From the IMG/VR virus record IMGVR_UViG_3300044712_002668, positions 62,001 to 126,000 of that record: DNA of 64,000 nt; one strand, written 5' to 3'. Positions within the stretch are counted from its first letter, which is position 1, and the number at the start of each line of letters is the position of its first letter. Under the pieces are notes generated by a model. It saw only the letters and a program-made list of their open reading frames with translations. It searched no databases and was not told where the DNA came from. Positions 1-64,000 of the stretch are shown piece after piece. The translations under genes were made by a program, and so were the position numbers.

Positions 1-2
1 TA

Positions 3-506
3 TATAGTCGTTCAATTGCTATTTATTGTTACTATATATTAGAAGCATCTCTACCTGCAGCAGGAACGTATACATGTAGGTTCAAATCAAACGCAGGTTA
101 TGCTGGTGGCGTGGCTGTTTACAGCATGTCCAATGTAGCCCAATCTGCTCCTAATACATTGGCCACTGCTGGTAACTCTCGTAACCCAGACCTTACAGGT
201 CGTTATACTTTAGCTGATGGTACCAAAACATTTGGATGGACGCCTGGAGGTAGCTATTCACACTATGAACAGGTTGCTACATATATAAGTGAAGTTAGCG
301 GAGGTGATGGGGATATATTATACCTTGATTCTACAGCTACCGAAATCAATAGTACCAATACACCTGATACACAAACACCAGCACAAACAGATACATATGG
401 CACAATTAATATGACAGGTAGTACCTATCAATGGGGATCTCGTATTCTAGTAGCTGGAACTGGTGCGGTTGTTGATAACGCAGCAATAATGGGAGCTACT
501 TTCTAA
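3..506 (+). CDS. Partial (5'-truncated) Thr/Gly/Ser-rich protein, probably virion-associated
   Basis: Frame of ORF 111..506 is open back to the window edge; beta-rich T/G/S composition. Confidence 0.45.
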   Translation, partial: YSRSIAIYCYYILEASLPAAGTYTCRFKSNAGYAGGVAVYSMSNVAQSAPNTLATAGNSRNPDLTGRYTLADGTKTFGWTPGGSYSHYEQVATYISEVSGGDGDILYLDSTATEINSTNTPDTQTPAQTDTYGTINMTGSTYQWGSRILVAGTGAVVDNAAIMGATF

Positions 507-524
507 TAGTTTTGCATATGGTTG

Positions 525-1919
525 ATGAACATCTTTAGAGCCATATGTTTTTATGTGTTTTTCCTTGCCATAAATGGTCTATTTATATTCTTTGATTTCG
601 TTGTTAAACAAAGAAAAACAGGTTCATTACGTGAGCGTCTGCAATATTTATTAGAATCTTCTTTAAAACATGAATTCTTTAAAGAAAGAATTGGTAGTTT
701 TCTTGAAAAGAATAAAGATGTAAATGATGAAGAGTTTTTTAAGAACTGGAAAGAGTTACCAATCTTAACAAAACCAGATTATGTTTATATAAATATTGAA
801 GGTAAATATCCTAAAATATCAAATAACTTCTTTGTGGCTTTGTATCAACTTTGGAGTGGAAGGTTTACATATCAACTTGCCACTGGTGGTTCTTCAAAGC
901 TTCCCTTGACTGTAAGCATGGATAAACAACATGCATTTAAAATGGCTTTTTCATTTTTCCTTTGTTGGTATAAAATGGGATGGCGACCTGGCCAAAAAAT
1001 TCTTATATATTATCCTGATAAAATATATGATCTTGAAGTTTTCAAACATTATAGGGTTTTATTTGACTGGATTGGTGTAAGGTTCCATACGTTTTCAAAA
1101 ATAGATGTTGAAGATTTTATTAAACAACTAAACTCATATCAACCAAGTATATTGATAATTTTTCCATCTCCTTTAAATATACTTTCAAATAAAATTCATA
1201 AAAAGAATCTTGCTAGTTTTTGGCAGCCTAAATTTATCAATGTAAGTGGAGAGACATTATTCAAATGTCAAAGAGATAACATTCAGCGTATATTTTATAA
1301 ATCAAAACTAGATGATTCTTATGGTTCTGTAGAATTGGGAGAGATTGCTCATGAAAAATACCCAGGATTATTGGAAGTTTTTGATCATCATGTGTTTGTA
1401 GAGACCATTGATGCTGAAGATGGTAAAAAAGAAATGATTGCTACCGTCTTTGGAAACGGATACTTCCCATTCATTAGATATAAAATGGGCGATTTAATGA
1501 ATATTATTGAAAAAGATGGAAAGCAATATCTTTGCAATATTGATGGAAAAGCTAGTAACAAAATGAAACTTGGAAAAGAGATAATTTATCCTAGAGATCT
1601 TGATAAGTGTATTACAGAGATAAATAAAGTATTGAATCCAAAATATCCTGTTATTATAGATGCTCGCCTCATAAAAGATGAACACACTATAACCTTATCA
1701 ATTATTTTAAGTGGGAAAATACACAAACTATTATTAAATGTTGTAGAACATAAGGCACAGCAGGTGTTTAAAGAAAGGTTTGGAACCCGTCCTAATATAG
1801 ATTTTGTAGAAATTTTCAAGCATGATTATAGATTGAAGTACAGGGCATTGGTAGATAAAAAAGATGAGCACGAATGGGCGGGTGGGATTATAGGACAAGA
1901 GGATAAAATGAGGCTATAA
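525..1919 (+). CDS. Phenylacetate-CoA ligase / CapK-like adenylate-forming enzyme
   Basis: LPILTK, ATGGSS (degenerate TSGS/T loop), SGETL, YGSVELG and PFIRYKMGD motifs typical of the PaaK/CapK family; hydrophobic N-terminus. Confidence 0.75.
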   Translation: MNIFRAICFYVFFLAINGLFIFFDFVVKQRKTGSLRERLQYLLESSLKHEFFKERIGSFLEKNKDVNDEEFFKNWKELPILTKPDYVYINIEGKYPKISNNFFVALYQLWSGRFTYQLATGGSSKLPLTVSMDKQHAFKMAFSFFLCWYKMGWRPGQKILIYYPDKIYDLEVFKHYRVLFDWIGVRFHTFSKIDVEDFIKQLNSYQPSILIIFPSPLNILSNKIHKKNLASFWQPKFINVSGETLFKCQRDNIQRIFYKSKLDDSYGSVELGEIAHEKYPGLLEVFDHHVFVETIDAEDGKKEMIATVFGNGYFPFIRYKMGDLMNIIEKDGKQYLCNIDGKASNKMKLGKEIIYPRDLDKCITEINKVLNPKYPVIIDARLIKDEHTITLSIILSGKIHKLLLNVVEHKAQQVFKERFGTRPNIDFVEIFKHDYRLKYRALVDKKDEHEWAGGIIGQEDKMRL

Positions 1920-1944
1920 TCAGGTATTATAGCGGAGGAATAAT

Positions 1945-2259
1945 ATGGGTATTACACCGTCAAAATCAAAAAATACATATAATCTTTTTCAGAGGGTTAC
2001 AATAAATAGTAGTAGTTTTTCAGCAACATCAGATATAACAGTTCCTTTCAAATCATCAAATTCTAATTGGAAGTTTCAATTTGAAGGAAGCGGTACTATT
2101 GAATATTCTTTTGACGGAGTCAATGTTCATGGGGATATGGATTCTACTCAAGCTTCAAAATCTTTGGATTTTTTGAATAGACACGTTTCTGCTGTTTGGT
2201 TTAGATTGAAAAGTGCTTCTGGTGGAGTGGTTGTTAGAGTTGAAGCATGGGCAGTCTAG
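1945..2259 (+). CDS. Small beta-sandwich hypothetical protein (possible virion protein)
   Basis: GGAGG RBS; 104 aa with an all-beta pattern. Confidence 0.45.
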   Translation: MGITPSKSKNTYNLFQRVTINSSSFSATSDITVPFKSSNSNWKFQFEGSGTIEYSFDGVNVHGDMDSTQASKSLDFLNRHVSAVWFRLKSASGGVVVRVEAWAV

Positions 2260-2310
2260 GTATAAAAAAGCATATATTCAGCTTACTTAACTTTCTTATT
2301 CGTTATATAC

Positions 2311-3408
2311 ATGAGCATGGCTTTGTTATTTCTTGACGCTAATGCTCATGTTGCTTTAAACCCTGCTGGATTGAAAGCTTTTAATGATTTTTCAAATTCC
2401 ACATTTGCAAGCCACGGCAATGCCATGGCTGCAAATTATTTGGGACGTGAAGCGGCTAAAGAATTAGAAAAAGCCCGCACAAAAATTGCCGAATTGATTG
2501 GTGCCAAAAGTCACAATCAAATAATATTCACATCTACTTGCACTCAAGCATGTGAATGGGGTTTGGATATCTTAAAAACACGTAATTATAAAAATGTTTT
2601 TGTTTCTCAACTTGAACATCCAGCAATAAGATATCATTTCCGTGATTTGTTTGGACAATCAGAATTGCATGTTACCAAAGATGGTGTTGCAATATGTGAA
2701 CAACCATATCCTGATAGTACTGCGGTTGTTTGTTTGCATGTGCAAAATGAAATAGGTACTATACAACCAATAGAAAATATAAAAGCAGATGTAGTTAGTG
2801 ATATGAGCCAAAGCTTGGCCAAACTTCCAATAAACATGTCTAAACTGTCCAATGTTAAATTGGCTATGTTTGCTGCTCATAAATTTGGCGGCCCTTCTAG
2901 TTTAGGTTTCATGTATATTCAAGATACTGATTGGTGGAAAGAATTTGGCAGCGGTAGTAGATATTATTTTGATAGAGCTGGAAGCCCAGATGTTGTTTCA
3001 GCAATTATGACCGCTGCATCTTTAGAACATGCAATGAAAACCATGCCAGAACGTTATGATCGCATGGTTCGTTTCAGAAACACTCTTGAACCAGAACTAG
3101 AAAATTTAGGATTTAAAATAATAGGAAAGAATACTACAAGATTACCTAATACAACATTTATACAATTAAAAAAGCGTATGGGTCCATATGTTATGTCACA
3201 ACTTGAATCTGAAAACATATATGTTGGATTAGGTTCTGCTTGTGGCTCAATGAATACAGGTTCCAGTCCTGTAATGAATGCATTAGGCTATGGCGGTACA
3301 GCCCATGATTTTCTCCGTATATCTCAATTTGGAGAATATGCTGAAAAAGAAGCTAAAACAGTGGCTGCAGCGATAGCCAAGTACTGTCCAAAATCAGATA
3401 TTCCTTGA
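2311..3408 (+). CDS. iscS: Cysteine desulfurase (IscS/NifS-like, PLP-dependent class V)
   Basis: FLDANA, EHPAI, NEIGTIQP, AHKFGGP (PLP lysine), GSAC (catalytic Cys). Confidence 0.88.
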   Translation: MSMALLFLDANAHVALNPAGLKAFNDFSNSTFASHGNAMAANYLGREAAKELEKARTKIAELIGAKSHNQIIFTSTCTQACEWGLDILKTRNYKNVFVSQLEHPAIRYHFRDLFGQSELHVTKDGVAICEQPYPDSTAVVCLHVQNEIGTIQPIENIKADVVSDMSQSLAKLPINMSKLSNVKLAMFAAHKFGGPSSLGFMYIQDTDWWKEFGSGSRYYFDRAGSPDVVSAIMTAASLEHAMKTMPERYDRMVRFRNTLEPELENLGFKIIGKNTTRLPNTTFIQLKKRMGPYVMSQLESENIYVGLGSACGSMNTGSSPVMNALGYGGTAHDFLRISQFGEYAEKEAKTVAAAIAKYCPKSDIP

Positions 3409-3421
3409 TATATAATCTTTT

Positions 3422-3727
3422 ATGCTTGAAAAGATTTCATGTGAAATTTGTGGAGAGAACAATAAGGCGGTTCTTCATAAACATCATATAGTTGAACGTA
3501 CTAATCCTGATACAACCAATCATGATTATAACCTTGCTGTAATATGTTCAAATTGCCACAATTTAATTCATGACAAGCAGATAAATATTATAGGTTTGTT
3601 TCCATCAACCAAACCTCCATATGGAAGGATTTTGGTTTATGAAAGAGATGGAATATCAAATGTACCAGGATTGACAGAAACTTATTATAAAGCCAAAGCA
3701 CCATCAATGAGGATTTATGAAAAATGA
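3422..3727 (+). CDS. HNH endonuclease
   Basis: CEIC...HKHHI...NLAVICSNCHNLIH zinc/HNH motif. Confidence 0.85.
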   Translation: MLEKISCEICGENNKAVLHKHHIVERTNPDTTNHDYNLAVICSNCHNLIHDKQINIIGLFPSTKPPYGRILVYERDGISNVPGLTETYYKAKAPSMRIYEK

Positions 3728-4004
3728 TAAAGATAAAGAAACAATACAAGAAATTCTTAAAAAAGCTCGTGCTCAAGGGGTAGAGGAAAAAGTAAAGAAG
3801 ATAATTTCAAAATATGAAGACTCTATCAAGTCAGCCAAAGATGAAAACGAGCGTCATCATATTGCTGTTTTAGGATTGGTTGAATTGCATAAAACTATTG
3901 GATGCGTTGGCCCTCTTATCGTTGATGGTGTTGAGATTCTTCCCGCTGATCCTTCATATCAAGAAGCAATAAATCTTAATAAACGCTTGGTTAATTTGGA
4001 TTGA
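3717..4004 (+). CDS. Hypothetical protein
   Basis: ORF overlapping the previous stop, with GAGG RBS. Confidence 0.6.
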   Translation: MKNDKDKETIQEILKKARAQGVEEKVKKIISKYEDSIKSAKDENERHHIAVLGLVELHKTIGCVGPLIVDGVEILPADPSYQEAINLNKRLVNLD

Positions 4005-4040
4005 ACCTTGCATAATCAGTCATTAACAAGAGGAAAGATT

Positions 4041-4295
4041 ATGAAAGGTGAAAAGTATATTGGTAAGGTTTGTTGGTTTGATTCTAAACTTGGATATGGA
4101 TTTTTATCTCGTCAAGGTGAAAAGGATTTATTCATTCATTGGTCAGATATTCAAAGTGAAGGTTTCAAAACCTTAAAGAAAGGTCAAGAGGTTGCTTACT
4201 CTATTGGTTTGAACAACCGAAAACAACCAAAAGCTATTGAGGTTGTCGTACTCAATTCAGAAGAAGACGGTTCAGATGTTGAAAAAGAAGACTGA
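4041..4295 (+). CDS. Cold-shock domain protein
   Basis: GKVCWFDSKLGYGFL (RNP1), DLFIHWSDI (RNP2), GFKTL; ATG 4041 follows a GAGGA RBS. Confidence 0.92.
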   Translation: MKGEKYIGKVCWFDSKLGYGFLSRQGEKDLFIHWSDIQSEGFKTLKKGQEVAYSIGLNNRKQPKAIEVVVLNSEEDGSDVEKED

Positions 4296-4719
4296 ACGAG
4301 AACTTTGGATTACCAACATATCAAGAAAACATGACGTATCTTTGTCAGATTTATGTTTGACTATAAGACGTGGTCAAAGTATAAATCTTCTTGATAGGAG
4401 AAATAGGTATACCGAAGAACAAATTAAAAACTCAATTGAAAGCGGGTCTATTTTCAAAAAAAATTCCCTGATAAAAATCAGGGAAGTTGCTCCTGTAATA
4501 TTTAATTATCGTCTTGATATTTCAAATGACAGATCTAGCTTGAATACAATTCACCATAAACTGGAAATTGAAAATCCAAAATATGAAGAGTTGGATTTTG
4601 ATACTATGACTAGAGAGTCTGATGAAAAGTATGCCCAAGAGAATGCTGAGATGGATTTATTGGATACAAAACCCACTTTGTTTATAGATCCTAAATTTAA
4701 GAAATTGGAAGAGGAATAA
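4276..4719 (+). CDS. Hypothetical protein
   Basis: ORF 4237..4719; first ATG at 4276. Confidence 0.55.
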   Translation: MLKKKTERELWITNISRKHDVSLSDLCLTIRRGQSINLLDRRNRYTEEQIKNSIESGSIFKKNSLIKIREVAPVIFNYRLDISNDRSSLNTIHHKLEIENPKYEELDFDTMTRESDEKYAQENAEMDLLDTKPTLFIDPKFKKLEEE

Positions 4720-4733
4720 ACCAGCATTTAAAC

Positions 4734-5096
4734 ATGGGAACTACATATATTTTTGCAAATCCAGGTCAAGTTGTACGTTTGGCTGTTCAAACTGTTGATG
4801 GGTATGGTAACCGTGCAGATGGGTATGTTCCGGTAGTTCAAAGCGTTTTGTTCCCAGACCTGTCTCCAGCTTCTAGCTATCCTTTAAATATGACAAGGAT
4901 TGATACCGGGTTTTTCGTTCATGGTGTTCAAATCCCTTCCGGCTCAACTTCTGTAGGAACTTACCTCATAAGTATTTATTATCAAACTGATTATACTTAT
5001 CCTGATGGCTATCAGGATGGCACACACCCTGTCTGGGAAACCTTTGCCATCCAAGTAGCTAAACCATTTGGTAATACCAGCGTTTCCCCTATTTGA
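4734..5096 (+). CDS. Small Ig-like putative virion protein with 3 DGY motifs
   Basis: Beta-strand pattern resembling the N-terminal domain of 6370..7269; VDGYGNRADGY and PDGY. Confidence 0.55.
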   Translation: MGTTYIFANPGQVVRLAVQTVDGYGNRADGYVPVVQSVLFPDLSPASSYPLNMTRIDTGFFVHGVQIPSGSTSVGTYLISIYYQTDYTYPDGYQDGTHPVWETFAIQVAKPFGNTSVSPI

Positions 5097-6315
5097 GTAT
5101 TGTAAGATACTCTGAAGAACGCGTTGTGGCGGTATATAACCAGCGTCTGTAGGTGTCATCATTTACAGGGGCTGGTTTTTCATTGTATAATATGACGTTG
5201 TCAGCTTGTGAGCCTTGCATCTTATGCACGGTAAGCGCATAACCATAATCAAACAATAATCCAACCTCGCTCCAATGCATTACATACATTCCAAAGGGCT
5301 CCAACTCCGAAAATGCTTTGAAAGTCTTTGGAAACCCAAACTGATGCTTGCAAATGCGTTTTGATTTTGTCTCAAAATCCTCAAATGGAAATCTTACCTT
5401 GAAATCATAATAATGATTCTCTACCTCCATAGCGGATTCTAATAAAAATCCACGATAACCATTGTATATTGGGGTTTTTCTATTCGAAGAGTTTCTTAAA
5501 CAGATTACAACATCATTTGTTACCGGATGTTTACTCTCATGCCCAAATATCATTTTCCGTATAACGGAATTCAATCTATTACGGGTACTGTTGGTGTAAC
5601 AAAGAACGGCATTGTTTAATACATCTTCAGGTTTTATGTTTTTCTTGAATGTCCTAGACAAAACATTGGAACATTCACTCCGTCCTAATATTTTCACATA
5701 CTTAGAGCTTTCGATATTAGGAATTTTTCCAGTTTCTCTAATTCTCATAGAGAGATTTATGATTGGATTTGATTCTGCTTGGCGGTGGATTTTTTCTAGT
5801 TTGATATCTGGAGATCCCATCAAATTGAAATTACCATCTATAGGTGGTAACTGTCCATGATCACCAATAGCCAGAATAGGTTTACCATAAGAAGCTAAAT
5901 CATTGAAGATATCCTGAGAAACCATAGAAGCCTCATCGATAACGATGATATCGGTTTCAAGCATATCTTTTTTCATCCAATGGATAACTTCACCATCTTC
6001 ATTTTCTATTGGGGAATATATTAGGCGATGAATAGTTCCACAATAATGTTTATCTACTGATACGCCTGATTCTGAAAGTTTTTGCCTTATTACAGATGAG
6101 GCTTTTCCAGATAAGGCACAAAAAGCAAATCTTATTGCTGTTTCAAATGATTTTGCAATAATAGATATTACAGTGGTTTTACCTGAGCCAGCGTAACCGG
6201 CAAAAGTCAGTAAATCTGAACTTTTCTGAGAAGAAACTACTTTCTTTCCTGTAGCCAACCATTCTGCAATCAAGTCAAATGCTTCTTGTTGATCTTTAGA
6301 TAGAGTAATATTCAT
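5089..6315 (-). CDS. dda: SF1B helicase, Dda/RecD2-like
   Basis: Walker A GYAGSGKT, DEASMV, GDHGQLPP, HRQA, YALTVHKMQGS, YTATTR. Confidence 0.9.
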   Translation of the reverse strand: MNITLSKDQQEAFDLIAEWLATGKKVVSSQKSSDLLTFAGYAGSGKTTVISIIAKSFETAIRFAFCALSGKASSVIRQKLSESGVSVDKHYCGTIHRLIYSPIENEDGEVIHWMKKDMLETDIIVIDEASMVSQDIFNDLASYGKPILAIGDHGQLPPIDGNFNLMGSPDIKLEKIHRQAESNPIINLSMRIRETGKIPNIESSKYVKILGRSECSNVLSRTFKKNIKPEDVLNNAVLCYTNSTRNRLNSVIRKMIFGHESKHPVTNDVVICLRNSSNRKTPIYNGYRGFLLESAMEVENHYYDFKVRFPFEDFETKSKRICKHQFGFPKTFKAFSELEPFGMYVMHWSEVGLLFDYGYALTVHKMQGSQADNVILYNEKPAPVNDDTYRRWLYTATTRSSEYLTILK

Positions 6316-6369
6316 ATTTAGGGTAATACCCTATCGAGTATTACCAGACCTCTCGACACTGAAGTAAAA

Positions 6370-7269
6370 TCAATACAGTTGTCTCTGTCTGAGAGTTCTC
6401 AAGCGCCTGAATTGTGGGCTTGCCCCAGCTACGAAAGACAATACTCCAAGACCTAACGGACTAGGACGCATATTTACCTTTATTAGTTTTACTTTTTCCC
6501 ACAAGTTATCAAATTCTTTCTGGTATTGGTTCATAAGCATATCAGAAATTGTAGGTGGAGTAAAACTGATACCATTATCCTGTATCTGGAATTCTCTACC
6601 TCTTTCGATCAATGCTTGAGCACCAATAGAGTACACAAAAGCAGCTTGAACGAATACGTCATGAAACTGTTCAATGATTGGTGTATCTTCAAAAGTAAAA
6701 TATGTAAATGTTGGAGTTTCGTTGAATAAAGATAAACCTCTTGCTATAAAGGTTACCAACTCATCTACTGTAAAAATATCACAATCTTTATAGATCTTGT
6801 TTCCATATTCATCTGTAGTTGGGCGTTTACCTTGACTCTTCAATCTTGCTCTTAATGATTTCAAGATATTGTTTATATTACAGATAGCTATTTGTGTATA
6901 ATTAAATCCTGGGTCATCTCCGAGATGTTTGTAGCCATCAGTGTTCAAAGCTGGAACTTGTGTAGTGCCAACTTCAAAATTGAACTCACCAATTACTTGA
7001 AAACCTTCTAGAGTACCTTGCCATACATCTTTCCAGACACCTAGAGCTGGAAATAAACCAACGCTATAAAGAAATTGATACTCACCAACACCAATTTTCA
7101 TTACACCCTGGGACGTGGGGCCAATAGCTACACCTCCACTAGGTTGAATAACAGACACTAATGGAAAGGAATCCAAGTCAGCAGGATTACCATCCGAATC
7201 ACGAAATTTGGCTCTCAGGGCAACAGTATCCCCTGGTTGTATCATAGCAGATCTGGGGTTGGTACTCAT
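6370..7269 (-). CDS. Putative head-tail connector/neck protein (Ig-like N-terminus plus helical C-terminus)
   Basis: Likely start MSTNPRS at 7269; Ig-like N-domain; helical C-domain ending in basic RRLRTLRQRQLY; structural context. Confidence 0.45.
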   Translation of the reverse strand: MSTNPRSAMIQPGDTVALRAKFRDSDGNPADLDSFPLVSVIQPSGGVAIGPTSQGVMKIGVGEYQFLYSVGLFPALGVWKDVWQGTLEGFQVIGEFNFEVGTTQVPALNTDGYKHLGDDPGFNYTQIAICNINNILKSLRARLKSQGKRPTTDEYGNKIYKDCDIFTVDELVTFIARGLSLFNETPTFTYFTFEDTPIIEQFHDVFVQAAFVYSIGAQALIERGREFQIQDNGISFTPPTISDMLMNQYQKEFDNLWEKVKLIKVNMRPSPLGLGVLSFVAGASPQFRRLRTLRQRQLY

Positions 7270-7319
7270 ACTTATATACAAAGATATTCGCCATCGGGGC
7301 ATAAATTGGCTTCTTAAAG

Positions 7320-8639
7320 ATGGAAAAGAATCTTATTAAAATTGAAGAGCTTGTGGCTAGTTTTACAAAATCTGCTGGGTTTTGGGATTTTTTGAAAAGA
7401 CAACCAGCAGCTCCATTGGCTGCAGCAGAGACTGCTTTAAGAGAATCTGCTGTTTCAGGTGGTGCCGCTGAAAGAGTAGCTGCTGAACAAGCTCAAAGAG
7501 CTTTGTTTGAATCTCAGCAACAAAAATTAATTAATGAGATTAATGCTAATAGAACCAAACTAAATGCCGGTAACTTAGCAGATGCTGAATTAAAAACGCT
7601 TCGGGAAACTATTGATAAACAAATTCAAGAACAAACCGGTTTAAAAGGCAAACTAGAGGCGCTTGAAGCTGCAGAAAAAGCTGCATCGATAGAGCCTCAT
7701 GCTGTTACCGATCCTGCTGCTGCATCAGGAGCTGCTAAACCACAATCTCCATCAACAATTATAGATGAAACTGTAAAAAAGTTTTATAAAGAAAACCCAG
7801 GCGCAACTATAAGAGATTTTCCACAAGAATTAATGAATGCGTTGGTTGAAAAAACTGGTTTAACACCAGAACAAATTGGATCTAAATTAACAAATTCTTT
7901 ATCATCAGTAAAAATGACAGAAGGGCGTACAGCTTCTGCTTTGTGGTGGGCCCAAACATGGGCAGAACTTCGTCCTGGCGTTATTCTATCTGGTATGACC
8001 CCTCCTCAAAAAATGGCATGGGTTGTAGGTTCTGGAATAGCTTTATATCTTTGGCATTTATTCGGTTCTTCCCCATCAGCCTCATCTACTCCCGGAAAAA
8101 ATACTATTGGTCAAATTACATCCCAACGCTCTGCTGGATTGGGTCAATCTACAAGAAAAAATCTTTCTTTATTGAAAGATATTCAAAATACACCAGCCCC
8201 CACCCCATTGGGTTCAAGCAGATTCAATACGGGAGCTGTTGGCACTCCGGCTCCAACACCTGGATTAGTACAGGATAGTAGCCAATCCTTATTGAAGGGG
8301 TTGATGAAGAGACAGAGTAGATTCGATGCTTTGACAAAATTTGCTGAAAACGTTTCTTTAAACGCTGGGGTTGATCAAGTTTTGGCCGCATTAACTCAAC
8401 TTGAGAATATCAAATCATTTGATATGGAGGACCCAACTCAAGTATTCAGTGCTGTGGAAAAAATCCGTGCGCTTGAAGCATCATGTAATGCATTGTTGCC
8501 TCAAATATTACAAGTTCATACTGATGATCCTGTAGAGCAGGAAAAATTGAGAACTGGTAGCAAAACTCTCACAGAGTTGCTTGGAACTATTGCAAATTTA
8601 AGACAAACAACTGAGCAAGCCAAATCAAAGGTAGCGTAA
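7320..8639 (+). CDS. Hypothetical helical/coiled-coil protein with one hydrophobic segment (possible internal virion/ejection protein)
   Basis: Ala/Gln/Glu-rich helices; TM-like MAWVVGSGIALYLW. Confidence 0.45.
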   Translation: MEKNLIKIEELVASFTKSAGFWDFLKRQPAAPLAAAETALRESAVSGGAAERVAAEQAQRALFESQQQKLINEINANRTKLNAGNLADAELKTLRETIDKQIQEQTGLKGKLEALEAAEKAASIEPHAVTDPAAASGAAKPQSPSTIIDETVKKFYKENPGATIRDFPQELMNALVEKTGLTPEQIGSKLTNSLSSVKMTEGRTASALWWAQTWAELRPGVILSGMTPPQKMAWVVGSGIALYLWHLFGSSPSASSTPGKNTIGQITSQRSAGLGQSTRKNLSLLKDIQNTPAPTPLGSSRFNTGAVGTPAPTPGLVQDSSQSLLKGLMKRQSRFDALTKFAENVSLNAGVDQVLAALTQLENIKSFDMEDPTQVFSAVEKIRALEASCNALLPQILQVHTDDPVEQEKLRTGSKTLTELLGTIANLRQTTEQAKSKVA

Positions 8640-9454
8640 TGAAAAAAATTGATAAAATTGTAAAGTCAGTTGATCAATATAATGACTCTATTAAAAAAGT
8701 AGCATGGATACATATACCCGCAGCATTGGCTGCAGTTGGAATAACTGGAGCTGGTATTGCTGGAGTTGGTTGGTCTACTATTGCTACAGTTGGTGTTACG
8801 GTTCTTACTTTTGCTGGAATAGCTTCAAACCAATATCTCAGTTCTGCAAAAGAAAACCTTAAAACAATTCATGATGATATAAAGAAAGCAGTTGATACTG
8901 TTGAACTTCAAAAAACAGAAGAGGGAGCTGCAATATCAAAATCAGATGAAAGAATTTTAAATAATTTTCTTGAAAAGACAAAAGTTTTAAATACTAAAAT
9001 TGATAAATTATTACAAGAAGCAGATAAACCAATCCCAACAGGTAAAACAACTTCCAAAGAGGAGAGTGTTGAAAGAGAAAAACTATTAAGGGCTAGAGCC
9101 ATCTTATTTCAAGATTTTATTTCAACATATTATTCTTATAGTGAAGCAAGACAATCCATTTTAACATTACTTGAAACAAAACAAGGTATTTTATCAGGTA
9201 TTGGTTCTTTTTTCCAAATGATTGGAGGCACCATGGGTGCTGCAGGAAACAGATGGAATTATTTCTTCAGAGTCACAAATGCTTTTGGGGTTCCACTAAG
9301 CTCTTTTGTGGATGGTTTGAAAATTCAAAACAATGCTATTCTTGAAGCTTTGAAAAGTCTTCAAGAACAAAAACAAGATTTACCAGAACATGCATTGAAA
9401 GCTCCGGATCCTTCAAAATCCAAAGAAGAACAAATTGCAGGTATAAAGATATGA
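8639..9454 (+). CDS. Hypothetical protein with a Gly/Ala-rich hydrophobic hairpin (possible ejection protein)
   Basis: WIHIPAALAAVGITGAGIAGVGWSTIATVGVTVLTFAGIA; translationally coupled to the previous gene. Confidence 0.45.
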   Translation: MKKIDKIVKSVDQYNDSIKKVAWIHIPAALAAVGITGAGIAGVGWSTIATVGVTVLTFAGIASNQYLSSAKENLKTIHDDIKKAVDTVELQKTEEGAAISKSDERILNNFLEKTKVLNTKIDKLLQEADKPIPTGKTTSKEESVEREKLLRARAILFQDFISTYYSYSEARQSILTLLETKQGILSGIGSFFQMIGGTMGAAGNRWNYFFRVTNAFGVPLSSFVDGLKIQNNAILEALKSLQEQKQDLPEHALKAPDPSKSKEEQIAGIKI

Positions 9455-9990
9455 ACGAGCAAGAGATAGTTTTATCAGATATCGATCATGAGAAATATTT
9501 TCCCATGATTGAACAATTAAAGGATGAGATTCGAAATGATCCTGTAATAAAAAAAGTATTCAAGGATTATGATATTGATTTCTCTGAATTTGATATGATT
9601 CCTATTTGTGTTGCTCAACTGCCTGTTTCTGCAAGAACTGACCATGCTGTAATCTATCTTAATGAGGGGCTTCTTAAAGAAGAAGATTTTTTAAAAAATG
9701 CACATTATCTTGTTCATGAAATGACTCATTGGTGTCAACAAACTACAGGAAATAAACCTACTCCTGGTAGTGATGCCGATGATTATCTTTATAACCCAGC
9801 AGAAGTTGAAAGTTTTCAAAATCAAACGCAATATATCTCTCACAGTATAGGAGATGAAGCTGCTGAAGAGTATATAAATCAGGTTCTTGATAAACATGAA
9901 GTTACCGATAAAAAAGAAAGAAAAGATAGAACTGAAAAATTACTTAATTTGGCAGGGCAATTAGGGATTGTTGTAAACAAGAACGGATAA
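9451..9990 (+). CDS. Zincin-like metallopeptidase domain protein
   Basis: LVHEMTHWCQ (HExxH) with downstream NPAEVES. Confidence 0.7.
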   Translation: MNEQEIVLSDIDHEKYFPMIEQLKDEIRNDPVIKKVFKDYDIDFSEFDMIPICVAQLPVSARTDHAVIYLNEGLLKEEDFLKNAHYLVHEMTHWCQQTTGNKPTPGSDADDYLYNPAEVESFQNQTQYISHSIGDEAAEEYINQVLDKHEVTDKKERKDRTEKLLNLAGQLGIVVNKNG

Positions 9991-10015
9991 TTTGGCATCT
10001 TCTTGAGGTGCTGAC

Positions 10016-11614
10016 ATGGTTTGTTCTGTTCCTGTAAAATTTCTTTTTTATAACCCAATACTACAAGGTACTAGAACCGTAAATGCTACCGGGGATGGTT
10101 ACTCCATCTCTTTAAGTTGGTATAAAGCTGCCATTTCACCTCCATATTATAAATTGTATTATAATATATATTATTCTTCTTTTCAAGAATCTGTTTTTAC
10201 TGAGGGTGTGAAATTTATAGCTCCATCAACAATAGATCAGGTATTGTTGGAAGGTATATTCAAACCAGGAGATATTTATTTCTTTGCGGTTAGACCTACA
10301 GGGTTTGAACCTAACACGTTTTTATTTGATTCCTTACCAGATGCCGGAAATGGTTTGAAAATCTATCCTGAGTCATTGTTGGCGGATACAATCACGGCTA
10401 CAGATACTATTATTCCATTGATTGATGTAACTTCATTCCCTCCATATGGTTTGATACAAATCGGTTATGAAGCAATAAAGTATTCTTCAGTTGATTTGGT
10501 AAATAACTTATTGATATTATCATCTGTAGCGGATCGTGGTGTATACGGAAGCACCCCAAGAATACATACACCGGATGGATATGATGGATCTTTATATCAT
10601 AATCCTTTGGTTTATATGTTCAAAGGTTTTGAGGATGGAAATATTTCTATTGGTTTGGCTGAAAACAAGTTCAAAGAACAATATGCCTACACCAACACTG
10701 ATGGATACAGAGACAGACAGGATATACTGACATCTGATAAAGATGTTACTATAGTTGAAAATTCAAATGATGGTTTTCCGATATTTGACTATGCAGGATG
10801 GAGAAGAACTGATCCTGCTGATATGTTAGCTGGTAAATGTATTGGCTCATATTATGGTGGGGAATACGGATGTGCAGATGGGTATGATAGTGATGGTAGG
10901 ATTCGTGGGCTTAGTTTTCAGGATATAAATAATCAACGTCAAGAGGTGTTGTTAAACGTTACTGGAGAGCCTGTAGTTCTTTTCAAGAGAATGTGGAAGG
11001 GCAAGACATCAAAACAATATGACTCATCCCGTGAGAACACCATTTATAGGGGTTTTGATAATTATGGTACAGAATTTGTAAGTGGTTATGAACAATATTT
11101 CAATTCAAGACGTTCTGATGGTAGAATCATGGTAAGGTTCGGGCCAACGAAAGAGAATTATGAGCGTCAGGAGCCTGGTATTGAAAATGTATTCGTTCCT
11201 AATTGTTGGACATTGGTTACTCCAGCTTTGAAGGATGGAGATTTTATCATTCGTTTCAATGAAGATGGAAGCGAAGAGTGGAGATATGAGGTTCTGGATG
11301 TGGATAGGAACAGAACGGTGCTGTTGGAAAGCGGAGCACAGAAGTTTACAGTTTCCAGAGTGAGAAAGACAGATCCAATTTATCAAGTCAGGGCAATACG
11401 TGATACCAGTATGTTCCCTAAGGAATTATTGACTGGAGTTGGAAGCGCTGGGAAATTGTTGCCTCATTTGCATAGAATTGTGGTTAATGAAGGAATTTTG
11501 ACTGTATCACAAATTAATCAAATGACATCAATATCAAATGGGCACAATCATGCAATAGTCAATGGTGTGGTACAAACAGTTCTAGGACATACTCATAGTA
11601 TCATCTTACCATAA
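10016..11614 (+). CDS. Putative virion neck/head-completion protein with FN3-like N-terminus and His-rich C-terminus
   Basis: ISLSW...YNIYY...YFFAVR FN3 pattern; 4 DGY; C-terminal HLH/GHNH/GHTH; GAGG RBS. Confidence 0.5.
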   Translation: MVCSVPVKFLFYNPILQGTRTVNATGDGYSISLSWYKAAISPPYYKLYYNIYYSSFQESVFTEGVKFIAPSTIDQVLLEGIFKPGDIYFFAVRPTGFEPNTFLFDSLPDAGNGLKIYPESLLADTITATDTIIPLIDVTSFPPYGLIQIGYEAIKYSSVDLVNNLLILSSVADRGVYGSTPRIHTPDGYDGSLYHNPLVYMFKGFEDGNISIGLAENKFKEQYAYTNTDGYRDRQDILTSDKDVTIVENSNDGFPIFDYAGWRRTDPADMLAGKCIGSYYGGEYGCADGYDSDGRIRGLSFQDINNQRQEVLLNVTGEPVVLFKRMWKGKTSKQYDSSRENTIYRGFDNYGTEFVSGYEQYFNSRRSDGRIMVRFGPTKENYERQEPGIENVFVPNCWTLVTPALKDGDFIIRFNEDGSEEWRYEVLDVDRNRTVLLESGAQKFTVSRVRKTDPIYQVRAIRDTSMFPKELLTGVGSAGKLLPHLHRIVVNEGILTVSQINQMTSISNGHNHAIVNGVVQTVLGHTHSIILP

Positions 11615-11637
11615 AGTCAATATTGGAGCATAAAGAT

Positions 11638-12225
11638 ATGACAAATCGGTATACAGGCAGCGGAAGGCAAATAGAAGGCGGAATGTTAGCCACACATAAG
11701 CAGGATTTCAACGCTCATGTGACTGGTGGAGATTGGCGTCATAAAGCAGATCAGGTTGATATGAATCCTGTTTTGACCGCTCCTTATAATGGAACAGATG
11801 TTCAAACTGTTTTGAGCGAATTGGTTACAACAGTTTCGGGTCAAAGAATTGGAGAGGGACAGGCTTCTGTAAATTTTTTGGGTGTAACTGTTCTATATCC
11901 AATAAACATGAATCCTGCACAATATCCGCAATACAGGGTTGAGTGTACAAGTACAGGAACATTAGCTACCAATAAAACAATAAATATATATTTTTCACCA
12001 GCTATGACGTTGGGAAATCAATTTATACTTATGGTTAAAACCAGTGCGGTGACATTTGGAAGTTATCATATTGAAATTGCCTTTCCTGATTTTGCAGCCA
12101 ATGCAATTTTCAGCGGAATTGATAATCAGATATATACACAGGGGTATTTCAAATATAACATAATTATATCAAAGCCTTTTTCTGGTGCAGATCAATTATT
12201 TATTACAAGAACGGATTATCTATGA
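11638..12225 (+). CDS. Putative fibre/collar-associated virion protein
   Basis: FNAHVTG..RHKADQV fibre-type N-terminal motif; likely start at ATG 11638. Confidence 0.4.
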   Translation: MTNRYTGSGRQIEGGMLATHKQDFNAHVTGGDWRHKADQVDMNPVLTAPYNGTDVQTVLSELVTTVSGQRIGEGQASVNFLGVTVLYPINMNPAQYPQYRVECTSTGTLATNKTINIYFSPAMTLGNQFILMVKTSAVTFGSYHIEIAFPDFAANAIFSGIDNQIYTQGYFKYNIIISKPFSGADQLFITRTDYL

Positions 12226-13439
12226 GTAAATTTGAACATATATCTTGTGGGGTTATTGCGGGAGCCGCCCCTTCTGGGGTTGGCGGTATACATCTTGCTG
12301 GTTCAGTTATAGCTGGCAATTATACTACTATAAATGAAGGTACAATAACCTTGAATAGTGCCGGTTGGATTCTGGCTCAAGAAGCCATTATTGCCAAAGG
12401 GGTAACTCCTAATTTTTCAAGTATTGCAGAATTAAGAGTTGGTGATAGAAGCACTGATGCTGGTGGTGCGGGAAATCTATCTGTACAAAATAACATTGCA
12501 TCTTCAGGGTATATTAAAGTTGGATCTCCAACATACCATACAATTGCTGTTGGTGAAATTTCAGCTCAAAACAGAATATATTCAGAAACAGGATTTACTG
12601 CTGTAGCTTCACCTGGTGCATTTTCATCAGCTATAACACCTACAGCTGTAACAGTAAGTGGACCTGTTACATCTGTAACTGTTGGATCAAGTTCTTTAAT
12701 TGTAAACTCACCAGGAGGAACTACAACATTATTATCTACTAGTATTACTACTTCTGGTTATGTAAAAGCCGGAACACCAACATATCATACAATATTGGAT
12801 GGTGAGATTTCGGCACAATATGGTATATATTCAGAGACAGGGTTTACAGCTGTAGCTGCACCAGGAACAACAAGTTCTGCTATAACACCAACATCAATAT
12901 CAGTAACCGGTCCAGTTACTTCGGTAAGTTTAGGTATAAGCTCAATGGTTATTAATACGCCAGGTGGAACTACAACTTTAAATGGGACATCAATGTCCAT
13001 TACTTCATTTGGAGTAACTACAACAGTAGCCCCTGCAGGAGTTACCTCAACAAACACTCCGAGTTTATTATATAGAGGTATTGCATATAAAGATGCTGGT
13101 GGTAATGTACTATTCAATACAAAAAAAAATTATGGAACTTTTGTAAGTATTGTAGTTGACACAACAGGAACACCTCCATTTGAATTCTTTATAAGAACTG
13201 ATGTAGATTATGATGGAACTCAAAAAATGGCTTATGGTGTGGTTGTAAAAGTAAATGGTTCTTGGCAGTATCATACACCTGCTGTTGAAATACCTGTTGT
13301 TAGTATTAGATCTGGAACTTATCTAGGAAATCAAGGTTTATATGTAAGTTTTCAGTTTAGTAATGGTAGTAATTTTGACATTACAGAGTTAATAAATAAT
13401 AATGTTAATAGTTTAGATTTTTGTGTAATTGGTTATTAA
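12222..13439 (+). CDS. Ser/Thr/Gly-rich fibre-like virion protein with an internal duplication
   Basis: Low-complexity beta repeats and two ~83-aa copies. Confidence 0.5.
   Translation: MSKFEHISCGVIAGAAPSGVGGIHLAGSVIAGNYTTINEGTITLNSAGWILAQEAIIAKGVTPNFSSIAELRVGDRSTDAGGAGNLSVQNNIASSGYIKVGSPTYHTIAVGEISAQNRIYSETGFTAVASPGAFSSAITPTAVTVSGPVTSVTVGSSSLIVNSPGGTTTLLSTSITTSGYVKAGTPTYHTILDGEISAQYGIYSETGFTAVAAPGTTSSAITPTSISVTGPVTSVSLGISSMVINTPGGTTTLNGTSMSITSFGVTTTVAPAGVTSTNTPSLLYRGIAYKDAGGNVLFNTKKNYGTFVSIVVDTTGTPPFEFFIRTDVDYDGTQKMAYGVVVKVNGSWQYHTPAVEIPVVSIRSGTYLGNQGLYVSFQFSNGSNFDITELINNNVNSLDFCVIGY
12501..12979 (+). repeat. Tandem ~249-bp (83-aa) intragenic duplication
   Basis: SSGYIKVGSPTYHTIAVGEISAQNRIYSETGFTAVASPG...PGGTTTL versus TSGYVKAGTPTYHTILDGEISAQYGIYSETGFTAVAAPG...PGGTTTL. 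Confidence 0.9.
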
Positions 13440-13451
13440 GGAGCGTAAGAC

Positions 13452-13964
13452 ATGGATCCAACAACATATTTAATAAATCAAGTAAACAGTTTATTCACAA
13501 TTCAATTTCTTGTTTTTGGAATTGTTATAGGAGTTGTTACTCAAATTCTAAGAACGCTTATTGAAGGAATATGTCTTCGTATAGAACCTTATCTTCCTCA
13601 GTGGATGGATAAATATAAAGAACATATAAAACTTAATTGGTCAAATGTTATTTTGAGGGGTTTACCAATATTGGTCGGTGTTTTAATATCATACTTTATT
13701 GTTTCATATCCATACCCTGCAATTTTTGCAACATCTGTATGGGGAAGGGTATTTTTCGGCATAGTAGCTGGTAGCGCTGCAAATATTATCTATCCTTTCT
13801 TTCGTTTTTATTTGAAAACATACCTTCCAGATAATATCAAAGATCAAGCTAATGGTTTATTGGTACAAGCAGGGATAAAACCAAAACAACTTGAAAATAA
13901 AGAAGTTGAAAATCCAGTACCAACCACAGATGATGCAAACAAAGAACCACAAGAAAAATCATAA
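13452..13964 (+). CDS. Membrane protein, holin-like (about 3 TM segments)
   Basis: Three hydrophobic segments, charged C-terminal tail, AGGAG RBS. Confidence 0.5.
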   Translation: MDPTTYLINQVNSLFTIQFLVFGIVIGVVTQILRTLIEGICLRIEPYLPQWMDKYKEHIKLNWSNVILRGLPILVGVLISYFIVSYPYPAIFATSVWGRVFFGIVAGSAANIIYPFFRFYLKTYLPDNIKDQANGLLVQAGIKPKQLENKEVENPVPTTDDANKEPQEKS

Positions 13965-13973
13965 TGGAATAAT

Positions 13974-16900
13974 ATGACTGTATACCCTAGTGCTATAGAT
14001 GATGATCGTACAATAAACCGTATTGATGATAATTTGTCAGAACTTGGAACTCAAGTTATCAATCAAATTCGTGATGCCTTATTCTCTGTTGAGAAAACCC
14101 TTGGCACCAACCCTCAAGGCTCAAAAAGTTCTGTAGCGGAGCGTTTAAGTATTGTCATCAATCCTGATGGCACCCTCAACCTTGTTAGCTTGACAGGGCT
14201 TGGTATTGCTACATTGCCAATTCAAAATGTTCATATAGCCCCAGGTGCCGGTATCTCAGAAAGCAAGTTGGCTCTTGATTTTTCAACTTCTACCCTGAAT
14301 ACAAAAATCACTGTTGCAGATTCTCAGCTATTATCTATAGCTAATTTCTCTAATGAGATAAATTCAAACCTTCGTTTGCATGTAGCTGGCTCTCCTTTAT
14401 TCTTAGACAATTCAACATTGGCTAGACATGTAGCTAGCCACATTGACTTGAATGCCATCCCAACCGATGTCAGAGATATAGGGTATAGCTGGTCAGGTTT
14501 GATTGATAAAAACGGAAACCTTCGTTCAGCTACAACTGTAGCCTCTGCTCTTCTTGAAATAAATAATGATTTGGTATTACATGAGAATGGGGCGGCAAAT
14601 GCTCATACAGCAGCAGCGATATCGCTGGATACAAGCTCTTTTATAGAGATTCCACAAACCGCAACTACCGTTCAAGCTGGTTTTGATTACCTTGATAATA
14701 AAGAGTCTTTATCTACCGTTGTAGATAGAGCCACTATGAACAGTAACGGTATACCGTTGACAGCTAGAACCAGACTGTTGAGTTCTGCTACAGATGGTTA
14801 TACCACTAATGTTGTACCTGCTACCAAGGTAATGACATTCTTGTCAGAAACGCTTCACACATCCCCTACAGATGACCCTCAGTATGGCGATGATTGTGTG
14901 AAGTTCATACCAGATTCAAATACTAATTTTATATTTGATTCATACTTTACCAAGGTTGCTGTTGGTGATATTCTTCGTATAGATTATGGTGGAATTGAGT
15001 TTATATTTACAATAGCATCAATACGTTATACTCCTGGTTCAGAATGGATTGTAAGAATCAATGGAACCAATTATAAATCTTTATCAGATGGTTATGGTTA
15101 TGCCCGAATTGATCGTCCGTATTTTGATACAAATACAGCCGGTGTATTAGCTGTAGCCAGCGCTCCAACTGGCATGCTTACTCCAGGTTTTATGGAGAGT
15201 GTAGTTGTGGGCAGCCCAAGAGGAGCTACAGCGGTTGGTATAGCTTTTGATCCAAATCAAATAAATTCTAACCACTATAATTTGTACTTGCGTTTATATC
15301 CTAATGGAGATCCTTCTTATTATTTTGATTTATCAGGCATTGATGTATCTGGTAATGCGGGAACCACTGTAGGAGCCTATACCATTGATTCAGTTATTGA
15401 ATCCACAAACAAAGCTTTCAGGTCTTTGGGATATAACTATCGTTTCATAGCGTTCAATCATAAAGGACAGTTTGGAATAATGATTGCTGACCCATTGGGT
15501 GAGGCAAGCTTTACTATAATCAGCGGAGCTGTATCAGGAACAAGTATAGATGGTTCTTCATATCCCAAAAACATCATTGGAGATGCATTAAATGATGGTT
15601 ATGACGCTCTTGGATTTGGAGCGTATAAACTTGGACTGGCCTCCCCTGTTCCAGGCACTTATGTCAGTGCAATTACAGCCGCAAGTTTTAGTACAATCAT
15701 CATCCCTCCATTGCAGGGACGCAATGCTTATATAAATGGAACCAAGAGAGACTATTTATATAATCAAGGTCCTTGGGTTGCAACGGTATTGAATAATTAT
15801 ACTTCTTATTCATCTCCATCCCCACCACATCTTGAAACAGAATATGTAATAAACCAGAATCTTCAAAATATTGGTTTCAAACCTGGTAAAACAATTGTAA
15901 TTCAGCCAGAAAATATTACAGCGGTTGTAGATGGTTATGGTAGATTCATAATCAAAGAAGTTACATATATACCAGCATGTGGACTGGTTCCAGACCAGAC
16001 AGTAATCAGAGTATTGAACTCTGCTCATGGTTATGGAAATCCAGATCCTGTTCCAGTACCTGTGCCAGTTGGTGGACAGGTTATGTTATCATTATGTGAT
16101 GATTCTGTATCTTTTGATATGGTTCAATCAGTGGGTGATGATGGTGGTAATACATATCACAGATACCATGAAGTTTTTATAAACAATTTTGCCCATACTT
16201 TCAGCATAGAACGCGCTCGTATGGTAAAGCAAGTAAGTGTAGGTAGTTTACTTGGAACAAATAATGATAACTGGAGAATAAGAAGTGTTTCAGATTATCT
16301 GAAGGGATACAGAGATCCTTCTAATTTTGATAGACGCTATGTAAGGTTTACAGTAATTTCAGAATCAAATGCTGAGTATACAGCTAGACTAAGTGATCCT
16401 TTTGGAACAGAAACAGGACCAGTTGTTACTGGTAAAAAGAACATTCCAACAAAGTTCTATGACGATTCAAATTGTGAGTATGTAGAGATTGAATTTAAAG
16501 AACTGGGAACAAGCTCAACAACCATTGGAGATGGATATGTTGATATTGAAGTTTTCCCAAGTCTTGGCTTGGATGATGAGTTCTTTAGATTGGCTGGCGT
16601 AAGTCACAATGACACATTGGTTCGTGGAATAACTGACTTGAGAGAGTTTGGAACATTGAGTGAAAAGAATTTTACAAATTCTGCTATAGATTTTATTCAA
16701 CTCGGAGAAAAATATTTACACAATAATGGAATTGTAAGAGGTTTTGAATATATTGTAGCTAATGGATATAGTTTTTATTTCAAAGGTGGTGTAGCCCTTG
16801 TAAATGGAAAATTTGTTTCTGTTGACTCTCATTCTGTAGACTTTCCTATAACTACTGGGTATTATACATTCTTTATTTGTGTTACTGAAAATGGTAATTT

Positions 16901-19178
16901 ACTAAGTGTAGCTTATAATCCTGGTGAGAATGATTTCTTTGCTGGTACATATTTCAGTGATAGTGTGTATTCAATGGATGAGTTGGTAAACCAGAGAAGG
17001 AATCTAACTCCGATAGCATATGTAACTGTTAATAATGGAACGATTGTAGGGCTTGAAGATGCCAGAAGGTTTGTATTTGGAGGAGAAGGGTTTAGCTGGG
17101 GACCAAGTGATGGCAGCATCCCGGCCAGTTTCAGAAGTATGGAGGCTGTAAGGGTTTGGAATAACCTTCTTGGTGGAATAGAGGTAGAGTTTAGAATTAA
17201 AAGTATTACCTCTGAAATAGTAATAAGTAATTTATCTGCAACTCTTATTTTGTATGGTGCAAGTAAGATAGTAACCGTCACCTCAGCTCGTGGTTTGGTT
17301 GTAAACGGAGGATATTTAGTATTAAGAGATTTGGTATTTAGTTATGAATATACCCTTCAATCAGGAGATAGTTATGCTTCTGTTTATGGAGATTATACAA
17401 ATATAGCTTCTCGTTCTGGATGTATAACAAACTGGTATAATGGTGGTGCTGTAAATGTAGTGGGTGGTCTTAAAGTTGAAAACTGCCACTTTACAACAAG
17501 CAAAGCTTATATACCTCCATTTATTGGTTTATATGCTGGAACTTCAACACAACTATACAGCATATACATTCGTAAGAATAACTTTTATGGTGGAACATAT
17601 AAACTTGCAGTTGGAATTATATCCACATCTCTTTCGGCTTTTCCAAATTTGGCACCATGTACCATAGAGGGTAATAACTGTGGTGGTGGAGCAATTTTAA
17701 TTGCCCCAGACGCTGCACAGGGTGCTGGTCCTGTGTCGGGTGGTTTTACTTTAGATGGAACCTGCACTATAGAAAATAATATTTGTGGTATGATTGGTGT
17801 TTGGAATCCAGGTTATGCTTATACATGTAATATCAAAGGAAATATCTGCGGTTATATTTCCACATATCCAAGCGCAAGAGTCAATGGTGGAGGAGCTTAT
17901 GCCATTACTGGTAATGGAGGAAATAACGAAAATAATCCTAATATTGGATCTTTTGTTATCACTGGTAATACATTGGGACAGGCCAATCTTGTAGGTTCAC
18001 AGACTATAATATTTGAAGATAACCGAGTTTCATCTTCTTATAATACAGGGGCAAATGCTTGGTCTGGATTAACTTCTCTTATACCTGCCATTGCAGCACT
18101 AGCTATCAATCAACCCGGTTCAAATCTTTCTTTCAAAATTGATAAAAACACGATTTCTGGTGACTACCAGAATGGTACCGCTTTGAATCAAGGGTATACA
18201 ACCGGAATTGCAGTACTTACGGCTCCATACAACGCTAACACAGGACATGCTGGTGGTATCATTAGTATTCAAAATAATAACATTTCTGGCCTTATAGATA
18301 GCGTTGGAAATACAATTGGTATTCTATATAGATCAAATTTTCATGATACTGAAATTGGAATTATCAAGTCAAATACTATAACTCGTGGTACAAGTAGTAT
18401 ACGTCACTATATAATGGTTACCAGCAATAACCTGAACGATTCTACTCAAATAGAAAATGTAGTAACTATATCTGAAAACTCAATTGACAGCAATTATTGT
18501 GAAATTAGCTTGTCTAACAAAGATACAATTGTTGCGTACAGAACTCAATACGGCCCATACCGTGAAACGGATATGCGCAGGATTGGATATCACAACAGGT
18601 ATCAACTTAACAGCACAGCTCTTGACTGGTCTATTGGACGAGCCTCTGATGATGCTCAGCGTTTCGCTTATAATGGTGATCTTGGTCTTATAGCAGGTAT
18701 TGCTGGAAACACTTTCTGGACTGGAAGTTCTGAGGTTCCAAGGTTCCAGTATACTCTTGGTAATGATGCTTCCCTTACATCAATAGATACCCCTCTTATG
18801 TATGTGATGCCTCTTGTTCAGATTCCACCATATGTTATCTATAAAAATCTTAGTTTTACGAATGAGGTTAAAGATTACCCATATGGAACCGGATCCTATC
18901 TTGCAGTATTTCTTAAGAGACTTTCTGGAGCATTAGTACAGATTGGATCAAACATACCAATTACCACAATTGGTACACAGATATTCAGCCAATCACTTGA
19001 AGGGTTTAGTTATAAAGGTACTGTAAATGGAACTGGATTTAATGGAGGCCCATCTGTTGGTGACAGCGGACGCTACATATCTGCAATCGTATTCAAATGG
19101 CATTGTGCTGGTTCTTTACCAGGAGGAATACCTGATATGAATATTTCTAATTTATTTCTGGATTGGTATTATCCATAA
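13974..19178 (+). CDS. Large tail fibre/tailspike-like protein with a C-terminal beta-helix region
   Basis: N-terminal YPSAIDD...INQIRDAL..EKTLGTNPQG anchor-type motif; repeated IxxNxI/IxGN beta-helix rungs in the C-terminal third; 5 DGY in the N-terminal half. Confidence 0.65.
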   Translation: MTVYPSAIDDDRTINRIDDNLSELGTQVINQIRDALFSVEKTLGTNPQGSKSSVAERLSIVINPDGTLNLVSLTGLGIATLPIQNVHIAPGAGISESKLALDFSTSTLNTKITVADSQLLSIANFSNEINSNLRLHVAGSPLFLDNSTLARHVASHIDLNAIPTDVRDIGYSWSGLIDKNGNLRSATTVASALLEINNDLVLHENGAANAHTAAAISLDTSSFIEIPQTATTVQAGFDYLDNKESLSTVVDRATMNSNGIPLTARTRLLSSATDGYTTNVVPATKVMTFLSETLHTSPTDDPQYGDDCVKFIPDSNTNFIFDSYFTKVAVGDILRIDYGGIEFIFTIASIRYTPGSEWIVRINGTNYKSLSDGYGYARIDRPYFDTNTAGVLAVASAPTGMLTPGFMESVVVGSPRGATAVGIAFDPNQINSNHYNLYLRLYPNGDPSYYFDLSGIDVSGNAGTTVGAYTIDSVIESTNKAFRSLGYNYRFIAFNHKGQFGIMIADPLGEASFTIISGAVSGTSIDGSSYPKNIIGDALNDGYDALGFGAYKLGLASPVPGTYVSAITAASFSTIIIPPLQGRNAYINGTKRDYLYNQGPWVATVLNNYTSYSSPSPPHLETEYVINQNLQNIGFKPGKTIVIQPENITAVVDGYGRFIIKEVTYIPACGLVPDQTVIRVLNSAHGYGNPDPVPVPVPVGGQVMLSLCDDSVSFDMVQSVGDDGGNTYHRYHEVFINNFAHTFSIERARMVKQVSVGSLLGTNNDNWRIRSVSDYLKGYRDPSNFDRRYVRFTVISESNAEYTARLSDPFGTETGPVVTGKKNIPTKFYDDSNCEYVEIEFKELGTSSTTIGDGYVDIEVFPSLGLDDEFFRLAGVSHNDTLVRGITDLREFGTLSEKNFTNSAIDFIQLGEKYLHNNGIVRGFEYIVANGYSFYFKGGVALVNGKFVSVDSHSVDFPITTGYYTFFICVTENGNLLSVAYNPGENDFFAGTYFSDSVYSMDELVNQRRNLTPIAYVTVNNGTIVGLEDARRFVFGGEGFSWGPSDGSIPASFRSMEAVRVWNNLLGGIEVEFRIKSITSEIVISNLSATLILYGASKIVTVTSARGLVVNGGYLVLRDLVFSYEYTLQSGDSYASVYGDYTNIASRSGCITNWYNGGAVNVVGGLKVENCHFTTSKAYIPPFIGLYAGTSTQLYSIYIRKNNFYGGTYKLAVGIISTSLSAFPNLAPCTIEGNNCGGGAILIAPDAAQGAGPVSGGFTLDGTCTIENNICGMIGVWNPGYAYTCNIKGNICGYISTYPSARVNGGGAYAITGNGGNNENNPNIGSFVITGNTLGQANLVGSQTIIFEDNRVSSSYNTGANAWSGLTSLIPAIAALAINQPGSNLSFKIDKNTISGDYQNGTALNQGYTTGIAVLTAPYNANTGHAGGIISIQNNNISGLIDSVGNTIGILYRSNFHDTEIGIIKSNTITRGTSSIRHYIMVTSNNLNDSTQIENVVTISENSIDSNYCEISLSNKDTIVAYRTQYGPYRETDMRRIGYHNRYQLNSTALDWSIGRASDDAQRFAYNGDLGLIAGIAGNTFWTGSSEVPRFQYTLGNDASLTSIDTPLMYVMPLVQIPPYVIYKNLSFTNEVKDYPYGTGSYLAVFLKRLSGALVQIGSNIPITTIGTQIFSQSLEGFSYKGTVNGTGFNGGPSVGDSGRYISAIVFKWHCAGSLPGGIPDMNISNLFLDWYYP

Positions 19179-19805
19179 TTAACAAGCGGAGTTGTCAATT
19201 GCCCACTGTTTGCAGTTGGCAAAACCGTCAATCGAACCAGCAGATGTACAAGTTGGATTATTATTACGGTTTTTGTAACAACAACTTGTATTCATAATTG
19301 GTCGTTCGTATTGAACCTTCCAAAAACACTTATCAATAATCCCACAGCCAGTAAACCAATCATTATCATTAATGTGCCTACAACTATAGTTATTATCTGG
19401 GTTGGCCATGAACTCTGCTACCAATTCATGACACGTTTTTGGTACGCAGGTTCCGCTACCAGCACTCCCTGCAACTGGAGCCCCGGCACTGCCCGCAATG
19501 GGAGCCGCCCCTGCCGAACCGGCGGTAGTCTGCCCCGCTTGCCCAGCCACCTCAACCGGGCTCCCGCCCGCCGCCGTAGAACTCCCATTGCCCGCAACCG
19601 GGTTGGTGCCGCTCCCTGCCGAACCCGCAACAACCGGAGCCAAACCGGCCATTCCAGCAGCACTAGAACCAGCCTGCGATGCACCAGCAGCAGACGGAAC
19701 CGGAACAGAAGAAGTAGTAGTAGCGGAAGTTCCTTCGTTACCAGAAGAACAACCGAAAATTAGAATAGAGGCGCAAAATACTGTGATGTTGGTAGCGAGG
19801 TTCAT
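19179..19805 (-). CDS. Lipoprotein with AGSAG-type low-complexity linker and Cys-rich C-terminal domain
   Basis: Signal peptide with lipobox IFGC; AGxAG repeats; CVPKTC; locally GC-rich. Confidence 0.7.
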   Translation of the reverse strand: MNLATNITVFCASILIFGCSSGNEGTSATTTSSVPVPSAAGASQAGSSAAGMAGLAPVVAGSAGSGTNPVAGNGSSTAAGGSPVEVAGQAGQTTAGSAGAAPIAGSAGAPVAGSAGSGTCVPKTCHELVAEFMANPDNNYSCRHINDNDWFTGCGIIDKCFWKVQYERPIMNTSCCYKNRNNNPTCTSAGSIDGFANCKQWAIDNSAC

Positions 19806-19814
19806 AACTCTAGG

Positions 19815-19843
19815 AGTCTAACCTACCTCATCCTACTTGTCAA
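19815..19843 (-). promoter_or_regulatory. Sigma70-type promoter for the lipoprotein gene
   Basis: Minus strand TTGACA-N17-TAGACT, 9 nt before the ATG at 19805. Confidence 0.75.
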
Positions 19844-19863
19844 CATCTTTTTTCTTTACACTT

Positions 19864-20358
19864 TTACTGTAACCCACCAAGAATTAGAACAGCATAAGGA
19901 ACATGCACCTTCTGCAATCCAACATTTTTATCTAGAATTATTTGATTACTAGAAAACTTAGTAACTATATCGTCAAGTACAAGAAACTTTCCAGTAAACT
20001 TTCTGTTCTTTATCCAGGCAGCGATATCGTCAGATTTTGATCCTATAGGATATGTGTCTGGAGTTACATCTACAACGGAATTGCGAATCAGAGAGTATTC
20101 ATCGAAAGGCAAGATATCTTTTATAGATTTGTACAAGAATCTTTCAAAGATATTATCCTGAATAGATAGTCCCTTCAAGCGATAGCTAGAAGATACAACA
20201 ATCTTGGCACCGGTAAGCCGGAGAATATCGGTCAGGGCTTCCAGTGATTCGCGCAAGAAAATAGACTTGGAATCATTCAAGGTTCCATCTACATCCAGAA
20301 AGATTACTTTATCTGGATTTACAAAACTGTAATAAACTTTTGATAGTATGTTTATCAT
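19864..20358 (-). CDS. HAD-superfamily protein (Swiss Army Knife RNA-repair-like HAD domain)
   Basis: IFLDVDGTLN, IVVSSSYR, VLDD motifs. Confidence 0.8.
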   Translation of the reverse strand: MINILSKVYYSFVNPDKVIFLDVDGTLNDSKSIFLRESLEALTDILRLTGAKIVVSSSYRLKGLSIQDNIFERFLYKSIKDILPFDEYSLIRNSVVDVTPDTYPIGSKSDDIAAWIKNRKFTGKFLVLDDIVTKFSSNQIILDKNVGLQKVHVPYAVLILGGLQ

Positions 20359-20382
20359 ATTGCATATTTTCCTATAACTATC

Positions 20383-21030
20383 ATGGCGAAGGAAAATTTC
20401 GGAAGAGCATACTGGATTCTAGGACCTTTACGGGATTTGTCAATAGTAAAAGTGGAAAATGACGATGTACACGATTCTATTGCATATTCTCGGTTGTTTC
20501 ATTTTCATAAATTTCATGAACTAGTTGAAAAGTATTATGAAGAAGAAAATTCCAAGAAAACAGATGTAGATAAAATGATGGCTATCAATGCCTTCAAACT
20601 TATTGGTATTCACTATATCCATATAATGCTACAGCATAATTTGAAGAAATGTCCTTACCCTGATGTAAAAGAAAAAATTGAGCAGATAATAACAGAATGT
20701 TGTGACCCAGATATAGCCAAACTTATCTTAGAAGGCGAACCAGTATGGAAAGGATTATTATCCAGGGGTGGAATCAGAGTACGTATCCATGAAGGCAATG
20801 CTAGTTTCGATGTGAACAATCTCAACGAATGGCACTTGAACAAGATAAGCGAATTCCTAAATCGTTTTCATGTAAACAAATTTATCATTAGTGATTTGGT
20901 ATCAGGTCAGACAAGCAAATGGCTTGATAGAGAAACTTTTTATAGGGTAAATGAAAGAACAATCTTTGCAAGGAAAATGCACAAAGCAATAAAACTTTCT
21001 TCACTATATTTCAAATTTTTAAAAAAATAA
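20383..21030 (+). CDS. Hypothetical protein
   Basis: 215-aa ORF with no recognised motif. Confidence 0.55.
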   Translation: MAKENFGRAYWILGPLRDLSIVKVENDDVHDSIAYSRLFHFHKFHELVEKYYEEENSKKTDVDKMMAINAFKLIGIHYIHIMLQHNLKKCPYPDVKEKIEQIITECCDPDIAKLILEGEPVWKGLLSRGGIRVRIHEGNASFDVNNLNEWHLNKISEFLNRFHVNKFIISDLVSGQTSKWLDRETFYRVNERTIFARKMHKAIKLSSLYFKFLKK

Positions 21031-21041
21031 GTTGTAGTAGC

Positions 21042-21072
21042 AAAAGAGGAGGCTATCAAACCTCCTCTTTTT
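21042..21072. terminator. Bidirectional intrinsic terminator
   Basis: AAAAGAGGAGG-ctatcaaa-CCTCCTCTTTT perfect 11-bp inverted repeat between convergent genes. Confidence 0.85.
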
Positions 21073-21074
21073 AT

Positions 21075-21443
21075 TTAACCTTTTAGTATTTTTATTTTTG
21101 ATGTTTTTTCTTCCACCTCCTTTATTGGAATATCAACGGTAAGAACCCCATTTTTCAATTTAGCTTCAATTTTATCTTCATCTATACTTCTTGGTAAAGA
21201 CCACCTCTTATGTATTTGTTTATTTATAAATGCATTATCTTTATTTTCTTTGTGTTCAGCTTTTATTTCAAGAATTTTATTCCTGATATCAATTGAGATT
21301 TCAGATTCCTCGAAGCCGGGGACTTCAAGGAACAAAGATATTTTTTTATCATCTTGTTTTACAAAATGATTAGCTTCTTCATAACTTTTAAAAAACGGTT
21401 GGAAGAATAAGTCACTGAATAAATCGTTTGTTCTGTATAGCAT
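21075..21443 (-). CDS. Small heat-shock protein (Hsp20/alpha-crystallin)
   Basis: EVPGFEESEISI...LP..IDEDKIEAKLKNGVLTVDIP. Confidence 0.92.
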   Translation of the reverse strand: MLYRTNDLFSDLFFQPFFKSYEEANHFVKQDDKKISLFLEVPGFEESEISIDIRNKILEIKAEHKENKDNAFINKQIHKRWSLPRSIDEDKIEAKLKNGVLTVDIPIKEVEEKTSKIKILKG

Positions 21444-21456
21444 TCTATAAATCTCC

Positions 21457-21516
21457 TTATCAGCTTTTATAATAAGCTGATAAAACCCATAATAATTACG
21501 ATATTTCTACTGTCAA
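21457..21516 (-). promoter_or_regulatory. Sigma70-type promoter plus 10-bp inverted repeat upstream of hsp20
   Basis: Minus strand TTGACA(21516-21511)-N16-TATTAT; TTATCAGCTT-N7-AAGCTGATAA (21457-21483) abuts the AGGAG RBS. Confidence 0.6.
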
Positions 21517-21539
21517 CTAATATTTTTGCAGTTTTGTAA

Positions 21540-22352
21540 ATGACGGATCAAAATTTTATAACTCCGGCTACTGGCGGATTTAGCCGATCTGATCTTTATG
21601 GTATTTACAATGTAGTCCAAAACTCTATATTCTCATACCCTAAAGAATTGGTAATAGGCATGTTGAGAGATATGTTCTCTCAAGACTCCTATTATCATTA
21701 TGTAGCAGATGAGTGGGGTTTTCCAAAAGTAAATGATCATACTGACATGCCTTTGGAAGCGGGTTATCATGATGATAACACAACTCGCATTTTCATAGGA
21801 GAGGCTTTCAGACATGATGTCATCATGTATCCAGCAATCCTGGTTAAGGCTGGAAGCTTTCGTTCCGTACCAATTTCATTGAGTAGAAATAAATATTGTA
21901 TAGAATATGAGAATACTTTATTTATTGATGGTTACGGCAATCAGGCTGTTATAAAAACTCCAAGATATTTGGAGTTGACAGGGGCATGGGAAGGGCAGCT
22001 TAATATTGATATCATTACAAGGGATATTTTTTCAAGGGATGAGATCAGTGGATTGTTGATGTTATTTTTTACTGACATTATTTATGAAGAACTCAAGAAT
22101 GCCGGGGTTATTGTAAAGCCACCCCAAGCCTCTGGACCATCAGAAGCAGAGGATAGAAACCAAGAGAAAATATATAAGTCCTCTATTACTCTGGATGTTC
22201 GTGGGGAGTGGAGAAGATTGATACCAATTTCCAGTGTTTTGGAACAAATCAATATATGCGTTGATTTTTCATCCGGCATTACCAATACAATTGCTTATAA
22301 CCTTGAAATAAATACAAAAGTTGATTTAATTTCCCAGATCAACTCTTTATAA
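21540..22352 (+). CDS. Putative tail completion/terminator protein
   Basis: Immediately upstream of the sheath; YPAILVK motif; one DGYGN. Confidence 0.5.
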   Translation: MTDQNFITPATGGFSRSDLYGIYNVVQNSIFSYPKELVIGMLRDMFSQDSYYHYVADEWGFPKVNDHTDMPLEAGYHDDNTTRIFIGEAFRHDVIMYPAILVKAGSFRSVPISLSRNKYCIEYENTLFIDGYGNQAVIKTPRYLELTGAWEGQLNIDIITRDIFSRDEISGLLMLFFTDIIYEELKNAGVIVKPPQASGPSEAEDRNQEKIYKSSITLDVRGEWRRLIPISSVLEQINICVDFSSGITNTIAYNLEINTKVDLISQINSL

Positions 22353-22437
22353 GCATATCCGCACATATATTTTAGACCGGTTCTTGTTAATACAACACGT
22401 AATAAGTACACATAAGAATAGATTAGGAGATTTTACT

Positions 22438-24921
22438 ATGGCCAGCAATATTCCAGGCGCAAGCGGTGCAGTACCAGGCGTTTATTTAGAAGCTCAAACA
22501 ATTCAACGTGGTATCAGCGTTCCGATTGGTAGTAGATTTGGTGTCATAATTGGCGAAGGGTTACGTGAAGAAGTTCTCGTATCAAATGCCAATGGTGGAG
22601 GAAGAGATGGATTCAATTCCACTTTCACATCAACCAAAGGAGCAAATGGTAGGTACTTTTTACTAGGCAAGGGCACAGATGTTGTAGCCCCTGTTATTCA
22701 AAATAGAAGTGTGCTATACAGGGATGGAATTCCTGTTACCCTAATTGAACAAACCATTGATCCAAACACTTCATTTGACAAGCGTTTTGGAGCAAGACTT
22801 GATCCAGCAACTGGACAAATCGAATTGCAAAAAGCCTCCTTTGTAGATCAGGGAGGATCTTATTTTGCAACCGGAGCTACCAATGTTGGTACTGGTGTAA
22901 TTTCAAATTTGACTCTTGCTAATACGGATGCAATTGCAGAAACCTGGTCTATTCGCTGCACAAGTGTACGTCGTGATGGTTATGGAAATCCAATTGATGG
23001 GTATGCAAAGTTTGTTGTTAGAGGCTCTGTTTCTGGTGTTATCCTTGATGGATATGGCAATCAGATTACATGGCAATCCAATGGTGTAATAACAAGCAAC
23101 GGTACTTTGTCCTTCTCTATCTCTGAGGGTGGTATTGCATTCCATGAAGGTGATTATTTCACTATTCAGATTGCTGGTGGTGGTCTTACAATAGGCGAGA
23201 CTTTATCAGCGGAATATATTTCAGAAATTGGATTGAATGCTCCAGCGTTTTATACATCAATGAATGATATCGCTGGAAAGTTTGGCTCTCCAAGTCTAAC
23301 CAATAGATTATCATTAGCGGCTCAGTTGGCATTTGATAATGGACCTCCTGGAGTGTTTGCAATTCAAGCAAAACCAGCGGTACCACGTAGATTGTCATAC
23401 AGTCTTGTAACATCTGCATCTGGATATGCCACAGCCGATGATTTGACATTTGCTCTACCATTATTGGTAACTCCAGATACAAATTCTGATATCCACTTCT
23501 TTGTAACCAATCCAACTACAAAGCTTGAAACACAGATTATACCAAATAAGGTTACATTCTATGATCCAACCATAACTTCAAATCCAAGTGGGTTTATATT
23601 TGGACAAACATATTCATACACAGTGGTTCTTGAACCTTCTGTTCAGAAATCAGGAACAGACGGTGTCTTGACTCCAACTGGAGCTTATCTTGGAGGATAC
23701 AGCGCTCAATTGGCAAGCTCATCTGTTACATTCAACATGGATGACTTGGAGTTGACAAGAAGTGTCAAGATTTATGATTCTGTCAATGGAAACAATGGTA
23801 CATTCAGTGTTATCAGCGTATCAAACGGAAAGATAAACATATATAGTGCAACACCATTTGGTACAGCAGAAACCGGAGTACGCTTCCAGGTTTTGGATTC
23901 AAGTGTCAGCAGCTCACGTATCTTGTTTACCTCTGACCTGGCTTTGACTCTAGGAGCTTCTCTTCGCTGTACATTAGTAGACAGCAAGGATGCTGATTTT
24001 TATGATGCAGGATGGGAGTTGGCTTATACAGCAGCCGAGCGCATTGATGTTGATATGGTTATCCCAGTACCAAGTCAGACAATTTCAGCAATCTTCCAGA
24101 ACGGTAAGGTTCACGTTGAGACAATGAGTAACATTGAAAACAAGCGTGAGCGTATCTTGATGATTGGAGCAATCAATGGGTTGTTACCAACAGCCGTGAC
24201 AGGTGATGTATTGGCTGCGGTTGAGGATGTTGGAATTCTGGAAGGAATTCAAGGAGATTCTGTTACTGAGATTCTTGCAGGTAATATTGAAGACCTGGCG
24301 AACTATGATGTACAGAATGCATATGGTGATAGCTACAGAGTAGTTTATTTCTATCCGGATCAGATTGTAGTCAACATTGCGGGTCAGAATACAATAGTTG
24401 ATGGCTTCTTCATGGCAGCGGCTGCAATGGGATACTTCTCAGGTAGCTTGCAGACAGCAGAGCCTTTGACCAACAAGACAATCGCAGGGTTCTCAATTAG
24501 TAACACCAGGACATTCTCTCCAACCGTTACCAAGAGCCTGGTTAATGCTGGAATTACTTTGGTAACACAGGCAGCGGGTGGTGGAAGAGTTATCTGGGGC
24601 AAGACAACAACCACCAGTGGTCAGCCAGAGGAAGAAGAGATTAGCATTGTATTCTGCAGGGATGCAATCTCCAAGGCTTTGAGAACTGGATTCCAACCTT
24701 ATATTGGACATGCAGAAACTCCAACCTTGCCAGTAACCTTGCAAAACACTGCTGCATCACTTTGTACAGCATTCATTACACAGAGATTGATTTCAGCTTA
24801 TAATGGACTTACTGTTGGAAGAGATCCTGTAGAGCCAAGACAATGGAATATCTCGTTGAATGTACAACCAATTTATCCAGTCAATTGGATATACATCAAG
24901 GTTAATGTAGGACTTATATAA
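22438..24921 (+). CDS. Tail sheath protein
   Basis: N-terminal PGVY; C-terminal HVETMSN..ER, EPLTNKTIAGF, LVNAGITLV, EEISIV, QPIYPVNWIYI; AGGAG RBS before ATG 22438. Confidence 0.88.
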   Translation: MASNIPGASGAVPGVYLEAQTIQRGISVPIGSRFGVIIGEGLREEVLVSNANGGGRDGFNSTFTSTKGANGRYFLLGKGTDVVAPVIQNRSVLYRDGIPVTLIEQTIDPNTSFDKRFGARLDPATGQIELQKASFVDQGGSYFATGATNVGTGVISNLTLANTDAIAETWSIRCTSVRRDGYGNPIDGYAKFVVRGSVSGVILDGYGNQITWQSNGVITSNGTLSFSISEGGIAFHEGDYFTIQIAGGGLTIGETLSAEYISEIGLNAPAFYTSMNDIAGKFGSPSLTNRLSLAAQLAFDNGPPGVFAIQAKPAVPRRLSYSLVTSASGYATADDLTFALPLLVTPDTNSDIHFFVTNPTTKLETQIIPNKVTFYDPTITSNPSGFIFGQTYSYTVVLEPSVQKSGTDGVLTPTGAYLGGYSAQLASSSVTFNMDDLELTRSVKIYDSVNGNNGTFSVISVSNGKINIYSATPFGTAETGVRFQVLDSSVSSSRILFTSDLALTLGASLRCTLVDSKDADFYDAGWELAYTAAERIDVDMVIPVPSQTISAIFQNGKVHVETMSNIENKRERILMIGAINGLLPTAVTGDVLAAVEDVGILEGIQGDSVTEILAGNIEDLANYDVQNAYGDSYRVVYFYPDQIVVNIAGQNTIVDGFFMAAAAMGYFSGSLQTAEPLTNKTIAGFSISNTRTFSPTVTKSLVNAGITLVTQAAGGGRVIWGKTTTTSGQPEEEEISIVFCRDAISKALRTGFQPYIGHAETPTLPVTLQNTAASLCTAFITQRLISAYNGLTVGRDPVEPRQWNISLNVQPIYPVNWIYIKVNVGLI

Positions 24922-24943
24922 GGAATAAAATAATAGGTGACAA

Positions 24944-25624
24944 ATGGCAAATAATTATCCTTTAACAGGAACTCCACTAAAAACCAATACAGCTTCTTCT
25001 GGTCTTGAACAAGCCACTAATACCGCTGTTAGTACCAACATTATTATCCTTGTAGAAGGTCAAGCTGTTGGTGCCGTTCAAAGCATCAACTATGGTGAGT
25101 CAAGAACAATTCACTTTGTTGATGAAATTGGAACAGATGGCCACATTGACAGCGTACCTCAAAAGGCAGTTGACATTCAAGGCTCTGCAAAACGTGTAAG
25201 GTTTGCAGGAAAGAGAATCGCACAAGCCTTCCAAAGAGGGTTTGTACACGTCTCTGCACAACGTAGACCTTTTGATATAGTTATCGTTGATTATTTCCAA
25301 GCTAAAGGAATTGTAGGATCTATTGATAATGCACAAACTACACCAGGTGCCATCTCAACAACCCTCAAGAATTGCTGGATTACAAGGCTTCAAACTGCAT
25401 ATCAAACAAATGAGTTTGTCATCACTGAAGATATGGACTTCCAGGCTGAGACTATTTACAGCAGATTACATAGTGATAGTCAAACGGTACCAGTTGGAAC
25501 TAATAGTAACGTTGGGGGAGATAAAACGGACACTATTGAACGTTCTGCTGACTATGGTGCTCGTAGAGGTGCTCTTGATGCATCTGGTCTTATGGCTATT
25601 ACACAAACCGGCGAATTGACTTAA
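24944..25624 (+). CDS. Tail tube protein
   Basis: Follows the sheath; VGAVQSI, EIG, PFDIVIVD, TTLKNCWIT, ITEDMDFQAE tube-type pattern. Confidence 0.8.
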   Translation: MANNYPLTGTPLKTNTASSGLEQATNTAVSTNIIILVEGQAVGAVQSINYGESRTIHFVDEIGTDGHIDSVPQKAVDIQGSAKRVRFAGKRIAQAFQRGFVHVSAQRRPFDIVIVDYFQAKGIVGSIDNAQTTPGAISTTLKNCWITRLQTAYQTNEFVITEDMDFQAETIYSRLHSDSQTVPVGTNSNVGGDKTDTIERSADYGARRGALDASGLMAITQTGELT

Positions 25625-25665
25625 TAACAGCTGATATATAATGTGCTTATAAAGGGAGTTAGCAC

Positions 25666-26343
25666 ATGCCAACAATAAAAAGTCAAATCGGTCAGGGAAA
25701 CATTCCGTCACCACAAGGTAAAGTTTATACAGTAAGTAATGTTGAAGAGGATTCGCCAGAGATGATGAATCCTCTTCAAGTCATGTCTGGGGGTCAAAAA
25801 ATATCCAATGAAGAAGCTGCTCTTATGCGCAGCAAAATGCTTCAACAAAAGGGATCTCTTAATCAAGATGCCCGTAGACGTATTGATATTATTACTGGTA
25901 TCGGACGTAGAACAAAAGATGTTGAAGTAGTACAAGCGGATTCCAGTATTACTGTTTTTACCCTGAGAACTTTGAAAGGAGTAGAGCAGAAGAAACTGAT
26001 AGAGGTAATAGAGGGTTCTAATAGGGCCTCTATGCCTAATGGTGAGCTTATAATCATGCCAACGAGTCTTTATTTGATACGTCTTACAACGCTCAAATAT
26101 TCGTTATCAGCGATTGATGGTATAGATGTAGACATTGTACTAGGATGTTCTGATCAGCCGTTTGAACAGCGTGTAGAGGCCAGGAAAGAGCTATTGGAGG
26201 ATATGGATGATGCTCTTACGGCTTATTTATATTCCAAGTATCAAGAACTGCACCAAGAGACAGCAGATGGATATGTTGTAAAAACAGATGAGGAGGCAAA
26301 AGCGGTAGTTAACGCGATCTCCAAAAGTGGTTCAGGAGCCTGA
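25666..26343 (+). CDS. Tail assembly chaperone (G-like)
   Basis: Between tube and tape measure; FTLRTL motif; acidic helical C-terminus. Confidence 0.6.
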   Translation: MPTIKSQIGQGNIPSPQGKVYTVSNVEEDSPEMMNPLQVMSGGQKISNEEAALMRSKMLQQKGSLNQDARRRIDIITGIGRRTKDVEVVQADSSITVFTLRTLKGVEQKKLIEVIEGSNRASMPNGELIIMPTSLYLIRLTTLKYSLSAIDGIDVDIVLGCSDQPFEQRVEARKELLEDMDDALTAYLYSKYQELHQETADGYVVKTDEEAKAVVNAISKSGSGA

Positions 26344-26662
26344 GCAACAATTCTATTATGACATGTTTTTAGAACGTGGAATATTACCCGGTGACCAATT
26401 CTATGAGGATATTAACCCATATTTAAAGAGATGGTTATTCGAGGCATGGGCTTATAAGAGAGAAAGGGAATATACAGAGAAACGTTCTCTAGCTATTCTT
26501 GTAGGTTCATTCCATAATCCAGAAGCAGCGCAAAAGATGGTCAAAGATGAGAACCCTGATGTATCAATTACAAGCGATGAATGGGAGCAATCATCTGAGA
26601 TGTTATTGACAGAGCTGCCAAAGGAGAAGAAGAGCCGTCGAAAACGCAAAATTATAGAGTAA
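26327..26662 (+). CDS. Second tail assembly chaperone segment (T-like; possibly a frameshift product)
   Basis: Overlaps the previous ORF in the +1 frame; GTG start without an adjacent SD. Confidence 0.5.
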   Translation: MVQEPEQQFYYDMFLERGILPGDQFYEDINPYLKRWLFEAWAYKREREYTEKRSLAILVGSFHNPEAAQKMVKDENPDVSITSDEWEQSSEMLLTELPKEKKSRRKRKIIE

Positions 26663-26665
26663 AAT

Positions 26666-28900
26666 ATGGTTGATGCAAATACTACTTATAGCGCACAAGA
26701 ACTTAAAGAACTTTCCGAATCAGTTCCACAAGTAACTGACCAGTTGAATACTCTCATATCAACAATGGAGAAAGCGCATAAAAGTACTATTAGTTATGCT
26801 GATGTCATAAAACAAATACCAGAGGGAGCTGTAAAAGCATTTAATACTACTTCAGATGTATTAAAGAATTTACAAAAAAATGTTGAAAAGTATTTTGATT
26901 CATGGAAACAAACTTTTGGGGTTCAAACTGGTGATTTAACTTCTTTCAATAATCTTTTAAAACAAATCAATTCAAATTTAGATCCTAAATCTGTAATGGC
27001 TTTTGTTTTTGCCATAGAACCTTTTTTCAAGGTATTACCTGATAATATAAGGCATCTTGATAAACTTGATGAAGGATTCAAAAACGTTTCCAAATCAAGC
27101 ACTACAGCCAAGGAATCTTTTGAGAGTTTCAGACCTGCTTTTGAAAAATTATTTTCAATGGGTAGAGGTCAAAAATTTGGAAAACATATAGCAGATGGTG
27201 TTTCGGATATTGTTGGACAAATTGATAAAGTAAACAATATGGAAAGAGCCATGTTCAATATGGCTAATAGTATTGGTCATTTGGATTTTACTGGATTTGG
27301 AGGTTCTGATCCTTTTCATGCATTTGATGCAGGTTCTAAAAGATTAGAAAATTTAACTACACAGTTTGTATACTCATCTATTCAAATAGCTAAAGAGAAT
27401 AAATCTGGTATTCAAGAGGCTATGAATTTAACCAAACAAATAGGTGAAGGTATTCCAAAAGCTCTTGAACAAACCATTACACCCATGGGTCATTTTGCTT
27501 CAGGTTTGAACTATACAAGTGCTGCAATGAAATTAGCCGCAGGTACTGGACAAGATAATGCTAAAATGGTTGAACATCTTAAAACAATGTATGATAAGTT
27601 TGGTGTTTCTGGTACTGAAGCTATGGAACGTATAGCTGCATTTTCTGATGTTCACAATCAGTTAAAAGATATAACACAACAACAAGCTATTAAAATAATT
27701 ACAGAATCAGCTGAGAAATTCAAACTTTTGGGAGATAATACTCTTGCTGCAACTAATATATTAAAACAATTTGATTTGGCAATGAAAGGAAGCAAATTAA
27801 GCCCTGAAGGAATTTCAGCCGTTGTAAGTGGAATGACAGATGGAATCAAGGGTATGAATGAAGCTCAGAAAGCTTTCGTGTCCCAACAAACTGGAGGACC
27901 AGGAGGATTAGCTGGAGCTTTCAAGATTGATTATGCTTTACAGCAAGGCAAGATGGATGAGGTTTTGAAACAAACCATGCAGGCCATGCAGAAACAATTT
28001 TCTGGACCTGTTTTGACACTGAAAGATGCCGCTCAAAACCCTGCATTATCTGGTGAGTTTTATAAGCAGGTTGAGTTTATCAAGAGTGTTTCAGGTTTAG
28101 CAAAGGATAACCAGAGTGCGTATAGAGTTTTGGAGGCTATGAAATCTGGACTTGTAGATAAATTACAAGCTCCAAAAGATGATGGACGAGCAGTGTTGGG
28201 AACAAAGCTTGAAATTGGTCACAATCTTCAAAAAATTGCCAATACAGAGCTTCAGAATTTGAATAGAAAAGCAGAAGAATTATCTCTTCTTAGTATGTTA
28301 TCAAATTCTCAAACATATGGTGGGCTTATCAGGGATAGAACTGATATGACACCTACAAGACCAAATACCATTCAAGTACTTGGACAACAAAACAGACTAA
28401 ATCTTGCAGATTTAGAAAAAATGATGAATAATACAAAAAATGAAATAAGTACTCTTAAAAATGTGGTAGGAGAAAAATTAAATCCAATTAAAGATTTGCT
28501 TTTATCTTATATGGGAACAAAAGATCCGAAAGCAAAAGAGACAGTACAGACATCAAGAGCGGCAGCAGCTACCGCTGCACAGTTTGGTGAAATGAGAAAA
28601 GTAAAGCCGATTGAGGGTAAGTCAGCAAATGAGCTTCCAAGTGGATATGGTGAACAACCAGATAAGGATCCGTGGGCTGATGTTTCTGGGGCACCACCCC
28701 CACCAATAGCACCTACCACCGCACCTAGAACAACAGCGGCTTTAGCTCCAGATACAAGAAAAACAAAATACAATGACGATGATGATACTGAGGTTTTAGT
28801 GCGTTTGGCCTTTGAAAAACCTGATGGTACTAAAACGCCAAGCATTCCTATTAAACCAGGTGGGGTAACAGTAACTCAAGTTATAATAGGAAATGGATAA
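26666..28900 (+). CDS. Tape measure protein
   Basis: Long helical Ala/Lys/Gln/Met-rich protein after the chaperones; Pro-rich C-terminus. Confidence 0.7.
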   Translation: MVDANTTYSAQELKELSESVPQVTDQLNTLISTMEKAHKSTISYADVIKQIPEGAVKAFNTTSDVLKNLQKNVEKYFDSWKQTFGVQTGDLTSFNNLLKQINSNLDPKSVMAFVFAIEPFFKVLPDNIRHLDKLDEGFKNVSKSSTTAKESFESFRPAFEKLFSMGRGQKFGKHIADGVSDIVGQIDKVNNMERAMFNMANSIGHLDFTGFGGSDPFHAFDAGSKRLENLTTQFVYSSIQIAKENKSGIQEAMNLTKQIGEGIPKALEQTITPMGHFASGLNYTSAAMKLAAGTGQDNAKMVEHLKTMYDKFGVSGTEAMERIAAFSDVHNQLKDITQQQAIKIITESAEKFKLLGDNTLAATNILKQFDLAMKGSKLSPEGISAVVSGMTDGIKGMNEAQKAFVSQQTGGPGGLAGAFKIDYALQQGKMDEVLKQTMQAMQKQFSGPVLTLKDAAQNPALSGEFYKQVEFIKSVSGLAKDNQSAYRVLEAMKSGLVDKLQAPKDDGRAVLGTKLEIGHNLQKIANTELQNLNRKAEELSLLSMLSNSQTYGGLIRDRTDMTPTRPNTIQVLGQQNRLNLADLEKMMNNTKNEISTLKNVVGEKLNPIKDLLLSYMGTKDPKAKETVQTSRAAAATAAQFGEMRKVKPIEGKSANELPSGYGEQPDKDPWADVSGAPPPPIAPTTAPRTTAALAPDTRKTKYNDDDDTEVLVRLAFEKPDGTKTPSIPIKPGGVTVTQVIIGNG

Positions 28901-28923
28901 TCTGCATAAGTTAACATATATGC

Positions 28924-29856
28924 ATGCCTACATTATTCCAATTTCCAGCTGGTATTGCGGCTGCTGATGCAGTATCCGGGTATAGCTCAAGTAATGCACC
29001 TGTAAGGGATTTCCCTAGTGTAAAAGGTAATAATGGTACTCGTCAATCTCAAGTACCAAATAAAAGACCAGCTGTAAATACCAGAAATATGCTTCGTTGG
29101 ATGCTTCCTGAATCTGGTGTTGTTGAAATGTTTGTAAACCCTAGCTCTCTCTCTATCAGTGATAGAAAAAAAATAAATGAAGTAAGAACAAAGAACGGAT
29201 TTATACTTCAATATTGGGGAGAGGAACTTACTACCATTACTGGTTCAGGTACCACAGCCAGCTCCGGCGTAGAAGGTATAAATGTTTTATATGACATATA
29301 CCGCAATGAACAAGTAAATATGGATCCATTGGCCTTGGCTGTGGAAGCAGCCAAACAGGCCCAAGATGCCACCAATCCTTTCAATGGTATTGAAAGCATT
29401 GTCAATGTAGGTTTAAAACCTGTTGGTGATTATATAATGGATACAGCTTCCAATATATTAACTAATAGTAATAGTAGCCCAGTAAGGCCAAGGCCAACAC
29501 TTGCATCAATGGCTTTTACAGTAGAGATGTACTGGTCAGGGTGGGTGTTCAGGGGATTTTTCACAGATTTTAGAGTAGAGGAAAGAGCAGAGAAGACTGG
29601 ATTATTTGATTATTCATTTACATTCAAAGCTACACAGAAGAGAGGTTTGAGACTTAACTTCATGCCATGGCATAGGAGTGCAGTTAATGGGCCGAGCAAT
29701 TCCTCTGATCCTTCAATGGGTGGCGTGCCATATTCTTTCTCAGAAATGGATCCAGCAAATCCTGGTACTGCAGCGATTTATGCAAGCTTCCCCCAACAGG
29801 TTCCTCCATCAATTCTTGATAGCCAGGTACCATTTCCTGGAAAGTTCACAAAATAA
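28924..29856 (+). CDS. Baseplate tube-initiator (gp48/gp54-like) protein
   Basis: MFVNPSSLSI..K..RTKNGF...WGEEL..I..SGTT and FRGFFTDFRVEE...FDYSFTF pattern; follows the TMP. Confidence 0.6.
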   Translation: MPTLFQFPAGIAAADAVSGYSSSNAPVRDFPSVKGNNGTRQSQVPNKRPAVNTRNMLRWMLPESGVVEMFVNPSSLSISDRKKINEVRTKNGFILQYWGEELTTITGSGTTASSGVEGINVLYDIYRNEQVNMDPLALAVEAAKQAQDATNPFNGIESIVNVGLKPVGDYIMDTASNILTNSNSSPVRPRPTLASMAFTVEMYWSGWVFRGFFTDFRVEERAEKTGLFDYSFTFKATQKRGLRLNFMPWHRSAVNGPSNSSDPSMGGVPYSFSEMDPANPGTAAIYASFPQQVPPSILDSQVPFPGKFTK

Positions 29857-29873
29857 AGATATAAAGGTATAGT

Positions 29874-32800
29874 ATGGGTTTTCTATCCGCTCTAAGTAAT
29901 GCAATAAACGATCAATTCGGTGTAGGTGAAAATACTACACATTCATTAGATCAGAATGGGGTTCCGTATGGAGCTTTAGGAACTAACCGAGAAACCAATG
30001 TAGGGTTTGCTGACAGAATAGATAACACAGCAGAGAGAACATATCTTGAAAACGGGTTTGTAAGAAATATAAGACCAAGAATAAGAGAGGTTTTATTTCA
30101 ACAACCAGATATTACAGTAGTATTTAAAAAGAGACTTTTTTCTTCATTAGCAACAAATACAAGACAAGATGTAATGGAAGAAAAAGAAAGAATCTTTCTT
30201 GCAGCTTCAAAAAGATTATTTCAAAATAAATGTAGAGTCATTTCTGCTTATGAAAAACTGACCAAAGTAGAACAGGTTGTAAAAGAATCCAAGCAATTCA
30301 ATACATATCTAGCTCCAATGATATTGAACGCAGTAGATACCATTAATTTAATGGGAATACCATTTGATGCAGATGTAAAAATTGCAATTGACAAGTTACG
30401 CAAAATAATGTCATATTCTGATCCTGGTGAGGTATCAAACTGGACTACCAATGATTGGGATTCTGTTTTTAACGATAAGCTTGGTGAGGGGCCTGGTACT
30501 TTTGAGCTTACAAACATAAGCGGATTCTCTTCCAATGTTGGATTGGATTGGGCATCTGGAAGTGCAAGTTTGACAATCGAAGATCCATACAATCTGATGA
30601 CAATTACTGAATCAGATATTGATCAGGCTTTATCAGATGTAGCCAACCCATTCAAAAGCCTCAGGTTTGGTAAGTTTACAGAAATTCAATTGAATAATAC
30701 CATTGCTGATTTGAAAGAACAATTGGCGGTAAAACGTGGTGCCAGAAATGCAAGTCAAATTACATTTATGACTTCAGAGGGGACTTTCTTATCTAGTAGG
30801 GTTAGAGCCGTTGTAGATCAAATAGGTACAGAGGTTATTTTTCAATATTCTACAGGTGTACAGAATGCTTTGAAAGGTATTGAAGATGCTAAAGATGGAA
30901 CATGGCAGGCTTTCAATTCTTCATTTGATCTATTTACACCAGGAACCGTCAATATTGACGCCAACTTTATAGCCAAAAAAAGTGAAGCAAACTCTTCTAC
31001 ATACAAACTAACTTCAGATGAAGCTAAATTGTTTTCAAGCATCATATGTGCAATATATACTTTGTTTGGATTTCATGCTACATCACAAAAGCAAATATTA
31101 AAAACAAATAAAACTTTAAATTATCCAAGAAATAGAATGAGAATGATGTTTAATGGTAAGAACATTATTCAATCAATGGATGTTATAAATATCTTTTTGA
31201 CAACAAGAACCAGTGAGGATCAGAAGCTAACAAGTGACTTCAGAAGCGCCAGGACAACTGGAAGTGTTGGGTTCAATGTTGCTAGAAAATTTGATACCAT
31301 GCTCAAGAGTGTAAATGATGGTATTATAAATCTAACAGAATCATTTTCCTTTACAGGGGCAGCGTTTGCAGAAGATTACGAAAGAAAAGCCATAGTAGGA
31401 GAGAAGTTTCCTTTATGGTTATGGAACCTTTTCAGAAATGATATTACCAAACAATCCGCTGGTACGGCAGTTTTTGTTGGCTTGGTAAAGGATTGTAAAT
31501 CTACCTTTAGTGATGGTAAATATACTGTCTCTGTAAGCTGTGAAGATAATGCCAATTACTTTACAAAGGGTCAGATAAACTTCCAACCATCTCCTGATTT
31601 GTTTTATGCGCCATTGTATGATCCTTTGACGCCATTCAATGTATCTTTTGATGGTTCAACGGGTGTTGCTATTACAGATCCAAGTATGGGTGATATTCCT
31701 GATTTGCTACCTGAGAACAAGACTCTTATTTTGAGTGGTGCGGTAGCTTTCAAGGCTGGTCCACGAAAAGGTGAGATGGCTAATTTGAATTCTTATCGTC
31801 AAGGTTCAAATGAATCCGTTTTCAGTGATATCAAGAAGGTTTTGTATGATCCTGATGGATTGGTATATCGTTGGAAACAAGGCATTCAAACAATGACCTA
31901 TAGTGATAGGGCAAACCCTGCTTCCAGCACAGAGCATGAAAGAAGTGTGTTATTAACCAATAAACCTTTTGCAGGACAGGATATGATGAATGTCATATCT
32001 CTTCTAATTACAGGACAGGCATATAACCCTTATACTTTTTTGAAAGCGGCATTACAAAATGGAAATAGCCTGGCACAAACAGACCCGGCTACAGGACAGC
32101 CTGTAGCGATTTCTTATATTATCGGGCTCATGACCGATCTACAGAAGAACAACTCATTGTGGGGCAATTTTGTGCCATTCAAGAAGCTTGTAATGGATCC
32201 TTCACTTGAGAGTTTTATTACCAAAACTCAGATTGATCTTACTCAAAGCATAAACTCTTTAAAAACAGCTATGAGTGAAAGAGCATCTATAATGGATGAG
32301 ATTACCCTGCTATGCGGAAAACAATATACTATAGATCAGTTGTTCTCTAGTTCTGCTACTACTGGAATGACTCAAAATAAAATAAAAACATTTAAGCAAT
32401 ATGCCGATAAGATAAAAGACATTGATAAACAAATAGCAGCTTTATCACAAACTTACACTCAAACAATAAACGATCCTAATAAGTCTCCAAATAATTTGAA
32501 TATAACTGTAACTGGAGATTCTATAGATTTGAACCCAAATCTTGCGGACATCAACCCCAAGGATAATGAAGCGCAAAGGTCTATTAAGAAACTAGAGCTT
32601 AGAAAGAAGCTAGCACAATTGACATTGAGACGTTTATGGCAGGTAAGAGCCAATGAGGATCCTAATTTTTTCATAGTAGACGATCAGTATGATAACAATT
32701 TTGACTTGATGGCTTTTGAAAGGAAACTTGGAAAGATAGATGCAATTTTCAATAGTCAATTTGGAACTGTTGGAGATCAGATAAAGACGGTAAGTACAAT

Positions 32801-35096
32801 TTTAGGTTTTGAGATATTTGCGAATACTCAAGGTCACATTGAAGCTCGTCCTCCTCAGTATAATAAAGTTCCAAGCAGTGTGTTTTATAAAATGTTTCAG
32901 GACCGGGCTGCATATGGCATAAAGGTTTTTCCAAGCTTTCTTGAAAACCTTTATTACAACCAAATGCATTCATTGATTGATCAGGTTTGTATTGTTGAAG
33001 ATGAGATTCGTTTGAGAGGAGCTGCTCTTGGAAAGTATACCGATTCTGATATCGCAAAAAACAATATCGGTGCAAATTTTGCATTTGTTACAGATGAAAA
33101 CACTGGAAAACTAACCAGCATACCTTCTGCGGTTTTGAATGCTTACCCTGATATGCAAGATCAGTTGTATGATAAAAAACTAGAGTCTCAGGGTAGTAGC
33201 GTAAATAAAGAAATGGATGCTGTAATCAAAGGATTGAAGTCTTTTTCACAAAGCATTTCAACACAGGCCAAAATACAGAACCTGTTCAATATAACACAAC
33301 AAAATGTGTTAGGAAAAGACGTAACTGTTTATGAAAGTCAAAGCATTTCCAGGGTTGATATGATTCGGGCAAGGATAATGGAAAAGACCAATCGTTCTGC
33401 TCCAACCCTATCTGAATTGTTTTCTAACGATAATTTCAGAACAAGTGGAAATATAAGCCAGACGGATCGTTTGAACATTATTCAACAAATGTCCAATTTC
33501 ATTTCCCAAAGACAAACGCTTTTGAAGTCATTGACCAATGTTATCAAAAACCTTCAAGAAGGTTTGGCAGTAAACAAACCAGAGCTTTCTGTAAATCCTA
33601 TGAACCAAGGTTTGGGAGCTATTGGAGGTGCTTTGACTGCAAACAGTGAAACAAGCGCAGATAAAGCTGCTCTAAATCCTTGGCTTTATCGTAAAACTGG
33701 AATTCCAGAACCATTATCACATATGATAGAGTATGAGGATAACGATGATTATGGAATAAATGCCGGTAAAAGGTTTGTTATAAAGGGGAATCGAATAATA
33801 AGCATGACAATAGAAGAGCATGCTCCTGACTATACAATGGTAGGGGTTAAGGGATTGATAGGAGAGGGTTTTATTCCTGGGCCTGGAAGTTTGAATACAG
33901 TTCTGGATGGAAACGTTATTCACACAGCATATGCTGTAGATTATGACTTATGGTATATGTATGGATTCAGGGCATCAAATACTATAGAGATACCATTCTT
34001 TAGTGATCCTGACTCTCAATGTGCTCCATATGCTTATTCATTATTACTAAAGGCAAGAGAGAATATTTTAATAGGTTCAGTAGAGGTTAATGGTTATAAT
34101 GAATTCTATCAACCAGGCGATGTTGTATACATTGAAGATAGGAACTTGTTATTTTATGTAAAGAATGTCTCTCATAATTTGAGTTATGGAAACGTCACTA
34201 CAACATTGACACTGACTTATGGACATTCTCCTGGAGAGTATATACCAAACATGTTGGATGTTGTTGGAAAGATTATGTACAATGCCCGTGGTTACCATGG
34301 ACAGTTGGGTAGGACTGCAAGAGCACCTACCCTGGGAGCTGCAAGATCGATGGGGGCCGTATCTTTACAAAACAGACATAACTCTGCTTTGAACGCGATA
34401 GAGAACAATGCAGTTGAAAGCTTTTTACAATCAAATCAAGATATTATGGATTACCTTTTCAAAGGCCCGATAGGAGAGCGAAATAAAGGTGTTCTGGCAA
34501 ACACTCTTGTAGCTATTAGTGGGGCTTATAATCAAACTGGATATAATAGATTTAAAACAAGAATAAGATTAGTATTTTATACTGATACAGAAGATCAATT
34601 TAGTACGTATAGTGTTTGTAAAGAAATAAAAAAATGGCTTATAACACCAGGTCAATATTCAAATCAATCTAATCAATTTATTAAACAACCAAATAAACTT
34701 GGAATTAATCCTGATGATATTATCATAGATCAAATTGCTTTGAGTACACAAAAAGTAATTAGAAAAGAACCTGCATTATCTGTTGTTCCATATGAATATC
34801 CTTTTCAAACAGCATCGCCAGCAGCTTGCAATATTACAAGGTTAATAACTGACAATAGTGCAAAGCAAGTTACACCAGATCAGTTCCGTCAATATCTTGA
34901 ACAGAATGTTGTTGATATATTTGTTGTATACAATACACCGGAGCAAGTACCAATAACAGCAAATAATACCAACAGCCAAGCCGGTCAAAATTCAGCAGCC
35001 GCTGTAAACTCAGCAACATCTAGAACTGGAACCAGTAGTAGTTCTGGTACCAATGCTGCTCTTGGTGGAATCAGGAGATCATCTAATGGCAACTAA
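29874..35096 (+). CDS. Baseplate hub protein (gp27/gpD-like) with large insertions
   Basis: FEIFANTQGHIEARPPQY and YQPGDVVYI...YVKNVSHNLSYG..TTTLTLTYG hub-type C-terminus; synteny. Confidence 0.6.
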   Translation: MGFLSALSNAINDQFGVGENTTHSLDQNGVPYGALGTNRETNVGFADRIDNTAERTYLENGFVRNIRPRIREVLFQQPDITVVFKKRLFSSLATNTRQDVMEEKERIFLAASKRLFQNKCRVISAYEKLTKVEQVVKESKQFNTYLAPMILNAVDTINLMGIPFDADVKIAIDKLRKIMSYSDPGEVSNWTTNDWDSVFNDKLGEGPGTFELTNISGFSSNVGLDWASGSASLTIEDPYNLMTITESDIDQALSDVANPFKSLRFGKFTEIQLNNTIADLKEQLAVKRGARNASQITFMTSEGTFLSSRVRAVVDQIGTEVIFQYSTGVQNALKGIEDAKDGTWQAFNSSFDLFTPGTVNIDANFIAKKSEANSSTYKLTSDEAKLFSSIICAIYTLFGFHATSQKQILKTNKTLNYPRNRMRMMFNGKNIIQSMDVINIFLTTRTSEDQKLTSDFRSARTTGSVGFNVARKFDTMLKSVNDGIINLTESFSFTGAAFAEDYERKAIVGEKFPLWLWNLFRNDITKQSAGTAVFVGLVKDCKSTFSDGKYTVSVSCEDNANYFTKGQINFQPSPDLFYAPLYDPLTPFNVSFDGSTGVAITDPSMGDIPDLLPENKTLILSGAVAFKAGPRKGEMANLNSYRQGSNESVFSDIKKVLYDPDGLVYRWKQGIQTMTYSDRANPASSTEHERSVLLTNKPFAGQDMMNVISLLITGQAYNPYTFLKAALQNGNSLAQTDPATGQPVAISYIIGLMTDLQKNNSLWGNFVPFKKLVMDPSLESFITKTQIDLTQSINSLKTAMSERASIMDEITLLCGKQYTIDQLFSSSATTGMTQNKIKTFKQYADKIKDIDKQIAALSQTYTQTINDPNKSPNNLNITVTGDSIDLNPNLADINPKDNEAQRSIKKLELRKKLAQLTLRRLWQVRANEDPNFFIVDDQYDNNFDLMAFERKLGKIDAIFNSQFGTVGDQIKTVSTILGFEIFANTQGHIEARPPQYNKVPSSVFYKMFQDRAAYGIKVFPSFLENLYYNQMHSLIDQVCIVEDEIRLRGAALGKYTDSDIAKNNIGANFAFVTDENTGKLTSIPSAVLNAYPDMQDQLYDKKLESQGSSVNKEMDAVIKGLKSFSQSISTQAKIQNLFNITQQNVLGKDVTVYESQSISRVDMIRARIMEKTNRSAPTLSELFSNDNFRTSGNISQTDRLNIIQQMSNFISQRQTLLKSLTNVIKNLQEGLAVNKPELSVNPMNQGLGAIGGALTANSETSADKAALNPWLYRKTGIPEPLSHMIEYEDNDDYGINAGKRFVIKGNRIISMTIEEHAPDYTMVGVKGLIGEGFIPGPGSLNTVLDGNVIHTAYAVDYDLWYMYGFRASNTIEIPFFSDPDSQCAPYAYSLLLKARENILIGSVEVNGYNEFYQPGDVVYIEDRNLLFYVKNVSHNLSYGNVTTTLTLTYGHSPGEYIPNMLDVVGKIMYNARGYHGQLGRTARAPTLGAARSMGAVSLQNRHNSALNAIENNAVESFLQSNQDIMDYLFKGPIGERNKGVLANTLVAISGAYNQTGYNRFKTRIRLVFYTDTEDQFSTYSVCKEIKKWLITPGQYSNQSNQFIKQPNKLGINPDDIIIDQIALSTQKVIRKEPALSVVPYEYPFQTASPAACNITRLITDNSAKQVTPDQFRQYLEQNVVDIFVVYNTPEQVPITANNTNSQAGQNSAAAVNSATSRTGTSSSSGTNAALGGIRRSSNGN

Positions 35097-37125
35097 AATT
35101 GGACCTCATATATTTGCCTTTCAACGAGGTATAATTAAAAGTGTAGATATTTATTCTGGTATTGTAAAGTTTAAATATCTATCTGGAAATAAAGAAGATG
35201 ATGAGGCAAAACTTCCTGCCGGTTGGGTTGGTCAAGGTGGTGAAATCTCTCTTGGCTACCCATCTCCTAATACCCTGATTTATATAGGTCTTGATCAGGG
35301 TGGTGAGAAAATTGTTGTTGGTTATGATCTGCCAAATCAATCCACCTATGTTGATTGGTCAAGAATTCCAGAAGGCGGCTGGGCTACTTTAACAAAAAAT
35401 GATATCGGTATTATCGCTGATCCTGATGCTGGTGTAATTACAGGTAGTACAAATCAATACATACAATCAGATCCTGTAAGAAACATTACCAGTTCAACAT
35501 TCGATTCAGAGATGAGTTTTTCTGAAGCTCATCGTCAAGTAATAGGACCTGTTCTAAGAGACTTGCTTCCAAATGCAAGCCGCAACCAAAGTTATTCAGC
35601 TTTAACAGATCATATTTATAATGATATGCTTAATAAGGTTGGAATAGATCCTAAAACTATAACAACCGATTCGCAATTGAATGATTATTCAAACAGGAAC
35701 CCAGCATTCATTGAAGCGCGTTCATTGTTTTATGAGTTTGAACACAGCTATGGTTATACAAACGATCCAGAGGAGATAAAGCTTTATAAAGGAGATGACC
35801 TTCCTGAATACTCTGGATTCAAACGCAGGGATAGTAGAGCTGATACCTTGAGCTTGGCCTTGGATAGACCTAATCAATTAATGGAAAGCATCATAGGTAC
35901 AGTTATTGATGTGTATGGAAATATACTTGATTTGAATAGAGCTATCCTACCTAATGGATTGATTGACTCATTGTCATTGAGTACTACAGAAGGTCAAAAA
36001 TCTGAAATCTTTAAAAAACTAAGAGAGCAAATAAGAAAGAGCATAGCTTTTCACTGGGAGTTGAATGCAAGAAAGGCTGGCCTTGATGAGAAGCTTCAAG
36101 ATCTTGATAATGTAAATGATTATGCAAGACAAAGAAGCCGTTTGTTTTTGGACATTGATAAGGAAGGGCAGTTCAAAATAAACATTCCTTCTTCAAGTGA
36201 AACAGGTAACGTTCCATTGCTTACACGTTATGAGAACTTCTCTGTTTTATATGGAGCAAAAAACAACAAAGATCGTGATTTGTTTATTCCTAATGAAGAT
36301 GATATTGATATCAATTTAGATACCCATGGTAAAGGGGTTATAGAGCTTGTAAGCGGAGATGAGAATCTTAATGGTTTTGCTGCTCCAAATGAAAGAATAC
36401 CAGTTACAGCATCTACTTCTGATAACCCTAACGTAGTCTCAAGATATCCACAGATACGCTTAGGAACAGGTTTCCATAATATAGCAAAGGGGTTGTTCTT
36501 ACATCAGATACAAAGACCATACGGGGATAGGAAGAATCCTGGTGATATGGGTAATGGTAGCTATGACTCTAGCTTGATAAACTATGTATCACCAATAGGG
36601 GATCTTGTCTCATCACAGATTAAGGTATCTGGGCCAAATGCAAATGCCGGGGGAAGAAGTGGAACCATTTCTTTAGATGGGTTTATATCTGTTAGCATTG
36701 GAGCTAATACAGTTGATAGACAGAGTCTATGGATGGATATGGCTGGTGGAGCGGTGATGAATGTTGGAAGGGATAGGTTCAATCGTTCACTAGCAGCTAC
36801 CATGGATGGCGATGTTTATATGCAAGTGGGTGGTTATACCATTACTGATGATAGTAGGTTCAGTGATCCTGCTGTGTTCAATAACAATGTAAGGGATGGT
36901 ACGGTAGATATAAGGGTTTGGAACTCTGGAAGTTTTCATACGGTAAGAATTGATCCTACGGGCATAAATATTCATAGTCCTGGAAACATTACAGTGGTAG
37001 CTGAGACTAATTTGAGATTAAAAGCACTTCGTGGTAATTTATTACTTGAAGGTGAAAAGATAATATTCTTTGGAGATTTGGATCCAAGAGGTCTAACAAG
37101 ACAGAGCGGATCAATAAGAGGTTGA
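35086..37125 (+). CDS. Baseplate central spike (gp5/gpV-like)
   Basis: N-terminal OB-fold-like GIIKSVD..G.VK; C-terminal beta repeats (GINIHSPGNITVVAETNLRLKA); AGGAG RBS before ATG 35086. Confidence 0.6.
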   Translation: MATKIGPHIFAFQRGIIKSVDIYSGIVKFKYLSGNKEDDEAKLPAGWVGQGGEISLGYPSPNTLIYIGLDQGGEKIVVGYDLPNQSTYVDWSRIPEGGWATLTKNDIGIIADPDAGVITGSTNQYIQSDPVRNITSSTFDSEMSFSEAHRQVIGPVLRDLLPNASRNQSYSALTDHIYNDMLNKVGIDPKTITTDSQLNDYSNRNPAFIEARSLFYEFEHSYGYTNDPEEIKLYKGDDLPEYSGFKRRDSRADTLSLALDRPNQLMESIIGTVIDVYGNILDLNRAILPNGLIDSLSLSTTEGQKSEIFKKLREQIRKSIAFHWELNARKAGLDEKLQDLDNVNDYARQRSRLFLDIDKEGQFKINIPSSSETGNVPLLTRYENFSVLYGAKNNKDRDLFIPNEDDIDINLDTHGKGVIELVSGDENLNGFAAPNERIPVTASTSDNPNVVSRYPQIRLGTGFHNIAKGLFLHQIQRPYGDRKNPGDMGNGSYDSSLINYVSPIGDLVSSQIKVSGPNANAGGRSGTISLDGFISVSIGANTVDRQSLWMDMAGGAVMNVGRDRFNRSLAATMDGDVYMQVGGYTITDDSRFSDPAVFNNNVRDGTVDIRVWNSGSFHTVRIDPTGINIHSPGNITVVAETNLRLKALRGNLLLEGEKIIFFGDLDPRGLTRQSGSIRG

Positions 37126-37126
37126 A

Positions 37127-39175
37127 ATGGTTTGTGATCCATCACAGAATACAATTAATATAACACCAGGGGTTCCTCCATCTATTCCGGGGATGGGTCC
37201 GCCATTTTCTGTTCCAAAAATTCCATACCCTGATGTGGTTCCTCTCGAAAACTTCCCAGAAGATATCCTTGCATTGATAGATAGATTTTTTGCTATCCTT
37301 CCAACCAATCTCAAGCTGATACCAAATGTAAATAGCCTTACAAAAAACGTCTGGGATATTCTGGCAAGTTTGTTCGATCAGCTAGCTCCATTCTTGGCTT
37401 TGTATAGTTTTTTTCAAGCTTTATTAAATATAATACTTTGTATATTTGATGTATTCTGTTCCTTAATCTGGGGAGCCCCATCAGCACTTATAAGAGTTTT
37501 TAAAAAATGCTTACCTGACTTTCTATCTTTATTCCCTTGGCTGGCTTTGCTCGCCATGATTATAGCATTATTGCTATTACTATTGGCTTTGATAGAATAT
37601 TTGATACAACAGATAGTTAATTTTATAAACAAGATTATTCAGAACTTCAAGGTTCTTGCCAAGGCTATGCAACGTAGTGATGAAGATGGTATCTTGTCTT
37701 GTATTCAAAAGATATCAGAAGTATTATGTTTGTTGGAACAGCTATTTGCTATGCTTTATGCCATAGCTGCTTTGTTTGCCATCATAGAGCCGTTGATGGG
37801 TATTATTGGTCGTGGTGTATGTTCTGATAGTGGTGACTGTTGCAGTGATCCTGCACTGTGCCCTCCATTCTTGAAGGGTAACTCAAGTGGAACGGTTAGT
37901 GCCGATGGTTATTTCACTTATTATAATCAGGTAGTAACAACAGATGGTATAGTGTTACGAAACAACATGTGGCAATTCTATGATAGATATGCCGTCCCAG
38001 GCAGTACAACAGCCTTTAGTAATGTTATTACTGTTGTTTACGATTTGGATGGTAAAGGTCATACTTATTGGCCTGAAGGAGAGTCCTATTCAACTACAGC
38101 TAATCCCGATCAAGTTCCATATAATCTTGATATGTTATTTGATAAGAGTGGAAAAACATACTCTGTACAGAAAGCTATCGTTACTTTGAGACCGTCACTC
38201 ATGTATCAAGAATGGAACAACAATGGAAGGTCTGTTGACAGCGGAGTGTTGAACATTGGTGGTGGTTTGGTTTATGAAGCCAATATAGATGGCTCTGGCA
38301 ACATTGACGGTTATATTCCCGTTACCATCAATGGGGTTCAAGCAACTCTTAATACTTTTATATATTCAAATCCTTCTACTACATACCCAGGTTATGATGA
38401 CACTCAATATTATACAAATGTAAAGTATAATTTCAAACCAAATCATAACATACTATTTAGTAAGAATTTAGTGGGTATGATGTGTAATCCAGATACGGCT
38501 GCAGAGGCTGCAATCCTTAATGCTCAGTTCAATGATTTGAGAAGTGTAGGGGAGAGGATTGGTGCATTGCCAAATGTAACCGCTGCTATTGTGGCATTAC
38601 AGGCGGCTTTAGCGGCTTATAGAAAGAACATGACACCTGAAACGTCTGCAGCATTCCAGCAGGCATGTACTGATATTTTGAATAAACTTGGAGCAGATAC
38701 GGCGGCTACAGTTATCAAAGCAATTAATGCAGCAATGGATAGATATCATTCTGAATTTACAATTCATCCTGATCTTCAGTTTACAGATCAAAAGATGTTG
38801 GTTACATTTATTCCTAAAGATTATTCTGGAGCGTCTATTTGTCCAAATCTGCCAGTATCGGTATCTTCACAAATTGAGCTTAATATAATAGGTGAGCCAA
38901 CCCTTGGAACAATCTCATCTTTCAAATATGATGGTTACAATTATTTCATTGCCGAGCTATCTTCTGAAGAAGCTGGTTCAGGAGAACTTAAGATAAAAAT
39001 AAATGGAGAGTATGTATCAAGGATAGATACGACTACAACACCATCTACAAACACCATAGTAACAGTACCATATAAATTTGTCAGTCAAGTGGCTACATAT
39101 GGCCGTCCATACACTGCTGGTGAGGGTCCGGGTGCTGGTGGAGATCATACCGGCGTTGAAAGAGATAACAGGTAA
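37127..39175 (+). CDS. Spike-adjacent protein with long hydrophobic helices, a Cys cluster and an Ig-like C-terminus
   Basis: WLALLAMIIALLLLLLALIEYL; CSDSGDCCSDPALC; 3 DGY. Confidence 0.5.
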   Translation: MVCDPSQNTINITPGVPPSIPGMGPPFSVPKIPYPDVVPLENFPEDILALIDRFFAILPTNLKLIPNVNSLTKNVWDILASLFDQLAPFLALYSFFQALLNIILCIFDVFCSLIWGAPSALIRVFKKCLPDFLSLFPWLALLAMIIALLLLLLALIEYLIQQIVNFINKIIQNFKVLAKAMQRSDEDGILSCIQKISEVLCLLEQLFAMLYAIAALFAIIEPLMGIIGRGVCSDSGDCCSDPALCPPFLKGNSSGTVSADGYFTYYNQVVTTDGIVLRNNMWQFYDRYAVPGSTTAFSNVITVVYDLDGKGHTYWPEGESYSTTANPDQVPYNLDMLFDKSGKTYSVQKAIVTLRPSLMYQEWNNNGRSVDSGVLNIGGGLVYEANIDGSGNIDGYIPVTINGVQATLNTFIYSNPSTTYPGYDDTQYYTNVKYNFKPNHNILFSKNLVGMMCNPDTAAEAAILNAQFNDLRSVGERIGALPNVTAAIVALQAALAAYRKNMTPETSAAFQQACTDILNKLGADTAATVIKAINAAMDRYHSEFTIHPDLQFTDQKMLVTFIPKDYSGASICPNLPVSVSSQIELNIIGEPTLGTISSFKYDGYNYFIAELSSEEAGSGELKIKINGEYVSRIDTTTTPSTNTIVTVPYKFVSQVATYGRPYTAGEGPGAGGDHTGVERDNR

Positions 39176-39178
39176 TAT

Positions 39179-40825
39179 ATGGCAAGTGATCAAATTAAAT
39201 GGCTTAGTATATATGATGATTTTTCAAACCTTGATGTTGATACAGATTCGTTGTATCAAAAATTCATACAACCAATTGAGAATTACAGAAGTAATACCGT
39301 AGTAAACGTGTATGATAAACAAGATGATTCTAAAAATCCAAAGCCAATAAAATCAAACTCTGAACAAACAGAAAGCAGGGCTCATGCTTTTTACAGGATG
39401 CTTGGACTTCCTGTTATTGCTTCTGATTCTTTGTATTATAATCCTGGGTTTCCTAGAAGCGCAAATATATCAGTAGATAAAAATAGCGTAAAACAACAGG
39501 TTTCAAAAACAGTAACAGATATGCAGGCCACAAGGGAGAGGGGCTGCGCAAAAAGAAAAAACATTTTTAAAAACGGAATGAAACCAGCATCGTTATATTC
39601 TTTGATGTTATCATTGTTAAGAATAAAACATAAGTTTCAGGTTATGGATAAGTTTTCTTCTTGGAATGATAAAGACCTTCAAAACATATCCGTTGAAGAT
39701 ATTAAAAAACAAATAATCAAGATGTATAAAAATACATCAGATGGCTCTACCATAAACATGTCAGAGTTTCCTGACATTCCACACAATCATATTTTAAGAC
39801 CCCTTACTACAGATCCTGTCATCTGTGAGAATATTACACCTCCAAATAATATTGTATGTTCTCCCTTTCTAAAAGAGAACTCTGATACTGAGATAGATAG
39901 AAATGTGTTTCTAAAGCGTCCTGGTATTGAGTTTATTTTGCGATTGAGATTGAAACAACAACAGGTTCCTATAACAGACGCTGAAATAACAAGTTTTTTT
40001 GAGCTTTCAGATGCAGCCTTCAAAAATGGTACAAAAAGCAGTTCAGATCCTTCGTATGTTGTAGATCCTGATAAGTACTCATTTTCATTAAGTGAAACAA
40101 CAACTGTAAAATTACTTAGAACGATTAAAGGCTTGGTAAGAGAATATGTAGAACATTGTAATGTTCTTGAGCGTCTTGAGAAAGAATTGATTTGGGTTCC
40201 TATGTGTTCTGAATCAGGACCAGAGAATGGAACAACTATAAATGCTTCTTTTATAAAACAAGAAAGTGTAAGTTATAAAAATAATATCGATGTAAAAATA
40301 GAAAACACAACAGTTGATGATTTGATTGCTACAAGACAACAAGATTTAAACAGTATTTTCAATAACACTGGAAATAATACTATAGATTATTCTAGTTTTA
40401 CAATATCAGAATTCAACAATGTTGAGTCAAACATTTCTAAAAACCTAGCAAGGTTAAAATCTCAAAGGAACTCTAAGCGTACAGATGCCAGCAATCGTAT
40501 GAAAGCTATTGAGATTATTACTGGGGAGGTAAGCGGTCTTGGATTGATTGATGTGTTGGCTATTTATGCTGCCTTATGGTCAGTTGATGTTACAGTATTA
40601 TTGGGATTGCTTGATACAGATGCTTTGAGCAGATTGAAAACCATTACTACACTAAACTCACCAGATATACAGGCTGCTGTTTCTGGAAACGGAATGACCG
40701 TAACGAATGCGATACAAGCTTTAGAAGATCGTGTGATAGTTATTTTAAATGAGGTTGATAACATTATGGCTGGAACACTACATAATGCAGCAAATTCTCA
40801 TACAGGTACAGTTATCAGTAAATGA
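39179..40825 (+). CDS. Hypothetical baseplate-region protein
   Basis: 548-aa ORF between spike-associated genes and the gp25-like gene. Confidence 0.5.
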   Translation: MASDQIKWLSIYDDFSNLDVDTDSLYQKFIQPIENYRSNTVVNVYDKQDDSKNPKPIKSNSEQTESRAHAFYRMLGLPVIASDSLYYNPGFPRSANISVDKNSVKQQVSKTVTDMQATRERGCAKRKNIFKNGMKPASLYSLMLSLLRIKHKFQVMDKFSSWNDKDLQNISVEDIKKQIIKMYKNTSDGSTINMSEFPDIPHNHILRPLTTDPVICENITPPNNIVCSPFLKENSDTEIDRNVFLKRPGIEFILRLRLKQQQVPITDAEITSFFELSDAAFKNGTKSSSDPSYVVDPDKYSFSLSETTTVKLLRTIKGLVREYVEHCNVLERLEKELIWVPMCSESGPENGTTINASFIKQESVSYKNNIDVKIENTTVDDLIATRQQDLNSIFNNTGNNTIDYSSFTISEFNNVESNISKNLARLKSQRNSKRTDASNRMKAIEIITGEVSGLGLIDVLAIYAALWSVDVTVLLGLLDTDALSRLKTITTLNSPDIQAAVSGNGMTVTNAIQALEDRVIVILNEVDNIMAGTLHNAANSHTGTVISK

Positions 40826-40831
40826 GGCTAT

Positions 40832-41263
40832 ATGTCTTTTGATCTTAAATTGGAAAATGGAGATTTGCTTGTAAAGTCAGGGGACTTGCAAACCGTTGAA
40901 AATAATGATAAATTAGTTCAAGATATCTTGAAAATTTTAAGCACCCCTATGGGTGGTAACCCATTCTTTCCTGCATATGGCTCTCCAATCAATTCCGCTA
41001 TGATTGGAAATTATTACGATATAGATTTTGTAAGGAATGTAACTACACAACAGATAAGAACAACGTTGGAGAGATTGCAGCAATTACAAGCGGATCAATT
41101 AAGGAACAACCAGATAGTAACACCTTTTGAACAGCTTGCTGCGATACAAAGTGTAAGTGTAAACAATATACCTCAAGACCCTAGATACTATGCTATATCC
41201 TTGACCGTTATTTCAAAGGCTTTTCGTAGGGTTGATATTCCTTTTATGGTAGTTTCTGCTTAA
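40832..41263 (+). CDS. Baseplate wedge / sheath initiator (gp25-like)
   Basis: DLKLENGDL, KLVQDILKILSTPMG.NPFFPAYGS. Confidence 0.82.
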   Translation: MSFDLKLENGDLLVKSGDLQTVENNDKLVQDILKILSTPMGGNPFFPAYGSPINSAMIGNYYDIDFVRNVTTQQIRTTLERLQQLQADQLRNNQIVTPFEQLAAIQSVSVNNIPQDPRYYAISLTVISKAFRRVDIPFMVVSA

Positions 41264-41330
41264 CAATGCATTGTTTTGCATACCTTGAGCAGCACTTGGC
41301 CATTCAGATATATGGAAGCTTGAGGTATAA

Positions 41331-44300
41331 ATGGTACGTATCCGAAGCGTAAATGATATTACACTAAACATTATAGATTTCTATAGAACTGCACAAACAC
41401 AGCTTGACTTGAAGCCTGGACAAGTAGCCAGAGATTTACTTGTTGATGGACCTGCCGTTCAAATCTCTAATCTATACGATGAGTTATATCGTGTACAGGA
41501 TGCTCAATCCTTAGCTATTTCTTTGGGTTCTGATTTAGACGCTTTGGCATCAAACTTTGGAGCGGTAAGAGGTCAAGGTAGCACATCTACTGGTACAGCC
41601 ATTGTAACATTCAACGCTATTGATGCTGATATACCAATAAACCAGGGAGAGTTGGTTATAGCTTCAAACGGAGCTTCATTTTCTGTAAACACATCCTTTA
41701 CGGTATCGGTTGTAAATAAAAACACCTATAGAGCTGTAGCTTCTAAATATCGTGCTGACTTGGATTTTGTTGGAATTTCTGATCAGTATGCTGTAGAGGT
41801 GGCGGTAACCGCTACTACCACAGGTACAACAAGTAACATTGCCAAGTATAACTTGAATACAACAACGATTGCTGGAGCGTCTGGAGTTACAAACGCTGCA
41901 GCTTTCAATGGTGGTTCTGCCCCAGAGAGCGATACTGTATTCAAAAATAGATTGCTTGGAATTTTCAGTGGTTCAAATACAGGTACCTCTGCTGGTTATA
42001 AAGATATAGTTCTATCAGATCCTGAGGTTGTAGATGCTTTGGTTGTTGGTCCTGGTGATCCTTTGATGACAAGGGATGGAACAGTAACTGTTGAAAACCC
42101 AGATGGAAGTTATACTATTGTGTCCGAAGGAACCGGTGGTAAAGTTGATATTTATGCCTATGGTTTTCGTTTGGTTCAAAATGTAGATAGTTACATATAC
42201 TATGATAAGAGCAATCAAAACGATACTACAAATGCTGCTAACAATTTTGTATTGGGTCAGATTGCAAGCGATGCAAACAAGACAGTTTCCAAAAAACGTG
42301 TAGATGATATTCAAAATGGTACAGTACCAAACCAGCCTGTTATAAATATCATTTCTGTATCAGGTTCTCTAAGCGGATCTAACTTCGTTCAACAAACTAC
42401 AAATAGCCTTGGAGTTTCTTCTGGTAACTACACCCTTTTGAAAGACACAGGGGCTTATGCCGGTAGTCCTTGGGGTTTTGATAGTTTACATTGGACAGAT
42501 GACCATATTAGAGATTATGTTGAAAATGAAACAAAAGGATCTTTTAACGGACAAGACCCATTAGGTTTCACAGATGTTTCATCAATACCAAGTGTAAAAC
42601 AAGATATACAGATAATAAATGAAAACAGTGTTGTTAGTTCTACTGACAGAACCTCTATTCAACTAGCGCACTATCCTGTCAGCAACGTATCTCGTGTTTT
42701 CAATCAGACCACAGGTGAAAGATATGTTATATCAAACCAGAACCCTGATGGAAGTGGTTCATTAAATGAAACTGGACGTATTATAATTTCTGGTAACACG
42801 TTACCAGCAGTCAGCGATATACTTCAAGTTGATTATATTTGGAATTATAGTTATGATCCTTCTTTTGATTATGATAACAAGGTAACATCAGACAACCCAA
42901 GAACTGTTACAGACAGCATTGACTGGGGATACTCAAACGCAGTACGTAGAGAGGAATCTATTGTTGTAACCAGCGGCTCTCAGAAAGTAGTCCAGGTAAC
43001 ACACCCTATAAGCTCAGTTATCAGCGTAAATACATTTACAGGAGAAACAGCCACAGTCACATTGGTTTCGGATCGTTTGGCCATATTTGTTGGGTCATTG
43101 GTCTTGAATGTTATCTCTATAATCAGAAACTCTGATGGTGCAGAGTTGTTTCATACAAATGCGGAAAATGGTAGCTTTAGTGGCTTTACCGTGTTTTTGC
43201 CAACAGATACGGTAGCTAAGATTGGGGACAGCGTTAGTGTAAGATATAATGCATCTGATATCTTTACAGTATCAGGGCTCAGCGGAAGTTTTAGCTCAAA
43301 CACAATTACAATATCTTCGGCCAGTACTGTTACAGCGGGGACTATAGTTGAGTGTAATTATATTGCAAATATAACACAGATAGTACCTACCATTACACTT
43401 CCATCATTACCAGTTATAAAGAGTGGTAATTACTTTACCACAGGTACACAAACCATAGGCGTTCAACCTGTAACCAACATATATTCATCCAATGTTGTTC
43501 AAAAGAATTTAAGAACAGCACCTACCCATCTTAGACTTGCAATTACAGGTTCTATATCTCCGGGTGTAATAACAGTTACAGGATCAACTGTATTGGGCAT
43601 TTTTGATGGAGTGTTTGTTGTAACCAGCTCTGGTTTAACACATAATCTTTCTACCCTGGTAAAGAGCGCTCTTGGTTTGAATAGTAACCAATCAGTACCA
43701 TCAACGGTTTCAGTAATAAAACTTGTTACCTTTAAAAAGGTTGATACTGATAACAATCTTAATGTTCTTAGTACAATACATACCTATGATATCAATGGTT
43801 ATTACTTGAAAGATAACAGTTATGTAAAGAGTGAATCAGTAGCTGATTCCACATTATCAACAACTCAAGTAAAACTTCCATCTACATCTGGAAATACTGC
43901 AAACTCTCCAATTATTGGAGATAAAATACAGGTTACTTTTTATATAGTAAAGACAAGTGATTCTGAAAATATTTCCTTTGGAAAGAGCGGATCTCTGTAT
44001 ACCAACAAAACCTTTTCATATGTAGATTCAATAGCAATATCTAGCGGTTTTACATCTACAGAATCTCAATCCGCTACCATAACAGTATACCCTCAAAACC
44101 AACCTGCACAAGGATCCAGATACTCGGCCACTTATGATTATATTGCGCCAAAACAAAACGAAAGAATAACAATAAATTATAACAATAACGGTGTGATATC
44201 TGATAATACATTTGCAATAGAGAGGGCTAGACCAATAGGACATGACGTTCTTGTCAAACAGGCTATTGGAGTTTCTGTAGATGCTACCCTGGCTGTTGTA

Positions 44301-44567
44301 GTGACATCTGGATCTGAGAATTCAAGTACAACAATACAACAAAACGTATATGATGCAATTGTTAGTTCATTGAATGCTACTCAGCTTGGAACAACTGTAG
44401 ATAGCTCAGACCTTATAAATACAGCATATACAATCACAGGGGTTGATAGAGTAAGAGTTATATATTTCAATAAGACTGGAAATACAGGAAGTGTATTAAG
44501 TATTTCGGCAAACAGTAATCAATATCTTCAAGCTGGAAGCATTACAATTAATATGGAAAGCAGATAA
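41331..44567 (+). CDS. Baseplate J-like wedge protein (gp6/gp47 family) with insertions
   Basis: GSDLDALASNFGAVR, FNGGSAPESD..FKNR, GTSAGY, GGKVDIY. Confidence 0.82.
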   Translation: MVRIRSVNDITLNIIDFYRTAQTQLDLKPGQVARDLLVDGPAVQISNLYDELYRVQDAQSLAISLGSDLDALASNFGAVRGQGSTSTGTAIVTFNAIDADIPINQGELVIASNGASFSVNTSFTVSVVNKNTYRAVASKYRADLDFVGISDQYAVEVAVTATTTGTTSNIAKYNLNTTTIAGASGVTNAAAFNGGSAPESDTVFKNRLLGIFSGSNTGTSAGYKDIVLSDPEVVDALVVGPGDPLMTRDGTVTVENPDGSYTIVSEGTGGKVDIYAYGFRLVQNVDSYIYYDKSNQNDTTNAANNFVLGQIASDANKTVSKKRVDDIQNGTVPNQPVINIISVSGSLSGSNFVQQTTNSLGVSSGNYTLLKDTGAYAGSPWGFDSLHWTDDHIRDYVENETKGSFNGQDPLGFTDVSSIPSVKQDIQIINENSVVSSTDRTSIQLAHYPVSNVSRVFNQTTGERYVISNQNPDGSGSLNETGRIIISGNTLPAVSDILQVDYIWNYSYDPSFDYDNKVTSDNPRTVTDSIDWGYSNAVRREESIVVTSGSQKVVQVTHPISSVISVNTFTGETATVTLVSDRLAIFVGSLVLNVISIIRNSDGAELFHTNAENGSFSGFTVFLPTDTVAKIGDSVSVRYNASDIFTVSGLSGSFSSNTITISSASTVTAGTIVECNYIANITQIVPTITLPSLPVIKSGNYFTTGTQTIGVQPVTNIYSSNVVQKNLRTAPTHLRLAITGSISPGVITVTGSTVLGIFDGVFVVTSSGLTHNLSTLVKSALGLNSNQSVPSTVSVIKLVTFKKVDTDNNLNVLSTIHTYDINGYYLKDNSYVKSESVADSTLSTTQVKLPSTSGNTANSPIIGDKIQVTFYIVKTSDSENISFGKSGSLYTNKTFSYVDSIAISSGFTSTESQSATITVYPQNQPAQGSRYSATYDYIAPKQNERITINYNNNGVISDNTFAIERARPIGHDVLVKQAIGVSVDATLAVVVTSGSENSSTTIQQNVYDAIVSSLNATQLGTTVDSSDLINTAYTITGVDRVRVIYFNKTGNTGSVLSISANSNQYLQAGSITINMESR

Positions 44568-47500
44568 TGTCAAATCTAAACATAGTAAATATTGTACCAA
44601 CCAACAGTAGGACTATAAACGCAAAATTTTCGGATCCTGTAACTCCTTTATTGGGTACCGAAAACGTTGTTGTAACTTCTACTGTTTCAGGGGTTCCAGA
44701 TCCTAAAGTATTAGGTATTTATGTAAATGAAAATATCGTTCTGGTGTATACCCTTCCATTGACACCTTATGCAAAATATACAATAACCTTTCAATCAACT
44801 CCAAATTTAAAAGTACAAGATAGTTCTGGAACAAAGTTTCTTCTTGAAGATGGAATTTACAACGTATCAAAATTCATAGGTCCTGAGGACCCTGACAATC
44901 CGATACGTGATATCTTGGTTTCAAATCTTCAACAAAATGTTTATGATCTAACTCCTGGTACATTGGTAAGAACAATACTTGATCAATTGGCTACCAATTT
45001 TTCAAAGGTAAACCACGATATATACCAGGCCAAGAATGAAAACTATCTTACCTTGCTTATTCAAGATGAACAAAAAACTCGTGGTTTTGGCCCATGGGAC
45101 AGGTTGAACCAAGAAGGCGCTTATGAGGTTATAAGGGTTGGTTTAACAGAAACAAATGCCAATTTGCCTGGAGCTATAACTTTTACAAGCTTTCCAAGAG
45201 ATCCTATTACCTTACAAGGTGTAACAGTTCAAAATGAAACCCTTACATTCGGAAGCGGATCTGGCACATATGATAAACAAACTCTTACAGTAAAAAATAA
45301 TCCTGTAACCAGATTGACATCAGTTCAAATTAATTACTCTAACGGAAGTTCTTTTGTATATAATATAAACCAATATGGTTATAGAATATTGAATGCAAAG
45401 TATGATTCTACATATGGACGACCATATTCTTTATTGAGTGACAATCAATTTGAACTCAGTGATGATTTGTTTGATTTGCCAACCTTTGTTGCTCCTGGTG
45501 GTAATGACACTATAGTTGTAACATATGAGTATAAACTTTTAAGTAGAATTGTTACAGAGGATTCTGTTACGGTAACTCAGGTTCTATCGGCTGTACGTGA
45601 GCCGGCACCAGCAGAAGCTACCTTATTCTCAATTAAGAATGCTCCGGTTGTTACAAGTGCTGGTAAAGATGTTACAAGTGCTGGTATCCAGTTTTTGGAT
45701 CCTTATTCTACCACACCTTTTAGAAGTACGCACCCAGCGTTTTTATATGAAATCCCTTATAGGGAAGGTGGTTTGCCAAAGCTTCCTGGCCAATATGCCG
45801 TTGACTATACTACTGGCAGAGTTTTTGTTTATGGAGCCCAAAACAATGATGGTACAGGGTTCTTCCCACCAGCAATGACATATTATTACAAAGATACCTT
45901 TGTAAGCAAACTAGACTATACATATGTACCAGATCAGTATGATTTGGTAGCATCTCCTTTAAGAGAATTGATTGGACAAACAGCAACCATTTCATTCAAC
46001 TATGATCAGGTGCTTACACCTGGCGTAGACTATGATGCAACTGTTCACCAAGAAGTTCTTAATGAAAGAATTGGAAACAGACTTATCAGTTCAAATACTT
46101 TGGTGGTAGCTAACGCTCCTGTAACCGATGTTTTTAGAATATATAATGAAACAACTGGTGAAATATATAATGCTACCAGATTCAGTTTTAACAAGATATC
46201 ATTTTCATATAACAAATCACCTAGAATATTTGACACTACAAGAGAGCGCGCATCATTTCAGGATGTAACTAGTGAATCATTGGTTTTGGCAAAAGAATTT
46301 CTAAGCACTAGTGGTTATAGAATATTCAAGTTTGTTCTGAATAACAACAAGATAGTATCTGGCACTGAAGACCTGATAGGTAGCAGCTATAATACAAGTG
46401 CGTTTTTCAGTAGACAGGATGTGTTTGCTCAAGAGGTATACTATGACTCACAAGAGCTTACTGAAACTATAAACGTAGCAAGATTGGTTATCGGTCAATA
46501 TCAGATCAATTACCAAGATGGTGTTGTGTATGTTGCTGTTTCTCCAGCCCAAACACCAAGCGTTGGAACGATATCCTATAAAAAACTAGCTGTATCTCCA
46601 GCAAACCCACATGTTATATCTGTAAGCAATATATACTATAGTATAAATCAAAACACAGGTGTATCAAAACAGCTTGATTACAGTGGTTTTGATGATGGTG
46701 TCATATACCCATCTGAATATGATTTATCAGATGAAAGGTTTACAAATAAAAATACGTTAGCCCCTTACATTTATGACACTGGAACTATTACTGTTACCGA
46801 TGATATCAAAGCATTACGTGGCGTATATGATGCGTATGATTTGAATAACAGTGTAATACCAACAAACTTTGCAGAGAACGCTACCTTTAGCGCAAATGTT
46901 ATTACACTATCTCCTCAGGGGATTATGAAGTCTGGACAATTTATTGTTAGCGGCGCTCTAACAATTACCGTTCCATATTTATCTCCTGGTATTGTATTGG
47001 GTTCGGTATTCAGCGTAATACGTATCACTGACAATCAGCAATTAGTAGCTGGTGCAAGTGTAAATACAAATACCATTACACTTTCCCCTAGCAGTGGTGT
47101 TGTAGCTGGTGATGTAGTAAATGTAATATACTATGTTGTTATGAATGGGGCGGCTACCCCGGTAGTTGATTATAATAAAGGTGAATATTATATTGACTAT
47201 ACATATCTTGCAGATGAAATATTGGTAAGCTATGAATACGGTGACAACGTAATAGACTTCAGACAAAATGAGACGGTTTCTCCTGGTAGCACATACTATG
47301 TTTCTTATAGAGTAGGTGCTCTTAGAAATGCATTGTTAAATAACTTTGCAGCATTGATAAAGATCCCAGAGTTACAAGCTTTCGACTCTTATCTTGATAG
47401 GGAGGTATATAGAGACATTCTCATAGGGGCTTTACAAACCTTCACTAAGGGTCCAACAAACCCAGCTTTCAAACAACTTGTTTCAAGTGTTACAAAGATA

Positions 47501-50500
47501 GAACCACAGATTACAGAAGATCTGTTCAATGCCTGGTCTTTGGGTGTAAGTTATTTGAAGCCAAATGGAACAAGTGTTTCAGGAACACCACAACTTACAG
47601 TTGGCAAATATGATCAAGGGTTAGCTATCAGAAAAACAGGGGATGCAGTATCTTTTCCAGTATCAAACAATTTGAGATTGGAAGAGGGTACCTTGGAAAT
47701 GTGGGTTATACCTGATTGGGATGGTGTAGACAATGATGCTTCAATTACTTTCTCTGTATTGAAAAACTCTCTTCCTATAACATCAAGCTCTGTCTTTATA
47801 GGATCTAGAAGTTACAATCCTGAAATCATTGATGGATCTTTTACGCTAAACAGAAACGATAGCAATAGTCCTGAAGGTTTGCCTTCTGCTATATTTTTGA
47901 ATAATAGCGGATTGTTTATATATTATGATAAAGATAATAAACAATGGAAGATGCTGGCTAAAGAACCAATGGGTTCGGCTGCATCCTATACAGGAAGCTT
48001 GACATCAACTGGTGAATTTTATAATGTTGGATTTATTCCTGGTGTTGGTGAGCTTGATGATGTTTTGAGATCATCATCTCAAACGTTGGATTTTGAATTC
48101 AACTTCAGCCCATCAGATCCTCAGGATGGATATGATGGATATGTTGATGGGTATGTAACAGGATATAAATTTGATGGTATTCAGTTGATGTCTGATAATG
48201 ACCATTATATCTTTGACTTTGGTAAGACAGAGAATACTAATAGATTCTCGCTGTACAAAGATGGTCGTGGATACATTGTATTTGAGGTATGGGACCGTGG
48301 AGGGTTCAGTAATGGAGTAAAACCTGAGAGGCGAAACGTATATCGTGTTAGTTCAGATATAAGGGATTGGACGGCAGGATCATCTCACCATGTTGCCGTG
48401 TCATGGATACTGAACTCATCTGATAGAAGAGATGAGATGCATTTATATATTGATGGATTTGAAACTCCAAATATTATGCGTTATGGTAATATACCTGATA
48501 TTGCCTCTACAAACAGATTCCGCACTATTGTTCCAGAACAGGTATTGGGAATAGTGCCAAAAAATACTATTGCAGGAAATGACTTACAGATATTTACAGG
48601 ATCAAATGTAGTAGAATCAGCCTCTGTTGATTTTCAAGCTGGTGGAATTTTGCCAGGTGATTTGATAGAGTTACAGGAACAAGGTTTAGGTACATATACC
48701 ATAACATATGTTTCTGGTAATCAGTTAACTATCAGCTCTATAATGCCGTTTACATTATCAGATGCAAGGTTCTCAGTAAACCCAACAAGCTTTGTGGTAT
48801 ATACAGAAATTGATATTTATAAAAACATTGCGGTATTTATCTCTACCGGTCCTAATGACCCTGGTACAGAAATCCCAGGAGTAAGGGCTAACATTCCTGG
48901 TTACAGCATTGAAAGAAATACTCTTAATCAAAGAATTCTTAAAATATTAGGAGATGCAAATGCTGGTGACACCGTATTGATCAAGCCATTGGGATTGAAT
49001 CATCGTAGATGCAGAGAAAGATTATATCTATGGAATGATCAGTCTATAATAAAAACTGCATTACCTCCACCTATCAACTTGGATGATGTTGTATTGAGAC
49101 CGGTACAATTGCCACTTACTCCGATAGGGCCAAGTAATGCAACCATTATAGGGATGGATTTTGATATAACATTTACAAGTGTTAGCCAGCCTAGCAACCC
49201 TCTTGAGGGAAGGCATTTGGAAGTAAGGATCACTGGAGAGAATACATCCTTTACAACTCCTACAGTGGTTACTATAAATGGTACTTCAACTGGTGGTGTA
49301 ACAGAGACACTTACATTTACATCTGCAGTAAAACAAAGTACTTCTTATAAATGGCAAACCATTACAAGTGTTCATGTAGTAACAACCCCAATTGTGCTGA
49401 CACAAAATTGTGTATCCATAGAAATAAAGGAATTGTACTCTGTTACAAACCCTGATGGAAATACTATTTATCCAGTAATCAGGTTTGCTTTCAAAACTCA
49501 AGGTGGTCTATCCCTTTCTGGATCAGGTACAACACTGGTTACAGATGTCAATGGATACTTTGCAGACTCTGATGTTGGTAACTTGTTAGAAATAACCGCG
49601 CCACCAGCGGTGGCAGGGTTGTATGAGATAGTTCAAAAAATTGATAACTACAATGTTGTATTGAATATACCTACACCTACCTCATTTACAAATGGAAAAT
49701 ATTCAATATACAATATAAGCATTGGTAGAAGTGGTTTTCAGAATGGTTTCATGTTTTTTGAAAGAGCTGGTTTTACCAATGTACCATTCTATATTCCTCA
49801 GGGGTATTTTGATATAGACTTTGCGGCATGGCTGGAGGTACCATTTGATCCTATAGATCAAACCGCTTATATTGGAAACGATATAACATTACAAAAACCA
49901 GCCAATGCTGTAATAGATGAATTTAGAATTTTGAATTATCAACTCACAGATACAAGGGTAGGTGAAACGGTTGATGTTCAATCAATAACTACAAATGCTG
50001 TTGAGTTTGCTCCATTCACAAATGATCCTCAAACACTTACATTATTACATTTTGAACAATTACCACCTATAAATGATACAGAATTTTACATCTATGCTAC
50101 AAAGGAGTATGTACAATCTGCAACCAGTGTAAATTCAAAATTTGGAACATGTATTGTTATTAAAGACAAGGGATTGGTATTTGATAATGATGGAACCTTG
50201 AATACCAGCAGTGATGGTATGGTTGAATTCTGGGTAAGCCCAAGATTTGATACATATAATGACCCTATACCAAGAGTATATTTTGATGCTGCAGCGTCTA
50301 TTGTTGAAAACAACACCAGTTTAACAAAAGAAATTGTAAAGGTATCTGGAAAGATAAACAAAGTACTATCTGTCAAAATGGCAAATGATAGTGTAACAGA
50401 TTATTATGGTGGTGGTGTAATAGGCCCAGATCGTCAAACCATATACTTGAACAAACCTTTACCATTCCAGCAAAGCCCTGTTGTCATCACTTATGTTTCT

Positions 50501-51217
50501 ACTGGAACCCAGGGTGATAGGCTGACGATATATAAAGATAGGGATGGTTTTATAAATCTATCCGTTCTGGCTGGTGGAAGTTTATTTGAAACCCGTCAAC
50601 CTGTATTCTGGCCAAGGGATACATGGCACCGTGTCAGGGCTTCATTCAAGTTTAACCGTTCAGATCATAAAGATGAGATAAGATTGTTTGTGGATGGTGA
50701 AGAGAAGGGTATTTTGATGTTCGGCGCTCCAAACGTTCTATTCGGAGAAGGAACAAGCTTTGGACAAAACTATACTGGTGTTACGAATCAAAAACTTGTT
50801 GCTGATATAAACTTTCTTGACACTATCAATCAGTTTTCTATTGGTCAAGACTTTACAGGAAACTATGGGGCTCAGGCTAGGTTTGATAATATAAAAATAA
50901 GTAACAGAAGTATTGATCCTCTTTTGGTTGGAAACCAACCTAAAGATGTGTATTTCAATACAAATTCTGATTTCATATATCCATCAATCTCTGATGCGTT
51001 CACTACCTTCTTGATGGATTTTGATCAATTGGTACAAAAAAATACAGATTTTGCTATGGTAATAGATCCCGTCTCTGGTATTTTCAATTTTACCCTGAAT
51101 ATCATTGATTCTTTTGACATAGTGATAGATAATTCTAAGGTCCAGAATATCCTTGAAGCTATGATAAAGGTTCTGAAGCCAGCGGTATCAAAGGTTCAAA
51201 TTAACTATATAAAGTGA
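44567..51217 (+). CDS. Very large baseplate wedge protein (gpI/gp7-like) with LamG/concanavalin-like domains
   Basis: YRDILIGALQTFTKGPT wedge motif; EGTLEMWV, HHVAVSW, LYIDG, IDEFRI, WHRVRASF LamG patterns; C-terminal IKVLKPA. Confidence 0.65.
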   Translation: MSNLNIVNIVPTNSRTINAKFSDPVTPLLGTENVVVTSTVSGVPDPKVLGIYVNENIVLVYTLPLTPYAKYTITFQSTPNLKVQDSSGTKFLLEDGIYNVSKFIGPEDPDNPIRDILVSNLQQNVYDLTPGTLVRTILDQLATNFSKVNHDIYQAKNENYLTLLIQDEQKTRGFGPWDRLNQEGAYEVIRVGLTETNANLPGAITFTSFPRDPITLQGVTVQNETLTFGSGSGTYDKQTLTVKNNPVTRLTSVQINYSNGSSFVYNINQYGYRILNAKYDSTYGRPYSLLSDNQFELSDDLFDLPTFVAPGGNDTIVVTYEYKLLSRIVTEDSVTVTQVLSAVREPAPAEATLFSIKNAPVVTSAGKDVTSAGIQFLDPYSTTPFRSTHPAFLYEIPYREGGLPKLPGQYAVDYTTGRVFVYGAQNNDGTGFFPPAMTYYYKDTFVSKLDYTYVPDQYDLVASPLRELIGQTATISFNYDQVLTPGVDYDATVHQEVLNERIGNRLISSNTLVVANAPVTDVFRIYNETTGEIYNATRFSFNKISFSYNKSPRIFDTTRERASFQDVTSESLVLAKEFLSTSGYRIFKFVLNNNKIVSGTEDLIGSSYNTSAFFSRQDVFAQEVYYDSQELTETINVARLVIGQYQINYQDGVVYVAVSPAQTPSVGTISYKKLAVSPANPHVISVSNIYYSINQNTGVSKQLDYSGFDDGVIYPSEYDLSDERFTNKNTLAPYIYDTGTITVTDDIKALRGVYDAYDLNNSVIPTNFAENATFSANVITLSPQGIMKSGQFIVSGALTITVPYLSPGIVLGSVFSVIRITDNQQLVAGASVNTNTITLSPSSGVVAGDVVNVIYYVVMNGAATPVVDYNKGEYYIDYTYLADEILVSYEYGDNVIDFRQNETVSPGSTYYVSYRVGALRNALLNNFAALIKIPELQAFDSYLDREVYRDILIGALQTFTKGPTNPAFKQLVSSVTKIEPQITEDLFNAWSLGVSYLKPNGTSVSGTPQLTVGKYDQGLAIRKTGDAVSFPVSNNLRLEEGTLEMWVIPDWDGVDNDASITFSVLKNSLPITSSSVFIGSRSYNPEIIDGSFTLNRNDSNSPEGLPSAIFLNNSGLFIYYDKDNKQWKMLAKEPMGSAASYTGSLTSTGEFYNVGFIPGVGELDDVLRSSSQTLDFEFNFSPSDPQDGYDGYVDGYVTGYKFDGIQLMSDNDHYIFDFGKTENTNRFSLYKDGRGYIVFEVWDRGGFSNGVKPERRNVYRVSSDIRDWTAGSSHHVAVSWILNSSDRRDEMHLYIDGFETPNIMRYGNIPDIASTNRFRTIVPEQVLGIVPKNTIAGNDLQIFTGSNVVESASVDFQAGGILPGDLIELQEQGLGTYTITYVSGNQLTISSIMPFTLSDARFSVNPTSFVVYTEIDIYKNIAVFISTGPNDPGTEIPGVRANIPGYSIERNTLNQRILKILGDANAGDTVLIKPLGLNHRRCRERLYLWNDQSIIKTALPPPINLDDVVLRPVQLPLTPIGPSNATIIGMDFDITFTSVSQPSNPLEGRHLEVRITGENTSFTTPTVVTINGTSTGGVTETLTFTSAVKQSTSYKWQTITSVHVVTTPIVLTQNCVSIEIKELYSVTNPDGNTIYPVIRFAFKTQGGLSLSGSGTTLVTDVNGYFADSDVGNLLEITAPPAVAGLYEIVQKIDNYNVVLNIPTPTSFTNGKYSIYNISIGRSGFQNGFMFFERAGFTNVPFYIPQGYFDIDFAAWLEVPFDPIDQTAYIGNDITLQKPANAVIDEFRILNYQLTDTRVGETVDVQSITTNAVEFAPFTNDPQTLTLLHFEQLPPINDTEFYIYATKEYVQSATSVNSKFGTCIVIKDKGLVFDNDGTLNTSSDGMVEFWVSPRFDTYNDPIPRVYFDAAASIVENNTSLTKEIVKVSGKINKVLSVKMANDSVTDYYGGGVIGPDRQTIYLNKPLPFQQSPVVITYVSTGTQGDRLTIYKDRDGFINLSVLAGGSLFETRQPVFWPRDTWHRVRASFKFNRSDHKDEIRLFVDGEEKGILMFGAPNVLFGEGTSFGQNYTGVTNQKLVADINFLDTINQFSIGQDFTGNYGAQARFDNIKISNRSIDPLLVGNQPKDVYFNTNSDFIYPSISDAFTTFLMDFDQLVQKNTDFAMVIDPVSGIFNFTLNIIDSFDIVIDNSKVQNILEAMIKVLKPAVSKVQINYIK

Positions 51218-51221
51218 TGAT

Positions 51222-54191
51222 ATGATGACAACACGAAACTCAGTCTCTATTATACAAAATCGTTGGTATGACGGTCAACGCGTTGATCAGCAGGATTTAG
51301 TTACCGATCAAACCAGGAATGTGGGTACAGATGCGGCGATTATAAATAATCACTTTGGCTCAGGTGTTCTACCTAATGCAAGTTTACCTGTAACAGTTTT
51401 CGATACAGATAACCTTCTTCCAGATCAGGTAGCATTGATAGCTTCTGGTGATTTTGACGGTACAGGTTTAGAACCTATTGGTCAACCAAGTGATACCAGC
51501 AATGGTAATCAGTTATCTGTTGAGTTGATGGATTCAGATTTAAACGGACCATCTACTGCATTTGGTAGAATGAGTACAAAGGTACTTATAATAGGTCTTG
51601 ACTTTCAAGGATCTCTTCAGTACGAAAGGTTTTACTTCTATAAGAAAGAAAAACAAGTTTCTCAAAAACATTATGCAAAAGTGTTATGTGTTTTCTTCAA
51701 TGATTTTATAGGTAACACAAACTGTTCAAGGGATTTGGGCGGCAGGGTTGTAATCAAAGAAGCTAACAGTTTTGAGTTGTCCAGGGATCCTGTCATGACA
51801 GCTCAGGATACCCAACCAAACATATTTTTTCGTGATTTCAAGATATCAACATTTTCCGGTGGAACAAATCCTACGGTTACATTGTATCAAGCATTGCAGG
51901 CTGGTATAGGAAACCAATATTCAGTTGATGGTTTAAATATTACCACCACCGCTCTTGAAAACATCTATTTGCCTTCTGGGGATGTAACTACAAAGATAGG
52001 GCAAAAATTTCTAGCTCTAACAAATAACATTCAAAAAATAAGCTTACTTTTAGGTGTTGACCAGGATACCACAACTACTACTGAACATTGGTTTGATTGG
52101 AGTGGAGAGCTTATTGTAAGTGTTTATGCCTTACAAACAACTGTTTCTTCACCAAGCGATCTTGTACCAACTTTAGCTATAGAGTTTGATCCGGCTGCAC
52201 AGCCAATTACTCAGTTCAGTTTGAATCAACAATCATTAAGGGATTTAGGTTATGTACTAAACAATGTTGCTCAACCTATAGATCTTGTTTTTAGTGCTTC
52301 CCCTCTGGGTAGTTCTACAAACTCTGTAATAACGGTTGGTCAATATTATGCGGTTGTTATTAACAGGGCAGGAGATGCAAGTACTGGTAGTATTTTTGCA
52401 GCAGCAGGGGCCACTTCAAACTCTGATACCCGTGTAAGCATCTACTCAGGATTATGGACAGATATACCACAAGAAAGCTTATGGTTTCAGGTATGGACAG
52501 ATGCTGCAAAAGTATCTGATGGACAGGGTTATGATTCTGGTAATGGTATTCAAATACCTAAAACAATACAGAACAGCAGTGGTGCCTATGTTGATTACTC
52601 ATTTGGTTTGAATCAATTTTCTGATACAGGGCATAACACTTTAAATACTGCAATTATAGAAGCTGTCTTGACTCAAAGTCAGCAAGAACAAGATGAAAGA
52701 ACTGGTAGTCCAGTTTATTCTAGACAGCAATATACACCATCACTTAGTTTTGTTACAAACTCAACGCTTCAAACAATCCAAGAAACTGGTAATCCTTTAA
52801 TCATTGGAAGTACAAGGGATACAAACCCTATTAGTAACTATTCTGTAACCGGAACCCAACCATATCCTGGTTTGGTTAAAGGAGATACCTATACCCTTGT
52901 AGCTCCAGATCCATCCGTAATAGCACAAAACCTTATAGGTAGCAAATTGATACCAAATGATGATTGTGCAGGTTTGGATTACCGTATTATGAAAGTGTCA
53001 ATCTGTACCGATGGGTATGGTGATGTAAATGGTGATGGGGTTATTGATGAAGCAGATGCCAATAGAGCTATTGCACTTATTGGCGAATCCCTTTCTTCAG
53101 CATCGACACAACAAAAAATTATTGATGGTTACATATCTACTCTTGAAATATTAAGAGCTGACGTTAATGGTAATGGTATTGTTGATGCTTATGATGCTCA
53201 GTTGATTGCATCATTCATTGCCAGAGATATTTCAACATTCCCATACGGAAGATCCTTTCAGCATGTTGAATTTCAGGTTCAACAGAGTATAGGAAGATAT
53301 GATGGATACTTTGATTGTGATGGGTATATCAGACTAGACGGTTATATTGGGCAGAACAAAATAGACCCTGCAAGTCTTGGTATTTATGCTCAAATTTATG
53401 ATGGGTATATTATACCACCACAAATGGATAAGGCAGATCCTGCTTGGACAACGGTACCATATGTACCTGTACCATTCCTGATTACACCTCAGGCATTCTG
53501 GCAAGATTATCAAGTTCAATTCAGTAGTGCTACAAGAATGGTACCTGCTGTATTTACATCTCAGAGCGGAGGCAGAGTATCAACCTCGACTGTTTGTACA
53601 AGCCCAAGCATAACTAGCTGTAGTAATGTTACTGATATTATAACACAGACAGATCCTGGTAAAAATGATATCTTTATTCCAGATAACTTGATTATAAGAG
53701 GAAACATTTTAAATGTTGATGGTACTTTTTATAAGCAAGATTTTGAGGTAAAGCATTTCGTCTTGGAGCTTCCACCAGAAGTATTCTCACAAGCATCTAT
53801 TGATGTTTTCCATAAATTGGTAGCAGATGCAGGGGATGGTTTTACATCTGCTGGATATCCTGCAATGAGATATAGTGATTGTACCACTGTAGGGTTGGAT
53901 GCTTTGATTTATAACAGACTTCGTTTTGGAGTATCTATTCAATCAATAGTACCCAACCTTGATGGTTATAGTGTCGCTGATGGTTATGGCGTAATTGTTG
54001 ATGACTTGATTGGTATATACATGGATCCTATTTATGGAATTATGACAATTACAGCAAAGGATCTTGACGAGGATTTGACCAAACCAAACTTGATTACAAA
54101 GATCGAGATTGTGGTGTATGCCAAGAAAGCTGGATGGCAAAATACTACTCAAATAATTCCACCAAATCAAATCATGGGACTTGTTACTTGA
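51222..54191 (+). CDS. Baseplate/fibre-attachment protein with a dockerin-like EF-hand pair and 8 DGY motifs
   Basis: N-terminal WYDGQRVDQQDL..DQ; GDVNGDGVIDEADA and ADVNGNGIVDAYDA. Confidence 0.55.
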   Translation: MMTTRNSVSIIQNRWYDGQRVDQQDLVTDQTRNVGTDAAIINNHFGSGVLPNASLPVTVFDTDNLLPDQVALIASGDFDGTGLEPIGQPSDTSNGNQLSVELMDSDLNGPSTAFGRMSTKVLIIGLDFQGSLQYERFYFYKKEKQVSQKHYAKVLCVFFNDFIGNTNCSRDLGGRVVIKEANSFELSRDPVMTAQDTQPNIFFRDFKISTFSGGTNPTVTLYQALQAGIGNQYSVDGLNITTTALENIYLPSGDVTTKIGQKFLALTNNIQKISLLLGVDQDTTTTTEHWFDWSGELIVSVYALQTTVSSPSDLVPTLAIEFDPAAQPITQFSLNQQSLRDLGYVLNNVAQPIDLVFSASPLGSSTNSVITVGQYYAVVINRAGDASTGSIFAAAGATSNSDTRVSIYSGLWTDIPQESLWFQVWTDAAKVSDGQGYDSGNGIQIPKTIQNSSGAYVDYSFGLNQFSDTGHNTLNTAIIEAVLTQSQQEQDERTGSPVYSRQQYTPSLSFVTNSTLQTIQETGNPLIIGSTRDTNPISNYSVTGTQPYPGLVKGDTYTLVAPDPSVIAQNLIGSKLIPNDDCAGLDYRIMKVSICTDGYGDVNGDGVIDEADANRAIALIGESLSSASTQQKIIDGYISTLEILRADVNGNGIVDAYDAQLIASFIARDISTFPYGRSFQHVEFQVQQSIGRYDGYFDCDGYIRLDGYIGQNKIDPASLGIYAQIYDGYIIPPQMDKADPAWTTVPYVPVPFLITPQAFWQDYQVQFSSATRMVPAVFTSQSGGRVSTSTVCTSPSITSCSNVTDIITQTDPGKNDIFIPDNLIIRGNILNVDGTFYKQDFEVKHFVLELPPEVFSQASIDVFHKLVADAGDGFTSAGYPAMRYSDCTTVGLDALIYNRLRFGVSIQSIVPNLDGYSVADGYGVIVDDLIGIYMDPIYGIMTITAKDLDEDLTKPNLITKIEIVVYAKKAGWQNTTQIIPPNQIMGLVT

Positions 54192-54204
54192 TATATGCGA
54201 AAGC

Positions 54205-54261
54205 ATGAGAATCAAGATTCAGCAGTTTTTATTTGGCGCTAATCACAGCTGGATTAGCTGA
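54205..54261 (+). pseudogene. Orphan 5' stub of the glycosyltransferase gene (MRIKIQQFLFGANHSWIS*)
   Basis: First 11 codons encode the same peptide as the GT start at 55024, with synonymous changes. Confidence 0.85.
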
Positions 54262-54274
54262 TATATATTAATAC

Positions 54275-55022
54275 ATGGAAATTACGTGTATTAAATGTAA
54301 CACTAAACTATTGGCTAGTGCTGATAATTTTCAATGGAGAAATGATAGTAAAAAGTGGAGACCAGTATGTAAACCATGTATATCACTTAATGCAAAAAAA
54401 AGATATTCTAAAAATAAAGAAGTGATAAAAACCAAAGCGTCAGAATATCGTAAAAAAAATCGTATTAAAATAATAAACTTCATGAGAGAATATAATTATA
54501 GAGATGAAGTCCAGTTAAGAATGAAACAATATCGTATTGATAATAGAAAAAAATTAAGACAAAAAGAAAAAGCATGGAGACAAAAAAATCCTGAAAAAGC
54601 AAAATTGATTTCTCAAAGAAAAACAAAGAAAAGAAACAAAAACGCTTTGGTTAGAATAAGACAAAATGTAAGTAGAGCTATTGGGTTAGCATTGAAAAGA
54701 AAAGGATCCTCAAAACAAGGAGATTCTATATTTTCATATTTACCTTATTCATTTCAAGATTTAAAAAAAACATATTGAAAAACATTTTGAACCATGGATG
54801 AATTGGGATAATTATGGTGTATACAAAGCAAAAGAGTGGGATGATAATAATCAATTAACGTGGAAATGGCAAATAGATCATATAATACCGCATTCTGAGT
54901 TTTTATATTCATCAATGAAAGATCCTGTTTTTATAAAATGTTGGAGTTTAGATAATTTAAGACCATATTCTGCTAAAAATAATTGTATAGATGGGTGTTT
55001 TAGAAGCAGACATAAAGGATAA
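54275..55022 (+). pseudogene. HNH-type homing endonuclease split by a frameshift
   Basis: CIKC...CKPC Zn finger and basic helix (54275..54778) continue as HIEKHFEPWMNWDNYG...WQIDHIIP...NLRPYSAKNN if one A is removed from the A8 run at 54763-54770. Confidence 0.8.
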
Positions 55023-55023
55023 T

Positions 55024-56151
55024 ATGAGGATAAAAATTCAACAATTTTTGTTTGGACAAGGAGCCCATTCATGGGCGTTGGTTGGTAAAAATATTGGCAG
55101 AGCATTAATTCATCTAGGCCATGAAGTAGATTTTGTTTCTACTGATGGGTTTGAAGATAAATTTTGTCCAAATGATTTAAAACCTTTTGTCAAAAAAGAT
55201 CCTGTAGGAGAGTATGATTGTCAAATCAGTTACACAGCTCCTCACAATTGGCCGAACTATTTATCTTATGGAAAAAAGAATCGTTTTGCTATATGGAACT
55301 ATGAGTATAACAACAAAAAAGTAGATCAAGGTTATACGGCTTTGCTACAAGGATTCGGAAAGTACTACAAAAATACAGATATGGTATTACCTTCTTCTAA
55401 TTTTACAAAAGAAGTTTTTAAAAGTATGATGATTCCAGAAGATAAGATGGTTGTTATTCCTCATGGAATTGATCTGGAACAATTCTCTACAACTAAAAAG
55501 TTTCCTCTAAAAACAAAGAAATCAAAAAAGATTCTTTTGAATATAGCTCAACCTCATAGAAGGAAAGCTATCCCATTAGCTTTAGAAGCTTTCGGAAAAG
55601 CTTTTACTAAAGATGATGATGTTTGTTTAGTAGCTAAAGTTTTTAAACAAAACAATAAAGGACAAGCTTTCGATGTAGATTTTACCGGAATGTACAAAAC
55701 ATTTGAAACCAAATATCCTAAACATGCAGAGGTAGAGTTTGTACATAACTACATAGATAACATAGCTGAAATATATAATTCTTGTGATGTTAATTTTTCT
55801 GCTACATATGCAGAATGTTGGCATCTTCCTTCTTTAGAAGCTTTAGCATGTGGATTAATTAATGTTGTTCCTAGATATGGAGGACAATTAGATTTCTGTG
55901 ATGATTTTAATTCTTTACTTATAGATGGTAATGTAGTTCGTGCTCCACGTGATCATCAATACTGGAAGTTTAATCCTTTTGCTGTTCATTTCCAAATAGA
56001 TACGAATGACGCTGCGCAGAAGTTGCGGTGGGCGGTTCATCCAGAAGAAGGGAAAGTTCTTAAAGAAAAATTCGTGTCGAGCATGTCCGAAACAGCCCAG
56101 AAATTCTCCTGGGAGAATGCTGTCAGAAAGATTCTTGATCTATGCACGTAA
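55024..56151 (+). CDS. Glycosyltransferase family 4 (GT-B)
   Basis: VIPHGID, RKAIPLALEAF, ECWHLPSLEALACG; start at ATG 55024. Confidence 0.88.
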   Translation: MRIKIQQFLFGQGAHSWALVGKNIGRALIHLGHEVDFVSTDGFEDKFCPNDLKPFVKKDPVGEYDCQISYTAPHNWPNYLSYGKKNRFAIWNYEYNNKKVDQGYTALLQGFGKYYKNTDMVLPSSNFTKEVFKSMMIPEDKMVVIPHGIDLEQFSTTKKFPLKTKKSKKILLNIAQPHRRKAIPLALEAFGKAFTKDDDVCLVAKVFKQNNKGQAFDVDFTGMYKTFETKYPKHAEVEFVHNYIDNIAEIYNSCDVNFSATYAECWHLPSLEALACGLINVVPRYGGQLDFCDDFNSLLIDGNVVRAPRDHQYWKFNPFAVHFQIDTNDAAQKLRWAVHPEEGKVLKEKFVSSMSETAQKFSWENAVRKILDLCT

Positions 56152-56279
56152 CCTTACGTCACTTTGATCTTTTCGTGATCAATAAATAAATGCAAAAAGC
56201 TGCGCCAATTAAGTATATATATATTAACTATTAATTAAGATCATTAATAGCAAGTACCATGCCAGATGGAGAACAATAG

Positions 56280-56975
56280 ATGACAAAGTTAGCGATAGTG
56301 GTTTTAGCCTATAACAACTGGAGTTATACGAAACAATGTTTGAGTGATTTGCTTCAGCTTCCTGAAGATCATTCAATTATCCTCGTAGATAACGCCAGTT
56401 CAGATGAAACGAAAAATGTAAGTAAGATCTTTAATGATAAGAAATTGGATGTAATAGTTAATGAAGATAACTATGGTTTTGCTAAAGGGTGTAATATTGG
56501 ATTTAAAAAAGCTCAGGAAAAAAGATCTGAGAATGTCATGTTTTTGAACAATGATATCAGGGTGCGTTCTGAACATAAAAACTGGACGGACAGGGTGCTG
56601 TCCCAACTTTCTTCAAAAACGCTTCTAGGGCCAACTGTAGGTATTCTGGATGGTGATCTCAGGTTCGTTTGTGAGGCGGGTAAGATTCCAGAAAAATATA
56701 CCAACACCTACATGAGTGGTTGGTGTGTTACAGCCACAATGGAAACTTGGAATGAACTGGTATTACCAGGGTATGAGGGGCCGTTTTCCGAGGAGTTTGG
56801 CAAGGCTTTTTTTGAAGACAGCGATCTTGGGTTCAGGGCAAGAAATCAAAACATAAAATTTAACATAGTAGATATTCCTGTACATCATTTTGGTCACAAG
56901 ACAACAGACAAATTGAATACAAATGAGCTTTATAAAAATGCCAGAGAAATTTTCGTAAGGAAGTGGAAAAAATGA
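56280..56975 (+). CDS. Glycosyltransferase family 2
   Basis: IILVDNASSDET, NYGFAKGCNIG, FLNND, FFEDSDLG. Confidence 0.9.
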   Translation: MTKLAIVVLAYNNWSYTKQCLSDLLQLPEDHSIILVDNASSDETKNVSKIFNDKKLDVIVNEDNYGFAKGCNIGFKKAQEKRSENVMFLNNDIRVRSEHKNWTDRVLSQLSSKTLLGPTVGILDGDLRFVCEAGKIPEKYTNTYMSGWCVTATMETWNELVLPGYEGPFSEEFGKAFFEDSDLGFRARNQNIKFNIVDIPVHHFGHKTTDKLNTNELYKNAREIFVRKWKK

Positions 56976-57802
56976 AATTGCATATATTAACTTTAACTTG
57001 GAATGGAAAGAAAAGGCTGGAGGCATTGGCTCCAACCTTGGTTTCTTCCTGTAATCATTTGTCTCATGATCCTATATGGTATATAAGAGATAATGGTTCT
57101 AAAGATGATACTTTAGAATATCTGATGAGTAATGATATTCAAAAAGATAAACCTTTAAAATTAAAGGTTTTGTCTGTAGATCATAATAGGGATTCATTTG
57201 CCAGGTGTGTCAATTCTCTACTGGAGATGGCCAACCCAGCAGATGAGGATCTTGTTATGTTGTTGAATGATGATGTTGTTTTTTTCAAAAATGACAGCAT
57301 TCAAAAAATGATAGATTTACAGGACAAGACTGGGGCAGGGATAGTTGGAGCCAGGTTATTGTATCTTAACACAAACAAACTTCAACATGCCGGGATAATC
57401 TTCAGTAAGAGATATAATTCATTGCCATTTCATTTTCGTCCCGGTGAAGAGTCGGATAAGAACTCTGAAAAGAACAGATATTTCCAAGCTGTTACAGCGG
57501 CATGTTGTATAGTGAAAGCATCATCACTGAAAAAGATCAATGGCATGGATGAGGGTTTTAGATGGGCCTTTGATGATGTGGATATGAACTTTCAGATAGG
57601 TAAGAATCTTGGGGAGAAGATAGCTTATTGTGGTAATGTAGGTATTTATCATGAAGAAAGCGTATCTCTTAAAAAGAACCCTGTAAATAAATTGTTTATG
57701 GATGATAATGTAAAACGATTCCGCTCTAAATGGAATGGTAAATATACTATAGACCATGATATGTATTTGGGTAATTCTTTATATAATGAAATTAAAGTTT
57801 AA
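56972..57802 (+). CDS. Glycosyltransferase family 2
   Basis: DNGSKDDT, LLNDD, LQHAG, AVTAAC, FDDVD. Confidence 0.9.
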   Translation: MKLHILTLTWNGKKRLEALAPTLVSSCNHLSHDPIWYIRDNGSKDDTLEYLMSNDIQKDKPLKLKVLSVDHNRDSFARCVNSLLEMANPADEDLVMLLNDDVVFFKNDSIQKMIDLQDKTGAGIVGARLLYLNTNKLQHAGIIFSKRYNSLPFHFRPGEESDKNSEKNRYFQAVTAACCIVKASSLKKINGMDEGFRWAFDDVDMNFQIGKNLGEKIAYCGNVGIYHEESVSLKKNPVNKLFMDDNVKRFRSKWNGKYTIDHDMYLGNSLYNEIKV

Positions 57803-58739
57803 AAATAAGTTCTTTCCATTTGCTTCGGGGATATCTTGGGAAATTGATCAGGGTAAATATGTAGTACCAAAGATAGACGGTGAAACGTGGAAGAGCGTAT
57901 TGAGCAATAAGGATTTACACATAGTTGTATTCGGGGGTTTGTTAGAATCATTTTTTTCATTTTCTTATGCTGAGGCATTGTCTTCATTAGAGCCTGATAA
58001 AGATTTGTATTGGATAGGTGATGATAAATACAAATGCCTATTAAAGGTTAATGGTCTGTGTAAGCCTGGTCAATCAGGTTTGACAAAAACTGATTTGGAA
58101 AAATATCCAGTTCCCTTGTTTTTCGACAAAGAAGACAATGCTTACTTTAATGTGTTGCATGATTATAAGACAAAGCTAAGCTATTGGGGTCAACACCCAA
58201 AAGAAAATAAACTTCCAATACTAAAACAAATATATAATAATCTAATGATCCCTTGGAATAATTATATTCCAAAAACAAGATCATTAGATTTTTCTTTTTA
58301 TAATCATATCAGTATTAAAAATAAACTATCACATAAAACCATACTTATTATACATGATGAAGAAGATAACGCATTGAATTGGAACAAGCACAACATAAGA
58401 GAATTTGCTTTTTTGGTTGGTAAGCATGGTTTCAAAGTGTGTGTTGCAACGCATCATAGCGGAATGTTCTATGATTCAAAAGTTATAGCTATTGAGTATG
58501 ATATTTTGAAGATATTACAACTGATTACAAAGTCATGGATGGTACTATCATCAAAGATAGACTGGTTGTTTATCGCAATGATGATATCCAATGCACACAT
58601 AGTTTCAAAACATCAGGATGGAATTTATAATTTATTTGACAATGCAGAGTTCATAGGAGCAACAAACGTTATATTTACAGATAAGACTTGGATGTCTCCA
58701 ATGGACGTATGCGCAATTTGTGCGGAAGAGGAAAAATGA
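57786..58739 (+). CDS. Divergent GT-B fold protein (GT9/heptosyltransferase-like)
   Basis: GGLLESFFS..AEAL resembles the GT9 N-terminal motif; lies within the GT operon. Confidence 0.4.
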   Translation: MKLKFKNKFFPFASGISWEIDQGKYVVPKIDGETWKSVLSNKDLHIVVFGGLLESFFSFSYAEALSSLEPDKDLYWIGDDKYKCLLKVNGLCKPGQSGLTKTDLEKYPVPLFFDKEDNAYFNVLHDYKTKLSYWGQHPKENKLPILKQIYNNLMIPWNNYIPKTRSLDFSFYNHISIKNKLSHKTILIIHDEEDNALNWNKHNIREFAFLVGKHGFKVCVATHHSGMFYDSKVIAIEYDILKILQLITKSWMVLSSKIDWLFIAMMISNAHIVSKHQDGIYNLFDNAEFIGATNVIFTDKTWMSPMDVCAICAEEEK

Positions 58740-59494
58740 GTTCAACTTCAATAATGATGGTAACCTATAATAGGCTTGAGTTAACAAAACGTATGTTGTC
58801 TTCTTTATGTAAGACGGTACATTCACCATTCAATTTGGTTATAATAGATAACGCTTCTACAGATGGAACGGTTGAATACCTTCAAAACAAAATAGATACT
58901 GAATTTAAAACAGATCATTTAAGAAATTTATTTACTATATTTAATAAAGAAAACAAAGGTATAGCTATTGGAAGAAACCAGGCATTGAAAAATGGGGTTG
59001 ATGTATTCAACAGTGATTGGTTGGTGACATTGGATAATGATGTAGAGATGCCGGATGGATGGCTGGAGGAGTGTCAGAATATTCTGCAGGCGAATAGGGC
59101 TTATGGGGCGATTGGGGTCAATATGGAGAACAAGCCTTATCCCATAGTGACAAAGAATGGTTTTACGTTTCAGGATAAACCTGCGGGTAATCTTGGTACA
59201 GCTTGTATGGTATTTCCAAAGACCACTCAGAAATTATTGGGTTATTTCAACACAGAGTATGGTCCATATGGGGAAGAGGATGCGGATTTTGGAATGAGGT
59301 TACGTGTATCAGGTTTGAAGCTTGGATACATTGAAAGAATGGGTACGCATTTTGGAGAGGGTGAATTAGATAAAGGCGAGTATCGTGAGTACAAGACAGC
59401 TTGTCATAATAAGAATCTGAAGAAGTTCAATGAGAATTGTGCGCTATATGCACAAGGAAAGAAGAAATTATATATGCCTTATAGTGAGGGTTGA
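58736..59494 (+). CDS. Glycosyltransferase family 2
   Basis: TYNRLELT, IIDNASTDGT, NKGIAIGRN, LDND, YGEEDADFG. Confidence 0.9.
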   Translation: MSSTSIMMVTYNRLELTKRMLSSLCKTVHSPFNLVIIDNASTDGTVEYLQNKIDTEFKTDHLRNLFTIFNKENKGIAIGRNQALKNGVDVFNSDWLVTLDNDVEMPDGWLEECQNILQANRAYGAIGVNMENKPYPIVTKNGFTFQDKPAGNLGTACMVFPKTTQKLLGYFNTEYGPYGEEDADFGMRLRVSGLKLGYIERMGTHFGEGELDKGEYREYKTACHNKNLKKFNENCALYAQGKKKLYMPYSEG

Positions 59495-61497
59495 TGTCTA
59501 GACTGCATAAGACAATTTTATCCTCTGATATCAAACAGTATATTATAAGGTCTAAAAATATACATTTCATTGAAGATGCATGTGTAATTCAGGCTGGGTT
59601 TGGAGAGGTTGAGTTTGATTTTTCCAATACACTAGCAACTTCTTGTGTATTTATATTTAAGAAATCAAAAGGTATTAGTTTTTTTAATGTTAACGGAATG
59701 CCATTATTATCCTCTAATGGATTGAGGGTTGATCTACCAGAAAATAGAAAATTAGTTTGTTCAGTAGACTCACATCATAAAGATATTTTCATTAGTGGTA
59801 TTGACTTATTTACAAATCAAAATATTTCATGGAACACATTATTAAAGATGTGTGATTCATATTCTGGATTAAGACTTGTTGGAACTGATTTATTTGCTTC
59901 TATTGGTTCAAAAATAATATCATCAAAAATATCAGAGATAAAAACAAATCCTGAAAATATGTATGTTATTAATGGTAATGTTGTAAATTTTCTTGGTTCG
60001 TGTAAAGTTACAACATTGCAATTTACTCATATAGAAGAGTGTATTAAAAACACACCAGTAGTAAATGAAGCAATTAATGTTTTAATGAAAAAATCAGAAG
60101 AGCTAGCCTCTGTTTTGGATAGTAATATGGATAATGTAATTTTTGATACATCTATACATGGTTTCAATAATGCTTTTTGTGGGCGGGATACTGATATTGA
60201 TGGTAGTTCCATTTTGATGGATTATGTAGGATCTTATCGTGTTCCTCTTAAAATGTTGCATCCTGGTCAGTATTATACCGTAGCTTTAGATGTAGAAAGG
60301 CTTAATGGTAATGCAAAGTTTTTGTTTAGCATTCAGCCTGATAACAATATGCCGCATGTTTGTATAGCTGCAGGTGGAAGGAAAACATTCAAACAACAGT
60401 TTCTAACAGATGCTAGTGGAGAGTATTTTTTAAATATAGCTAGACACCCATCTTCTACCGGTAAAATAAGAATTACAAAGATTATAATAATAGCTAATTT
60501 TAAATTAGATTTCAATGTAGCAATACCAACTATCTCTGAAATATACACTCCAAAAATAAACTATGTTGCTCCAGAATTGAAACAACAAATTTCTATCGGT
60601 GTACAATCTAGATTTAAGACTTCTTCAAATGAAGATTGTGATTCTGTAAAAAAGTCCTCTATTGAATTTGCTGACGTTGTTCCGAGTTACATTGTATCAA
60701 ATGTTTTGCCATTCAAGGGTAATGTAGATTGTTCTACTCAAGGATCTTTATCTTGGTTTTCAAAGGCTAAGCCGTTTTTGCCAGATGTTATGATGAACAA
60801 ACAATCAAGTGTATTGTTTTGTAATATTGACAATGTAAGGCAGTGTAGCACTGTTGTTTTGGAAGAGTTTGTTTCATTAAATGAAACAGCTGTAAATGCT
60901 TTAAAGACATGCAATAAAATCTTGGTATCTTCAAATAAGAATTTTTCACAACTAGTGGATGTTGGTATTTCCGAAGACAGATTGAGTTATTCTTACAGGC
61001 CATGGCCATATGTAGAGCCTGTTGAGCTAAGGCCATTACTTGGTTCTGATTTTGTTGTGGTTCCCAATAGGGATGATAAGGCTACTCGTAGACTTTTACA
61101 GTGTCTTGAATCTTCTGTACAAAAGATTGTTGTACTAGGGGCTAGAGGACAATACTCTGATTCTGTGTTTACTGTTAATGAATATTTGTATTATCCAAAT
61201 TTGTTATGGCTATTAAGAAACGCAAAGGTTATTTATGATTTTCATATTATTGATGATTATAAATCAGCTTTATTATCTATGGCTTTATCTTTAGGAACAC
61301 CAATTGTGACAAACTCATTTGCTTTTTCCAATGATTCACAGGCTGCTATAAAGCTAGGAAAAGAGCAGCATGGTAATATAATGTTGCCAAGCATAGAAGA
61401 GTTACAGAATACTTTAAAGTTTTTGCCAGACAAAAGAAATATAAATATGAATAATGATTTTCAAAAATGGATTGAAAATTTATTTAATACCAATTAA
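59494..61497 (+). CDS. Multidomain protein: beta-sandwich (CBM-like) N-terminus plus degenerate GT-B-like C-terminus
   Basis: PGQYYTVALDVE..NGN beta-sandwich; C-terminal ALSLGTPIVT resembles GT4 EAxxxGxPVI; within the GT operon. Confidence 0.4.
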   Translation: MSRLHKTILSSDIKQYIIRSKNIHFIEDACVIQAGFGEVEFDFSNTLATSCVFIFKKSKGISFFNVNGMPLLSSNGLRVDLPENRKLVCSVDSHHKDIFISGIDLFTNQNISWNTLLKMCDSYSGLRLVGTDLFASIGSKIISSKISEIKTNPENMYVINGNVVNFLGSCKVTTLQFTHIEECIKNTPVVNEAINVLMKKSEELASVLDSNMDNVIFDTSIHGFNNAFCGRDTDIDGSSILMDYVGSYRVPLKMLHPGQYYTVALDVERLNGNAKFLFSIQPDNNMPHVCIAAGGRKTFKQQFLTDASGEYFLNIARHPSSTGKIRITKIIIIANFKLDFNVAIPTISEIYTPKINYVAPELKQQISIGVQSRFKTSSNEDCDSVKKSSIEFADVVPSYIVSNVLPFKGNVDCSTQGSLSWFSKAKPFLPDVMMNKQSSVLFCNIDNVRQCSTVVLEEFVSLNETAVNALKTCNKILVSSNKNFSQLVDVGISEDRLSYSYRPWPYVEPVELRPLLGSDFVVVPNRDDKATRRLLQCLESSVQKIVVLGARGQYSDSVFTVNEYLYYPNLLWLLRNAKVIYDFHIIDDYKSALLSMALSLGTPIVTNSFAFSNDSQAAIKLGKEQHGNIMLPSIEELQNTLKFLPDKRNINMNNDFQKWIENLFNTN

Positions 61498-62418
61498 AAC
61501 ATCAATAATCCTTTCAAAAAAACTTTCATGGGATATTATTTTTAATAACCCTTCAGGATTGTGTAGGTTTTCTTTAACGGCATTTGTCATATTATTGAAA
61601 TTATCTTCGTTATAATTAATTACTTCATTATATAATGAATCCATTTTTACAGATATTTTTTTACCATCCTTTATAACGAATTTTCTTAAATCGATGTAAC
61701 TATCTGGTGAGAATTTATAATCATCTATATTATGACATCCCATATATAAAGGTACAGTGCCAGAATACCATACGTCTGGCATTTTTTCACTTAAATAGTT
61801 CCAGGAATATACTGGATCGTAGCAGTTTTCTGAACATAAAGAAAATTTTACCTCTTTTAGTATTGCGTGTTTGTCTGGAGCAGGTCCTTTATAATAAGGC
61901 TTACTTATTGGTATTTGTCCATACCAAGAAACGGGAAAACCTTTGTTGTGAAAAAGATCCGCTATAAAGCTTCTTAATTCATATAATGAAGAAATATGAT
62001 TTGTTGTTTTATTATTAGCGATAATTACTAATTCATTTCTTTTTTCATTCCATGGTTTCCAGCCATTTATAATATTTTGTGCGGAGGGTGGTTGAAACCA
62101 TGATGGGTGATTTATTGTAGTAACTTTATGTGATATAGCTGTATTTTCAAAAGCTTTTCCACACCATGCGAATATGTGTTTATGTTTATCCAAAAAATTA
62201 AGATTATAATCACATGGGTTGATACACATTGGTTCTAGAACAAGGAAACAATCGTTTGGTTGTGGGTTTTGTCCGGAGTACCAATTTATAGCTAGATTAC
62301 ACATGTCATCTCTGCGGTGAGATGACATCCATACTTTTCCTTTTTCATTTTCATATCTTGGAGTTGTTACTGGTCCATGATCCAGATAAATCATATTTAT
62401 ATTTATTTTTTCGTTCAT
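61480..62418 (-). CDS. Glycosyltransferase family 10 (alpha-1,3/4-fucosyltransferase-like)
   Basis: KFSLCSENC....NYLSEKMPDVW..GTVPLYMG matches the GT10 signature. Confidence 0.82.
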   Translation of the reverse strand: MNEKININMIYLDHGPVTTPRYENEKGKVWMSSHRRDDMCNLAINWYSGQNPQPNDCFLVLEPMCINPCDYNLNFLDKHKHIFAWCGKAFENTAISHKVTTINHPSWFQPPSAQNIINGWKPWNEKRNELVIIANNKTTNHISSLYELRSFIADLFHNKGFPVSWYGQIPISKPYYKGPAPDKHAILKEVKFSLCSENCYDPVYSWNYLSEKMPDVWYSGTVPLYMGCHNIDDYKFSPDSYIDLRKFVIKDGKKISVKMDSLYNEVINYNEDNFNNMTNAVKENLHNPEGLLKIISHESFFERIIDVLIGIK

Positions 62419-62443
62419 GTACTACCTTGATATATTTGTTGGT

Positions 62444-63196
62444 ATGCAAGAAAAATCATTTGTCATAGTTATAGCTAGTTACAAAAATGCTCCATGGTAT
62501 CGTCAGAATATACAGTCTGTATTGAATCAACGATACTCTAATTATAGGGTAATATATACTGATGATTGTTCTCCTGATAATACTGGTGGATTGATTGAGC
62601 AATTTTTACAACAAAACGATCCTGAAAAGCGTGTAACTTTAATAAAAAATCAGGAACGTAAGGGAGCTATTTACAATTTATATCATATGATTCATTCATG
62701 TAATGACGATGATATTATTATTACTGTTGATGGTGATGATTGGTTGACCAATCCAGATGTTTTATCTACACTAAACCAGGTTTATTCTAACGAAGATGTG
62801 TGGATGACATATGGTCAATATAGATCTTATCCAGATAATAGAATTGGGTGTTCAAGGCAAATTCCACCAGAAGTAGTAAACTCTTCAGGGTACCGTAAGT
62901 ATCATTGGTGCTCTTCACATCTTAGAACTTTTTATGCTTGGCTTTTCAAAAAAATCAAGCAAGAAGATTTCTTTCATAATGGAACATGGATTCCGATGAC
63001 TTGGGATTTGGCTATGATGTTTCCTATGTTAGAGATGGCAGGCACTCGGCATAAGTTTGTTTCCGATGTTTTATATATTTACAATTGTGAAAACCCAATA
63101 AATGATTCTAAGGTAAATTTACAATTACAACAAGGATTGGAGATGTTTTTCAGGTTTCAAAAACCACAATATCCTCGATTGAATAATAGGGAATAA
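62444..63196 (+). CDS. Glycosyltransferase family 2
   Basis: SVLNQ.Y.NYRVIYTDDCSPD, VDGDDWL, SHLRTF; likely start at ATG 62444. Confidence 0.88.
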   Translation: MQEKSFVIVIASYKNAPWYRQNIQSVLNQRYSNYRVIYTDDCSPDNTGGLIEQFLQQNDPEKRVTLIKNQERKGAIYNLYHMIHSCNDDDIIITVDGDDWLTNPDVLSTLNQVYSNEDVWMTYGQYRSYPDNRIGCSRQIPPEVVNSSGYRKYHWCSSHLRTFYAWLFKKIKQEDFFHNGTWIPMTWDLAMMFPMLEMAGTRHKFVSDVLYIYNCENPINDSKVNLQLQQGLEMFFRFQKPQYPRLNNRE

Positions 63197-63198
63197 AC

Positions 63199-63933
63199 AT
63201 GGCTTGTTTTAAAGAATTAGGTAAATATGGAAGGCTTGGTAATGCTTTATTTCAAATAGCAGCAACTATAGCTTATTCAAAAAGATATAATGAAAATTAT
63301 TGTTTTCCTAAATGGGAATATCAAGATTGTTTTAATTTTGATCAATCTAATTTTTTAAATCATACGCCAAGATATGATAATGTGTATAATGAAGATAAAT
63401 ATACCTATAGCAATATTCCATATAAACCAAACTGTAACTTACATGGATACTTTCAAAGTAAAAAATATTTTGAAGATCAAGAGGGTTATATAAAAAACAT
63501 CTTAACACCAAAAGAAAAAAAAGAATCTGGTTTATATGGTGATGTTTGTGGTATTCATATTCGTAGAGGAGATTATATACAATTTAAAGATTTTCATACA
63601 GTATTACAAGTGGATTATTATAGAAAAGCAATGAGTTGTATCCCGGTATCAAAGTTTTTGATTATTTCAGATGATCCGGAATGGTGCAAAATTGCTTTTG
63701 CATATGATGAGAGATGCACTGTAAAGAAACAAGGTTCTGTTATGGATGATTTTACAACACTATCAGCTTGTGGTCATAATATCATTGCAAACTCTTCTTT
63801 TTCATGGTGGGCGGCGTATTTGAATCCCAATCAAAACAAAACCGTGGTAGCTCCAAAAGAATGGTTTGGTCCAAAACTAAAAGATATTAATCCCATCTCT
63901 GATTTGATTCCTTCAGAATGGAGGTTGGTATGA
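63199..63933 (+). CDS. Glycosyltransferase family 11 (alpha-1,2-fucosyltransferase-like)
   Basis: GRLGNALFQ, GYFQS, HIRRGDY, SDD..WC, IIANSSFSWW. Confidence 0.92.
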   Translation: MACFKELGKYGRLGNALFQIAATIAYSKRYNENYCFPKWEYQDCFNFDQSNFLNHTPRYDNVYNEDKYTYSNIPYKPNCNLHGYFQSKKYFEDQEGYIKNILTPKEKKESGLYGDVCGIHIRRGDYIQFKDFHTVLQVDYYRKAMSCIPVSKFLIISDDPEWCKIAFAYDERCTVKKQGSVMDDFTTLSACGHNIIANSSFSWWAAYLNPNQNKTVVAPKEWFGPKLKDINPISDLIPSEWRLV

Positions 63934-64000
63934 CAAGAGTTATATATGCTCCGATTAATTTTGGTGATGTAGTACAAGACGGTGTTTACGATGCCTTTAG
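63930..64000 (+). CDS. Partial CDS (3'-truncated), probably the next gene of the glycan operon
   Basis: ATGA overlap with the previous stop; MTRVIYAPINFGDVVQDGVYDAF runs to the window edge. Confidence 0.5.
   Translation, partial: MTRVIYAPINFGDVVQDGVYDAF

What the first reader, a model, noticed from the sequence alone, without database searches (positions are those of the whole stretch)
506..41281. Recurrent intergenic motif ATA-N5-G(C/T)AT: candidate phage late promoter driving leaderless mRNAs
Exact matches at 506, 1916, 2262, 4716, 9987, 11620, 29859 and on the minus strand at 7287-7276. One-mismatch copies at 7301, 21520 and 41270. Most sit in short gaps before structural genes. Where there is no SD (genes at 525, 4734, 7269, 7320, 11638, 21540) the ATG lies only 6-8 nt after the motif. 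Where an SD exists (1945, 10016, 41331) the gap is longer. This is the pattern expected of a -10-like element for a phage-encoded sigma factor or RNAP with transcription starting at or near the AUG.
Basis: partly seen in the sequence, partly recalled or inferred. Interest (0 to 1): 0.6.

Follow-up and report, generated by a model that had tools for sequence, protein, structure and literature searches.

The report
Leaderless-gene promoter motif in huge phage
A short two-part DNA motif (AATAW-N4-GYAT) sits exactly 6 bases before the start codons of several virion-module genes in this uncultivated ~340-450 kb phage and its relatives, and its geometry is that of a promoter that starts the mRNA on the AUG itself, so these genes are very likely translated without a ribosome-binding leader.

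Summary
By itself the pattern is not enriched in the window (32 hits against 30.5 expected). Counted over upstream regions only, it does not survive a look-elsewhere control. Comparative data settle the question. In 57 non-redundant loci of related uncultivated huge phages, ATA[AT]-N4-G[CT]AT starts exactly 18 nt before the ATG in 46 of 948 genes. Other offsets have 0-9 genes and control patterns 0-1.

The consensus is A-19 A-18 T-17 A-16 W-15 T-14 ... G-10 Y-9 A-8 T-7. An AT-rich 6-mer follows, then a pyrimidine at -1 (64 of 65 genes), then the A of ATG. This is the usual distance from a -10 element to a transcription start, so the mRNAs should be leaderless.

A profile built only from the relatives ranks window sites 11620, 9987, 4716, 7287(-) and 506 among the top seven of 128 kb. 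Sites 1916, 21520 and 41270 are plausible. Sites 2262 and 7301 are weak. Site 29859 belongs to a second conserved motif, TGATATAT at -16 to -9.

The phage has no RNA polymerase gene of its own, but a sigma-70-family gene is conserved in all five relatives searched. Which sigma reads the motif, and "late" timing, are inferred. No RNA data exist.

The parts
11620..11631 (+). Class A promoter element ATATTGGAGCAT. The predicted transcription start is A11638, the A of the ATG of gene 11638-12225, so the mRNA is leaderless.
   Evidence: It has the best core score in 128 kb with a profile built only from relatives. The orthologous gene carries the motif at the same offset in about 20 relatives.
4716..4727 (+). 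Class A element ATAAACCAGCAT. The predicted start is A4734, the ATG of the 120-aa gene 4734-5096 (leaderless). The TAA inside ATAA is the stop of gene 4276-4719.
   Evidence: Core rank 3 of 128 kb. GAATAA-N4-GCAT-N6-ATG is conserved upstream of the ortholog in at least 12 relatives while N4 and N6 vary.
7276..7287 (-). Class A element ATATCTTTGTAT on the minus strand. The predicted start is A7269, the ATG of gene 6370-7269 (leaderless). This fixes the start at 7269 rather than the longer ORF start at 7302.
   Evidence: Core rank at most 6. It lies in a 50-nt divergent gap. The ~300-aa ortholog in L007, L043, L044, L045, L049, L056 and L075 has the motif at offset 18.
506..517 (+). Class A element ATAGTTTTGCAT. 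The predicted start is G524, 1 nt before the ATG at 525 of gene 525-1919.
   Evidence: Core rank at most 7. No SD is present. No ortholog was found in the fetched loci, so this site lacks comparative support.
9987..9998 (+). Class A element ATAATTTGGCAT. The predicted start is G10005, giving an 11-nt leader GAGGUGCUGAC that begins with an SD, then the ATG at 10016 of the conserved 532-aa gene.
   Evidence: Core rank 2. GGATAAT(T/C)T(G/A)G(C/T)AT is conserved in relatives, where it lies 6 or 9-10 nt before the ATG.
1916..1927 (+). Probable class A element ATAATCAGGTAT. The predicted start is G1934, giving an 11-nt leader GGAGGAAUAAU before the ATG at 1945.
   Evidence: Mid-ranking core score, about rank 31. 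Similar copies with an SD lie upstream of the orthologs in L005-L007. The leader length matches site 9987.
21520..21531 (+). Degenerate class A element ATATTTTTGCAG (last base G). The ATG at 21540 lies 8 nt downstream. The 270-aa gene precedes the tail sheath gene.
   Evidence: Core rank about 32. Orthologs in L006, L008, L020, L035, L036 and L066 have the canonical motif at offset 18. The neighbouring gene is divergent.
41270..41281 (+). Probable class A element ATTGTTTTGCAT, 49 nt before the ATG at 41331 of the baseplate wedge gene, which has an SD-bearing leader.
   Evidence: Core rank about 35. ATAATCCGGTAT in G001 and ATTCTCAGGCAT in G004 lie at the corresponding spot upstream of the ortholog.
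7301..7312 (+). Weak candidate ATAAATTGGCTT, 7 nt before the ATG at 7320.
   Evidence: The core score is matched by about 154 positions in 128 kb. No ortholog of gene 7320-8639 was found in the fetched loci. It cannot be told apart from chance.
2262..2273 (+). Exact pattern match ATAAAAAAGCAT that is probably not a functional copy.
   Evidence: The core score is matched by about 74 positions. Orthologous aminotransferase genes carry the class B motif instead.
29858..29865 (+). Class B element GATATAAA, with the G 16 nt before the ATG at 29874 of the 1740-aa gene.
   Evidence: GATATA peaks 15-16 nt before the ATG in this genome and in relatives. The class A score of this site is poor.
3406..3413 (+). 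Class B element TGATATAT at -16 to -9 of the ATG at 3422 (HNH endonuclease gene). Its TGA is the stop of the aminotransferase gene.
   Evidence: TTGATATAT is conserved upstream of the ortholog in L005-L008. Position confirmed.
54259..54266 (+). Class B element TGATATAT at -16 to -9 of the ATG at 54275. No SD is present.

Best explanation
The motif is a promoter. Its full form is A-19 A-18 T-17 A-16 W-15 T-14, four variable bases, then G-10 Y-9 A-8 T-7, then a 6-nt AT-rich stretch ending in a pyrimidine, then a purine at +1. It has no -35 element.

At most copies the +1 purine is the A of the ATG, so the transcript begins with AUG and is translated as a leaderless mRNA. At some copies the start falls 1-3 nt before the ATG. 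At others it falls at the first base of a minimal 9-13-nt leader that opens with the SD.

The genes are packed tightly, without terminators and without an SD of their own. Each such gene therefore needs its own copy of the motif.

The genes served lie in the virion module, so the class is probably late. The reader of the motif is most likely host core RNA polymerase carrying the phage's own sigma-70-family factor.

Shown here: the motif, its exact geometry and its conservation. Inferred: transcription starting there, the timing, and which sigma reads it.
For: Exact offset in independent genomes: 46 genes at offset 18 against 0-9 at other offsets, with controls at 0-1. GCAT 10 nt before the ATG is the top positional 4-mer in the close clade, 42 against 3.7 expected, above the SD words. 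The whole genome G001 replicates this.

Promoter geometry: T at -7 and A at -8, as in the last two bases of a -10 hexamer. The base at -1 is a pyrimidine in 64 of 65 genes, against 53% in the other genes. ATG follows 6 nt after the motif in 38 of 158 occurrences found without gene calls, and GTG or TTG are not among the common codons there.

The function does not depend on distance to the AUG. Among copies at other offsets, the base 7 nt after the T is a purine in 43 of 61. In the offset 27-31 group that base sits at the 5' edge of GGAG or GAGG. Site 41270 is conserved 45-50 nt upstream.

Context: 10 of 60 sites face a divergent neighbour, and only 12 of 60 overlap a stop codon.

Orthologous footprint: the motif positions are kept while N4 and N6 drift, across proteins 35-70% identical.

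Window sites rank 1, 2, 3, at most 6 and at most 7 of 128 kb under a profile trained only on relatives.

Canonical -35/-10 promoter matches are below shuffled expectation in window 1-20000 (64 against 78.8).

The phage has no RNA polymerase gene. Its sigma gene has regions 2 and 4 and is conserved in 5 of 5 relatives.

A -10 motif 6-7 bp upstream of ORFs is an experimentally established mark of leaderless genes (PMC12340547).
Against: No transcription start has been mapped, and no RNA run holds this phage.

A-11, the key base of sigma-70-type -10 elements, is not conserved (28 of 65), so recognition must be atypical.

The sigma has a region 4, but no -35 element was found.

The sigma is also present in G005, whose locus L072 shows no motif at offset 18, so sigma and motif do not co-occur cleanly.

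The roughly 65 sites come from about 8 gene families, so they are not fully independent.

Strong motif copies also lie inside genes (window 5532(-) and 29196(-)).

The functions of most served genes are unknown, so 'late' is weakly based.
Confidence: 0.68

Rival explanations
1. It is the same promoter with a different reader. The motif is recognised by a host sigma factor, alone or modified by phage proteins, and the phage sigma serves another gene class, for instance the TGATATAT class.
For: The phage sigma occurs in a relative whose locus lacks the motif. The sigma carries region 4, yet the motif has no -35 partner. Thermus phage phiYS40 makes leaderless middle and late mRNAs (PMC3594737); from memory, it does so with host polymerase and no sigma of its own.
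Against: A-11 is not conserved and the -10 half is GYAT, unlike primary-sigma hexamers. The Bacteroidota-type TAnnTTTG box fits only at T-17, A-16 and G-10. Heavy SD use argues against such a host. The host is unknown, so this was not tested.
Confidence: 0.2
2. It is an RNA-level signal, not a promoter. The motif is transcribed from further upstream and acts in the mRNA in one of three ways. It could be the operator of a translational repressor like T4 RegA. It could be an SD-independent ribosome-loading or re-initiation signal after the nearby stop codon. It could be an endonuclease site that trims the mRNA to a near-leaderless 5' end.
For: The position relative to the AUG is fixed. 12 of 60 sites overlap the stop of the upstream gene, as expected for termination-reinitiation. 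The genes are tightly packed with no terminators, so read-through RNA containing the motif must exist.
Against: The motif also occurs 21-50 nt upstream when an SD is present, and the conserved feature is then the distance to a purine at the SD edge rather than to the AUG. 10 of 60 sites face divergent genes, 3 of them with gaps of 11 nt or less. The pyrimidine at -1, purine at +1 and T at -7 have no reason to exist in an RNA operator. The motif is not complementary to the anti-SD sequence.
Confidence: 0.1
3. It is chance and composition. AT-rich gaps, TAA stops and the AT of ATG generate an apparent motif picked post hoc.
For: The window-wide count equals expectation. The look-elsewhere control gives 7 or more in 9 of 60 shuffles. 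Replication in the rest of the genome is weak.
Against: 46 genes sit at one exact offset in independent genomes, with reversed and complemented controls at 0-1. The result holds without gene calls. Orthologous footprints are seen. This may still apply to sites 2262 and 7301.
Confidence: 0.02

Closest known systems
Leaderless middle and late transcripts of Thermus phage phiYS40
   Same: A large myovirus whose middle and late mRNAs mostly lack a leader, so promoter and start codon are fused (PMC3594737).
   Different: From memory, phiYS40 uses host sigma-A promoters of ordinary -10 type and has no sigma of its own. Here the element is AATAW-N4-GYAT without a conserved A-11, only about 7% of genes use it, the rest have an SD, and the phage carries a sigma gene. 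phiYS40 shifts the host IF2/IF3 balance; this phage encodes two IF1 homologues, whose role is untested.
-10 motif adjacent to ORFs in Deinococcus-Thermus (and leaderless genes of Actinobacteria)
   Same: The -10 element ends 6-7 bp before the start codon, no -35 is required, no SD is present, and transcription starts on the AUG (PMC12340547). The geometry is the same (T at -7).
   Different: Those motifs are TANNNT read by the primary sigma. Here the conserved bases are G-10 Y-9 A-8 T-7 plus an upstream AATAWT block at -19 to -14.
T4-type late promoter TATAAATA (gp55, gp33, gp45)
   Same: A short promoter without a -35 element, for virion genes of a large myovirus, read by a phage-encoded sigma-like protein on host core polymerase (from memory; review PMC2988020 was listed but not read).
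   Different: The sequence and position differ. T4 late mRNAs have SD-bearing leaders. The sigma here has regions 2 and 4, unlike gp55, which from memory is region-2-like only.
Extended -10 promoters (TGnTATAAT)
   Same: The second motif, TGATATAT at -16 to -9, has TG, one base, then TATA, and needs no -35.
   Different: The last hexamer position (T-7 equivalent) is not conserved. The element sits one base further from the predicted start than the canonical one.
Late promoters of jumbo phages with their own multisubunit RNA polymerase (phiKZ, AR9)
   Same: Huge phage genomes with short, unusual late promoter motifs.
   Different: No RNA polymerase beta or beta-prime homologue was found here. 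AR9 leaders are 26-491 nt (PMC5312081), and no leaderless transcript was detected among the early-infection phiKZ transcripts mapped (PMC8244752).

Membership tests
Promoters of leaderless genes (-10 element abutting the start codon) | The element ends 6-7 nt upstream of the start codon | tested here: met
   T of GYAT is at -7 in 46 canonical sites (65 with GYAT alone). Other offsets are rare.
Promoters of leaderless genes (-10 element abutting the start codon) | No Shine-Dalgarno sequence between element and start; the start codon is AUG | tested here: met
   The 6-nt gap is AT-rich. ATG is by far the commonest codon 6 nt after the motif (38 of 158), and GTG or TTG are not among the common ones.
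Promoters of leaderless genes (-10 element abutting the start codon) | Start-site signature: pyrimidine at -1, purine at +1 | tested here: met
   A pyrimidine at -1 in 64 of 65, against 53% in the other genes; +1 is the A of ATG.
Promoters of leaderless genes (-10 element abutting the start codon) | Primary 5' end of the mRNA mapped on the A of AUG | not testable with these tools
   No RNA run holds the sequence, and the phage is uncultivated.
Primary sigma-70 / sigma-A -10 hexamer (TATAAT, TANNNT) | Conserved T-12, A-11 and T-7 | tested here: not met
   T-7 is kept, but A-11 is 28 of 65 and T-12 is 27 of 65. G-10 is preferred instead.
Bacteroidota promoter (-7 box TAnnTTTG, -33 TTTG) | TAnnTTTG with a conserved TTT, a TTTG near -33, and a host that does not use SD | tested here: not met
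   T-17, A-16 and G-10 align, but the TTT positions are T in only 26, 27 and 16 of 65. No upstream element was found. SD words dominate gene starts.
T4-type late promoter | TATAAATA at about -13 to -6 | tested here: not met
   The profile shows no such sequence. The gp55, gp33 and gp45 proteins were not searched for.
Jumbo-phage non-virion RNA polymerase late promoters (phiKZ, AR9) | Phage-encoded multisubunit RNA polymerase | tested here: not met
   PF00562 and PF00623 found nothing in the 336-kb record, while the control genomes all matched. The record is estimated 78% complete, so absence is not proven.
Extended -10 promoter (for the second motif TGATATAT) | TG one base upstream of a TATAAT-like hexamer that ends at -7 | tested here: inconclusive
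   T-16 G-15 A-14 T-13 A-12 T-11 A-10 T-9: the TG and TATA fit, the last hexamer base is not conserved, and the register is shifted by 1.

The most novel reading that the evidence does not exclude
A whole clade of uncultivated huge phages runs a private expression channel for part of its virion genes. A phage sigma would read a promoter with no -35 element (AATAW-N4-GYAT) that places the transcription start on the AUG. Phage-encoded translation factors (two IF1 homologues in this genome) would tilt host ribosomes towards these leaderless mRNAs. This would uncouple late protein synthesis from SD-dependent initiation, and from host or defence systems that target it.
Probability: 0.15. Interest if true: 0.75.

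Novelty: new variant of a known kind. Interest (0 to 1): 0.55.

Why it matters
Promoters are essentially unknown for the huge uncultivated phages found in metagenomes. This work gives a defined, clade-wide consensus with single-base geometry. It can be used at once to correct start codons (for example 7269 rather than 7302), to mark transcription units, and to predict which genes are translated without a leader.

It also gives a testable pairing for a phage sigma of unknown specificity: the 216-aa sigma and a 13-nt element. It extends promoter-fused leaderless expression, known from Thermus phages and from Deinococcus and Actinobacteria, to a new phage group whose other genes use a classical SD.

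Tried and rejected
A single-protein locus search with window 7320-8639 found no relatives.

GenBank phages hold no relative, by DNA or by the 532-aa protein.

The DNA holders are near-identical and would add little.

I tried to name the served genes. Most have no family. Profile searches of the 532-aa and 300-aa families against solved structures gave nothing useful. A fold of the 300-aa protein had mean pLDDT 66.7 and gave only Ig-like domain matches plus a faint portal-adaptor hit. I therefore do not call any of them capsid or portal.

A search for a -35 partner found only a conserved coding word.

A CGTA/TACG positional peak in the motif-poor sub-clades was incoherent and partly duplicates.

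My first dinucleotide-type shuffle barely changed the short regions and was discarded as a control.

One search failed on wrong coordinates and was not repeated. As a result, the second region-4-like ORF at G000:7508 was not characterised.

The phiYS40 primary paper is not held, so a review is cited instead.

No complex prediction was attempted, because no protein-protein claim is made.

Full report
**What the window is.** The window is bases 62001-126000 of a 335,988-bp IMG/VR virus record. The record has 38% GC, 36 tRNA genes and a CheckV completeness estimate of 78%. It comes from a rhizosphere metagenome, and no RNA run holds it. The same contig is 454,833 bp long in the protein collection. 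No GenBank phage resembles it. The window carries a myovirus virion module: tail sheath at 22438-24921, a virion structural protein at 24944-25624, and baseplate genes at 40832-44567. It also carries a Dda-like helicase and a class V aminotransferase. Most other genes are orphans.

**Checking the observation.** Every listed copy is present, and the stated gaps to the ATG are right.
- The bare pattern ATA-N5-GYAT occurs 32 times in the window against 30.5 +/- 6.2 in shuffles.
- The excess is positional. Seven hits fall in 1,267 nt of oriented upstream regions against 0.42 expected, with none antisense.
It reaches 7 or more in 9 of 60 shuffles.
- Outside the window the genome gives 5 against 2.4. 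The window alone therefore does not prove the motif.

**Independent genomes.** The 532-aa protein at 10016-11614 has more than 500 homologues. I fetched 6 syntenic contigs and 66 IMG/VR loci. Fifty-seven of these loci are non-redundant and hold 948 called genes.
- ATA[AT]-N4-G[CT]AT starts exactly 18 nt before the ATG in 46 genes. Other offsets have 0-9, and the reversed and complemented controls have 0-1.
- A positional word search that knows nothing of the motif puts GCAT at 10 nt before the ATG first in the close clade (42 against 3.7 expected), ahead of the SD words.
- Without gene calls, 38 of 158 AATAW-N4-GYAT occurrences are followed by ATG exactly 6 nt later.
- A complete relative, G001 (392 kb), gives 9 at offset 18 and none at offsets 11-31.
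- At orthologous genes the motif bases are kept while the N4 and N6 bases change, across proteins 35-70% identical. These are the 112-aa gene (window 4734), the gene after the 532-aa gene (11638), the 270-aa gene (21540), the ~300-aa gene (7269) and the 532-aa gene itself.

**Anatomy.** I conditioned only on GYAT at -10 to -7, which gives 65 genes.
- The profile is A-19 (49), A-18 (55), T-17 (60), A-16 (54), W-15, T-14 (42).
- Positions -13 to -11 are nearly free.
- The 6-mer before the ATG is AT-rich.
- Position -1 is a pyrimidine in 64 of 65 genes, against 53% in the other genes.
- No upstream partner element appears.
- Of 60 sites, 12 overlap the stop of the upstream gene, 36 follow a longer co-directional gap, and 10 face a divergent gene.

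**Why a promoter for leaderless mRNA.**
- The T lies at -7 and the A at -8 relative to the A of ATG. That is where the last two bases of a -10 hexamer lie relative to a transcription start.
- The pyrimidine at -1 and purine at +1 are the usual start-site preference (my own knowledge).
- A -10 motif 6-7 bp before ORFs marks leaderless genes experimentally in Deinococcus-Thermus (PMC12340547).
- There is no room for an SD in the gap.
- Copies at other offsets behave as a promoter would. For the 532-aa gene in several relatives, the predicted start is a G 3 nt before the ATG. In the offset 27-31 group it is the first base of GGAG or GAGG.
- In the window, 1916 and 9987 both predict 11-nt leaders that open with GGAGG and GAGGTG.
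- Site 41270 lies 49 nt upstream and is still matched at the orthologous place in G001 and G004.
- An RNA operator tied to the AUG would not show this flexibility. I keep that rival at about 0.1.
- Canonical -35/-10 matches are below shuffled expectation in window 1-20000.

**Which sites hold.** I scored the window with a profile built only from the relatives.
- Strong: sites 11620, 9987, 4716, 7287(-) and 506 are among the seven best core scores in 128 kb.
- Middling: sites 1916, 21520 and 41270 rank about 31-35. Orthologous copies support them.
- Weak: sites 2262 and 7301 are no better than 74-154 other positions.
- Different motif: site 29859 fits a second motif.
- Strong copies inside genes also exist at 5532(-) and 29196(-). 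These may be chance or internal starts.

**A second motif.** TGATATAT occupies -16 to -9 of the ATG.
- GATATA peaks at 15-16 nt in this genome (10 genes) and in relatives (21 genes at 15 nt, plus 15 at 14 or 16 nt).
- Position -1 is a pyrimidine in 17 of 21 genes.
- It is conserved before the HNH gene (window 3406-3413) in L005-L008. It also occurs at 54259-54266.
- It resembles an extended -10 element, so it may be a second class of leaderless promoter.
- Orthologous genes sometimes swap classes. The ~300-aa gene has class A in the window and class B in L005.

**Who reads it.**
- The record has no multisubunit or T7-type RNA polymerase domain. The T7-type search had no positive control.
- It encodes a 216-aa sigma-70-family protein with regions 2 and 4, next to a DnaB-like helicase.
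- Homologues at 30-62% identity are present in all five relatives searched.
- The missing A-11 argues against a primary sigma.
- The pairing of this sigma with the motif is nevertheless inference. G005 has the sigma, but its locus L072 shows no canonical motif.
- Some sub-clades carry AATAA-N4-GAAT before the 532-aa gene.
- 'Late' rests only on position in the virion module.

**Comparison and novelty.**
- Promoter-fused leaderless expression is known. phiYS40 makes most middle and late mRNAs without a leader (PMC3594737), and Deinococcus-Thermus genes do the same (PMC12340547).
- Jumbo phages with their own polymerases do not. AR9 leaders are 26-491 nt (PMC5312081), and the phiKZ early-infection map found no leaderless transcript (PMC8244752).
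- Literature searches found no description of this motif or of leaderless genes in huge uncultivated phages.
- I therefore rate it a new variant of a known kind. The novelty lies in a new consensus and a new clade, with mixed SD-led and leaderless genes in one genome.

Noticed in passing
G000:C1:273752-273946 (+) and 188409-188606 (+), outside the window: Two IF1 (PF01176) homologues of about 75 aa are encoded by the phage. No IF3 C-terminal domain or ribosomal protein S21 was found. A link to leaderless translation is speculation.
   Followed up: partly
window 3406-3413, 29858-29865, 54259-54266; G000-wide: A second conserved upstream motif, TGATATAT at -16 to -9 of SD-less ATGs, has its own positional peak in this genome and in relatives. 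It may mark another temporal class.
   Followed up: partly
window 5089-7269: The ~300-aa conserved gene (6370-7269) is on the minus strand here but on the plus strand in all relatives. A Dda-like helicase (5089-6315) lies next to it. This is a local inversion, and the promoter motif moved with the gene.
   Followed up: partly
window 9992-10014: A 10-pair hairpin (G-T pairs allowed) joins part of the motif to the SD of gene 10016. It could form only in read-through RNA, not in RNA started at 10005, and might mask the SD there. Not tested.
   Followed up: no
L035:10001-12094, L036:10001-12049 and proteins P0026, P0038, P0052: In some relatives the 532-aa protein is 680-715 aa, with an insertion of about 150 aa after residue ~180. 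This could be an intein or homing-endonuclease insertion. LAGLIDADG and HNH genes are scattered in the same region of relatives.
   Followed up: no
window 10016-11614: The most conserved protein of the region has invariant Cys residues and three C-terminal HxH pairs. It has no match in PHROGs, Pfam or solved structures. From memory, HxH repeats recall the metal-binding tips of T4 fibres.
   Followed up: partly
whole record: IMG/VR labels the 336-kb record 'provirus', while the same contig is 454,833 bp elsewhere. With 36 tRNAs and relatives of 300-460 kb, the trimmed part may be phage, not host.
   Followed up: no
G000:C1:184644-215020: All 36 tRNA genes lie in one 30-kb block, all but the first three on the minus strand. 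Two have odd anticodon loops by ARAGORN.
   Followed up: no

What the first reader, a model, noticed from the sequence alone, without database searches (positions are those of the whole stretch)
4797..53987. Asp-Gly-Tyr (DGY) motif stamped across unrelated outer virion proteins: candidate sequon for a phage-encoded virion modification system
Seen: hand count of about 32 DGY in 10 non-homologous proteins. Counts: 4734 (3 in 120 aa), 6370 (1), 10016 (4), 13974 (5), 21540 (1), sheath (3), chaperone (1), 37127 (3), 44567 (3), 51222 (8). A rough expectation for ~20,000 aa, assuming ~6% D, 7% G and 4.5% Y, is about 4; the control DGF occurs only about 9 times. Codons vary (GAT GGG TAT, GAT GGC TAT, GAT GGT TAC, GAT GGA TAT, GAC GGT TAT), so selection acts on the peptide, not on a DNA repeat. 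I found none in the enzymes (ligase, IscS, helicase, HAD, GTs) or in the inner tail parts (tube, tape measure, tube initiator, hub, spike). Inference: DGY is a short linear tag on exposed loops, read by a modifying enzyme or a decorating protein. The best in-window candidate is Tyr O-glycosylation by the GT cluster that starts right after the most DGY-rich gene. Tyr-linked glycans are known from some bacterial S-layers and glycosylated virions from some actinophages, but I know of no described DGY sequon.
Basis: partly seen in the sequence, partly recalled or inferred. Interest (0 to 1): 0.93.

Follow-up and report, generated by a model that had tools for sequence, protein, structure and literature searches.

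The report
Asp-Gly-Tyr tag on phage tail proteins
A family of giant bacteriophages carries the three-residue motif Asp-Gly-Tyr in loops of its outer tail proteins about 16 times more often than chance and has almost none in its other proteins, which suggests an undescribed tag read by some enzyme, possibly the phage's own sugar-adding enzymes.

Summary
There are 32 DGY in the same 10 proteins, against 3.8 expected. That is 4.4-fold over a DG/GY Markov expectation, and the maximum was 14 in 2000 local-composition shuffles. The signal is at the peptide level: 32 in-frame DNA matches against 7 in the other frames.

It is a property of the clade. In relatives at 35-65% identity the same orthogroups hold 1159 DGY against 71 expected, at about 100 different alignment columns. 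NGY, EGY, DSY, DAY and DGW are depleted. Unrelated viral proteins show 13 against 11.7.

Inner-tail proteins (0 against 5.2) and the glycosyltransferases (2 against 13) are depleted. Most sites are lineage-specific and lie in indel-rich or low-confidence loops. The three sheath sites were converted from DAN/DAY/xGx loops. Two relatives have lost the enrichment.

Enrichment in one protein set, avoidance in the other and rapid turnover fit a motif read in trans. I favour a modification sequon, with Tyr O-glycosylation by the conserved GT4-GT2-GT2 core next to the fibre genes as the leading candidate. That link is untested. All informative relatives carry both features, and the contigs of the DGY-poor lineages end before the glycosyltransferase region. 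No literature describes such a motif.

The parts
4734..5096 (+). 120-aa protein of unknown function with 3 DGY (nt 4797, 4818, 5004). Its orthologues carry 2-5 DGY in about 120 aa.
   Evidence: no Pfam or PHROG hit
6370..7302 (-). 310-aa protein with a weak head-tail connector PHROG hit; 1 DGY (nt 6931-6939).
10016..11614 (+). 532-aa protein of unknown function with 4 DGY. Its orthologues carry 5-8 each (orthogroup O/E about 28).
13974..19178 (+). 1734-aa protein upstream of the sheath with 5 DGY. Site 274 is invariant in 11 orthologues. Orthologues carry 3-11 DGY, spread over about 30 different columns.
21540..22352 (+). 270-aa protein with 1 DGY (in a DGYGN context), conserved in 15 of 17 orthologues.
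22384..24921 (+). Tail sheath (probable true start 22438). Three DGY lie in the non-conserved insertion domain and are conserved in 17/20, 15/20 and 20/20 relatives. More distant sheaths have DAN/DAY/DSY or xGx at the same loops.
25666..26343 (+). 225-aa protein after the tube gene with 1 DGY, conserved in 9 of 18 orthologues.
37127..39175 (+). 682-aa protein in the baseplate region with 3 DGY.
41331..44567 (+). Baseplate wedge protein (gp6-like). The window copy has 0 DGY, but its orthologues are carriers (66 against 9.5 expected).
44567..51217 (+). 2216-aa fibre-like protein (Big_5, Laminin_G_3) with 3 DGY packed at aa 1187-1196. Orthologues carry 0-16 DGY at 41 different columns.
51222..54191 (+). 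989-aa baseplate or receptor-binding-like protein with a dockerin module (aa 599-681) and lectin-like folds; 8 DGY. All 120 close homologues carry 4-10 DGY.
24944..35096 (+). Inner tail block with no DGY: tube-like 24944, then 26327, 26666, 28924 and 29874. (The carrier 25666 lies within this span.) The window copies and all orthologues have 0 DGY, against 5.2 expected.
54991..57802 (+). Conserved glycosyltransferase core directly after the fibre genes: GT4/GT1 (54991-56151), GT2 (56280-56975) and GT2 (56963-57802). It keeps this position in relatives down to 35% identity.
57756..63933 (.). Variable part of the cluster: 57756-58739 (unknown; one orthologue has a very weak GT9 hit), GT2 58688-59494, 59491-61497 (unknown N-terminal part; one orthologue has a weak GT1 hit), GT10-like 61480-62418 (minus strand), GT2 62417-63196, GT11 63199-63933. 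Orthologues of the cluster proteins carry 2 DGY against 13 expected.

Best explanation
DGY is a sequon-like linear tag. In this jumbo-myovirus clade, an Asp-Gly turn presenting a Tyr is selected for in flexible loops of the outward-facing tail, baseplate and fibre proteins. It is selected against in inner-tail proteins and enzymes. I infer that a clade-specific factor recognises the bare tripeptide in trans and modifies the Tyr. The factor I commit to as most likely is the conserved late glycosyltransferase core (GT4 54991, GT2 56280, GT2 56963), elaborated by the variable GT2/GT10/GT11 enzymes. On this view it O-glycosylates DGY tyrosines in the cytoplasm before or during assembly and gives the tail a glycan coat. 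What is shown: the enrichment, its specificity, the avoidance elsewhere, the turnover, the loop context, and the conserved position of the glycosyltransferases.
For: The motif is exact. In four orthogroups DGY occurs 424 times against 25.6 expected, at 99 columns, more than any other tripeptide. NGY, EGY, DSY, DAY and DGW have O/E of 0.39, 0.13, 0.41, 0.52 and 0.47, and DGF has 2.4. In carrier orthogroups 36% of all DG are followed by Y and 55% of all GY are preceded by D.

Unrelated viral ORFs give a baseline of 13 against 11.7.

The motif is avoided elsewhere. Glycosyltransferase-cluster enzymes have 2 against 13.0 expected (2 against 8.2 for representatives below 60% identity) and inner-tail proteins have 0 against 5.2. 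In non-carrier orthogroups only 4 of 543 DG are followed by Y, while DGF is not depleted.

The sites turn over. Of 101 DGY columns, 62 occur in fewer than 10% of sequences, and 45% lie in indel-rich stretches against 23% of all columns. When the motif is broken, Y is the residue that differs.

The three sheath sites correspond to DAN/DAY/DSY and xGx loops in more distant sheaths, so they were converted to DGY independently.

Folding does not need the motif. DGY-poor relatives exist: L171 with 0 in 6272 aa, and L188/L233 with 0, 0 and 2, whereas the 58%-identical sister L237 has 0, 7 and 7.

The structural contexts vary. In the 51222 model, five sites lie in loops with pLDDT below 50 and three lie at the C-terminal ends of a strand or helix. 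The sheath sites lie in loops of at least five residues.

The GT4-GT2-GT2 core directly follows the fibre genes in nearly all of about 80 loci.
Against: There is no direct evidence of any modification. The glycosyltransferases give only generic family hits, and no solved relative or known protein glycosyltransferase family was matched. They could act on DNA, on lipid-linked glycans or on host polysaccharide.

Motif and cluster co-occur in all informative relatives, so the association is not discriminating. The lineage L178/L189 is DGY-rich but has other genes and only one weak GT1-like gene in the 7-9 kb after the fibre gene. A fibre with only 2 DGY (P0293) still has the cluster downstream.

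The depletion statistics treat related sequences as independent. Solvent exposure of the tyrosines was not computed. Tyr-linked glycosylation with a tripeptide sequon has no precedent that I could find.
Confidence: 0.35

Rival explanations
1. The motif is read in trans, but not by the glycosylation enzymes. DGY would be the recognition site for another clade-specific factor. Candidates are a different Tyr or Asp modification (sulfation, phosphorylation, nucleotidylation, oxidative cross-linking) or a docking site for a decoration, cement or assembly protein.
For: The same evidence applies as for a trans-acting reader: enrichment, avoidance, turnover and loss in sporadic lineages. Nothing ties the glycosyltransferases to protein acceptors. 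Adjacency of the glycosyltransferases is not universal.
Against: No candidate enzyme of these kinds was found in the window. The only conserved enzyme set embedded in the structural module is the glycosyltransferase core.
Confidence: 0.22
2. DGY is a ligand-contact motif acting in cis. A Tyr presented on an Asp-Gly turn would form many weak binding sites on the virion surface, for example for host polysaccharide. These sites would be multiplied and reshuffled by host-range selection. No enzyme would read them.
For: The motif is concentrated in proteins with lectin-like, Laminin_G and Ig-like folds and in loops. The sites cluster at spacings of 3-8 residues, which would give avidity. Turnover is high, as in receptor-binding loops.
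Against: This does not explain why DGY falls to about 0.1-0.25 of expectation in enzymes and inner-tail proteins of the same phages, while unrelated viral proteins sit at 1.1. It does not explain the strict exclusion of NGY, EGY, DAY and DSY. The motif also occurs in the sheath and in small proteins that are not expected to contact the host.
Confidence: 0.25
3. DGY is an ordinary structural turn. It would be a favoured beta-turn or capping motif of beta-rich extracellular proteins, partly inherited with Ig-like 'DxxGNP' loops and with dockerin calcium loops.
For: Sheath sites 1 and 3 align with D-A-N-G-N-P-type loops, and site 2 with a P-x-x-G-x-A loop, in distant sheaths. The Tyr of DGY597 is the dockerin Y-G-D-V-N-G-D-G tyrosine. 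All sites lie at the ends of strands or helices or within loops.
Against: Relatives fold the same loops with DAN, DAY, DSY or SGN, and whole sister lineages do without DGY. N-G turns are depleted rather than tolerated. No flanking context is shared and the secondary-structure settings differ. The baseline in other viral proteins is 1.1. The depletion elsewhere is unexplained.
Confidence: 0.1
4. The enrichment is an artefact. It would come from chance, amino-acid composition, a DNA-level repeat, low-complexity tandem repeats or a shared mobile domain.
For: Some sites are clustered, so the 32 sites form 23 clusters. Unrelated viral contigs do contain DGY-rich low-complexity repeats.
Against: Local-composition shuffles reach at most 14. 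The DNA pattern is specific to the coding frame. No homology links the carrier proteins. No period or extended consensus is seen. The signal is reproduced in more than 100 independent contigs.
Confidence: 0.01

Closest known systems
Chlorovirus (PBCV-1) major capsid protein glycosylation by virus-encoded glycosyltransferases
   Same: In both, a large dsDNA virus carries its own set of glycosyltransferases. In PBCV-1 the virion protein is glycosylated at sites that do not follow the cellular Asn-X-Ser/Thr sequon (PMC5408694). It is the nearest precedent for a virus with a private sequon.
   Different: PBCV-1 is a eukaryotic virus, the linkage is N-linked to Asn, it concerns the capsid protein, and it is shown experimentally. 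Here the virus is a phage, the presumed acceptor is Tyr in tail proteins, and nothing is shown biochemically.
Mycobacteriophage virion O-glycosylation (Che8-type)
   Same: Phage-encoded glycosyltransferases decorate structural proteins of the virion (as summarised in PMC12619734, its reference 45).
   Different: There the glycans are reported at the C-termini of the capsid and tail-tube subunits. Here the tube has no DGY in any relative, and the motif is scattered through internal loops of the sheath, baseplate and fibre proteins.
General O-glycosylation sequon of Bacteroidota, D-(S/T)-(A/I/L/V/M/T)
   Same: It is a three-residue acceptor motif that begins with Asp (PMC8550257). The glycans are fucosylated and the loci encode fucosyltransferases (PMC8698959). 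The phage cluster contains GT10- and GT11-like genes. Two of three MAG bins that hold relatives are Bacteroidota.
   Different: The acceptor is Ser or Thr at position 2, not Tyr at position 3. By general knowledge, that system acts on exported proteins outside the cytoplasm, whereas virions assemble in the cytoplasm. The host phylum of this phage is not established.
Tyr-linked S-layer glycans of Gram-positive bacteria (Paenibacillus, Thermoanaerobacter)
   Same: They show that bacterial systems can link glycans to Tyr on surface proteins (PMC2943079).
   Different: By general knowledge, transfer there is from a lipid carrier outside the membrane, with one or a few sites per protein and no DGY sequon described. 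The Pfam hits in the cluster were all glycosyltransferase families, and none was an oligosaccharyltransferase-type domain.
Gain and loss of N-glycan sequons in exposed loops of viral envelope proteins
   Same: The evolutionary signature is the same: a minimal motif appears and disappears at many non-homologous loop positions while the fold stays constant (general knowledge; compare).
   Different: Those sequons are read by host enzymes in eukaryotic cells.
Ig-like (Big-type) DxxGNP loops and dockerin calcium loops
   Same: Two or three sheath sites and two or three sites in 51222 occupy such loops.
   Different: These loops account for at most about 6 of the 32 sites. Even there the G-Y or Y is a clade-specific substitution.

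Membership tests
Enzyme-read glycosylation sequon | A short, position-independent motif is over-represented in the substrate proteins. | tested here: met
   Window O/E is 8.5. Carrier orthogroups have O/E 16 at about 100 columns, with no flanking consensus.
Enzyme-read glycosylation sequon | The acceptor residue lies in solvent-accessible loops. | tested here: inconclusive
   By DSSP and pLDDT the sites lie in loops or at the ends of secondary-structure elements, and the columns are indel-rich. Side-chain accessibility could not be computed.
Enzyme-read glycosylation sequon | The cognate transferase co-occurs with the motif across lineages and is absent where the motif is absent. | tested here: inconclusive
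   The GT core is present in nearly all DGY-rich loci. Contigs of the DGY-poor lineages end about 300 nt after the fibre gene. One DGY-rich lineage lacks an adjacent cluster.
Enzyme-read glycosylation sequon | A glycan is covalently attached to the acceptor residue. | not testable with these tools
   This needs mass spectrometry of virions or of co-expressed proteins.
Phage-encoded virion glycosylation (mycobacteriophage type) | Glycosyltransferase genes are encoded by the phage. | tested here: met
   Seven of the nine cluster proteins after 54991 have Pfam glycosyltransferase hits: GT4/GT1, four GT2, a weak GT10 and GT11.
Phage-encoded virion glycosylation (mycobacteriophage type) | The acceptor sites lie at the C-termini of the capsid and tail-tube subunits. 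| tested here: not met
   The tube-like protein has no DGY in 17 relatives. The sites are internal and occur in the sheath, baseplate and fibre proteins.
S-layer-type Tyr O-glycosylation | The locus contains a membrane oligosaccharyltransferase. | tested here: not met
   The Pfam and NCBIfam scans of the ten cluster proteins returned only glycosyltransferase families, and no oligosaccharyltransferase-type domain.
Ig-like (Big) domain DxxGNP loop motif | The site aligns with a D-x-x-G-N-P loop of a beta-sandwich domain. | tested here: met
   This holds for sheath sites 1 and 3 only. No Pfam Big hit falls on the sheath, so the domain assignment rests on motif resemblance.
Dockerin type I module | A Pfam match above the gathering score, with paired calcium loops. 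| tested here: met
   51222 aa 599-664 scores 36.4 bits against a cut-off of 22.9. Foldseek matches dockerins with probability 1.0. This explains only the Tyr of DGY597 and the DG of the loops.
Low-complexity DGY tandem-repeat proteins | Long periodic head-to-tail arrays, such as (x-D-G-Y-D)n. | tested here: not met
   Such arrays occur in the unrelated contigs L103 and L130. In the clade the sites are scattered or form clusters of 2-3 without a fixed period.

The most novel reading that the evidence does not exclude
A phage-encoded, cytoplasmic, Tyr-directed protein glycosylation system with a strict three-residue sequon (Asp-Gly-Tyr). It would coat the sheath, baseplate periphery and fibres of a widespread clade of jumbo phages with glycans. 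The sequon would be gained and lost in surface loops as N-glycan sites are in animal-virus envelopes, and it would be purged from proteins that must not be modified.
Probability: 0.3. Interest if true: 0.92.

Novelty: new variant of a known kind. Interest (0 to 1): 0.8.

Why it matters
If the tag is read by an enzyme, it would be the first defined sequon for a phage virion modification, and possibly the first tripeptide sequon for Tyr-linked glycosylation in any system. It would show that phage tails, like animal-virus envelopes, can evolve a modifiable surface by gaining and losing a minimal motif.

It would also give a sequence-only way to predict which proteins of uncultured jumbo phages are exposed on the virion. 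It would give a compact tag for engineering site-specific modification of proteins.

Even if the function is different, the finding stands. One virus lineage shows 16-fold enrichment of one exact tripeptide in one protein set and 4- to 10-fold depletion in another. That is an unusually clean signature of selection on a linear motif, and it is directly testable.

Tried and rejected
- **DNA-level repeat or methylation-type motif:** rejected. The pattern is frame-specific and uses varied codons.
- **Composition or local low complexity:** rejected by whole-protein and block shuffles and by the other orderings of D, G and Y.
- **Shared mobile domain:** rejected. BLASTP finds no similarity among the carrier proteins.
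- **Extended consensus or fixed period:** none found.
- **A general property of phage structural proteins:** rejected. The baseline O/E is 1.1. A scan of IMG/VR for three clustered DGY codons returned, outside this clade, only low-complexity repeats.
- **Isolated phages:** none is closely related. Only the C-terminal sheath core matches Eggerthella phage LE2-3 and Bacillus phage G.
- **Solved structures:** sequence searches for 13974, 10016, 37127, the GT4 and profiles of 59491 and 57756 found nothing.
- **The test on relatives without the cluster:** attempted through sheath representatives with no DGY (P0004, P0006, P0012, P0016), through the DGY-poor fibre lineage, and through a metagenome scan. 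The contigs were too short, their DNA was not held, or they ended just after the fibre gene.
- **Host assignment through the class-V aminotransferase:** nothing found.
- **Literature:** searches for a DGY motif found nothing relevant. The mycobacteriophage glycosylation paper could not be opened.
- **Link to the 'moraphages':** the clade may correspond to them (PMC12619734: Bacteroidota hosts, four core glycosyltransferase groups, Hsp20). This could not be verified.

Full report
**Observation.** I translated the 46 non-nested ORFs of the window (20,761 aa) and found exactly 32 DGY. The outermost codons are at 4797 and 53987. DGF occurs 9 times. The composition-based expectation is 3.8 (O/E 8.5, Poisson 3e-19). 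The expectation from the observed DG and GY dipeptides is 7.3 (O/E 4.4). DGY is the most over-represented of all tripeptides by ten orders of magnitude in P value. Shuffling each protein gives a mean of 3.9 and a maximum of 14 in 2000 trials. Shuffling only within 10-residue blocks, which keeps local composition, gives a mean of 5.6 and a maximum of 14. The other five orderings of D, G and Y occur 4-7 times each. The DNA pattern GAYGGNTAY occurs 32 times in the coding frame and 7 times in all other frames and the antisense strand together, with eight different codon triplets. Selection therefore acts on the ordered peptide. BLASTP among the window proteins shows no homology between the carriers.

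**What the window is.** The window is part of a 336-kb IMG/VR contig of an uncultured jumbo myovirus.
- Annotated parts are the sheath (22384), a tube-like protein (24944), a gp25-like baseplate protein (40832) and a gp6-like wedge protein (41331).
- Two large distal proteins follow. 44567 has Big_5 and Laminin_G_3 domains. 51222 has a dockerin type I module, and its model matches a phi812 baseplate protein and lectin-like folds.
- After them comes a run of nine glycosyltransferase-cluster genes from 54991 to the window end. Seven have Pfam glycosyltransferase hits: GT4/GT1, four GT2, a weak GT10-like hit and GT11.
- No isolated phage is closely related.
- Three relatives sit in MAG bins labelled Bacteroidales, Chitinophagales and Gammaproteobacteria. 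The clade may be the recently named 'moraphages' (PMC12619734), but I could not verify this.

**The enrichment belongs to a clade.**
- All 23 relatives fetched through the sheath (45-65% identity) show DGY O/E of 6-17 in the 20 kb around it.
- In four aligned orthogroups (sheath, 13974, 44567, 51222; 112,729 aa) DGY occurs 424 times against 25.6 expected. It does so at 99 different alignment columns, more than any other tripeptide; SSS, made of the commonest residue, has 75.
- The close variants are depleted: NGY 0.39, EGY 0.13, DSY 0.41, DAY 0.52, DGW 0.47. DGF is mildly enriched at 2.4.
- All 120 close homologues of 51222 in the large protein collection carry 4-10 DGY, 927 against 28 expected.
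- In the carrier orthogroups 36% of all DG dipeptides are followed by Tyr and 55% of all GY are preceded by Asp.
- Viral ORFs unrelated to the clade (84,819 aa) show 13 against 11.7 expected, so the normal ratio is about 1.
- A scan of IMG/VR for three clustered DGY codons found the scattered, multi-protein pattern only in this extended clade. Outside it, the hits were low-complexity tandem repeats of a different nature.

**Two classes of proteins.** Over all fetched relatives, the orthogroups of the ten carriers hold 1159 DGY against 70.9 expected. The wedge protein is also a carrier in relatives (66 against 9.5), although the window copy has none. In contrast, the inner-tail block (tube-like, 26327, 26666, 28924, 29874) has 0 against 5.2 expected. 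The glycosyltransferase-cluster proteins have 2 against 13.0. After thinning to representatives below 60% identity these become 0 against 3.4 and 2 against 8.2. In all non-carrier orthogroups there are 543 DG dipeptides, as many as composition predicts, but only 4 are followed by Tyr, while Phe after DG is not depleted. These sequences are related, so the P values overstate the evidence. Even so, the distribution is clearly bimodal: 16-fold enrichment in one set and 4- to 10-fold depletion in the other, against a baseline of 1.1.

**Evolutionary behaviour.**
- Some sites are old. The three sheath sites are kept in 17/20, 15/20 and 20/20 relatives, and site 274 of 13974 is kept in 11/11.
- Most sites are young. 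Of 101 DGY columns, 62 are present in fewer than 10% of the sequences. 45% of the columns lie in indel-rich stretches, against 23% of all columns.
- When a relative lacks the motif at a DGY column, D or G is retained in 23% of cases and Y in only 6%. The usual step is therefore Tyr switching on and off on an existing Asp-Gly turn.
- A library-wide profile search for sheath relatives showed that more distant sheaths have D-A-N-G-N-P, D-A-Y-G or D-S-Y-G at sites 1 and 3, and P-x-(A/S)-G-x-A at site 2. The three DGY of this clade's sheath are thus independent conversions of pre-existing loops. Other sheath lineages have acquired DGY at other positions.
- Two relatives have lost the enrichment. 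A 21-kb contig syntenic from 13452 to 29874 has 0 DGY in 6272 aa (L171). The second phage has 0, 0 and 2 DGY in its wedge and fibre orthologues, while its 58%-identical sister has 0, 7 and 7. Its lost sites now read DGI, FGL, DGK, DGT and DEY.
- The proteins evidently fold and assemble without the motif.

**Structural context.** The sheath model is poor overall (pLDDT 56) but reasonable in the insertion domain (72-85). There the three sites lie in loops of five or more residues between strands. The 51222 model is better (pLDDT 72, pTM 0.69). The clusters at 694/700/706 and 914/920 fall in segments with pLDDT below 50. Sites 597, 635 and 727 sit at the C-terminal end of a strand or helix. There is no common secondary-structure setting and no flanking consensus. 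The Tyr of site 597 is the usual Tyr that precedes the dockerin calcium loop. I could not compute side-chain accessibility.

**The glycosyltransferases.** A core of GT4-like, GT2 and GT2 genes (54991, 56280, 56963) follows the fibre gene in nearly all of about 80 loci. This includes relatives at 35-40% identity and the MAG-binned contigs. The remaining glycosyltransferases vary. The enzymes match only generic families and no solved structure.

The association with DGY could not be tested by contrast.
- Every relative with enough flank has both features.
- One DGY-rich lineage has other genes and only one weak GT1-like gene within 7-9 kb after the fibre gene.
- A fibre with only 2 DGY still has the cluster downstream.
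- All six assemblies of the DGY-poor phage end about 305 nt after the fibre stop. There is no glycosyltransferase start at the point where its sister phage has one 170 nt after the stop. This is suggestive but not conclusive, because insertions at that position occur in other lineages.

**Interpretation.** Chance, composition, DNA motifs, tandem repeats and a shared domain are excluded. An ordinary structural turn does not fit the evidence:
- relatives use other residues in the same loops;
- N-G turns are avoided;
- the settings differ from site to site;
- whole lineages manage without the motif;
- nothing in that idea explains the depletion in other proteins.

A ligand-contact motif acting in cis explains the loops, the clustering and the turnover. 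It does not explain the depletion, the strictness of the motif, or its presence in the sheath.

What I take as most diagnostic is the combination of an exact, context-free motif, repeated gain in flexible loops of one protein set, and avoidance in the rest of the proteome of the same phages. That points to recognition in trans by a clade-specific factor. I put about 0.55-0.6 on that general statement. The only conserved enzyme set embedded in the structural module is the glycosyltransferase core. I therefore commit to Tyr O-glycosylation as the single most likely mechanism (0.35). Another reader (0.22) and a cis-acting binding motif (0.25) are serious rivals.

**Comparison with what is known.** The nearest precedents are the following.
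- Chloroviruses: virus-encoded glycosyltransferases glycosylate the capsid protein at non-canonical sites (PMC5408694).
- Mycobacteriophages: glycans are reported at the C-termini of capsid and tube subunits (cited in PMC12619734).
- The Bacteroidota D-(S/T)-(A/I/L/V/M/T) O-glycosylation sequon (PMC8550257).
- Tyr-linked S-layer glycans (PMC2943079).

None of these has a DGY motif, and none places the acceptor in internal loops of sheath, baseplate and fibre proteins. Full-text searches found no description of a DGY motif in phages. I therefore rate the finding as a new variant of a known kind (virus-encoded virion modification with a private sequon). The kind itself is inferred, not shown.

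**Verdict.** Interest 0.8.

Noticed in passing
window 53016-53264 (51222 aa 599-681): A dockerin type I module sits inside a phage baseplate or receptor-binding-like protein. It scores above the Pfam gathering score, matches cellulosomal dockerins by fold, and is annotated in most of more than 100 homologues. Its partner, a cohesin-like surface on the virion or on the host, is unknown.
   Followed up: partly
window 21075-21443 (-): A small heat-shock protein (Hsp20) gene lies inside the tail structural module, on the opposite strand. It sits among a few small genes that vary between relatives.
   Followed up: no
window 61480-62418 (-) and 63199-63933 (+): These genes are GT10-like and GT11-like (fucosyltransferase families), which suggests that the phage builds a fucosylated glycan. 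Bacteroidota protein O-glycans are fucosylated (PMC8698959).
   Followed up: no
L233 12956-13260 (also L232, L188, L229): Six independent assemblies of the DGY-poor phage all end about 305 nt after the fibre gene. In its sister phage L237 the GT4-like gene starts 170 nt after the same gene. The tail of the contig holds a 60-aa ORF and a GC-rich hairpin, has no tRNA, and shows no similarity to the sister's glycosyltransferase region.
   Followed up: partly
L171 (JGI 3300033069 Ga0364485_11466): This relative is syntenic from 13452 to 29874 (sheath 40-45% identical) and has no DGY at all in 6272 aa. It is a natural control lineage.
   Followed up: partly
L103 and L130 (unrelated IMG/VR contigs): These contigs encode proteins made of long pentapeptide tandem repeats of the type x-D-G-Y-D. 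One 1711-aa ORF has 48 DGY, and four adjacent ORFs together have 41. Other contigs carry G/Y-rich GDGYG repeats. This low-complexity phenomenon is different from the scattered motif studied here.
   Followed up: partly
window, all ORFs: VSG is the second most over-represented tripeptide (30 against 8.4 expected).
   Followed up: no
window 59491-61497 and 57756-58739: Two conserved cluster proteins have no family assignment. The C-terminal third of 59491 looks like half of a GT-B fold, and one orthologue gives a weak GT1 hit; its large N-terminal part is unknown. One orthologue of 57756 gives a very weak GT9 (heptosyltransferase) hit.
   Followed up: partly
window 1945-2259 and 41331-44567: The window copies of these two proteins have no DGY, but their orthologues in relatives do: 4 in 316 aa, and 66 against 9.5 expected. 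The set of carrier proteins therefore differs slightly between phages.
   Followed up: partly
window 22384-22437: The sheath ORF begins at a TTG, 18 codons upstream of the Met at which all relatives start. The true start is probably 22438.
   Followed up: partly

What the first reader, a model, noticed from the sequence alone, without database searches (positions are those of the whole stretch)
22975..23055. Same DGYGNxxDGY spacing in the sheath and in an unrelated 120-aa protein
The sheath has RRDGYGNPIDGY and LDGYGNQ within an inserted domain. ORF 4734 has VDGYGNRADGY, and the putative tail terminator has IDGYGNQ. A convergent extended motif (DGYGN, 4 copies; DGYG, 8 copies) in non-homologous proteins suggests a preferred recognition context. 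With many sheath copies per tail, the tag would coat the whole tail.
Basis: partly seen in the sequence, partly recalled or inferred. Interest (0 to 1): 0.65.

Follow-up and report, generated by a model that had tools for sequence, protein, structure and literature searches.

The report
Conserved DGYGN hairpin loops in tail proteins
A short Asp-Gly-Tyr-Gly-Asn loop recurs and is strongly conserved in the tail sheath, the tail terminator and a small Ig-like protein of an uncultivated huge phage; it is the visible tip of a ten-fold excess of Asp-Gly-Tyr in this clade's virion proteins, and is most likely a tyrosine-tipped surface hairpin rather than a proven modification tag.

Summary
DGYGN occurs four times and DGYG eight times in real ORFs, at the stated places. 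The 5-mer recurrence alone is weak evidence. Two other results are strong. First, DGY is the most over-represented tripeptide of this 336-kb phage (94 observed, 17.9 expected), and the excess lies only in the virion block (82 vs 8.1). DGF is not enriched. Second, each motif is a conserved island in 120 sheath, 63 terminator and 14 ORF4734 homologues.

The sheath AF2 model (pLDDT 87) shows both DGYGN copies as five-residue loops closed by a beta-bridge. They lie in a roughly 160-residue domain inserted into the conserved sheath core, and such domains face away from the tube. ORF4734 is an MG/filamin-like Ig sandwich with the motif in its beta2-beta3 loop. The terminator is not homologous to either. 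Homology between the sheath domain and ORF4734 is undecided (hhalign 58%, then 19%). Distant sheaths keep only D-x-x-G-x-P.

My best reading is a tyrosine-tipped structural or contact hairpin. A cluster of seven or eight glycosyltransferase genes is syntenic with the tail genes in all 10 related genomes checked, so it stays open (about 0.17).

The parts
22438..24921 (+). Contractile tail sheath gene (827 aa from the ATG; the TTG at 22384 is an upstream artefact of ORF listing)
   Evidence: PHROG tail-sheath families phrog_2839, 279 and 23. AF2 model pLDDT 87.4. VIA-align Z 33.6 to the phage 812 sheath and Z 29 to the R-pyocin sheath, with about 320 core residues aligned. Homologues start at MxANIPGA.
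22750..23238 (+). First additional (non-core) beta-rich domain of the sheath, about residues 105-267, which carries all three DGY sites
   Evidence: phrog_23 aligns only from residue 267 onward, at profile position 62. Only about 320 of 827 residues match the minimal sheath core. DSSP shows all-beta strands at 119-260. The boundaries are approximate.
22975..22989 (+). DGYGN copy 1 of the sheath (D180-N184)
   Evidence: Conservation in 120 homologues: D 118, G 102, Y 97, G 120, N 82, then P 117. DSSP bridge residues R179 and P185 flank a 5-residue loop; pLDDT 86-92.
22996..23004 (+). Second DGY of the DGYGNxxDGY unit (D187-Y189)
   Evidence: Conservation D 115, G 120, Y 118 of 120. Absent from sheaths of 44-47% identity, which have RGQ, REQ or AQT here.
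23047..23061 (+). DGYGN copy 2 of the sheath (D204-N208)
   Evidence: Conservation D 119, G 116, Y 117, G 120, N 111 of 120. DSSP bridges at L203 and Q209. Distant sheaths have D-[SEQ]-[YF]-G-Q-P.
21540..22352 (+). Tail (sheath) terminator-like protein, 270 aa, directly upstream of the sheath
   Evidence: ESM-Atlas structural neighbours: Phage_tail_terminator_9, SP10_terminator, and 'Gp177 family' (the gene before the sheath in phage G); T4-gp15_tss by features. No Pfam, PHROG or PDB sequence hit.
21927..21941 (+). DGYGN of the terminator-like protein (D130-N134)
   Evidence: Conservation in 63 homologues: D 63, G 58, Y 58, G 61, N 53, within variable flanks. The rare replacements of G-Y are polar (NN, DN, TD, AN).
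4734..5096 (+). ORF4734, a 120-aa Ig-like (MG/filamin-type) beta-sandwich protein
   Evidence: AF2 pLDDT 84.8. Z 9.0 to a Salmonella alpha-2-macroglobulin MG domain, and filamin repeats at Z 7.6-8.4. Atlas TM 0.57-0.62, including an MG2 cluster. BFVD neighbours are small phage proteins and minor-tail or fibre domains. No Pfam or PHROG family.
4797..4826 (+). DGYGNRADGY of ORF4734 (D22-Y31), in the loop between strands 13-19 and 34-39
   Evidence: The family consensus is DGYGxRxDGYVP. The second DGY is invariant in 14 sequences; N is variable. For the loop position.
24944..25624 (+). Tail tube protein candidate (no DGY)
   Evidence: phrog_985 virion structural protein, E 3e-7. It lies directly after the sheath and is conserved in the related loci.
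54991..63933 (.). Glycosyltransferase cluster at the end of the tail-fibre genes. It is context for the 'tag' hypothesis, not shown to act on the motif.
   Evidence: Pfam hits: GT4/GT1 at 54991-56151; GT2 at 56280-56975, 56963-57802, 58688-59494 and 62417-63196; GT11 at 63199-63933; weak GT10 at 61480-62418 on the minus strand. Syntenic GT2 clusters lie 31-54 kb downstream of the sheath in 10 of 10 related records.
15087..15098 (+). DGYG in the 1734-aa fibre-like protein (second copy at 15930-15941)
   Evidence: The site at aa 372 is conserved 0.87/0.83/0.77 in 30 homologues, against a protein mean of 0.32.
53010..53021 (+). DGYG in the 989-aa dockerin-bearing virion protein (second copy at 53979-53990; 8 DGY in all)
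   Evidence: The first copy directly precedes the dockerin Ca-binding loop: Dockerin_1 at aa 599-664, E 6e-9.

Best explanation
DGYGN is a self-contained five-residue beta-hairpin loop. In this clade of huge phages it has become the preferred way to tip hairpins of peripheral beta-sandwich domains and fibres with a tyrosine.

In the sheath, two such loops plus a third DGY sit in the first additional domain (about residues 105-267). This domain is inserted into the conserved sheath core, so it lies on the outside of the tail, away from the tube. In ORF4734 the same arrangement (strand, DGYGxxxDGY, strand) is the beta2-beta3 connection of a small MG/filamin-like Ig sandwich. In the terminator-like protein a single DGYGN closes another hairpin.

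Asp (N-cap, Asx-turn), the second Gly and the following Asn or Pro form the fold-determining skeleton, because they survive in distant homologues. The central Gly-Tyr puts a Tyr hydroxyl at the loop tip. That Tyr is kept by selection. Phe does not replace it, and the rare replacements are polar, so it is probably solvent-exposed.

The inferred role is a contact residue. It could serve lateral contacts between accessory domains and neighbouring virion proteins, weak adhesion to host-surface glycans as proposed for phage Ig-like domains, or both.

Shown here: the motif, its conservation, its loop geometry in the models, its location in a non-core domain, and the clade-wide, virion-specific DGY excess. 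Inferred: outward orientation, exposure of Tyr, and the contact or adhesion role.
For: Conservation as islands: sheath, terminator, ORF4734.

DGY residues are more conserved than other D, G and Y residues of the same proteins: 0.68/0.65/0.78 vs 0.41/0.48/0.34.

DSSP of the confident sheath model shows beta-bridges at R179/P185 and L203/Q209 around both DGYGN copies. In ORF4734 the motif lies in the loop between strands 13-19 and 34-39.

Only about 320 residues align to minimal sheaths (Z 29-34), and phrog_23 starts at residue 267. The motif domain is therefore an insertion. Additional sheath domains are mostly Ig-like and lie away from the tube contact (PMC9230969).

Sheaths of 44-50% identity keep D-x-x-G-x-P but vary the inner residues and lack the second DGY.

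DGY is 82 vs 8.1 in the virion block and 12 vs 9.8 elsewhere; DGF is 12 vs 8.4. In 80 related loci DGY is 548 vs 62. The T4 control gives only 10 vs 2.8, three of them in GIY-YIG endonucleases.

The internal virion proteins (tube, tape measure, 1740-aa hub) have no DGY.
Against: No coordinates were available, so solvent exposure of the tyrosines and the orientation of the domain in an assembled sheath were not measured.

A purely structural turn does not by itself explain a ten-fold, Tyr-specific, virion-restricted excess.

Strict conservation in a six-copy terminator does not fit host adhesion. It points to assembly contacts or to recognition by a common factor.

A conserved glycosyltransferase cluster in the same module keeps a modification role open.

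The resemblance to the D-x-x-G-N-P hairpin of bacterial Ig-like (Big/MG) domains is recalled from memory and was not tested. Pfam finds no such family here.
Confidence: 0.5

Rival explanations
1. Modification tag. The DGY hairpin tip is the acceptor site recognised by phage-encoded cytoplasmic glycosyltransferases. Sheath, fibres and other exposed virion proteins would then be glycosylated, for example O-linked to Tyr, and the tail would be sugar-coated.
For: A cluster of seven or eight GT genes (GT4/GT1, four GT2, GT11, weak GT10) lies directly after the fibre genes. It is syntenic with the tail genes in 10 of 10 related records.

The DGY excess is restricted to the virion block, is Tyr-specific, and is absent from the internal tube, tape measure and hub.

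The motif sits in loops of a peripheral domain.

The record has no phosphoglycosyl-transferase initiator, no Wzy_C ligase and no thymidylate-synthase-like hydroxymethylase. Nothing therefore points to a lipid-carrier or 5hmC-DNA route.

Tyr-O-glycosylation exists in Gram-positive S-layers (PMC2943079).
Against: There is no direct evidence of any modification, and no precedent for a DGY sequon.

Phage GT clusters can also glycosylate DNA (bioRxiv 10.1101/2023.12.21.572611) or host envelope glycans. The record is only 78% complete, and the Tet_JBP control search was uninformative.

Non-virion proteins are not depleted of DGY (12 vs 9.8).

Distant sheaths lose G, Y or the whole second DGY while their genomes keep GT clusters.

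The motif is equally conserved in a six-copy terminator, where coating has little value.
Confidence: 0.17
2. Common ancestry, not convergence. The sheath's additional domain and ORF4734 are copies of one shuffled Ig-like module, and the DGYGxxxDGY spacing is inherited.
For: hhalign of the two families aligns 46 columns covering strand, DGYGNxxDGY, strand and the next GY site, at probability 57.8%, E 1e-4. Both have the same order of elements: strand, 14-residue loop, strand. Ig-like domains are commonly exchanged among phage structural proteins (PMC9230969).
Against: Probability falls to 19% over 23 columns when distant sheath sequences are included. BLASTP similarity is limited to 22 residues. 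Distant sheaths lack the second DGY, so the extended match may be derived within the sheath lineage. The terminator copy is clearly non-homologous, so at least one recurrence is independent.
Confidence: 0.3
3. Interface mimicry. The DGYGN hairpin is the element by which one sheath ring touches the next. The terminator, and possibly ORF4734, present the same hairpin to the same sheath surface at the tail's end.
For: The motif is shared by the sheath and the protein that caps it, and it is the most conserved patch of the terminator's central region. Additional domains of the phage 812 sheath are reported to contact neighbouring subunits (PMC9230969).
Against: No complex was modelled. It does not explain the DGY excess in fibres and many other virion proteins. 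Known terminator-sheath contacts use the sheath core, not the outer domains (established knowledge of T4 gp15-gp18, not tested here).
Confidence: 0.12
4. Chance recurrence of a short peptide, with no meaning.
For: On average 131 different 5-mers occur in three or more ORFs in shuffled proteomes of this genome. The motif was picked post hoc.
Against: All three families conserve it across 30-66% identity. DGY has z=18. No shuffle of 100 reaches the observed DNA-level count. The same excess appears in 80 related loci.
Confidence: 0.02

Closest known systems
Multi-domain contractile tail sheaths of large phages (T4 gp18, phage 812, phiKZ gp29; 'type 3' sheaths of Evseev et al. 2022, PMC9230969)
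   Same: The conserved N- plus C-terminal core fold (Z 25-34, about 320 residues). Additional beta-rich domains inserted after the first ~100 residues and again mid-chain. The gene order terminator, sheath, tube.
   Different: At 827 aa it is larger than the solved examples. There is no significant sequence match to any PDB chain, and only the C-terminal third hits PHROG or Pfam models. The additional domain carries a clade-specific double DGYGN signature that has not been described.
Ig-like accessory domains on phage virions (Hoc-type, Big-type and MG/filamin-like E-set sandwiches)
   Same: ORF4734 has this fold. The sheath insertion is all-beta, with the same strand-loop-strand element. The proposed role, weak surface adhesion or bracing, is the one discussed for such domains.
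   Different: No Pfam Ig family is matched. The Tyr-tipped DGYGN loop and its proteome-wide excess are not features reported for these domains.
Virion protein glycosylation by virus-encoded glycosyltransferases (mycobacteriophage capsid and tail subunits; chlorovirus major capsid protein). Recalled from established literature, not read here.
   Same: Several soluble GT genes are embedded in or next to the structural module. A short atypical acceptor context would be expected.
   Different: No glycan has been shown here. The known phage cases use C-terminal Ser/Thr-rich tails and the chlorovirus uses Asn. A Tyr in a DGY hairpin would be a new acceptor.
Tyrosine O-glycosylation of Gram-positive S-layer proteins (Paenibacillus alvei SpaA, Thermoanaerobacter; PMC2943079)
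   Same: The glycan is O-linked to specific tyrosines of a repetitive surface lattice protein. The dockerin domain and a Clostridia-binned homologue hint at a Firmicutes-type host.
   Different: That system uses a lipid-linked glycan and a Wzy_C-type oligosaccharyltransferase outside the membrane. No Wzy_C or Bac_transf gene is found in this record, and virions assemble in the cytoplasm.

Membership tests
Contractile tail sheath (phage / CIS / T6SS sheath superfamily) | [quoted passage not shown] | tested here: met
   VIA-align Z 33.6 (rmsd 2.4, 319 aligned) to the phage 812 sheath, Z 29.2 to the R-pyocin sheath, Z 24.9 to T4 gp18. Foldseek E 3e-14.
Contractile tail sheath (phage / CIS / T6SS sheath superfamily) | Sequence-profile match to sheath families | tested here: met
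   phrog_2839 E 6.5e-13 and phrog_279 E 2.8e-12. Pfam Phage_sheath_1 reaches only 19.2 bits, below its 31.4 cut-off. Some homologues carry PF17482.
Contractile tail sheath (phage / CIS / T6SS sheath superfamily) | Additional domains located on the outer face, away from the tube | tested here: inconclusive
   The insertion is shown by the alignment ranges. The outward orientation is inferred from the literature. No coordinates were available to build the helical assembly.
Tail (sheath) terminator, T4 gp15-like / Phage_tail_terminator_9 | Fold similarity and position directly upstream of the sheath gene | tested here: inconclusive
   The synteny is conserved in 63 loci. Atlas structural neighbours have TM 0.49-0.59 to terminator clusters, but the Atlas model has pLDDT 0.59. 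No Pfam, PHROG or PDB profile hit.
Ig-like E-set beta-sandwich (MG / filamin type), for ORF4734 | Seven-stranded sandwich superposable on MG or filamin domains | tested here: met
   Z 9.0 (99 aligned) to a Salmonella A2M MG domain, Z 8.7 to TEP1r, Z 8.4 to filamin C. An Atlas MG2 cluster gives TM 0.57. These values are borderline, because Z 7-8 is common background.
Ig-like E-set beta-sandwich (MG / filamin type), for ORF4734 | Membership of a curated sequence family (Big_1, MG2, Filamin ...) | tested here: not met
   No Pfam or PHROG family at E <= 0.1. No PDB profile hit.
Protein glycosylation sequon | A covalent glycan demonstrated on the motif residue | not testable with these tools
   This needs mass spectrometry or glycan staining of virions or co-expressed proteins.
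Protein glycosylation sequon | Cognate glycosyltransferases encoded with the substrates | tested here: met
   Seven or eight GT genes at 54991-63933. They are syntenic in 10 of 10 related records. Their substrate is unknown.
Tyrosine corner of Greek-key beta-sandwiches | Tyr OH hydrogen-bonded to the backbone 3-5 residues earlier; consensus L-x-P-G-x-Y | tested here: not met
   The sequence context here is D-G-Y, with Gly at Y-1 and Asp at Y-2, which is not the consensus. The hydrogen bond itself could not be checked without coordinates.
Homologous domain shared by the sheath insertion and ORF4734 | Significant profile-profile similarity beyond the motif | tested here: inconclusive
   hhalign 57.8% over 46 columns, but 19.4% over 23 columns with a broader alignment.

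The most novel reading that the evidence does not exclude
The DGY hairpin tip is the acceptor determinant of a virion-glycosylation system encoded by the conserved GT cluster of this huge-phage clade. Sheath outer domains, fibres, the terminator and small Ig-like proteins would be glycosylated in the cytoplasm on, or next to, the tyrosine. The result would be a sugar-coated contractile tail and a new, structure-defined bacterial-virus sequon.
Probability: 0.17. Interest if true: 0.85.

Novelty: new variant of a known kind. Interest (0 to 1): 0.5.

Why it matters
Additional domains of large-phage sheaths are common, but their purpose is unknown. This clade carries a sharply defined, Tyr-specific signature that is easy to mutate and that marks exposed virion proteins. 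It sits next to a conserved glycosyltransferase cluster.

If the tyrosines are contact residues, they give a handle on how accessory domains brace long tails or stick to host surfaces. If they are modified, this would be the first acceptor motif for phage tail glycosylation and the first such system in huge phages. That would bear on host recognition, immune evasion and the annotation of the many GT genes in giant phage genomes.

Either way, the ten-fold DGY excess is a simple sequence marker for virion proteins in these otherwise unannotatable genomes.

Tried and rejected
1. DNA-level cause (repeat, mobile element, methylation or restriction motif): rejected. Codons at the sites vary and follow genome usage, and the pattern is frame- and strand-specific.

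2. Composition artefact: rejected. DGY exceeds both the independent and the first-order Markov expectations, and DGF is not enriched.

3. General property of phage structural proteins: only partly. The T4 structural 50 kb gives 10 vs 2.8, with 3 of the 10 in homing endonucleases. Phage G gives 4 vs 2.6.

4. EF-hand or dockerin-type calcium loop: considered for DGYGNPIDGY and rejected, because the residue spacing does not fit D-x-D-x-D-G. Only the DGYG at 53010 abuts a real dockerin.

5. Sequence relatives with solved structures for the sheath, the sheath domain, ORF4734 and the terminator: none found.

6. Phage GenBank collection: only distant C-terminal sheath hits (Eggerthella LE2-3, Bacillus phage G), and nothing for ORF4734.

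7. Literature: no paper links DGYGN or a DGY motif to phages. The Zarschler 2010 paper on Tyr-glycosylation sites is not held.

8. An HMM scan of the whole proteome with the ORF4734 and sheath-domain profiles was meant to show whether the many DGY sites belong to one repeated domain. The script machine was lost, so this and all further scripted statistics were not done.

9. Complex prediction, the big representative search, the third word search and the reads tools were not used.

10. No alternative genetic code is indicated. All large ORFs are open under table 11.
Full report
**What the window is**

The window is bases 62001-126000 of a single 335,988-bp virus record with 37.9% GC. IMG/VR labels the record a provirus, and CheckV estimates it at 78% complete. 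It belongs to a large clade of uncultivated huge phages. The sheath has about 500 homologues at E <= 1e-3, on contigs up to 463 kb, and 343 related stretches in IMG/VR. Nearly all genes in the window are on the + strand and form the tail, baseplate and fibre module.

**The observation**

- The sheath gene really starts at the ATG at 22438 and encodes 827 aa. Homologues start with MxANIPGA.
- In this numbering the sheath has DGYGN at 180-184, DGY at 187-189 and DGYGN at 204-208, which is window 22975-23061.
- ORF 4734-5096 (120 aa) has DGYGNRADGY at residues 22-31.
- ORF 21540-22352 (270 aa) has DGYGN at residues 130-134.
- DGYGN occurs four times and DGYG eight times in real ORFs of the window, as stated.

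**Is it more than chance?**

A 5-mer shared by three proteins is not remarkable in a 107,000-residue proteome. Residue shuffles give 131 such 5-mers on average. Two other facts make the motif real.

The first is the DGY excess.
- The core tripeptide DGY is the most over-represented tripeptide of the whole proteome: 94 observed vs 17.9 expected, z = 18. It is also top under a first-order model.
- The excess lies entirely in the virion block at genome 46-170 kb: 82 vs 8.1 there, against 12 vs 9.8 elsewhere.
- DGF shows no comparable excess (12 vs 8.4 in the virion block). At DNA level the DGF-coding pattern is 17 vs 7.0, against 39 vs 5.4 for DGY.
- The tube, the tape measure and the 1740-aa hub have no DGY.
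- Codons at the sites follow genome usage, and the pattern is specific to frame and strand.
- Eighty related loci show the same excess, 548 vs 62.
- The T4 structural region shows only 10 vs 2.8, with three of the ten in GIY-YIG endonucleases. Phage G shows 4 vs 2.6.

The second is conservation. Each copy of the motif is a conserved island.
- In 120 sheaths of 55-66% identity the residue counts are D 118, G 102, Y 97, G 120, N 82, P 117, then D 115, G 120, Y 118. For the second DGYGN copy they are 119, 116, 117, 120 and 111.
- In 63 terminator homologues the counts are 63, 58, 58, 61 and 53, inside variable flanks.
- In 14 ORF4734 homologues DGYGxRxDGYVP is conserved and only N varies.
- Over the proteins that could be aligned, D, G and Y inside DGY are conserved at 0.68, 0.65 and 0.78. 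Elsewhere in the same proteins they are at 0.41, 0.48 and 0.34.

**What the proteins are**

- The 827-aa protein is a contractile sheath. It matches PHROG sheath families. Its AF2 model has pLDDT 87.4. It scores Z 33.6 against the phage 812 sheath, 29.2 against the R-pyocin sheath and 24.9 against T4 gp18.
- Only about 320 residues align to these cores, and phrog_23 picks up only at residue 267. Residues ~105-267 and ~345-520 are therefore additional domains.
- A survey of modelled sheaths found such domains to be mostly Ig-like and located away from the tube-contacting side (PMC9230969). The motif-bearing domain is the first of the two.
- ORF 21540 is a terminator-like protein, by synteny and by Atlas structural neighbours: Phage_tail_terminator_9, SP10_terminator, the Gp177 family and T4-gp15_tss. 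It has no HMM support.
- ORF4734 is a small Ig-like sandwich of the MG/filamin type, with pLDDT 84.8 and Z 9.0.

**Anatomy of the motif**

- In the sheath model both DGYGN pentapeptides are loops of exactly five residues, closed by single beta-bridge residues: R179/P185 and L203/Q209. The regions have pLDDT 86-92.
- In ORF4734 the motif occupies the loop between strands 13-19 and 34-39.
- Flank preferences over all 94 DGY sites are weak: T, V or A before the motif, and G, V or A after it.
- In sheaths of 44-50% identity the sites read D-[SG]-Y-G-A-P-x-R-G-Q and D-[SEQ]-[YF]-G-Q-P.
- D, the second G and the following P or N are therefore the fold skeleton. The inner G-Y and the second DGY are clade-specific.
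- The rare replacements of G-Y in the terminator are polar (NN, DN, TD, AN). This suggests an exposed rather than a buried tyrosine.

**Homology or convergence?**

- The terminator is not related to the other two beyond the motif. hhalign gives 11.7% and 4.3%.
- For ORF4734 against the sheath domain, hhalign gives 57.8% over 46 columns, with both motif sites in register. With a more diverse sheath alignment this falls to 19%. BLASTP sees only 22 residues.
- At least one recurrence is therefore independent. The extended DGYGxxxDGY match may be either inherited or convergent.

**Mechanism**

The best-supported reading (0.5) is a Tyr-tipped structural or contact hairpin on peripheral domains. The skeleton makes the turn, and selection keeps a tyrosine hydroxyl at its tip for contacts. 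Those contacts could be between accessory domains and neighbouring virion proteins, with host-surface glycans, or both.

**The 'tag' idea**

The 'tag' idea cannot be tested here, but it gained circumstantial support.
- Directly after the fibre genes lies a cluster of GT4/GT1, four GT2, GT11 and a weak GT10.
- GT2 clusters occupy the same position, 31-54 kb downstream of the sheath, in all ten related records examined.
- The record shows no Bac_transf, Wzy_C, thymidylate-synthase-like or 2OG-oxygenase genes. The Tet_JBP search was uninformative.
- Tyr-linked glycans are known in Gram-positive S-layers.

Several points count against it.
- Phage GTs may instead modify DNA or host glycans.
- No DGY sequon is known.
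- Distant sheaths lose the DGY while their genomes keep GT clusters.
- A six-copy terminator conserves the motif equally well.

I put the tag idea at about 0.17.

**Verdict**

The sheath is a new member of a known family. The DGYGN and DGY signature is an undescribed variant feature of accessory virion domains, with one testable and more exciting reading.

Noticed in passing
window 54991-63933: A cluster of seven or eight glycosyltransferase genes (GT4/GT1, four GT2, GT11 fucosyltransferase, weak GT10) directly after the tail-fibre genes. GT2 clusters sit at the same relative position in 10 of 10 related huge-phage records. Their substrate is unknown.
   Followed up: partly
window 51222-54191 (aa 599-664): A 989-aa virion protein with eight DGY carries a type I dockerin domain (E 6e-9). 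This hints at a cohesin-bearing, Clostridia-like host, or at cohesin-dockerin attachment of a virion part.
   Followed up: no
window 19179-19805 (-), GC peak at 19350-19800: A 208-aa minus-strand ORF with a lipoprotein-like N-terminus, an Ala/Gly/Ser-rich stretch and a Cys-rich C-terminus. Its GC reaches 60% in a 36% GC window. It matches no family and has no homologue in the related loci, so it looks like a recently acquired moron.
   Followed up: partly
window 21075-21443 (-) and 19864-20358 (-): An Hsp20/alpha-crystallin small heat-shock protein (E 1e-18) and a HAD_SAK_2 phosphatase-like protein (E 1e-13). Both are encoded on the opposite strand, between the fibre gene and the terminator.
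   Followed up: no
window 2311-3408, 3422-3727, 5089-6315 (-): A class-V aminotransferase (E 2e-31), an HNH endonuclease and an SF1 (UvrD/PIF1-like) helicase are interspersed with structural genes next to ORF4734.
   Followed up: no
window 48125-48154: A compact run DGYDGYVDGYVTGY in the 2216-aa protein (44567-51217): three DGY within ten residues.
   Followed up: no
G000:C1:153456-158525 and 162321-167546 (outside the window): Two fibre-like proteins of about 1700 aa carry 10 and 11 DGY. Some sit in internal repeats: V-DGY-F-[AS]-[SG]-WGL about every 50 aa, and ST-DGY-[ST]-G every 117 aa.
   Followed up: no
ORF4734 (window 4734-5096); The identical ORF4734 protein is recorded on a 454,833-bp contig, whereas this record is 335,988 bp and 78% complete. 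The full genome is probably about 430-460 kb, like its complete relatives.
   Followed up: no
G004:C1:231875-232396, G005:C1:308070-308459, G006:C1:282973-283344: In more distant clade members a GT2 domain lies inside open frames of 928-1163 aa. This suggests glycosyltransferases fused to large, possibly structural, proteins.
   Followed up: no

Follow-up and report, generated by a model that had tools for sequence, protein, structure and literature searches.

A length-variable run of DGY units in the LamG-like module of a giant baseplate-module protein

Gene content of the locus

The window analyzed here, i.e., the whole 64,000-nt stretch at positions 62,001 to 126,000 of IMG/VR record IMGVR_UViG_3300044712_002668, belongs to a source record of 335,988 bp that is labelled a provirus and is 78% complete. 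It carries a contractile-tail module made up of genes for a tail sheath, a gp25-like protein, a Baseplate_J protein, a giant protein of 2216 aa (hereafter P0001), and a dockerin-bearing protein (Table 1). The gp25-like gene scored 31.0 bits against PF10934, just below the cut-off of 32.9 bits. The start of P0001 overlaps the end of the Baseplate_J gene by 1 nt, and the order of J-like gene, giant protein, and dockerin protein recurs in L002 and L004. P0001 is read with the standard code, with no need for an alternative genetic code. Its gene was also found on a 454,833-bp contig in the protein collection, and tblastn and megablast searches of 50,697 deposited phage genomes (INPHARED) gave no match to it.

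The gp7/gpI wedge proteins are usually encoded directly behind gp25-like and gp6/J-like genes, where P0001 also lies. We thus refer to P0001 as the protein at the gp7 position and do not assign it as a member of gp7; gene order is what suggests both the term "wedge" and its probable place in the virion. The first-pass annotation of this DNA had called P0001 a giant wedge protein, which agrees with the gene position that it shares with T4 gp7, P2 gpI, and TssG of type VI secretion systems, following the gp25-like and Baseplate_J genes, and finds no counterpart in detectable sequence or profile similarity to these proteins; P0001 is moreover twice the size of T4 gp7. P0001 had no family match in the Pfam wedge families, PHROGs, or NCBIfam, a profile of its N-terminal 430 aa returned nothing from the PDB at E-values up to 5, and an ESM Atlas feature search with the same 430 aa gave no usable link to wedge families.

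Table 1. Features of the contractile-tail module and of the DGY-bearing module of P0001 (coordinates are those of the window)
Feature	Coordinates	Strand	Details and evidence
Tail sheath gene	22384..24921
gp25-like sheath initiator/baseplate wedge gene	40832..41263	+	phrog_2669 E 3.9e-13; PF10934 E 2.8e-7
Baseplate_J/gp6-like wedge gene, 1078 aa	41331..44567	+	PF04865 E 8.5e-14; phrog_6 E 2.7e-30
P0001, 2216-aa baseplate-module protein	44567..51217	+	Uninterrupted ORF; 262 homologues of similar length
First LamG/ConA-like module, with β-rich insertion	47564..48616	+	Residues 1000-1350; PF13385, AF2 model, VIA-align
Upstream flanking β-strand	48083..48106	+	Residues 1173-1180; model strand E174-181, DSSP on model; conserved in alignment A1
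Whole length-variable segment between conserved anchors (E-F-N-F ... F-D-G)	48095..48178	+	Residues 1177-1204; 28 aa here
DGY array, DGY-DGY-V-DGY-V-TGY-KFDG	48125..48178	+	Residues 1187-1204; TRF repeats
Downstream flanking β-strand	48164..48196	+	Residues 1200-1210; model strand E201-211; motif GYSFDGIxFMxD nearly invariant
Second, paralogous LamG-like module, without DGY array	50099..50941	+	Residues 1845-2125; BLASTP E 5e-8
989-aa protein with type I dockerin and its own fixed DGY cluster	51222..54191	+	PF00404 E 6.2e-9

The DGY array in P0001

The array is read in the frame of the P0001 gene and codes for DGYDGYVDGYVTGYKFDG. Its three DGY, at residues 1187, 1190, and 1194, are the only ones in the whole protein, where 0.56 would be expected from composition, and not one of 20,000 residue shuffles of P0001 placed three of them within 10 residues. 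The observation of the first-pass annotation that every DGY of P0001 lies in one 10-residue stretch thus holds, and the clustering is real and beyond a chance pattern. The annotation had delimited the array as 48125-48174; the start is right, while the end lies 4 nt too early, since with the final FDG the array runs to 48178. A fourth unit, TGY (residues 1197-1199), comes after the three DGY, giving GY-to-GY spacings of 3, 4, and 4, and across the family these spacings span 3-8, most often 4 and next most often 6. A collagen-like Gly-X-Y triple helix was considered and rejected, as Gly does not occupy every third residue at such spacings.

At the DNA level, Tandem Repeats Finder reported a perfect 9-nt repeat of 2.1 copies, GATGGATAT, together with a 12-nt repeat of 2.0 copies at 91%. 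We considered whether the perfect 9-nt duplication reflects a recent event and rejected this, since its codon combination is also the most frequent one (34 of 115 units), so that identity by chance is likely.

Variation of the array among homologues

A word-based search with residues 1000-1350 returned 262 relatives, and the 120 matches listed were used for the alignment and tree. These 120 relatives are nearly all 2,200-2,300 aa long (four have 1,433-1,936 aa), are 50-62% identical in residues 1000-1350, and stem from contigs of up to 463 kb; the relatives of P0001 are a group of roughly 400-460-kb phages. In the full-length alignment, the flanks of the array are almost invariant among the 120 listed, reading ...D-V-L-R-S upstream and G-Y-S-F-D-G-I-x-F-M-x-D-D-x-H-Y-x-F-D-F-G downstream, and the segment between them comprises 16-49 residues with 0-6 DGY and 0-7 GY. 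The usual layout is L-DGY-D-x-x-S-P-DGY, then 0-5 units spaced by 0-5 residues, and then x-x-G-Y-S-F-D-G, with the first and last DGY units at least 90% conserved. The Pro/Ser/Asp stretch SPSDPQ, which had been described as a linker ahead of the array, is indeed present in P0001, though not as a separate linker: because most homologues have L-DGY-D-x-x-S-P at that position, it belongs, in degenerate form, to the same DGY-rich segment.

In a sliding scan, the array segment was the second most length-variable 30-residue stretch of the whole of P0001 (SD 5.8, range 34), and almost everywhere else in the protein the length differs by a few residues at most. Another indel hot spot in P0001 is likewise made of short Asp/Gly/aromatic units. 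The loop columns were left out when the 120-sequence tree was built. On this tree we counted at least 52 changes in GY number, versus 69.9 (minimum 60) with shuffled labels, so that the unit number is heritable and yet very often changed. The suggestion that a motif had been multiplied here to variable copy number is thereby borne out, and the alignment of homologues shows that the stretch itself is not invariant while its flanks nearly are.

In a profile scan of IMG/VR, we recovered a further group, a sister clade (L050-L087) with 34-38% identity, in which a hairpin turn of 2-6 residues connects the two flanking strands. A single DGY sits at this turn in L066, L067, L069, L073, L076, and L080; L082 has an independent small expansion there, and the intermediate sequence L071 carries D-A-Y units. 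Since the sister clade makes do with a short turn, we regard the array as a clade-specific expansion of a hairpin turn that the fold does not need, in line with the first-pass view that it is no fold requirement. For the same reason, the loop is dispensable for assembly and perhaps also for infection, which tells against the host-contact role proposed below.

Fold of the LamG module and placement of the loop

The Pfam family Laminin_G_3 (PF13385) matched the first module with 33.3 bits (cut-off 27.6; E-value 6.3e-8) in three stretches, the best of which, at residues 1217-1308, spans profile positions 39-110. When the two LamG modules of P0001 were compared by hhalign (A1 against A3), they matched with a probability of 97.9%, their C-terminal halves alone being aligned; a profile of the LamG region (A1) run against PDB sequences found nothing meaningful. 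The AlphaFold2 model of residues 1000-1350, made from the 120-sequence alignment, has a mean pLDDT of 86 and a pTM of 0.80. Its best VIA-align matches were the HCN-type domain of NTNH (Z 10.7) and the arabinan-binding domain 4 of AbnA (Z 10.6), with Z-scores of 9.4-9.3 to agrin and laminin LG domains and of 9.4-8.1 across the LG domains of agrin, laminin, and neurexin; the top matches (BoNT/NTNH HCN, AbnA domain 4, agrin G2, and laminin LG) have an rmsd of 2.3-2.6 Å over 107-132 aligned residues. Foldseek searches of the PDB and BFVD gave weak matches only, with TM-scores of 0.1-0.2, and it took the exhaustive VIA-align comparison to assign the fold. Judged by the profile match and the fold of the model, which agree on this point, the module belongs to the ConA-like lectin/glucanase superfamily, the solved relatives of which are mostly ligand- or glycan-binding (the HCN domains of clostridial toxins, AbnA domain 4, the LG domains of laminin, agrin, and neurexin, and CBM40).

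Overall, of about 307 residues, VIA-align could pair 105-141, which are scattered across model residues 1-307. Because this structural alignment is partial, the Pfam match has the span given above, and hhalign pairs the C-terminal halves of the two modules, the combined evidence places the array in a β-rich insertion of ~160 residues. Its earlier assignment to a LamG-like region is thus correct and can be made more exact, namely as lying in this insertion, which separates core strands of the first LamG module.

In the model, the array of the window forms coil between the strands at residues 1173-1180 and 1200-1210, with pLDDT of 82 and 67 in its two blocks. P0099, whose segment of 49 residues is the longest among the homologues, likewise has a coil loop, with pLDDT below 50 for model residues 190-214, from which we predict that long arrays are flexible and not a small folded element. 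A loop was also what the first-pass annotation had read from the sequence, and two AlphaFold models now agree with it, both having coil of lowered pLDDT between two strands. Based on the tight turn in the sister clade, the 33-residue variation in length that spares the flanks, and the low-confidence coil, the DGY loop is likely solvent-exposed, presumably at the baseplate periphery.

Selection on the array

A loop of this kind could in principle vary by tolerated repeat drift, in which slippage at GAT-GGN-TAY adds and removes functionless copies at a permissive hairpin tip and D-G-Y is kept simply as a good turn former. Such drift would be compatible with the spread of segment lengths among the 120 listed homologues and the loop-less sister clade, with the low pLDDT of the array, with the perfect 9-nt tandem duplication of the window, and with the similar make-up of the second indel hot spot in P0001. 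The codons of the units argue against it. Across 35 distinct arrays with DNA, 9 of 80 adjacent DGY units were identical over their 9 nt, versus a fraction of ~0.13 expected under independent codon choice, as derived from the domain's own codon usage. Adjacent units are therefore no more alike than by chance, and their synonymous sites are saturated, whereas the residues D, G, and Y have been kept.

The composition and the stability of the loop are also hard to reconcile with drift. The residue preceding GY is Asp in 376 of 451 cases (83%), and Lys and Arg are nearly excluded, making up 1.3% of loop residues versus 9.4% in the rest of the domain; the net charge of the loop lies between -2 and -11, longer loops being more negative (r = -0.64). 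Array length is identical within all 10 clusters at ≥90% identity (45 full-length members), where there are spacer substitutions only; among less similar pairs, those of unequal array length amount to just 22% at 80-90% identity and to 71% at 70-80%. The strong conservation of the first and last units likewise speaks against functionless copies. Because of the synonymous scrambling, the Asp before GY, the exclusion of Lys and Arg, and the stability within clusters, we propose that selection acts on an acidic, tyrosine-rich composition, and we consider repeat drift unlikely, although with a chance that is not negligible.

The same data argue against a slippage switch and against a retroelement target. 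Where the gene of a probable host-interaction protein carries short tandem units, one might suspect a contingency locus, hypervariable and switching host range within populations, or the target of a diversity-generating retroelement. A slipped-strand contingency repeat was rejected, as arrays are stable within clusters and their units are scrambled at synonymous sites instead of being identical in DNA. A diversity-generating retroelement is unsupported because no reverse transcriptase (RVT_1) match was found in the source record at its 78% completeness, and the variation consists of whole-unit indels and not of adenine-directed substitution. We thus rate either form of programmed hypervariability as extremely improbable. 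As far as the sequence comparison goes, these are ancient arrays that selection on the protein preserves, rather than slippage-driven switches.

Proposed role of the loop

We propose the following scenario. An ancestral two-strand hairpin with a short turn, which in some cases may already have read D-G-Y, would have gained repeated D-G-Y units with 0-5 variable residues between them, and the outcome would be a protruding, flexible, strongly acidic, and tyrosine-studded loop of 16-49 residues. The unit number would have shifted many times between lineages while staying stable within them, with selection on the protein preserving the D-G-Y letters. Functionally, the loop may contact something outside its own domain, as a low-specificity, multivalent contact for a component of the host envelope, in which Tyr would provide stacking and hydrogen bonding, Asp hydrogen bonds or a cation bridge, and Gly flexibility, and loop length and valency could be tuned to the host lineage. 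Loops that are rich in Tyr, Gly, Asp, and Ser and variable in length are a well-known type of recognition surface, examples being antibody CDR-H3 and four-letter-code synthetic antibodies. The host envelope is the most likely target because the scaffold belongs to a ligand- and glycan-binding superfamily, the loop is of the Tyr/Gly/Asp recognition type, it is one of two length-plastic sites, and its pattern is lineage-specific, which is what adaptation to hosts would predict. The multivalent sites that the first-pass annotation had envisaged are plausible, and its reading of the array as a whole is partly supported. The complete explanation, a clade-specific hairpin-turn expansion serving as a multivalent host-envelope contact, is our favored one, and we hold it tentatively, as having somewhat less than an even chance of being right.

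The acidic character of the loop could also have a different meaning. Stacked Asp residues might bind Ca2+ or Mg2+ and render the array rigid once metal-bound, in which case its role would lie in stability or triggering and not in host recognition. The charge of the loop, increasingly negative with length, would suit such a function, as would the Ca2+-type dockerin that the neighboring protein carries beside its own DGY units, and the titles of structure entries show that Ca2+-dependent binders occur among the solved LG relatives. Ca2+ is used by both LG and dockerin modules, and AlphaFold cannot see metals. On the other side, Pfam reports no Ca2+-loop motif in P0001, a distance that varies from 3 to 8 residues from unit to unit is hard to match with a defined coordination geometry, and the D-G-Y-x spacing is not known from Ca2+ loops of the DxDxDG, EF-hand, or dockerin type. 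A cation-binding structural loop would, by analogy with these modules, be conceivable, and we consider it improbable.

Alternatively, the loop may reach a neighboring baseplate or fiber subunit within the virion, for example the dockerin protein, with its length co-evolving with that of the partner. The conserved order of the J-like gene, the giant protein, and the dockerin protein and the presence of DGY clusters in both P0001 and the dockerin protein are what one would expect of such partners; the DGY copy number of the dockerin protein is, however, fixed while that of the loop varies, and the sister clade does entirely without the loop. A contact of this kind has, in our estimate, a small probability.

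The wider distribution of the motif bears on what the D-G-Y unit itself might be. Across the genome, DGY is enriched 5.7-fold, chiefly in other giant virion-type proteins, where it occurs in fixed, non-variable contexts, and because of this excess it is not special to the P0001 loop within the genome. It could be no more than a turn-plus-strand-start motif favored in this lineage, which would count against a host-contact role of the loop. A bolder idea, which we regard as rather doubtful, is that D-G-Y is a dedicated adhesion or cation-bridging motif of the megaphage virion, with fixed copies in several giant tail and fiber proteins and an array of tunable valency in P0001, the unit number of which would set how avidly, or how far out, a host-envelope polymer is bound and would thereby contribute to host range. 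A literature search within one paper library found no paper with the terms "DGY repeat" or "DGY motif".

The loop is a concrete candidate host-interaction site, and one that is cheap to test since the sister clade offers a natural loop-less control. Phages of 400-500 kb, which have very large baseplates, are known almost only from metagenomes. Here, in an otherwise length-rigid protein of 2,216 residues, the loop is one of only two places that have repeatedly changed in length, and it does so by gain and loss of a simple three-residue unit kept by selection. It also provides a clean example of a β-turn motif amplified into a new surface element.

Comparison with known systems

On present evidence, the DGY loop is an interesting detail and not a new mechanism, being a variant of the variable recognition-type loops on phage tail proteins. 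It is not homologous to the three systems that it resembles most, i.e., the segments of gp38 adhesins, the inserts of LG/LNS domains, and antibody CDR-H3 loops. In the gp38 adhesins of T2-, T6-, and S16-type phages, hypervariable segments, believed to determine host specificity, lie between glycine-rich motifs (Trojet et al. 2011, PMC3157838). As is probable for P0001, gp38 is associated with the tail tip or baseplate, and in both a conserved scaffold frames short segments that vary in length and sequence. The two have no sequence or family relation (PHROGs gave no match), and their architectures differ: the repeated Gly-rich motifs of gp38 form the conserved scaffold and the segments between the motifs vary, whereas in P0001 the D-G-Y units themselves vary in number, inside a LamG-type domain.

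The LG/LNS domains of laminin G, neurexin, and agrin are closer in fold, as they share the jelly-roll superfamily of the P0001 module according to the PF13385 and VIA-align matches. In these domains, loop inserts of variable length near the Ca2+ site tune ligand binding, and the titles of the matched LG structure entries mention splice inserts and Ca2+. Their variation arises by alternative splicing in one organism, unlike the gain and loss of repeats between phage lineages in P0001, and they are without the ~160-residue insertion of the P0001 module.

Antibody CDR-H3 and the minimalist synthetic loops built from Tyr, Ser, Gly, and Asp offer a functional analogy only. A composition of the CDR-H3 type, dominated by Tyr, Gly, and Asp, gives versatile binding, and there, as in P0001, a flexible Tyr/Gly/Asp loop of variable length is mounted on a β-sandwich. 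The P0001 loop differs in being without somatic diversification and in carrying a regular D-G-Y periodicity in place of an irregular sequence.

Genome-wide distribution of DGY

Across ORFs of at least 150 aa in the whole 335,988-bp source record (G000:C1), DGY was found in excess, with 80 copies compared to 14 expected from composition and 24.8 expected from dipeptides, while no enrichment of DGF, DGW, NGY, or EGY was detected in the same ORFs. Most of the DGY copies in the record are held by giant virion-type proteins, and a tandem DGY array was found only in the 2,216-aa baseplate-module protein (P0001). This array is absent from the sister clade of related IMG/VR loci (L050-L087; 34-38% identity). 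In one related locus, L071, D-A-Y units replace D-G-Y, and another, L082, carries a small independent expansion (G-D-Y-A-H-G-D-G-F-D-G-Y-G).

Other giant ORFs also carry the motif (see table). In the 1,741- and 1,689-aa ORFs, DGY sits within longer internal repeats: one of them has S/T-T-DGY-S-G every 117 residues exactly (positions 228, 345, 462, 579, and 696), and the other has Y-A-T-x-x-W-V-DGY-F-x-x-W-G-L at ~50-residue intervals. Of the two ORFs of about 1,735 aa, one of which may be the tape measure, the one at 13974-19178 has 5 DGY (0.53 expected).

Features discussed in this section (window positions unless G000:C1 is given)
Feature	Position	Strand	Details
ORF, about 1,735 aa	13974-19178	+	Within tail module
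ORF, about 1,735 aa	29874-35096	+	Within tail module
Most length-variable spot of P0001 family	49097-49264		Residues 1511-1566; SD 16, range 85
989-aa protein	51222-54191	+	Directly downstream of P0001 gene
Type I dockerin of 989-aa protein	about 53016-53213	+	PF00404
DGY cluster of 989-aa protein	about 53301-53345	+	Immediately after dockerin
Giant ORF, 1,741 aa	G000:C1:162321-167546		Outside window; 11 DGY
Giant ORF, 1,689 aa	G000:C1:153456-158525		Outside window; 10 DGY

A second amplified unit in the P0001 family

At the most length-variable spot of the family, some homologues (P0042, P0049, P0055, P0012, P0015, and P0008) have 40-75 additional residues, made up of tandem ~9-residue units following the pattern L-(V/I)-D-D-x-G-N-(Y/F), and P0001 itself has the short form. 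This site is a second instance, within the family, of amplification of a short Asp/Gly/aromatic unit.

The records behind the homologues P0004, P0021, and P0049 carry binned-genome names (Clostridia bacterium, Candidatus Thorarchaeota, and Candidatus Pacearchaeota), the likeliest explanation being that phage contigs were wrongly assigned to MAGs. Despite its 'provirus' label, the record from which the window comes appears to be a portion of a 455-kb phage contig.

Gene neighborhood and downstream dockerin protein

The start codon of P0001 shares one base (window 44567) with the end of the Baseplate_J gene, and this one-base overlap suggests that the two genes are translationally coupled. The 989-aa protein encoded downstream contains a genuine type I dockerin (E = 6.2e-9) with two DVNG(D/N)G loops, as well as 8 DGY compared to 0.29 expected. 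These include a Cys-containing post-dockerin cluster, DGY-F-DC-DGY-IRL-DGY, and both the Cys and the number of copies are conserved in the homologues on the related loci L002 and L004. The presence of a dockerin on a phage tail protein suggests that it may either plug into a cohesin-like partner or bind a cohesin of the host.
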